DNA from: a virus
IMG/VR virus record: IMGVR_UViG_3300038318_000230
Coordinates: 1 to 14,043 of that record
Reading direction: 5' to 3' (one strand)
DNA: 14,043 nt
Below are positions 1 to 14,043 of the stretch, piece by piece; the stretch's first letter is position 1, and each line of letters opens with the position of its first letter. A model generated the notes under the pieces. The model did no database searches. It was given only the letters and a program-made list of their open reading frames with translations, and was not told the DNA's origin. The translations under genes were made by a program, and so were the position numbers.

Positions 1-99
1 TGGCGCATGAATTGGAAGCGACCTTATACGAAGTGCTTACAGGAGCCTTTACAGCAGCCCAGGCGACCATTAAAAAGAATTATGATGTAATACCCGCCG
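1..99. repeat. Terminal overlap, copy 1 (identical to 13945-14043); signature of a circular molecule or assembly
   Basis: A base-by-base comparison of 1-99 with 13945-14043 shows 99/99 identity. The repeat lies inside the parA coding sequence. Confidence 0.9.
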
Positions 100-614
100 A
101 CATACGATTAAGCGGCGCAGAGCTTGAATTAAGCAGCCAACCGGGGCGAGAAATGATATTAAAAGAAGCCTTGCAGCCAATACAAGCAAATTATGACTAT
201 ATTCTTATAGATTGCCCGCCAAGCTTAGGCCTTATTACTCTTAATGGTTTAACGGCAGCGCAAGAAATATTTATACCATTGCAAGCCGAGTTTTTAGCAC
301 TTAACGGCATGGCGCAGCTCTTAAAAACTATTGGCGCAGTACAAAAGAGATTGAACCCACAGTTAGATATTAGCGGCATTATAACAACCTTGTATGATAG
401 CCGGAAGAACTTAAACAAGGAAGTATTAGAGAAGATACAGCAGTATTTCCCGGATAAGGCATTTAAGACGCTAATACGCGACAATGTGGCCTTAGCAGAA
501 GCCCCAAGCTTTGGCAAAGATATATTTGAGTATAGGGCAGACAGCAACGGCGCGGAAGATTATAAGCAGCTTAGTAAAGAAATAATCATACAGGAAACGG
601 AGGTTAAACAATGA
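1..614 (+). CDS. parA: ParA/Soj-family partition ATPase, C-terminal part (continues from 13791-14043 across the circular junction)
   Basis: Position 12 equals 13956 in the repeat, and 13956-13791 is divisible by 3, so the frame is continuous. The first complete codon in the window starts at 3. The sequence includes ILIDCPPSLGLITLNGLTAA and the C-terminal ...AEAPSFGKDIFEY..., typical of Soj/ParA. The TGA stop is at 612-614. Full length across the junction is about 255 aa. Confidence 0.9.
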   Translation, partial: AHELEATLYEVLTGAFTAAQATIKKNYDVIPADIRLSGAELELSSQPGREMILKEALQPIQANYDYILIDCPPSLGLITLNGLTAAQEIFIPLQAEFLALNGMAQLLKTIGAVQKRLNPQLDISGIITTLYDSRKNLNKEVLEKIQQYFPDKAFKTLIRDNVALAEAPSFGKDIFEYRADSNGAEDYKQLSKEIIIQETEVKQ

Positions 615-937
615 GTAATAAGGATAATAGGAAAATGGGAACGGATCCGTTGGCCTGGATCAACCAAGAGCCGGAGCAGGCCGAGCCGGTAAAGCCAGAA
701 AAAGAGTTAAGACAAAAGCAAGGTAGGCCACGCACTATATACCGGGAGTATGAAAAGACAAGTCAAGAGGGTTTACCGGATAATTACACGCGAGCAACCT
801 TTATTGTAAGAGAGGACTTATTAAAAATGCTCAAAGATTACGCATACACCGAAAGAGAAACCTTGAAAGATACCGTTAATAAAATGATTGCTCAGTTTTT
901 AGAAGGCAAGGAGATCATAGAAAGGAATGATAAATAA
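611..937 (+). CDS. Small partition partner / centromere-binding protein candidate (ribbon-helix-helix-like, ParG/omega-like)
   Basis: Its ATG overlaps the parA stop (ATGA), suggesting translational coupling. It is 108 aa, with a charged, probably disordered N-terminus. The C-terminal TRATFIVREDLLKMLKDYAYTERETLKDTVNKMIAQFLEG fits a strand-helix-helix (RHH) pattern. Its position directly after parA is typical of type Ib partition loci. Confidence 0.55.
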   Translation: MSNKDNRKMGTDPLAWINQEPEQAEPVKPEKELRQKQGRPRTIYREYEKTSQEGLPDNYTRATFIVREDLLKMLKDYAYTERETLKDTVNKMIAQFLEGKEIIERNDK

Positions 938-1131
938 TGAAGCAGTTTGGTGACATTAGATTTTATGACGTGCAGGAAATAGCAAAAACCTTTGATATGA
1001 CACCACAGAGTATAAGGAAGTTTTTCAAGGAAGGCCGCATAAAAGCGCGCAAGTTTGGTACACGTTGGTATGTTACAGAAGAAGCCATGAGGGAATACCT
1101 TTTAGGCATTGATAATGATAATATGAAATAA
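937..1131 (+). CDS. Excisionase/AlpA/MerR-type helix-turn-helix DNA-binding protein
   Basis: 64 aa. FYDVQEIAKTFDMTPQSIRKFFKEGRIKARKFGTRWYVTEEAMREYL matches the Xis-type HTH pattern (LT..E.A..L.VS..TI....K.G.I.A.K.G..W.I....L..YL). Its start overlaps the upstream stop (TAATG). Confidence 0.7.
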   Translation: MKQFGDIRFYDVQEIAKTFDMTPQSIRKFFKEGRIKARKFGTRWYVTEEAMREYLLGIDNDNMK

Positions 1132-1132
1132 G

Positions 1133-1195
1133 ATGTTTACCACGTTTACAATGTTTATTGTGTTTACTAATATTACTATGTTTACTAATATTACT
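1133..1195 (+). repeat. Seven tandem 9-bp repeats (consensus ATGTTTACT); candidate centromere and/or operator array
   Basis: Units are 1133 atgtttacc, 1142 acgtttaca, 1151 atgtttatt, 1160 gtgtttact, 1169 aatattact, 1178 atgtttact and 1187 aatattact. The array lies between the par operon and the 517-aa gene. It overlaps promoter-like hexamers: TTTACA 1145-1150/N17/TAATAT 1168-1173, and TTTACT 1163-1168/N17/TAATAT 1186-1191. Confidence 0.8.
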
Positions 1196-1213
1196 TTGAA
1201 GGGGTGATAACAA

Positions 1214-2767
1214 ATGATTGACTACACCAAGCAGGAAGAAGAAGCCTTATTAGCCATTGAAGAAAAATACAGGCCGGAACTTGAAACGGTTATGGCAGAA
1301 ATGAATAAATACGATATGAAAACCCAATGGGACGAGTATTTAGCAGTTTCCGACCGTTTCAACGAGATTAACGAAAAGATACAAGCCGAGCGTGACGTAT
1401 ATTTCAAGCGGGCAGAGTTGAGATCCTTTAATAGCTTCAAGGGCGACGTTGGGCGCATTGTGGAAGCGGTAAAAAATCAGATACCGTCGTTTATTTATAT
1501 CTCCAAGGTATTCGCAGGAGATGAGCCGACGAAAAAAGAGAGAACTGAAAGGCAAAAGCGGATTGAGAGGGAAAAGGAAAATCTAAAGAAAGCCATAGAA
1601 CATAATGAGAAGCTATTAGAAAAATTCCCGGACGATCAAGAGCTTATAAAAAATACAAATGAGCTGAAAGAGTCAAACCCGGAGAAAGTTTTACAATTCC
1701 ATTATGACGCCATTTATTCAGAGCAGGCATTACACGAAAGAATAAAAGATAGCTTTGCCATGTACTTTGAGTTTTTATCAAAAGTAGATCCAAAGGCATA
1801 TGACGAGCTGCAAATATTCATTGGTAAGGCCATTAAAGCGCGCGACAATATAAAACCTTCAGACATAAACGCTAAAGAACTAAGCCCGGCGGCCATGATA
1901 AACACTAAGTACCCTGCAAACTTCTTAAGCCCAACGGACAAAGTAACAAGCCTTGCCTTTGCCGGAGAGCTTACAGGCGATCAATTACAACAGTTGGCAA
2001 TGGAACGCAGGGGCAGCAAGAAACAAATTACAACCCTTGCAAGTATTGATTTTGATAACCTTAACGGATCCGTACAAATAAAAGGCCGTCGAGAGCTTAC
2101 CGCCTATGATAGAGAGGTACACGACGCTATTATTACCCTTTTTATTGATGGCGGCAACGAGTACATAACCCCGCAAATGATATACCAGGTTATGACCGGA
2201 AACCCAGACGCATACCTTAACCCAAAGCAGGCCGAAGCGATCAGCGATAGTATAACCAAATGTATGTATAGCAAACTTACTATAGACGCAGGCGAGGAAG
2301 CCAAGGCATACGGCTTTGACAGTTTCAAGTATGACGGCAACCTTATAAGCGGCGAAAGAGTTACAGCAACCTTAAACGGAAATGTACTTGAATGTTTGCG
2401 CATATTAAGGCCGCCAGTTTTATATGAGTATGCTAATAAAAAGAACCAGATAGGACGCTTTGACATTAAGCTATTGAACAGCCCAATAAACAAGACCGAG
2501 GAAATTATAACGCTGCAAGGCTATTTATACCGCCGGATCCTATCCATGAAGGGCAGCAGCACCCTAAGCAAAACCATTGTTTATGATACAGTCTATAATC
2601 AGATTGAAGTAACGGCAGCAAGTGACGGAGCCTTAAGAAAGAAAAAGTCAAAGGTACGTGACCAAATAAAAAAGATATTGGACTACTGGAAGCAAGAAGA
2701 TTTTATATTGGGTTATGTAGAAAACAAACGCGGCCAAGTTGTTTACAGCGTTACCATAAGAGTATAA
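1214..2767 (+). CDS. Putative iteron-binding replication initiator (N-terminal coiled-coil region plus C-terminal winged-helix-like region); family not recognised
   Basis: 517-aa ORF with an AAGGGG ribbon-binding site about 8 nt upstream. Its stop codon (2765-2767) sits 3 nt before a 4x 22-bp iteron array. C-terminal segments (TAYDREVHDAIITLFIDGGNEYITPQMIYQVMTG and KVRDQIKKILDYWKQEDFILGYVENKRGQVVYSVTI) look like winged-helix DNA-binding units. The functional call rests on context. Confidence 0.45.
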   Translation: MIDYTKQEEEALLAIEEKYRPELETVMAEMNKYDMKTQWDEYLAVSDRFNEINEKIQAERDVYFKRAELRSFNSFKGDVGRIVEAVKNQIPSFIYISKVFAGDEPTKKERTERQKRIEREKENLKKAIEHNEKLLEKFPDDQELIKNTNELKESNPEKVLQFHYDAIYSEQALHERIKDSFAMYFEFLSKVDPKAYDELQIFIGKAIKARDNIKPSDINAKELSPAAMINTKYPANFLSPTDKVTSLAFAGELTGDQLQQLAMERRGSKKQITTLASIDFDNLNGSVQIKGRRELTAYDREVHDAIITLFIDGGNEYITPQMIYQVMTGNPDAYLNPKQAEAISDSITKCMYSKLTIDAGEEAKAYGFDSFKYDGNLISGERVTATLNGNVLECLRILRPPVLYEYANKKNQIGRFDIKLLNSPINKTEEIITLQGYLYRRILSMKGSSTLSKTIVYDTVYNQIEVTAASDGALRKKKSKVRDQIKKILDYWKQEDFILGYVENKRGQVVYSVTIRV

Positions 2768-2770
2768 CCG

Positions 2771-2867
2771 GGGGCATAAAGTGGTAACGGTAGGGGCATA
2801 AAGTGGTAACGGTAGGGGCATAAAGTGGTAACGGTAGGGGCATAAAGTGGTAACAAAGAAAGGGGCA
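2771..2867 (+). repeat. Iteron array: 22-bp direct repeat GGGGCATAAAGTGGTAACGGTA, 3 perfect copies plus an 18-nt fourth copy and a GGGGCA remnant; candidate origin of replication
   Basis: Copies are at 2771-2792, 2793-2814, 2815-2836 and 2837-2854 (truncated), with GGGGCA again at 2862-2867. The copies are contiguous with no spacers. The 22-bp period is about two helical turns. Confidence 0.85.
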
Positions 2868-2922
2868 AAAAATGCCAATAAACCCAGGCAGGACAAGCCT
2901 TCCAGAGTTTAGCAAAAAATCG

Positions 2923-2954
2923 TATAAGCTTTATAGGCTATATAAGCTTTATAG
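2923..2954 (+). repeat. Two copies of TATAAGCTTTATAG spaced 18 bp apart, in the origin-proximal AT-rich region
   Basis: 2923-2936 and 2941-2954 are identical. Each copy is centred on the palindrome AAGCTT. Confidence 0.7.
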
Positions 2955-2956
2955 CA

Positions 2957-3000
2957 GCGGTTGCGGCTTGCTTGACGCCGCCGCACCGCCTTAATATTAT
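2957..3000 (+). promoter_or_regulatory. GC-rich hairpin containing the -35 box of a putative promoter for the primase-helicase operon
   Basis: The stem GCGGTTGCGGC (2957-2967) pairs with GCCGCACCGC (2980-2989), leaving one bulged T. TTGACG at 2972-2977 lies in the loop. A 17-nt spacer precedes TATTAT at 2995-3000. Confidence 0.5.
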
Positions 3001-3058
3001 GGACTTAAGAAAAGAAAACTATACCCCCATGTGGGAACATTTTTAAGGAGTTGAGTTG

Positions 3059-4960
3059 ATGGAGCAATATAAAAATATTCCGGAGAGCCTAAAGCAGCTT
3101 AAGCAATGGGTATGCTTTAAGTTTGAACATAACGAAAAAAAGGGTAAGGCCGACAAGATACCAAAGGACCCGCGCACCGGCTATAATGCAAAGGCGAACG
3201 ATCCGGCGACATGGAGCGATTACCAAACGGCGGTTAATGCTTTGAGCAAATACGGCTTTGACGGTATAGGCATTGAGTTTGCAAACGGTATTTTTGGAGT
3301 TGATCTTGATAATGTTATTGAGGGCGGCAAACTTACAACAGAAGCCCAGGACATCATAAAGACATTGGACAGTTACACAGAATACAGCCCAAGCGGTACC
3401 GGCATACATATTTTATGTAAGGGATCCATACCGGACAAAGACAGGCGCAGGGGAAACGTTGAAATGTATTCCGAAGGGCGATTTTTCACAGTAACCGGGA
3501 AAGTTGTAGGAGCTGCAAAGGAAGTACAAGAAAGAACAGCCCAGGCCGCAGCCGTCCACGCCAAATATTTAAGGCGGGAAGAAGCACCAAAAGCGACTAA
3601 TCAGCCGCAGGATCTTAATATTTCAGATAGTGAACTTATTAGCAAGGCCATGAGTGCGAGAAACGGCGATATATTCCGGGCATTATGGAATGGCAATATA
3701 AGCGGTTATAATTCACAGAGTGAAGCAGATTTAGCCTTATGTAATTTGTTGGCGTACTGGACAAACGGCAATGCTTACCGCATGGACGCATTATTTAGAC
3801 AATCAGCATTATATAGAGAGGGCAAATGGAATAAAAGGCATGGAGCCGATACATACGGCAATATGACAATAAATAAGGCCTTAAGTGATTTTACCCCATA
3901 CGAAAGAACAGCCCCAGGCGCAGCAACGCCAGGAGCCGTACAAGGTAATACTTCAAATTCATTATACCAAAGCGGCCAGGATCCGCAAATAACATTGAAA
4001 GATAATTTAGTAAGCCAATATTTAGAAGATGTTTTTATAAAGGACATTGACAAGTTTAAGAGCTACAAAGACCGTAAGACAGGATTTAAGAACCTGGACG
4101 AATTAACCGGTGGCTTATATCCGGGGCTTTATATTATAGGAGCCATTAGCAGCTTAGGCAAAACAACCTTTATACACCAAATGGGCGACCAGTTGGCGGC
4201 TATGGGCGATCATGTATTATTTTTCAGCCTGGAACAAAACCGCCTTGAAATGGTTACAAAGAGCTTAAGCCGCATTACAGCAAGGAACAACAAAGAAAAG
4301 GCAATAAGCGCAATTAAAATTAGGGGCGGCAGATTAACGCCGGAGGTATTGGCAGCCGCAGAAGAATATAACAAGATAGCCGACCATATAAGCGTTATAG
4401 AGTGTAATTTTGATGTAAATATCTATTCCATAATTGATTATACAAAACAGTACATGACAGCAACAGGAACAAAGCCGGTTGTAATAGTGGACTATTTACA
4501 GATCATACCGCCGACGGATCCACGCCAAAGCGATAAAGAAAAAACAGATAATATTGTAAGAGGGCTTAAGAAGCTGCAAAGCGAGAATGATTTAGTTGTA
4601 TTTGTTATCAGCAGCTTAAACCGGGCTAACTATTTACAGCCTATTGATTTTGAAAGCTTTAAGGAAAGCGGCGGCATTGAATATACCGCAGACGTTGTAT
4701 GGGGCTTACAGCTGCAAATACTTAATGATGATATATTCAACGGAGAGAAGAAAATAAAAGAGAAGCGGGAAAAAGTACGCATTGCAAAGAAGGCCATACC
4801 GCGAGAGATTGAATTAGTATGCTTAAAAAACCGTTACGGCGTCAGCTCTTATTCATGTGGGTTTAAGTATGATCCACGCTTTGACCTATTCGAGCCGGAC
4901 ACCCTTTACCAAGTGGCCGAGGATTTTAATATTACTATTGGCGACGGTAAAAGGAAGTGA
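3059..4960 (+). CDS. Bifunctional primase-polymerase (Prim-Pol) / PriCT-like / DnaB-like (RecA-fold) helicase fusion
   Basis: The N-terminus has QWVCFKF...KIPKDPRTG...GIGIEF...GVDLDNV...YTEYSPSGTGIHILCKG...VEMYSEGRFFTVTG, a Prim-Pol/AEP pattern. The middle has SQSEADLALCNLLAYWTNGNAYRMDALFRQSALYREGKW, which is PriCT-like. The C-terminus has Walker A GAISSLGKTT, Walker B VVIVDYLQII and VFVISSLNR, which is DnaB_C-like. ATG 3059 lies 8 nt after AAGGAG (3045-3050); the ORF-track start of 3056 is a TTG. Confidence 0.85.
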   Translation: MEQYKNIPESLKQLKQWVCFKFEHNEKKGKADKIPKDPRTGYNAKANDPATWSDYQTAVNALSKYGFDGIGIEFANGIFGVDLDNVIEGGKLTTEAQDIIKTLDSYTEYSPSGTGIHILCKGSIPDKDRRRGNVEMYSEGRFFTVTGKVVGAAKEVQERTAQAAAVHAKYLRREEAPKATNQPQDLNISDSELISKAMSARNGDIFRALWNGNISGYNSQSEADLALCNLLAYWTNGNAYRMDALFRQSALYREGKWNKRHGADTYGNMTINKALSDFTPYERTAPGAATPGAVQGNTSNSLYQSGQDPQITLKDNLVSQYLEDVFIKDIDKFKSYKDRKTGFKNLDELTGGLYPGLYIIGAISSLGKTTFIHQMGDQLAAMGDHVLFFSLEQNRLEMVTKSLSRITARNNKEKAISAIKIRGGRLTPEVLAAAEEYNKIADHISVIECNFDVNIYSIIDYTKQYMTATGTKPVVIVDYLQIIPPTDPRQSDKEKTDNIVRGLKKLQSENDLVVFVISSLNRANYLQPIDFESFKESGGIEYTADVVWGLQLQILNDDIFNGEKKIKEKREKVRIAKKAIPREIELVCLKNRYGVSSYSCGFKYDPRFDLFEPDTLYQVAEDFNITIGDGKRK

Positions 4961-4964
4961 TTAG

Positions 4965-5498
4965 ATGGCCTTAGAAGCGTTAAAACAATATGCAGAGGAA
5001 CAAAACCAAGCGACGCGGGCAGAAATTGAAAGGTTGACAAAAACCGACGTTCTAAAACGGTCTACAAGCGACGAAAAGGGCAGGGGTAATATAAAACCCT
5101 TAGTAAGTAAAGAAAACGTCACAGAAGCCTTACAGGAGCGTTTAGCGGGTACTTATAAAGAACACCAGGAGAACATAAGACGAGCGGGGCAATTAAGGGC
5201 AAATATTAACAAAAACATACAAGCCGGGGAGCCAATTTATAAAGTATTACTCAAAGCTATTGAATGTATAAGCCTTATGACAGGGGAAAAGCTCTTTTAT
5301 GATATGAACAAAGAGAACCTACAAACCATATACGGCATATTAGGAGAGCCGGAAGTAATAGAGGTTGAAAGGCAGGAAGTAAAGCAAAGGTTAAAAAACC
5401 TTATGGCAGCTTATGAGCGAGAGGAACAGGCCGACGCAAAGCAAAGAATTAAGAACGCCATAAAAGCGCACCAGGACAAATTAGAGAAAATACAGTAA
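4965..5498 (+). CDS. Hypothetical protein, charged and probably coiled-coil
   Basis: 177-aa ORF located 4 nt after the primase-helicase stop, on the same strand and followed by a terminator. No recognisable motif. Confidence 0.6.
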   Translation: MALEALKQYAEEQNQATRAEIERLTKTDVLKRSTSDEKGRGNIKPLVSKENVTEALQERLAGTYKEHQENIRRAGQLRANINKNIQAGEPIYKVLLKAIECISLMTGEKLFYDMNKENLQTIYGILGEPEVIEVERQEVKQRLKNLMAAYEREEQADAKQRIKNAIKAHQDKLEKIQ

Positions 5499-5503
5499 GA
5501 ACG

Positions 5504-5536
5504 ACGCAGGGCATTAAAAGCCTTGCGTTTATTTTT
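5504..5536 (+). terminator. Rho-independent terminator
   Basis: ACGCAGGGC (5504-5512) pairs with GCCTTGCGT (5520-5528), with one G-U pair and a 7-nt loop. It is followed by TTTATTTTT. Confidence 0.7.
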
Positions 5537-5586
5537 ATTACTATGTTTACTTAGTAAATTATATAAACAAAGTAATTTTAGTAACC
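5525..5586. repeat. 9-bp-phased array of the GTTTAC/GTAAAC motif that switches orientation at about 5551
   Basis: Forward units are 5525 gcgtttatt, 5534 tttattact and 5543 atgtttact. Inverted, degenerate cores follow at 9-bp steps: GTAAAT 5554, ATAAAC 5563, GTAATT 5572 and GTAACC 5581. Further cores are ATAAAC 5592 and GTAAAC 5603 (11-bp steps). GTTTAC-tta-GTAAAT forms a local inverted repeat. Confidence 0.6.
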
Positions 5587-5597
5587 ACAAAATAAAC

Positions 5598-5626
5598 TTG
5601 ACGTAAACATTAAAGTATGATATATT
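5598..5626 (+). promoter_or_regulatory. Putative promoter of the csp-like/portal/capsid operon, with the 13-mer GTAAACATTAAAG (5603-5615) in its spacer
   Basis: TTGACG at 5598-5603, a 17-nt spacer, then TATATT at 5621-5626, preceded by TGa (extended -10). Confidence 0.6.
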
Positions 5627-5662
5627 TTAAGGTGAAAAGAACTATAAAAAGGAAGTGAAGAA

Positions 5663-5871
5663 ATGGAAAAGGGCAAAGGAATAGTTACAACAGTATTTCA
5701 AGATAAGGGCTTTGGATTTATCCGGCAGGATCCGACGGAACAGATATATATTTTCATGCAAGCGGGGTATGCAATCCGGAATTTAAGGACTTAAAGGAAG
5801 GTTACGAAGTGGAATACATGATAGTTGAGGTACCAAAGGGAACCAAGGCTATTGGCGTAGTAATGGTTTAA
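5663..5871 (+). pseudogene. Cold-shock-domain (CspA-family) gene interrupted by a frameshift in an (AT)4-T4 tract
   Basis: Frame A (5663-5794) gives MEKGKGIVTTVFQDKGFGFIRQDPTEQIYIF, then unrelated residues and a stop at 5792-5794. The -1 frame from 5752 gives FHASGVCNPEFKDLKEGYEVEYMIVEVPKGTKAIGVVMV, with its stop at 5869-5871. Joined, the two parts match the CSD pattern (KGFGFI...IFHAS...F..L.EG.EV.F....KG..A..V). Restoring one T in the T-run 5751-5754 gives an intact 69-aa CSD. The ribosome-binding site GGAAG is at 5651-5655. Confidence 0.75.
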
Positions 5872-5883
5872 GAAGGTGGAGCA

Positions 5884-6063
5884 ATGGAATACTCAACGAT
5901 TAAATTCAAAGATGGCGAAGTATTACATAACGTTAAGCCTTGTTATGAAGCCCCAGAGATATTAGGCTTTATAGCCGTATGGATAGACAACAAGGTATAT
6001 TACTTTAATTTAGACATTATCAGCCATTTAGTAATGAATGAAATGTACTTAGAACGGTGGTGA
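5884..6063 (+). CDS. Hypothetical small protein (59 aa; below the ORF-track cutoff)
   Basis: ATG 5884 is preceded by AAGGTGGAG (5872-5880), and the TGA stop is at 6061-6063. It fills the gap between the csp-like gene and the portal gene. The product is MEYSTIKFKDGEVLHNVKPCYEAPEILGFIAVWIDNKVYYFNLDIISHLVMNEMYLERW. Confidence 0.5.
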   Translation: MEYSTIKFKDGEVLHNVKPCYEAPEILGFIAVWIDNKVYYFNLDIISHLVMNEMYLERW

Positions 6064-6067
6064 AAGA

Positions 6068-7249
6068 ATGGCAGGGCTATTTGATAAATTATTCAAGCGA
6101 ACCAAGGAGCCAGTAAAAACAGAGAGAGCGGAATTTTTAAGTAATTCAACGTCAGTATTTACACCCTGGAGCGGCGACGCATACAGCAACGATATTTACC
6201 GGGCGGCAGTTGACGCAATAGCCAGGAACGCGGCCAAGCTTAAAGGATCCCATGTAATTACTTATGCAGACCATAAAGAGCAACCGAAAAACAGCAAGAT
6301 AAACCGGCTTTTACAAGTGCAGCCAAACCCTTATATGAGTGCCTTTGATATGCTCTATAAGATGGTTACGCATTACTTTTTATATAACAATGCCTTTGCT
6401 TACCTCCAAAAAGACGAAAGGGGGCAGCTTGAAGGTATTTACCCATTAAGAGCTTTACACGTTGATTTTTTAGCGGATCCAAATAACGAGCTATATTGTA
6501 AGTTTTTATTCGCAAATAGCCGGGAGGTTATTTTACCCTATGTGGACATAATCCATTTACGCCGTAACTTCAATAACAATGACCTATTGGGCGACCCTAA
6601 CACAGCCTTAAGCCCGGCGTTAGAGTTGGCGCATACTCAAAACGAAGGGTACATGAACGGAATTAAGAGCAGCGCAAATATACGCGGCATATTGAAGTTT
6701 ACGCAGATTATGGCACCGGAGAAACTCAAAGAGGAAAAGGAAAGGTTTATTAACGACTATTTGAGTATTGCCAATGATGGCGGCATTGTTGCCACAGACC
6801 AGAAGATGGAATATGTGCCAATAGACATTACACCGGTCATAATCGACGAGAAGCAAATACAGGCTATTAAAACCAAGATATATGACTATTTAGGCGTATC
6901 AGAAGCCATTGTAAACAGCAGTTATACAGAAGATGAATGGGCGGCGTTTTATGAAAGCACCCTGGAGCCTATAGCAGTGCAAATGAGCCTTGAATTTACA
7001 AGAAAGCTCTTTAACGAGAGAGAGCAGGCCTTTGGTAATACGATAATCTTTGAAAGTGGCCGTCTACAATTCAGCAGCAACAGCACCAAAGTAAACTTAA
7101 TTAAGGAGCTTGTACCTTATGGTCTTCTAACCGTTAACCAGGCCTTAGAAATATTAAACCTTCCAGGCGTTGAAGATGGCGACAAGAGATTACAGACTTT
7201 GAACGTTGTGGACGCAAACAAGGCTAACGAATACCAGTTAAAGGAGTAA
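6068..7249 (+). CDS. Phage portal protein, HK97 family-like
   Basis: 393 aa. The size, its position upstream of the prohead protease and HK97-type capsid gene, and its general sequence character are consistent with HK97-family portals. Ribosome-binding site GGTGGTGA. Confidence 0.8.
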   Translation: MAGLFDKLFKRTKEPVKTERAEFLSNSTSVFTPWSGDAYSNDIYRAAVDAIARNAAKLKGSHVITYADHKEQPKNSKINRLLQVQPNPYMSAFDMLYKMVTHYFLYNNAFAYLQKDERGQLEGIYPLRALHVDFLADPNNELYCKFLFANSREVILPYVDIIHLRRNFNNNDLLGDPNTALSPALELAHTQNEGYMNGIKSSANIRGILKFTQIMAPEKLKEEKERFINDYLSIANDGGIVATDQKMEYVPIDITPVIIDEKQIQAIKTKIYDYLGVSEAIVNSSYTEDEWAAFYESTLEPIAVQMSLEFTRKLFNEREQAFGNTIIFESGRLQFSSNSTKVNLIKELVPYGLLTVNQALEILNLPGVEDGDKRLQTLNVVDANKANEYQLKE

Positions 7250-7255
7250 AAGCCT

Positions 7256-7642
7256 ATGGATATTAAAGCAGAGGTATACAGGTATATAAAAGAAAATGAG
7301 GGTACCAGTTACGCGGAGCTTGAATATTTGTTTGACCGGTTGGGCTTTGACTGGAAAGGCGAATTAGAAATATATAGCGACGTATGCGACAACGTTATAT
7401 TTTGGACAGGTTGGAGCAAGGAAGCCATAGAGTTAATAAACGACTTGCAGAGGGACGAGCTTATAAGCAAGGTACCAGGGCAGCCGTTTATATACTTCAT
7501 AGATGGAAAGGCCTTAAATTTACCGATAGTAAAGACCAACAGGCAATATAAAACCCCGCATTGGCTACCAGTGTTATTTACAGCCAGGCGCAAGAGCCTT
7601 AAGCAGATTATAAAAGAGGTTGAACAGGAGGTAGGAATATGA
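7256..7642 (+). CDS. Hypothetical protein inserted between portal and prohead protease
   Basis: 128-aa ORF, tightly packed; its stop overlaps the protease start (ATGA at 7639-7642). The N-terminus (VYRYIKENEGTSYAELEYLFDRLG) looks like a possible winged helix. No confident family assignment. Confidence 0.6.
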   Translation: MDIKAEVYRYIKENEGTSYAELEYLFDRLGFDWKGELEIYSDVCDNVIFWTGWSKEAIELINDLQRDELISKVPGQPFIYFIDGKALNLPIVKTNRQYKTPHWLPVLFTARRKSLKQIIKEVEQEVGI

Positions 7643-8208
7643 AAGAGCTTAGAATATGCGAAATAAGAGCCAACGACCCGGCAGGATCCGACGGCCTTAT
7701 ATTAGAGGGTATGCCGATTGTTTACGATCAGCCTACCACGATAAACGACCCGGCAGGGAAGTATATCGAAATTATAAGGAGTGGAGCATTAGACCAGGCA
7801 GACCTAAGCGACGCCAGGCTATTGTATAACCACGACTTAAACAAAGTACCGTTAGCAAGGACACCTAAAACAATGCAATTTGTTAAGGATCCGGCAGGCC
7901 TTAAGATGATTGCAAACTTACCGGACACAACAGAAGCCAAAAGCGTACATACGGCAGTAATGCGCGGGGATCTATCCGGTATGAGCTTTGCTTTTAAGGT
8001 ACCAGTTGGCGGCGACAGTTACGACGCAGCGACGAACACCAGGACAATAACAAAAATTGAAAAGGTATACGAAATATCAGTTGTACCATTCCCGGCGTAC
8101 CCGCAAACAAGCGTTGAAGCAAGAGCAGCCATACAAGCGGTGAAAGATGATCCATTGAGAGCAGCCGCAAAAATACGTATAAACCAAATTTTAATGAAAG
8201 AGGTATGA
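7639..8208 (+). CDS. HK97-family prohead (capsid maturation) protease
   Basis: 189 aa. The N-terminal pattern ICEIRAND...LILEGMPIVYDQPT and LLYNHDLNKVPLART resemble HK97 gp4-type proteases. It lies between the portal and the major capsid protein genes. Confidence 0.8.
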   Translation: MKELRICEIRANDPAGSDGLILEGMPIVYDQPTTINDPAGKYIEIIRSGALDQADLSDARLLYNHDLNKVPLARTPKTMQFVKDPAGLKMIANLPDTTEAKSVHTAVMRGDLSGMSFAFKVPVGGDSYDAATNTRTITKIEKVYEISVVPFPAYPQTSVEARAAIQAVKDDPLRAAAKIRINQILMKEV

Positions 8209-8212
8209 TGAT

Positions 8213-9448
8213 ATGAAATTTAAGACTATTGCAGAAGCATTTAACCATTATATGAACAGTTCTATTGCAGACATTGAGAAAAGAGCAGCAGAGATTAAAA
8301 CCCTTGTTGATACCGACGCCAACGCCGACATTGCAAGCCTTAATATTGAGCTTGAAGGGTTGAAGCAGGCAAAGGCCAACGTTGAACAGAGAAGCCAAAA
8401 GCAGCAACAGCAATTTAACCCTATTACCGGCGCAAGCTTTGAAACAAGAGCAAGCCAGGAAGCCACAGAAGGGGACGTATTCGCAAGCGCAGAGTACCGC
8501 AGCGCGTTTTATAAGAACCTTTTAGGGCATAAGCTTACAGAACATGAGGACGCAGCTTATAAGCGCGCTATGGGCGTTGTGGAAGCAGAAAAGAGAGCAG
8601 ACGCATTTAACACCGTAACAAGCGCAGCCGCAGTATTGCCAACAGCTACCTTAAACGAGGTAATTAAAAAGGCACGTACTATGGGCGGTTTATTGCCAGT
8701 ATGTAGAGGGTTTAACCTTCCTACTAAGTTAAGCGTACCAGTTGGAACACCGGCGACTAAAGCAGCATGGCACACAGAGGGCGCAGCCGTTGAAACTGAA
8801 AAGAATACAACCGTCGCCGTTTCCTTTGGCGGTTATGAAATCCTTAAAGTATTCTCCATCAGCGCAGCAGCTAAGAAAATGAGTATTTCAGCCTTTGAAA
8901 ACTACATCATTGACGAGCTTAACGCTTGCGTAATGGAATGTATTGCCGATAGCCTTGTAAACGGTACAGGGGAAGCACAGGGAACAGGTTTAGAAACTAT
9001 TACCTGGACAGCAGGAACAAACGCCGTTGAATACACCAACGGAGCTATTCCTACCTATGCAAACTTTGTTAGTACAATGGCATTGCTTAAGAGAGGTTAC
9101 AACGCCGGGGCTAAGTGGGCTATGAATAACGCAACACTTTATACCCATGTATACGGCATTGTAGACCAAAATAAGCGACCTATCTTTATAGCGGATCCAA
9201 AGAATGAAAGTATTGGTTATATCTTAGGCCGAGAGGTTGTTATTGATGATAACATTGCCGACGGTGACATTTACTTAGGTAACTTTAACTATATGGGCTA
9301 TAACATTCCAGAAGGCATTGTAATTGAAGTATCAAGAGAAAGCAGCTTTAAGAGCGGCCTAATTGATTACAGAGCAATGGCAATAGCGGATTGTAAGCCA
9401 ATCGTTGCAGAAGCCTTTGTTAAGTTGTCAGAAGCGGCCATAGGCTAA
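8213..9448 (+). CDS. HK97-fold major capsid protein with N-terminal delta (scaffolding) domain
   Basis: 411 aa. The first ~100 aa are coiled-coil (IADIEKRAAEIKTL...LEGLKQAKANVEQ), followed by the capsid body. It sits directly downstream of the protease, which is the classical HK97 arrangement. Confidence 0.85.
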   Translation: MKFKTIAEAFNHYMNSSIADIEKRAAEIKTLVDTDANADIASLNIELEGLKQAKANVEQRSQKQQQQFNPITGASFETRASQEATEGDVFASAEYRSAFYKNLLGHKLTEHEDAAYKRAMGVVEAEKRADAFNTVTSAAAVLPTATLNEVIKKARTMGGLLPVCRGFNLPTKLSVPVGTPATKAAWHTEGAAVETEKNTTVAVSFGGYEILKVFSISAAAKKMSISAFENYIIDELNACVMECIADSLVNGTGEAQGTGLETITWTAGTNAVEYTNGAIPTYANFVSTMALLKRGYNAGAKWAMNNATLYTHVYGIVDQNKRPIFIADPKNESIGYILGREVVIDDNIADGDIYLGNFNYMGYNIPEGIVIEVSRESSFKSGLIDYRAMAIADCKPIVAEAFVKLSEAAIG

Positions 9449-9464
9449 GGCCTAACTATATTGT

Positions 9465-9494
9465 AAGGGGTATTGGTAATAGGCCAGTACCCTT
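9465..9494 (+). terminator. Possible attenuating hairpin downstream of the capsid gene
   Basis: AAGGGGTATTGG (9465-9476) pairs with CCAGTACCCTT (9484-9494), with one bulge and one wobble pair. It is followed by the moderately T-rich TTACTTT. Confidence 0.35.
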
Positions 9495-9519
9495 TACTTT
9501 AATAAGGAGTTGATTGTAT

Positions 9520-9792
9520 ATGACATTAGACCAGGCAAGAGAATTTTTAAGAGTAGACGGCACAGACAACGACATAATCATATTATCCTTACTGGACGCA
9601 ATACCGGGCTATATAGAAGTTACTACAGGCATGACAGCAGCACAGCAGGAAGCGGAGCCGTTAGCAACAACAGCCGGTAAGTTTATATTAAAGCTATGGT
9701 ATAACGCAGAGCAGACAGACAGCGAGAAGTTGCAAAGGACTATTGACGGATTGCTTAAAGCTCTTACAGTAATGGCAAGGCCAACAGCATGA
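9520..9792 (+). CDS. gp6-like head-tail connector (head completion) protein
   Basis: MTLDQAREFLRVDGTDNDIIILSLLDAIPGYIEVTTG is the typical N-terminus of the phage gp6-like head-tail connector family. ATG 9520 lies 10 nt after AAGGAG (9504-9509); the ORF-track start of 9514 is a TTG only 4 nt from the ribosome-binding site. Confidence 0.75.
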   Translation: MTLDQAREFLRVDGTDNDIIILSLLDAIPGYIEVTTGMTAAQQEAEPLATTAGKFILKLWYNAEQTDSEKLQRTIDGLLKALTVMARPTA

Positions 9793-10127
9793 AGGACTAT
9801 GCAAGAAGCTTTTATAAGGGTAAGGCATGGAAAGATACACAGGCGGCTTACATGAGCAGCCAACATTATATATGTGAACGTTGTGGGGACATAGCAAAGA
9901 TAGTACACCATAAGAAGTATATAACACCGGAGAATATAACGGATCCTTATATAACTTTACATTGGGATAACTTAGAAGCACTATGCCAGGATTGCCATAA
10001 TAAGGAACACAGCAGCGCGGATATATGCGCAGATGGATTGAGCTTTAACAGTAAGGGCGAATTAGTTTATACCCCCGCCAAGTTAAAAGACAACGACAGC
10101 CCAGGGACCGGAGGGGGAAGTTCTTAA
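9789..10127 (+). CDS. HNH endonuclease (packaging-associated)
   Basis: CERCG...IVHHKKYITPENITDP...WDNLEALCQDCHNKEH shows the Cys pairs and the H-N-H core. Its ATG overlaps the connector stop (ATGA). It lies immediately upstream of the terminase genes, as in HK97-like cos phages. Confidence 0.85.
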   Translation: MKDYARSFYKGKAWKDTQAAYMSSQHYICERCGDIAKIVHHKKYITPENITDPYITLHWDNLEALCQDCHNKEHSSADICADGLSFNSKGELVYTPAKLKDNDSPGTGGGSS

Positions 10128-10193
10128 AACCCCTCTTTGGTTTTTTATATTAGGGGTGGGGTAAACATTAAATAAACGTCCAGTAATAAGGCG
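10126..10193 (+). promoter_or_regulatory. HNH-terS intergenic region: weak hairpin, inverted repeat, candidate promoter and candidate cos region, carrying the motif GTAAACATTAAAT (10161-10173)
   Basis: AAAACC (10126-10131) pairs with GGTTTT (10139-10144) and is followed by a T-run. ACCCCT (10129-10134) and AGGGGT (10152-10157) form an inverted repeat. TATATT at 10146-10151 lies 9 nt upstream of the motif, the same spacing as at the 13526 promoter. The only -35 candidate is weak (TTCTTA 10121-10126, N19). Confidence 0.4.
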
Positions 10194-10202
10194 GTGAAAT
10201 AT

Positions 10203-10550
10203 ATGGAGATAGACAGAGATAAGGAATTATTAAGACTTAAAAGACAATTTAACAAGATATTGAAACAGGTGCCGGAAGATAAGAAGCCGATAGCGCAGAG
10301 CCTTATAAAAGAGCTTACCTTCATGGCCTTAACCCTGGACGATCTTAAGCTACAGGTACAAGAAGGCGGCACCGTTGAATTATTCAAACAAGGCAAGCAG
10401 GAATTTTTAAGGGAAAGCCCGGCACTAAAAGCCTATAACACCACAGTCCAACGTTACAGCTTGCTTTATAAGCAATTAACCGACCTATTACCCAAGGCAG
10501 CCCAGGACGCACAGGAAAACGCCTTATACGAGTTTATAAAGGCTAACTAA
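10203..10550 (+). CDS. terS: Putative terminase small subunit (P27-like by size and position)
   Basis: About 115 aa, helical, directly upstream of the large terminase and downstream of HNH. ATG 10203 is preferred (AAGGCGG 10186-10192 lies 10 nt upstream); the ORF-track start of 10194 is a GTG abutting the ribosome-binding site. Confidence 0.6.
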   Translation: MEIDRDKELLRLKRQFNKILKQVPEDKKPIAQSLIKELTFMALTLDDLKLQVQEGGTVELFKQGKQEFLRESPALKAYNTTVQRYSLLYKQLTDLLPKAAQDAQENALYEFIKAN

Positions 10551-10554
10551 GGCG

Positions 10555-12207
10555 GTGGAGATAGTGAACTATATAGAACAATATTACAACGAAATCAACA
10601 ACGGCCAATGTATTGTTTCTGCAAGGGTACGGAAGCAGTACGAAAAGCTTGTTGATGATATAAAGAACCCTAAAGGCGATTATAAGTTTGACGAGGGTAA
10701 GGCGACCAGGCCTATAAGGTTTATAGAGCAATTTTGTAAGCACTCTAAAGGGGAATGGGCGGGAAAGCCGGTTATATTGGAACTATTTCAAAAGGCTTAT
10801 ATATCCGCCTTATTTGGTTTTATTCATGTGGAAACAGGGTTAAGGAAATACCGGGAAACTATGTTTATGGTAGGCCGCAAGAATGGCAAGTCAACCATGC
10901 TTGCCGGTATTGCTCTTTATATGATGGTTGCAGATAACGAGCCAGGCAGTGAGGTTTACAGTACAGCAACCAAGAAGGACCAGGCGCGTATTATCTTTGA
11001 TGAAACCCATAACATGGTTAAGCAAAGCCCGGACATTACCAAGTTTATAAAGAAGCGCAAGAGCGATTTATATTTTCCTTTGACAATGAGCAAATTTCAA
11101 CCGTTGGGGAAGAATAGCGACACCCTGGACGGCCTTAATGCTCATTGTGTCATTATGGACGAGCTGCACAGCGTAAAAGACAGGAACCTTTACGAAGTTA
11201 TGAAGCAGAGCCAGAGCGCAAGACGGCAGCCATTACTTGTAATGATTACGACGGCCGGGACGGTCAGAGAATGTATATTTGATGATATGTACGCCTATGC
11301 TTGTAGCGTCGTTGATGAAACCTTTAAGGACGATACATTTTTACCTATGATCTATGAATTGGACAACCGGGAGGAATGGAAGGATCCTAAAGCATGGGAG
11401 AAGGCAAACCCAGGCTTAGGCACTATCAAGAAGCTTGACGACCTCATAAACAAGGTTGAGAGAGCCAAGAACAGCCCCAAAGACCTAACCGGTATATTGG
11501 TAAAGGACTTTAATATAAGAGATACCATTAGTACAGCCTGGTTAAGCTTTGATGATATTAACAATGAGAAAACCTTTAATATAGCACGATTTAGGAATTG
11601 TTACGCCATTGGCGGCGCGGACCTTAGTATTACCACAGACTTAACGGCGGCCACGCTCTTAATGATGGATAAGGACACCGAGGAACGCTTTGTAACTCAA
11701 ATGTATTGGCTACCTAAAGATAGCTTTGAACAGCGCGTACAGATTGAAAAAATACCTTATGATAAATGGTATGAGCAGGGCTTAATAAGGCTTTGTAATG
11801 GCAATTCAATCAATTACGGCGATGTTACAGCCTGGTTTTTAGAGATGGTAAACGAGAAGGGTATAACGCCGGCCTGGATCTATTACGATAGCTACAGCGC
11901 AAAGTATTGGGTTGAGGAAATGGAGAATTACGGCTTTAACATGGTACGCTGCATACAGGGAGCCAAGACCTTAAGCTTACCTATGCAGAAGATGGGCGCG
12001 GATCTTCAAGCCAAGAAGATAAATTATAACAATAACCCTATTCTTAAATGGTGCCTTACCAATACCGGCATACAGACCGACAGGAACGGCAATATAGTGC
12101 CTATAAAGGCGCAGAGTGCCAAACAGCGTATAGATGGTACTTCAAGCCTATTAAACGCCTATGTGGGCTTATATGAGCATTATAACGAGTTTATAAACGC
12201 CTTGTAA
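10555..12207 (+). CDS. terL: Terminase large subunit (ATPase plus RNaseH-like nuclease)
   Basis: Walker A VGRKNGKST, Walker B CVIMDELH, nuclease-domain acidic motifs (IGGADLSITTDLTA, YYDSYSA). About 550 aa. The start is ambiguous between GTG 10555 and GTG 10564. Confidence 0.9.
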   Translation: MEIVNYIEQYYNEINNGQCIVSARVRKQYEKLVDDIKNPKGDYKFDEGKATRPIRFIEQFCKHSKGEWAGKPVILELFQKAYISALFGFIHVETGLRKYRETMFMVGRKNGKSTMLAGIALYMMVADNEPGSEVYSTATKKDQARIIFDETHNMVKQSPDITKFIKKRKSDLYFPLTMSKFQPLGKNSDTLDGLNAHCVIMDELHSVKDRNLYEVMKQSQSARRQPLLVMITTAGTVRECIFDDMYAYACSVVDETFKDDTFLPMIYELDNREEWKDPKAWEKANPGLGTIKKLDDLINKVERAKNSPKDLTGILVKDFNIRDTISTAWLSFDDINNEKTFNIARFRNCYAIGGADLSITTDLTAATLLMMDKDTEERFVTQMYWLPKDSFEQRVQIEKIPYDKWYEQGLIRLCNGNSINYGDVTAWFLEMVNEKGITPAWIYYDSYSAKYWVEEMENYGFNMVRCIQGAKTLSLPMQKMGADLQAKKINYNNNPILKWCLTNTGIQTDRNGNIVPIKAQSAKQRIDGTSSLLNAYVGLYEHYNEFINAL

Positions 12208-12220
12208 GGGAGTGAAAAAG

Positions 12221-12589
12221 ATGGCAAGTGGAAACGTGCTTAAGGACAAGAAAATAACAATTTACAAAACTATGGGGAGCCAAAACGAAGTAGGGGACTG
12301 GATAGCAAACTACCAACCTATACACCCCGGCAAATTGTGGGCTTATGTAAGGCAGTTATCAGCTAAAGAATACTTTGCAGCCGCGCAAGTGCAGAACAAG
12401 GAAGAAATGCTCTTTACCGTTAATTGGCGGCCAGATATAACCCCGCAAATGTACATTGAGTATAAAGGCGTTTGGTATGATATACAGCGCGTTGATACCT
12501 TCGAGGGCTACAAGGAGAATTTACACCTTTACGCAAGTCAAACAGTAAGGCCGCCGGATCCAAGCGACATTATACCGTATGGATCCTAA
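12221..12589 (+). CDS. Head-tail adaptor / head closure protein (SPP1 gp16-like, Phage_H_T_join type)
   Basis: KKITIYK......NEVGDW.....PIHPGKLWAYVRQLSAKEYFAAAQVQNKEEMLFTVNWRPDITPQMYIEYKGVWYDIQRVD matches the family pattern (itI......de.G......vwA.v.plsg.E...a.q......f.ir.r.dit...ri.y.g..y.I..v). ATG 12221 lies 8 nt after AAGGGAG; the ORF-track start of 12212 is a GTG. Confidence 0.75.
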   Translation: MASGNVLKDKKITIYKTMGSQNEVGDWIANYQPIHPGKLWAYVRQLSAKEYFAAAQVQNKEEMLFTVNWRPDITPQMYIEYKGVWYDIQRVDTFEGYKENLHLYASQTVRPPDPSDIIPYGS

Positions 12590-12611
12590 GAGAATAAGCC
12601 CACAGTCATAT

Positions 12612-12650
12612 AACCCTATGCCGTCATGGTATGGGGTTTTTCTCTTTTAT
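12612..12650 (+). terminator. Rho-independent terminator
   Basis: AACCCTATGCC (12612-12622) pairs with GGTATGGGGTT (12628-12638), giving 11 bp including two G-U pairs and a 5-nt loop. It is followed by TTTTTCTCTTTTATTTT. Confidence 0.7.
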
Positions 12651-12659
12651 TTTACTTTT

Positions 12660-12686
12660 ATGTTTACTATGTTTATTTATTTTACA
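12660..12686 (+). repeat. Three 9-bp-phased ATGTTTAC-type repeats just upstream of a promoter
   Basis: Units are 12660 atgtttact, 12669 atgtttatt and 12678 tattttaca. This is the same unit and period as the array at 1133-1195. Confidence 0.65.
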
Positions 12687-12694
12687 AATAACGC

Positions 12695-12750
12695 TTGACT
12701 TTGAAATAACCATGTAGTAATATGTCATTAAAGATAGGTAAACATTAAAG
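12695..12750 (+). promoter_or_regulatory. Putative promoter of the two-gene accessory cassette, followed by the 13-mer GTAAACATTAAAG (12738-12750)
   Basis: TTGACT at 12695-12700, a 17-nt spacer, then TAATAT at 12718-12723. The motif begins 14 nt after the -10 box. Confidence 0.6.
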
Positions 12751-12785
12751 TACCCTATCAAATTAAGAATAAAGGAGAATGAACC

Positions 12786-13139
12786 ATGAACAAGACAGTA
12801 AACGAAGTAACGGCAGCAAACGTTACTGAAAGAAACTTAGGGCATGGATTGTTTGAAACACGCACAGCCATTAAGAACGCACTTGTAAAGCTTGATAAGG
12901 CCGATACTATATTAAGCCATTGGGTACAGGAATACGGCTTTTCAGAAAAACCAGATCCAAGAGCAGCGACAACATGGAGCGCGAAAGTACCGGACAGGAA
13001 CAACCCGGACAGAGCCGGAGAGCAGGCCTTTAAATGGTATTGGGAGTACAACACTATTTTTAACTTTGTAGATATGGCCTTTGATTACATAATGGAAACC
13101 CAAAAAATATTAAATGAAGCTATGGAAAGTGAGGTATAG
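12786..13139 (+). CDS. Hypothetical protein (accessory cassette gene 1)
   Basis: 117-aa ORF with AAGGAG (12771-12776) 9 nt upstream of the ATG. No recognisable motif. Confidence 0.6.
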   Translation: MNKTVNEVTAANVTERNLGHGLFETRTAIKNALVKLDKADTILSHWVQEYGFSEKPDPRAATTWSAKVPDRNNPDRAGEQAFKWYWEYNTIFNFVDMAFDYIMETQKILNEAMESEV

Positions 13140-13455
13140 AGCATTGAAGAAACAAGTCATAGAAACCGCCAAAAGCTTAAGGGAACAGTTAGGCGGTACA
13201 ATATTTTCATTCCCAATAGAAGCAGATAACCCCTTTTCACCTTATGCCGTTGTTGTGTATGCAGAGGGTAAATACTTTGTCTATCCGGAAGCAACGGACA
13301 TATCAGAAGCAGCAACCGGAGTGCTTACGATCCTTGAAGAATTTAAGAAGATAGGCATGGCAAAGGACTATAACAAAGATGTACGCATGATAACATATCA
13401 GCCCCAAATGGACGCACCAAGCGTTACAATGCGCCGCTTAAAACGAGGATATTAA
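13114..13455 (+). CDS. Hypothetical protein (accessory cassette gene 2); start uncertain
   Basis: The ORF is open from 13114, but that ATG lacks a ribosome-binding site and overlaps the upstream gene by 26 nt. TTG 13144, preceded by GTGAGG (13129-13134), is an alternative start. A terminator follows. Confidence 0.55.
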   Translation: MKLWKVRYRALKKQVIETAKSLREQLGGTIFSFPIEADNPFSPYAVVVYAEGKYFVYPEATDISEAATGVLTILEEFKKIGMAKDYNKDVRMITYQPQMDAPSVTMRRLKRGY

Positions 13456-13459
13456 GCCA

Positions 13460-13500
13460 AAAGGCGGCCAGGGTTAAAACCTTAGTCGCCTTTATTTGTT
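13460..13500 (+). terminator. Rho-independent terminator
   Basis: AAAGGCG (13460-13466) pairs with CGCCTTT (13487-13493). Inner pairing (AGGGTT/AACCTT) extends the stem. It is followed by ATTTGTT. Confidence 0.55.
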
Positions 13501-13501
13501 C

Positions 13502-13553
13502 TTGACAACCAATAACCCATAATAGTATAATGTTACCCAAGTAAACATTAAAT
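13502..13553 (+). promoter_or_regulatory. Putative promoter of the orf72-parA-RHH-HTH operon, followed by the 13-mer GTAAACATTAAAT (13541-13553)
   Basis: TTGACA at 13502-13507, an 18-nt spacer, then TATAAT at 13526-13531. The motif begins 9 nt after the -10 box. Confidence 0.65.
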
Positions 13554-13569
13554 AAAAGGAGGGTAAAAC

Positions 13570-13788
13570 ATGGATCATGTGATTGAAGCTATGCAGCCGC
13601 ATTACGAGGTTTTATTAGATTGGTTTATCGAGGAACACAAAAGAGAGAAGCATAAAAAGCTATCTGATAATGTTTACTATGAAGAAATTAAGGCCTTAAT
13701 TGACGCTATGAACATTTTAAGAAAATACTTAGGTTGGGATAGTATCAAGTTATCAGACGAGGTTAAATTCAGATTGGAGGGATATTGA
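13570..13788 (+). CDS. Hypothetical small protein, first gene of the partition operon
   Basis: 72-aa ORF with AAGGAGGG (13556-13563) upstream. It ends 2 nt before the parA ATG. Confidence 0.6.
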
Positions 13789-13790
13789 GC

Positions 13791-14043
13791 ATGACGCGTA
13801 TTATAGCACTTGTAAACCAAAAGGGCGGCGTAGGTAAAACCACAAGTACAATAAATATAGGAGCTGCACTTGCAAAGGCCGGTAAACGTGTTTTATTGGT
13901 TGACCTGGATCCGCAGGGGAATTTAACCGTTAGCTTAGGCATAATGGCGCATGAATTGGAAGCGACCTTATACGAAGTGCTTACAGGAGCCTTTACAGCA
14001 GCCCAGGCGACCATTAAAAAGAATTATGATGTAATACCCGCCG
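13791..14043 (+). CDS. parA: ParA/Soj-family partition ATPase, N-terminal part (runs off the window end and continues at 1-614)
   Basis: ATG 13791 lies 9-10 nt after GGAGG (13776-13780). [44 protein letters not shown] contains the deviant Walker A KGGxGKT. Confidence 0.9.
13945..14043. repeat. Terminal overlap, copy 2 (identical to 1-99)
   Basis: 99/99 identity with 1-99. Confidence 0.9.

Follow-up and report, generated by a model that had tools for sequence, protein, structure and literature searches.

The window analysed here, a stretch of 14,043 nt of viral DNA, carries a phage head and packaging set next to partition and replication genes, and raises the question of what kind of element combines the two. 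The preliminary description had read it as an episomal capsid-forming phage satellite. Gene content and relatives support that reading, and the best explanation, to which we give a probability of around 0.7, is that the window represents the complete genome of such a satellite, a 'satellite-plasmid' of anaerobic Bacillota, probably of the class Clostridia; its episomal state, low copy number and dependence on a helper are predicted from the sequence.

The first 99 nt of the window are an exact copy of positions 13945-14043, so the unit measures 13,944 bp; one strand carries every gene of the circle and the coding fraction is 92.7%. The repeat is located within parA, and only by reading across the circle junction does one obtain a complete ParA ORF (257 aa) that includes the whole AAA_31 domain (5' part at 13785-14043, continuing to 614; + strand). 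An independent ENA assembly (L001; 14,019 nt) represents this element too, with 100% identity; its ends overlap by 119 nt and fall within the primase gene, and it is 44 bp (two iterons) shorter at the origin. That the two assemblies are broken at different points and still yield one circle confirms the closed 13.9-kb element originally proposed. A circular or concatemeric assembly is equally expected from a replicating, induced or packaged element.

Many metagenomes contain circular elements of 12.5-14.5 kb that share this architecture, so the element would belong to a family rather than being an oddity. Self-closing or terminally overlapping contigs with the same gene order were found (L002, L053, L059, L088/89, L094 and L099-101), and one lineage gave no contig larger than 20 kb across 50 collection blocks. 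The ParA-type relatives all come from metagenomes, and no contig with ParA and the head module runs into chromosomal DNA, with the 34-kb contig of the close relative L085, which has an IS21-like pair and cargo genes of cellular type upstream of parA, read in part. The major capsid protein (MCP) shows 60-87% identity to satellite-type relatives, 60-70% to elements with a tyrosine integrase plus a cI-like repressor or with a large serine recombinase, and at most 31.7% and 29% to any phage record and any PLSDB plasmid, respectively, while the large terminase (TerL) does not exceed 55% identity to any phage. From these values the capsid module appears to be a satellite module, sister to that of integrase-bearing capsid-forming PICIs (cf-PICIs).

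The head operon, on the + strand, opens with a cold-shock-domain gene (5663-5871; Pfam match), absent from the preliminary description, which is split in the window by a 1-nt frameshift near 5750; L085, L094 and L099-L101 have an intact copy of 73-87 aa. It is followed by a small ORF 5' of the portal gene (p59, 5884-6063; also called in L001, without family match), the portal gene (6068-7249; PF04860, 2.6e-57, model positions 3-321 of 321), p128 (7256-7642; phrog_7134, function unknown, 8.2e-32), an HK97-type prohead serine protease of the S78 type (7639-8208; 2.4e-32) and the HK97-fold MCP (8213-9448; PF05065, 1.6e-35, residues 140-405), whose N-terminal region of about 135 aa before the capsid domain is probably a delta/scaffold domain. 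Downstream lie the gp6-like head-tail adaptor Ad1 (9514-9792; phrog_40, 1.5e-7), with a Pfam match (PF05135, 5e-4) slightly short of the cut-off, the HNH endonuclease (9789-10127; 2.3e-7) of an HNH-TerS-TerL packaging system (HK97-type cos), a putative small terminase, TerS (10194-10550), TerL with its ATPase and nuclease domains (10555-12207; PHROG, 1e-160), and the head closure/completion protein Hc1 (12212-12589; PF05521, 2.5e-17), and the operon ends in an intrinsic-terminator-like hairpin (12612-12638). The HK97-type set recognised at the outset was thus borne out by Pfam and PHROGs matches, by the full length of the head and packaging genes and by dN/dS values versus relatives of 0.05-0.2 (about 0.1 for the MCP), which, like those of the plasmid genes (0.08-0.26), point to purifying selection. 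The earlier TerS assignment stands in part: the product has 44-91% identity to its counterpart encoded between the HNH and TerL genes of every relative, and we name it TerS tentatively from its position and its homology to what cf-PICIs encode in that slot, but it has no Pfam TerS match and its own match is to a PHROG of unknown function (phrog_1066, 1.7e-33). Hc1, the expected tail-facing surface, comes in two allelic types, even between relatives that are otherwise close, and has been swapped between near-identical packaging modules; its best phage match is in the siphovirus Geobacillus E2 (35%). In cf-PICIs this kind of swap pattern has been experimentally linked to tail choice (10.1101/2025.02.11.637232).

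Searches with Pfam, PHROGs, NCBIfam and PADLOC gave no tail, lysis, integrase, resolvase or HTH_3 genes, no tool used found a cI-type repressor gene, and a tyrosine-integrase HMM built from the relatives had zero matches in the window, so that the absence of tail, lysis and recombinase functions noted earlier was upheld. No membrane-like segment was present among the + strand products, and the unassigned ORFs besides p517 are all too short for a large recombinase. A multimer-resolution recombinase, of which some relatives have a 182-aa version, is also missing from the window. None of the roughly 20 ParA-type relatives has an integrase, which in the integrase-type relatives is always at the left end, and no relative has adjacent tail genes. 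Whereas classical cf-PICIs have a tyrosine or serine integrase and a cI-like repressor, the window has an operon for ParA and its partner in their place.

This operon begins with p72 (13570-13788, + strand), followed by parA. The ParA protein matches AAA_31 (1e-64) and CbiA (3.5e-29), has a deviant Walker A motif (KGGVGKTT) without an N-terminal HTH, and by its sequence would be a short, type Ib-like ParA; homologues are found in the equivalent position in all ParA-type relatives. The start of the gene for its partner p108 (108 aa; 611-937, + strand) overlaps the parA stop by 4 nt. p108 has no Pfam match and its AF2 model is poor (pLDDT 59), but 186 homologues could be found and aligned, with an invariant core (GRPRT...TRATFIVREDLLKxLKDYAYTER), and the best PDB sequence match, the ribbon-helix-helix (RHH) regulator SvtR (2kel; E 0.5), covers the strand and both helices. 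p108 is therefore put forward as a putative RHH centromere-binding protein and global repressor; of the ParA and small RHH-like partner initially described, the two proteins hold, while the RHH fold is plausible rather than proven. The fourth product, a 64-aa HTH_17 protein of the excisionase/MerR-like family (937-1131, + strand; PF12728, 3.5e-9), had been overlooked; it also matches excisionase PHROGs and, weakly, TIGR01764, has no Phage_AlpA match and, since it lacks a cognate integrase, is probably a transcription factor. The ParA-p108-HTH17 set looks like a plasmid cassette: it also occurs on a 9.7-kb circle that lacks capsid genes and was assembled as a tandem dimer, and the ParA/Rep cassette is found on small circular elements without capsid genes.

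The proposed replication functions were likewise recovered. p517 (517 aa; 1214-2767, + strand), our candidate for the replication initiator, has no match in Pfam, PHROG or NCBIfam and belongs to a family of 3,087 clusters at 50% identity. Its N-terminal half is variable and helical and its C-terminal half is conserved, with two winged-helix-like domains; the top Foldseek matches of its AF2 model (pLDDT 75) are to RctB domains 2-3 (5tbf/5ubf; probability 1.0, E 1e-4), which form the double winged helix found in iteron initiators, so the model looks like such an initiator. The origin iterons, 3.8 tandem copies of a 22-bp unit (GGGGCATAAAGTGGTAACGGTA) with 100% identity (2771-2854), begin 4 nt past the p517 stop codon. 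TRF detected iterons in 16 of the 19 relatives checked (none in L001, L082 and L083), always directly past the p517 stop and with a lineage-specific sequence. About 70 nt further on, with a GC-rich stretch downstream of it, there is an array of 3.4 copies of a 9-bp repeat, TATAAGCTT (2923-2953), a candidate origin unwinding or helicase-loading element. This array occurs at the same offset in ten relatives and near-identically in another two (the non-capsid L084 included), a variant is present in the Toprim-type L099, and the order of iterons and then TATAAGCTT is kept in most relatives, elements without capsid genes included. A promoter-like site (TTGACG-17-TATTAT; 2972-3000, + strand) precedes the operon of the 634-aa fusion of a PrimPol-type primase/polymerase to a DnaB-like helicase (3056-4960, + strand; NrS-1 HBD 1.9e-25, DnaB_C 7.5e-31, phrog_1829 DNA primase 3.4e-97) and its conserved partner p177 (4965-5498, + strand), which is 45-85% identical in ParA-type relatives and has no family match in Pfam, PHROGs, NCBIfam or PADLOC; an intrinsic-terminator-like hairpin closes it (5503-5529, + strand).

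Arrays of 9-bp units are associated with the promoters of this genome. Array A (1133-1195, + strand), with seven in-phase units of consensus ATGTTTACT, overlaps the promoter-like site of the initiator gene (1145-1173). Array B (5525-5614), made of three direct and then several inverted units, contains the 12-mer GTAAACATTAAA at 5603 and runs into a promoter-like site (5598-5626; TTGACG-17-TATATT with an extended -10 TG), and array C (12640-12749; units at 12642-12686) includes another such site at 12695-12723 and GTAAACATTAAA at 12738. In the par operon, GTAAACATTAAA (13541) lies immediately downstream of the -10 element of a perfect sigma-A-type promoter-like site (TTGACA-18-TATAAT; 13502-13552, + strand), and a fourth copy (10161) is in the HNH-terS intergenic region (10128-10193), which may serve as an internal operator, as a cos region or as both. 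Of the nine exact copies of ATGTTTAC, eight are in the intergenic 7% of the circle, and GTAAACATTAAA occurs at homologous sites in eight relatives. The motif is present where the putative beta-strand of p108 reads TRATFI, even with HTH17 absent or very different; relatives in which that strand differs either lack the motif or have another one in its place. The ATGTTTAC arrays would thus constitute a conserved operator before the par, rep and capsid operons that co-varies with p108. Between array C and the par promoter lies an accessory region (overlapping ORFs p117 and p113, 12786-13455, + strand; no family match in Pfam, PHROGs, NCBIfam or PADLOC) that varies in content among relatives.

These elements suggest the following life cycle. 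p517 would bind the four 22-bp iterons past its own stop codon, and the PrimPol-DnaB protein, encoded immediately downstream of the origin, would prime and unwind there. The short ParA and p108 would segregate the copies, with p108 predicted to bind the arrays of ATGTTTAC-type 9-bp units as centromere-binding protein and also to act globally as a repressor at four promoters (those of the initiator, head, accessory and par operons), possibly also at the site before terS; omega of pSM19035 and KorB of RK2 serve as models for this dual role. Upon derepression, the single long operon (5663-12589) would produce the portal, the S78 protease and the MCP with its probable delta/scaffold region, and hence, as judged from the homologous cf-PICIs, a small HK97-type procapsid, probably T=4; HNH, TerS and TerL would cut concatemers and package one 13.9-kb unit, and Ad1 and Hc1 would close the head. 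The T=4 head of EcCIEDL933 holds a 15.5-kb genome, so a genome of 13.9 kb would fit a head of that kind, as the earlier suggestion of a small capsid implied. Tails and cell lysis would come from a co-resident siphophage, or free tails could be met outside the cell.

Other explanations have to be weighed against a satellite-plasmid. Given that the capsid module is sister to that of integrase-bearing cf-PICIs and that an excisionase-family gene, HTH_17, is retained, the circle could be an integrative cf-PICI-like island in an excised, replicating or packaged circular or concatemeric form, which would integrate through a recombinase provided in trans, either the integrase of a helper phage or, at a dif-like site, XerCD of the host; metagenome assembly does not distinguish a plasmid from an induced replicative form, and L085 adjoins cellular-type genes. 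We consider this unlikely, because integrases are missing from both the window and its ParA-type relatives, because the conserved ParA-partner operon, under purifying selection, replaces integrase and cI-like repressor and would have no role in an integrated island, and because contigs with ParA and head genes do not extend into the chromosome (L085 being read in part) and the par cassette is shared with the 9.7-kb non-capsid circle.

A plasmid with a domesticated or decaying head module, either a phage-plasmid remnant or a helper-independent, gene-transfer-agent-like particle maker, seems just as doubtful. The intact, constrained head and packaging genes argue against it, as do the retention and swapping between close relatives of Ad1 and Hc1, whose function is purely tail docking, sizes that stay at 12.5-14.5 kb across lineages, as a capsid-capacity constraint predicts, and an MCP that falls among satellite elements rather than among phages or phage-plasmids; this is so even though the element has no known helper, a frameshifted gene heads its operon and cf-PICIs reportedly release tail-less capsids even without a helper. 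Far less probable still is that assembly produced the circle artificially or that it is part of a larger tailed phage genome. The repeats at the contig ends (99 and 119 nt) do match assembler k-mer sizes, so circularity is read from assembly graphs alone, but the same circle was obtained from two assemblies broken at different points, parA is reconstituted across the junction, many independent samples yield circles alike in size and content, and tail genes adjoin none of the relatives.

The satellite-plasmid reading does not make this lifestyle a new one, as had been thought: capsid-forming satellite-plasmids (cf-PISPs) have already been published in Vibrio (preprint October 2025; Nat Commun 2026, PMC13230959). 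None was found outside Vibrio, and on this reading the circle therefore adds a second case that evolved independently, from anaerobic Firmicutes. What is new here is the conserved ATGTTTAC-array operator that precedes the par, rep and capsid operons.

The element in the window is read here, with a probability of about 0.7, as a satellite-plasmid of an anaerobic Firmicute. It would be kept in the cell by an iteron replicon together with type Ib-like partition, and would move between cells in self-made small heads, a siphophage tail and lysis being provided from outside. That it is a closed 13.9-kb circle, as proposed in a preliminary description made from the sequence alone, is borne out by the assemblies. 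The window ends with a perfect 99-nt copy of its start, which gives a unit of 13,944 bp; this repeat lies inside parA, and a 257-aa ParA with a complete AAA_31 domain (E 1e-64) is obtained only across the junction. An exact-protein look-up retrieved a second assembly (L001; ENA ERZ27283064, contig k119_233321, 14,019 nt long, its ends overlapping by 119 nt), which is 100% identical to the window, 44 bp (two iterons) shorter and broken inside the primase gene. Since its break point is different, the circle is no accident of one assembly. Iteron number is the sole difference between both sequences (3.8 copies at 2771-2854 of the window, about 1.8 at ~12317-12356 of L001) and could reflect either a copy-number polymorphism or assembly collapse. 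Megablast of the whole circle against the INPHARED GenBank phages and the PLSDB plasmids gave no match, and Rfam (E up to 0.1) and tRNA/tmRNA scans of the window found none. The credible genes are all on the + strand, with 92.7% of the circle coding, and minus-strand ORFs were rejected as antisense artefacts of the purine-rich coding strand. Along the whole window the cumulative GC skew increases steadily, with no turn-over marking a terminus, and the AT skew stays clearly above zero throughout (strongly positive), a pattern that fits with all genes lying on one purine-rich strand.

Pfam and PHROGs confirmed most of the head and packaging genes named in the preliminary description: the portal, matched over the full length of the Pfam model, the S78 prohead protease, the gp6-like adaptor (Ad1), the HNH endonuclease, the HK97-fold major capsid protein (MCP), with the capsid domain beginning at residue 140, and the large terminase subunit (TerL), in which both domains were matched. 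The head closure protein (Hc1) was confirmed as well. The claimed small subunit (TerS) is a more qualified case, its own sole match being to an unnamed PHROG, and it was assigned only through its position and its homology to the gene occupying the same slot in every relative, cf-PICIs included. Like the capsid-forming satellite islands known as cf-PICIs, the window thus encodes an MCP, a prohead protease, a portal and connectors between head and tail, along with the HNH-TerS-TerL set. The absences pointed out at the same time also held, as no tail, baseplate, lysin, holin, integrase, resolvase or cI/Cro gene was found in the window with Pfam, PHROGs, NCBIfam or PADLOC, and a tyrosine-integrase HMM built from relatives did not match in it. 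No HTH_3 or AlpA match, of the kind expected for a Stl/cI-like repressor or an AlpA activator, was obtained, only a 64-aa HTH_17 protein being present, and none of the + strand products has a hydrophobic stretch of membrane-helix length. NCBIfam and PADLOC searches of the unassigned ORFs yielded nothing significant, the HTH_17 protein giving weak NCBIfam matches only (E 0.002-0.009).

Two other readings of these absences were considered. A fragment of a larger phage was weighed together with the rival explanations and rejected. A hidden recombinase was rejected too: the 517-aa putative initiator (p517) has a predicted fold like that of an iteron initiator and unlike that of a recombinase, there is no trace in the window of the 182-aa tyrosine recombinase found in some relatives, and none of the other unassigned ORFs is long enough.

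Two small genes deserve a separate mention. The HTH_17 (excisionase-family) protein had not been listed in the preliminary description; its gene (937-1131) is retained although the element has no integrase, and weakly similar HTH_17-like ORFs are found among the early genes of the integrase-type relatives L017 (29% identity) and L012. It may be a relic that has been recruited as a regulator. At the head of the head operon, a cold-shock-domain gene (5663-5871) has lost one nucleotide from a T/C run near 5750 and is thereby split into a 43-aa ORF and a remainder in another frame. The frameshift is present in both assemblies, and the gene is intact (73-87 aa) at the same position in five relatives (L085, L094 and L099-L101); the split may reflect a pseudogene, an error in sequencing or recoding.

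With respect to replication, the fusion of an NrS-1-type PrimPol to a DnaB-like helicase was confirmed by Pfam and PHROGs, as anticipated. No family match was found for p517 in Pfam, PHROGs or NCBIfam, and a profile of its family run against PDB sequences returned coiled-coil noise only. In an AlphaFold model built on an alignment of 33 homologues (pLDDT 75), the N-terminal half is helical and the C-terminal half contains two winged-helix-like units. When this model was compared with the PDB using Foldseek, domains 2-3 of RctB, the part of that protein resembling plasmid iteron initiators, came out on top (probability 1.0, E 1e-4), with modest TM scores of 0.38-0.46 on the target, and other initiator and ORC winged helices appeared lower in the list. 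Four nt after the p517 stop codon there are 3.8 perfect copies of a 22-bp repeat, which together with the model upholds the earlier proposal of a Rep-like gene with 22-bp iterons, and about 70 nt beyond them (2923-2953) lie 3.4 copies of TATAAGCTT. The same layout, i.e. the initiator stop codon followed by around four 22-bp iterons of lineage-specific sequence, was present in 16 of the 19 relatives checked, most of them having a 9-mer array after the iterons; it also occurs in capsid-less elements and in a lineage with Toprim-DnaB and no PrimPol. We read p517 and the iterons as an initiator-plus-origin unit, and the tandem winged helices predicted by AF2 and Foldseek, next to tandem iterons, would make it a theta-type replicon. 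It resembles RctB domains 2-3, RepA, RepE and pi in its predicted double winged-helix half and its four adjacent 22-bp repeats, and differs from them in the long helical N-terminal domain, in matching no Pfam or NCBIfam Rep family and in adjoining a PrimPol-helicase (Toprim-DnaB in the relative L099) instead of relying on host DnaB/DnaG alone. The p517 family comprises 3,087 representative clusters at 50% identity (830 at E<=1e-30), its conservation being limited to the C-terminal ~300 aa while the N-terminal helical half is freely replaced.

The TATAAGCTT array is found at the same offset in ten relatives (L002, L094, L085, L013, L008, L020, L059, L089, L051 and L084) and is far better conserved than the iterons or the initiator. 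In lineages with a divergent PrimPol-helicase or with Toprim-DnaB, another short repeat is located there (CTATAAGTA in L099; also L007 and L053). The array may be a loading site for the primase-helicase rather than a site for the initiator.

The partition locus consists of a ParA of the short deviant-Walker-A type (257 aa, KGGVGKTT at residues 13-20, AAA_31 at residues 4-177), with no N-terminal DNA-binding domain, as in type Ib systems, and, directly after it with a 4-nt overlap, the gene of a 108-aa partner (p108). The alignment of p108 homologues reveals a strand-helix-helix pattern and the invariant core GRPRT...TRATFIVREDLLKxLKDYAYTER. The proposal of a ParA with a small RHH-like partner stands as far as the gene pair is concerned; the RHH fold has to be considered putative, since the AlphaFold model of the p108 monomer is poor (pLDDT 59) and the best PDB sequence match, to the RHH regulator SvtR, is non-significant (E 0.5). 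Repeat arrays had also been proposed, and three were located at promoters. They are related to ATGTTTAC, which has nine exact copies, eight of them within the 7% of the circle that is intergenic. Array A (1133-1195) comprises seven in-phase 9-bp units over the initiator promoter, in array B (5525-5614) direct units are followed by inverted ones that extend into the promoter of the head operon, and array C (12642-12686) is just upstream of the accessory-operon promoter. A 12-mer, GTAAACATTAAA, is found at 5603, at 10161 (before terS), at 12738 and at 13541, the last one just past the -10 box of a perfect TTGACA-18-TATAAT promoter of the par operon. Strong terminator-like hairpins end the replication operon (5503-5529) and the head operon (12612-12638).

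The 12-mer is present at homologous sites in eight relatives and was not found in integrase-type elements. More distant elements are enriched in the operator motif in every case where TRATFI is the strand of their p108 homologue, including L046, which has no HTH17 homologue, and L059, where HTH17 is very different; with QRATFI, VRATFI or another strand the motif is absent or replaced by a different one (L048). This co-variation points to p108 as the protein that would bind the operator, and HTH17 seems a less likely binder, given that L046 keeps the motif without it. Omega and KorB are plasmid global regulators, and the arrangement in the window resembles those of their type. In type Ib systems (delta-omega of pSM19035, ParF-ParG of TP228) a short Walker-type ParA precedes a small protein whose N-terminus is disordered and basic and whose C-terminus is strand-helix-helix-like, and arrays of 7-9 bp direct and inverted units are located at several promoters, including those of par and rep. 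The short ParA, p108 and the promoter arrays of the window would be analogous to these elements; the differences are the lack of detectable sequence homology, the putative nature of the RHH fold in p108 and the presence of a virus head operon among the putative targets of regulation.

A scan of IMG/VR with the MCP of the window returned 80 loci, which form three groups with a common head and packaging module. Loci of the ParA type carry ParA, p108, usually HTH17, p517, iterons and the primase-helicase, and no integrase. Those of the tyrosine-integrase type, with a tyrosine integrase and a cI-like HTH_3 repressor at the left end, are classical cf-PICIs, some of them from isolate genomes, and the third group has a large serine recombinase and an HTH_3 repressor. 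Terminal overlaps were found in several ParA-type loci (L002, L053 and L059), and further circles of this type, of 13.5-14.6 kb, come from many samples, with two 13,552-nt contigs from different samples having different break points. For one ParA-type lineage, which is represented in 50 collection blocks, none of the contigs exceeds 20 kb. Circular assembly was obtained twice for the element in the window and repeatedly among its relatives. In terms of sequence, the MCP is 60-87% identical to those of satellite-type loci (60-70% for integrase-type relatives in IMG/VR) versus at most 31.7% to those of phages, where the best matches of TerL and Hc1 reach 55% and 35%, respectively. The capsid genes thus cluster with satellites and away from phages, both by identity and in a neighbor-joining tree of the MCP, in which ParA types are spread over no fewer than four clades with integrase types lying in between, a topology that is indicative only, as it has no support values.

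Outside IMG/VR, no close relative was found in PLSDB, where the MCP matches are phage-plasmids of at least 31 kb at 29% identity or less (one of them a Spiroplasma record of about 135 kb) and p517 has a single match, at 28%, on an Anaerotruncus plasmid. A single GTDB scan gave only distant copies of the ParA-p517-PrimPol cassette, on Oscillospiraceae and Fretibacterium MAG contigs and with no capsid genes, and the ParA-p108-HTH17 cassette is also carried by a capsid-less 9.7-kb circular element assembled as a tandem dimer.

Degeneration of the capsid genes, which had been put forward as an argument against a functional satellite, is not apparent: for every head, packaging, replication and partition gene with estimable dS in comparisons with L002 and L094, dN/dS was 0.05-0.36, most values being near 0.1. 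Exchange of individual genes could also be observed. Between the window and L002 the swapped gene is that of ParA (43% identity), and Hc1 is swapped between the window and L094, L008 and L013, so that two allelic types, ~47% identical to each other, exist among elements whose TerL remains near 90% identical. In cf-PICIs, experiments have shown that tail compatibility is set by exchanging head-tail joining proteins between packaging modules that are otherwise identical (10.1101/2025.02.11.637232).

Among known systems, the closest is TG54 from Vibrio (2025-26), a 15.8-kb circular extrachromosomal element that has parA, repA and the head set of cf-PICIs and lacks an integrase, for which its authors coined the term cf-PISP (capsid-forming satellite-plasmid), none having been found outside Vibrio (PMC13230959). 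No further paper using the concept was found in the literature searched. The distinct satellite-plasmid lifestyle suggested in the preliminary description was therefore right in substance, the concept itself having already been described. TG54 and the element in the window are both small circles (13.9 kb in the window, circular by assembly) with parA and a rep gene, a complete cf-PICI-type head and HNH-terminase set without tail genes or integrase, and a capsid protein nested among those of satellites, not phages. The window differs in its probable assignment to Bacillota, in having a capsid module of the Firmicutes cf-PICI lineage and a replicon formed by an RctB-like iteron initiator and PrimPol-DnaB, and in the operator common to par, rep and capsid promoters; in addition, the ProQ/FinO-like and Stl-like genes and the internal tyrosine recombinase of the Vibrio element, as described for TG54, were not detected in it. 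In functional terms the element would thus be a cf-PISP, with none of the specific accessory genes described for TG54 detected in it, and it is not a cf-PICI as regards integrase and repressor.

With cf-PICIs (EcCIEDL933 and those of Firmicutes; 10.1101/2022.09.08.507074, 10.1101/2025.02.11.637232) it shares the head and packaging set in a similar gene order, a size of ~13-15 kb, capsid genes far from those of any phage and the swapping of the tail-facing head-closure protein between close relatives. Their heads are T=4, of 47.5 nm, and hold a 15.5-kb genome, only tails being taken from phages, which agrees with the earlier suggestion that 13.9 kb would fit a small capsid. However, the definition of cf-PICIs includes an integrase, and the window has neither a terminal integrase with att sites nor a cI/Stl-like repressor or AlpA; ParA, its partner and the iteron initiator replace them, so the element is not a chromosomal island. 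Phage-plasmids similarly combine par and rep functions with virion genes, but they encode complete virions including tail and lysis genes, those matching the MCP in PLSDB being of at least 31 kb, in contrast with 13.9 kb and no tail or lysis genes here. Satellite P4, which can persist as a plasmid, differs in having an integrase and encoding no capsid protein.

Beyond the reading of the element as a satellite-plasmid, we consider possible, though rather doubtful, that p108 doubles as the master switch of the satellite and that one capsid lineage has moved repeatedly among three maintenance modes, namely tyrosine integrase, serine integrase and ParA/Rep plasmid. One putative operator is present at the promoters for par, the initiator, the accessory operon and the head operon as well as ahead of terS, and because it is shared, a single event removing p108 from DNA, for example through a helper-phage protein, would raise replication and fire the capsid genes together. 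This suggests a route by which a plasmid regulator could gate the production of virus heads. If the capsid lineage has indeed moved in this way, satellite-plasmids would represent a large overlooked class of mobile elements in communities of anaerobic Firmicutes, and not a Vibrio curiosity.

From the comparison with TG54 by its description, the satellite-plasmid solution would have arisen independently in a second phylum. The only case of a capsid-forming satellite-plasmid has been the Vibrio-confined cf-PISP (PMC13230959), and according to a 2025 review on plasmid mobility only a single satellite had been demonstrated to be a plasmid, although "many others may exist" (PMC12282955). Metagenome contigs of the family to which the window belongs number in the hundreds, and no member is present among the INPHARED GenBank phages or in PLSDB. 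Most satellite surveys define satellites by an integrase and a chromosomal location, and finders requiring an integrase would be expected to miss the element. Plasmid finders and virus finders would be likely to classify it as a plasmid and as an incomplete phage, respectively. The analysis also exposes a large initiator family with neither annotation nor a Pfam model.

Several relatives show additional features. The 9.7-kb capsid-less element is represented by L095 (MTBK01274517.1, 19,702 nt), a head-to-tail dimer whose copies are only 96.7% identical, and by L096-L098; it encodes a Xer-like recombinase, Toprim-DnaB, ParA-p114-HTH17 and DUF6075, carries 7-10 copies of ATGTTTAC and appears in 84 collection blocks. 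A tyrosine recombinase of ~180 aa, reduced to the catalytic domain and absent from the window, is located within the packaging module, adjoining HNH/TerS, in some ParA-type and some integrase-type relatives (L048, 10460-11008; L059, 4687-5235; L088-L093; also L017, L018, L022, L012, L034, L037 and L041). Its role might lie in resolving multimers, or in an inversion or resolution event at cos.

The close relative L085 (ERZ922857, a 34,352-nt contig; see also L086) has a p517 with 75% identity and several extra genes upstream of parA. In the 10-kb flank of L085 these include an IS21-like transposase and ATPase pair, a DUF6431 gene, a RelA_SpoT small alarmone synthetase and an ECF sigma/anti-sigma pair; this locus may represent a cointegrate, an integrated copy or a plasmid that has grown beyond the capacity of a small head. 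L102 (ERZ27257457, 12,460 nt) has a ParA-p94-HTH17-p484-Toprim-DnaB backbone with HNH genes and a HicB-like gene and no recognisable capsid genes; it is perhaps a sibling of the satellite-plasmids L099-L101 that lacks a capsid. Finally, the accessory region of L022, whose integrase was not seen on the part of the contig examined, encodes a 1,052-aa TPR and PIN protein of the PIN-TPR-GreABC type (11954-15112), which looks like anti-phage cargo.
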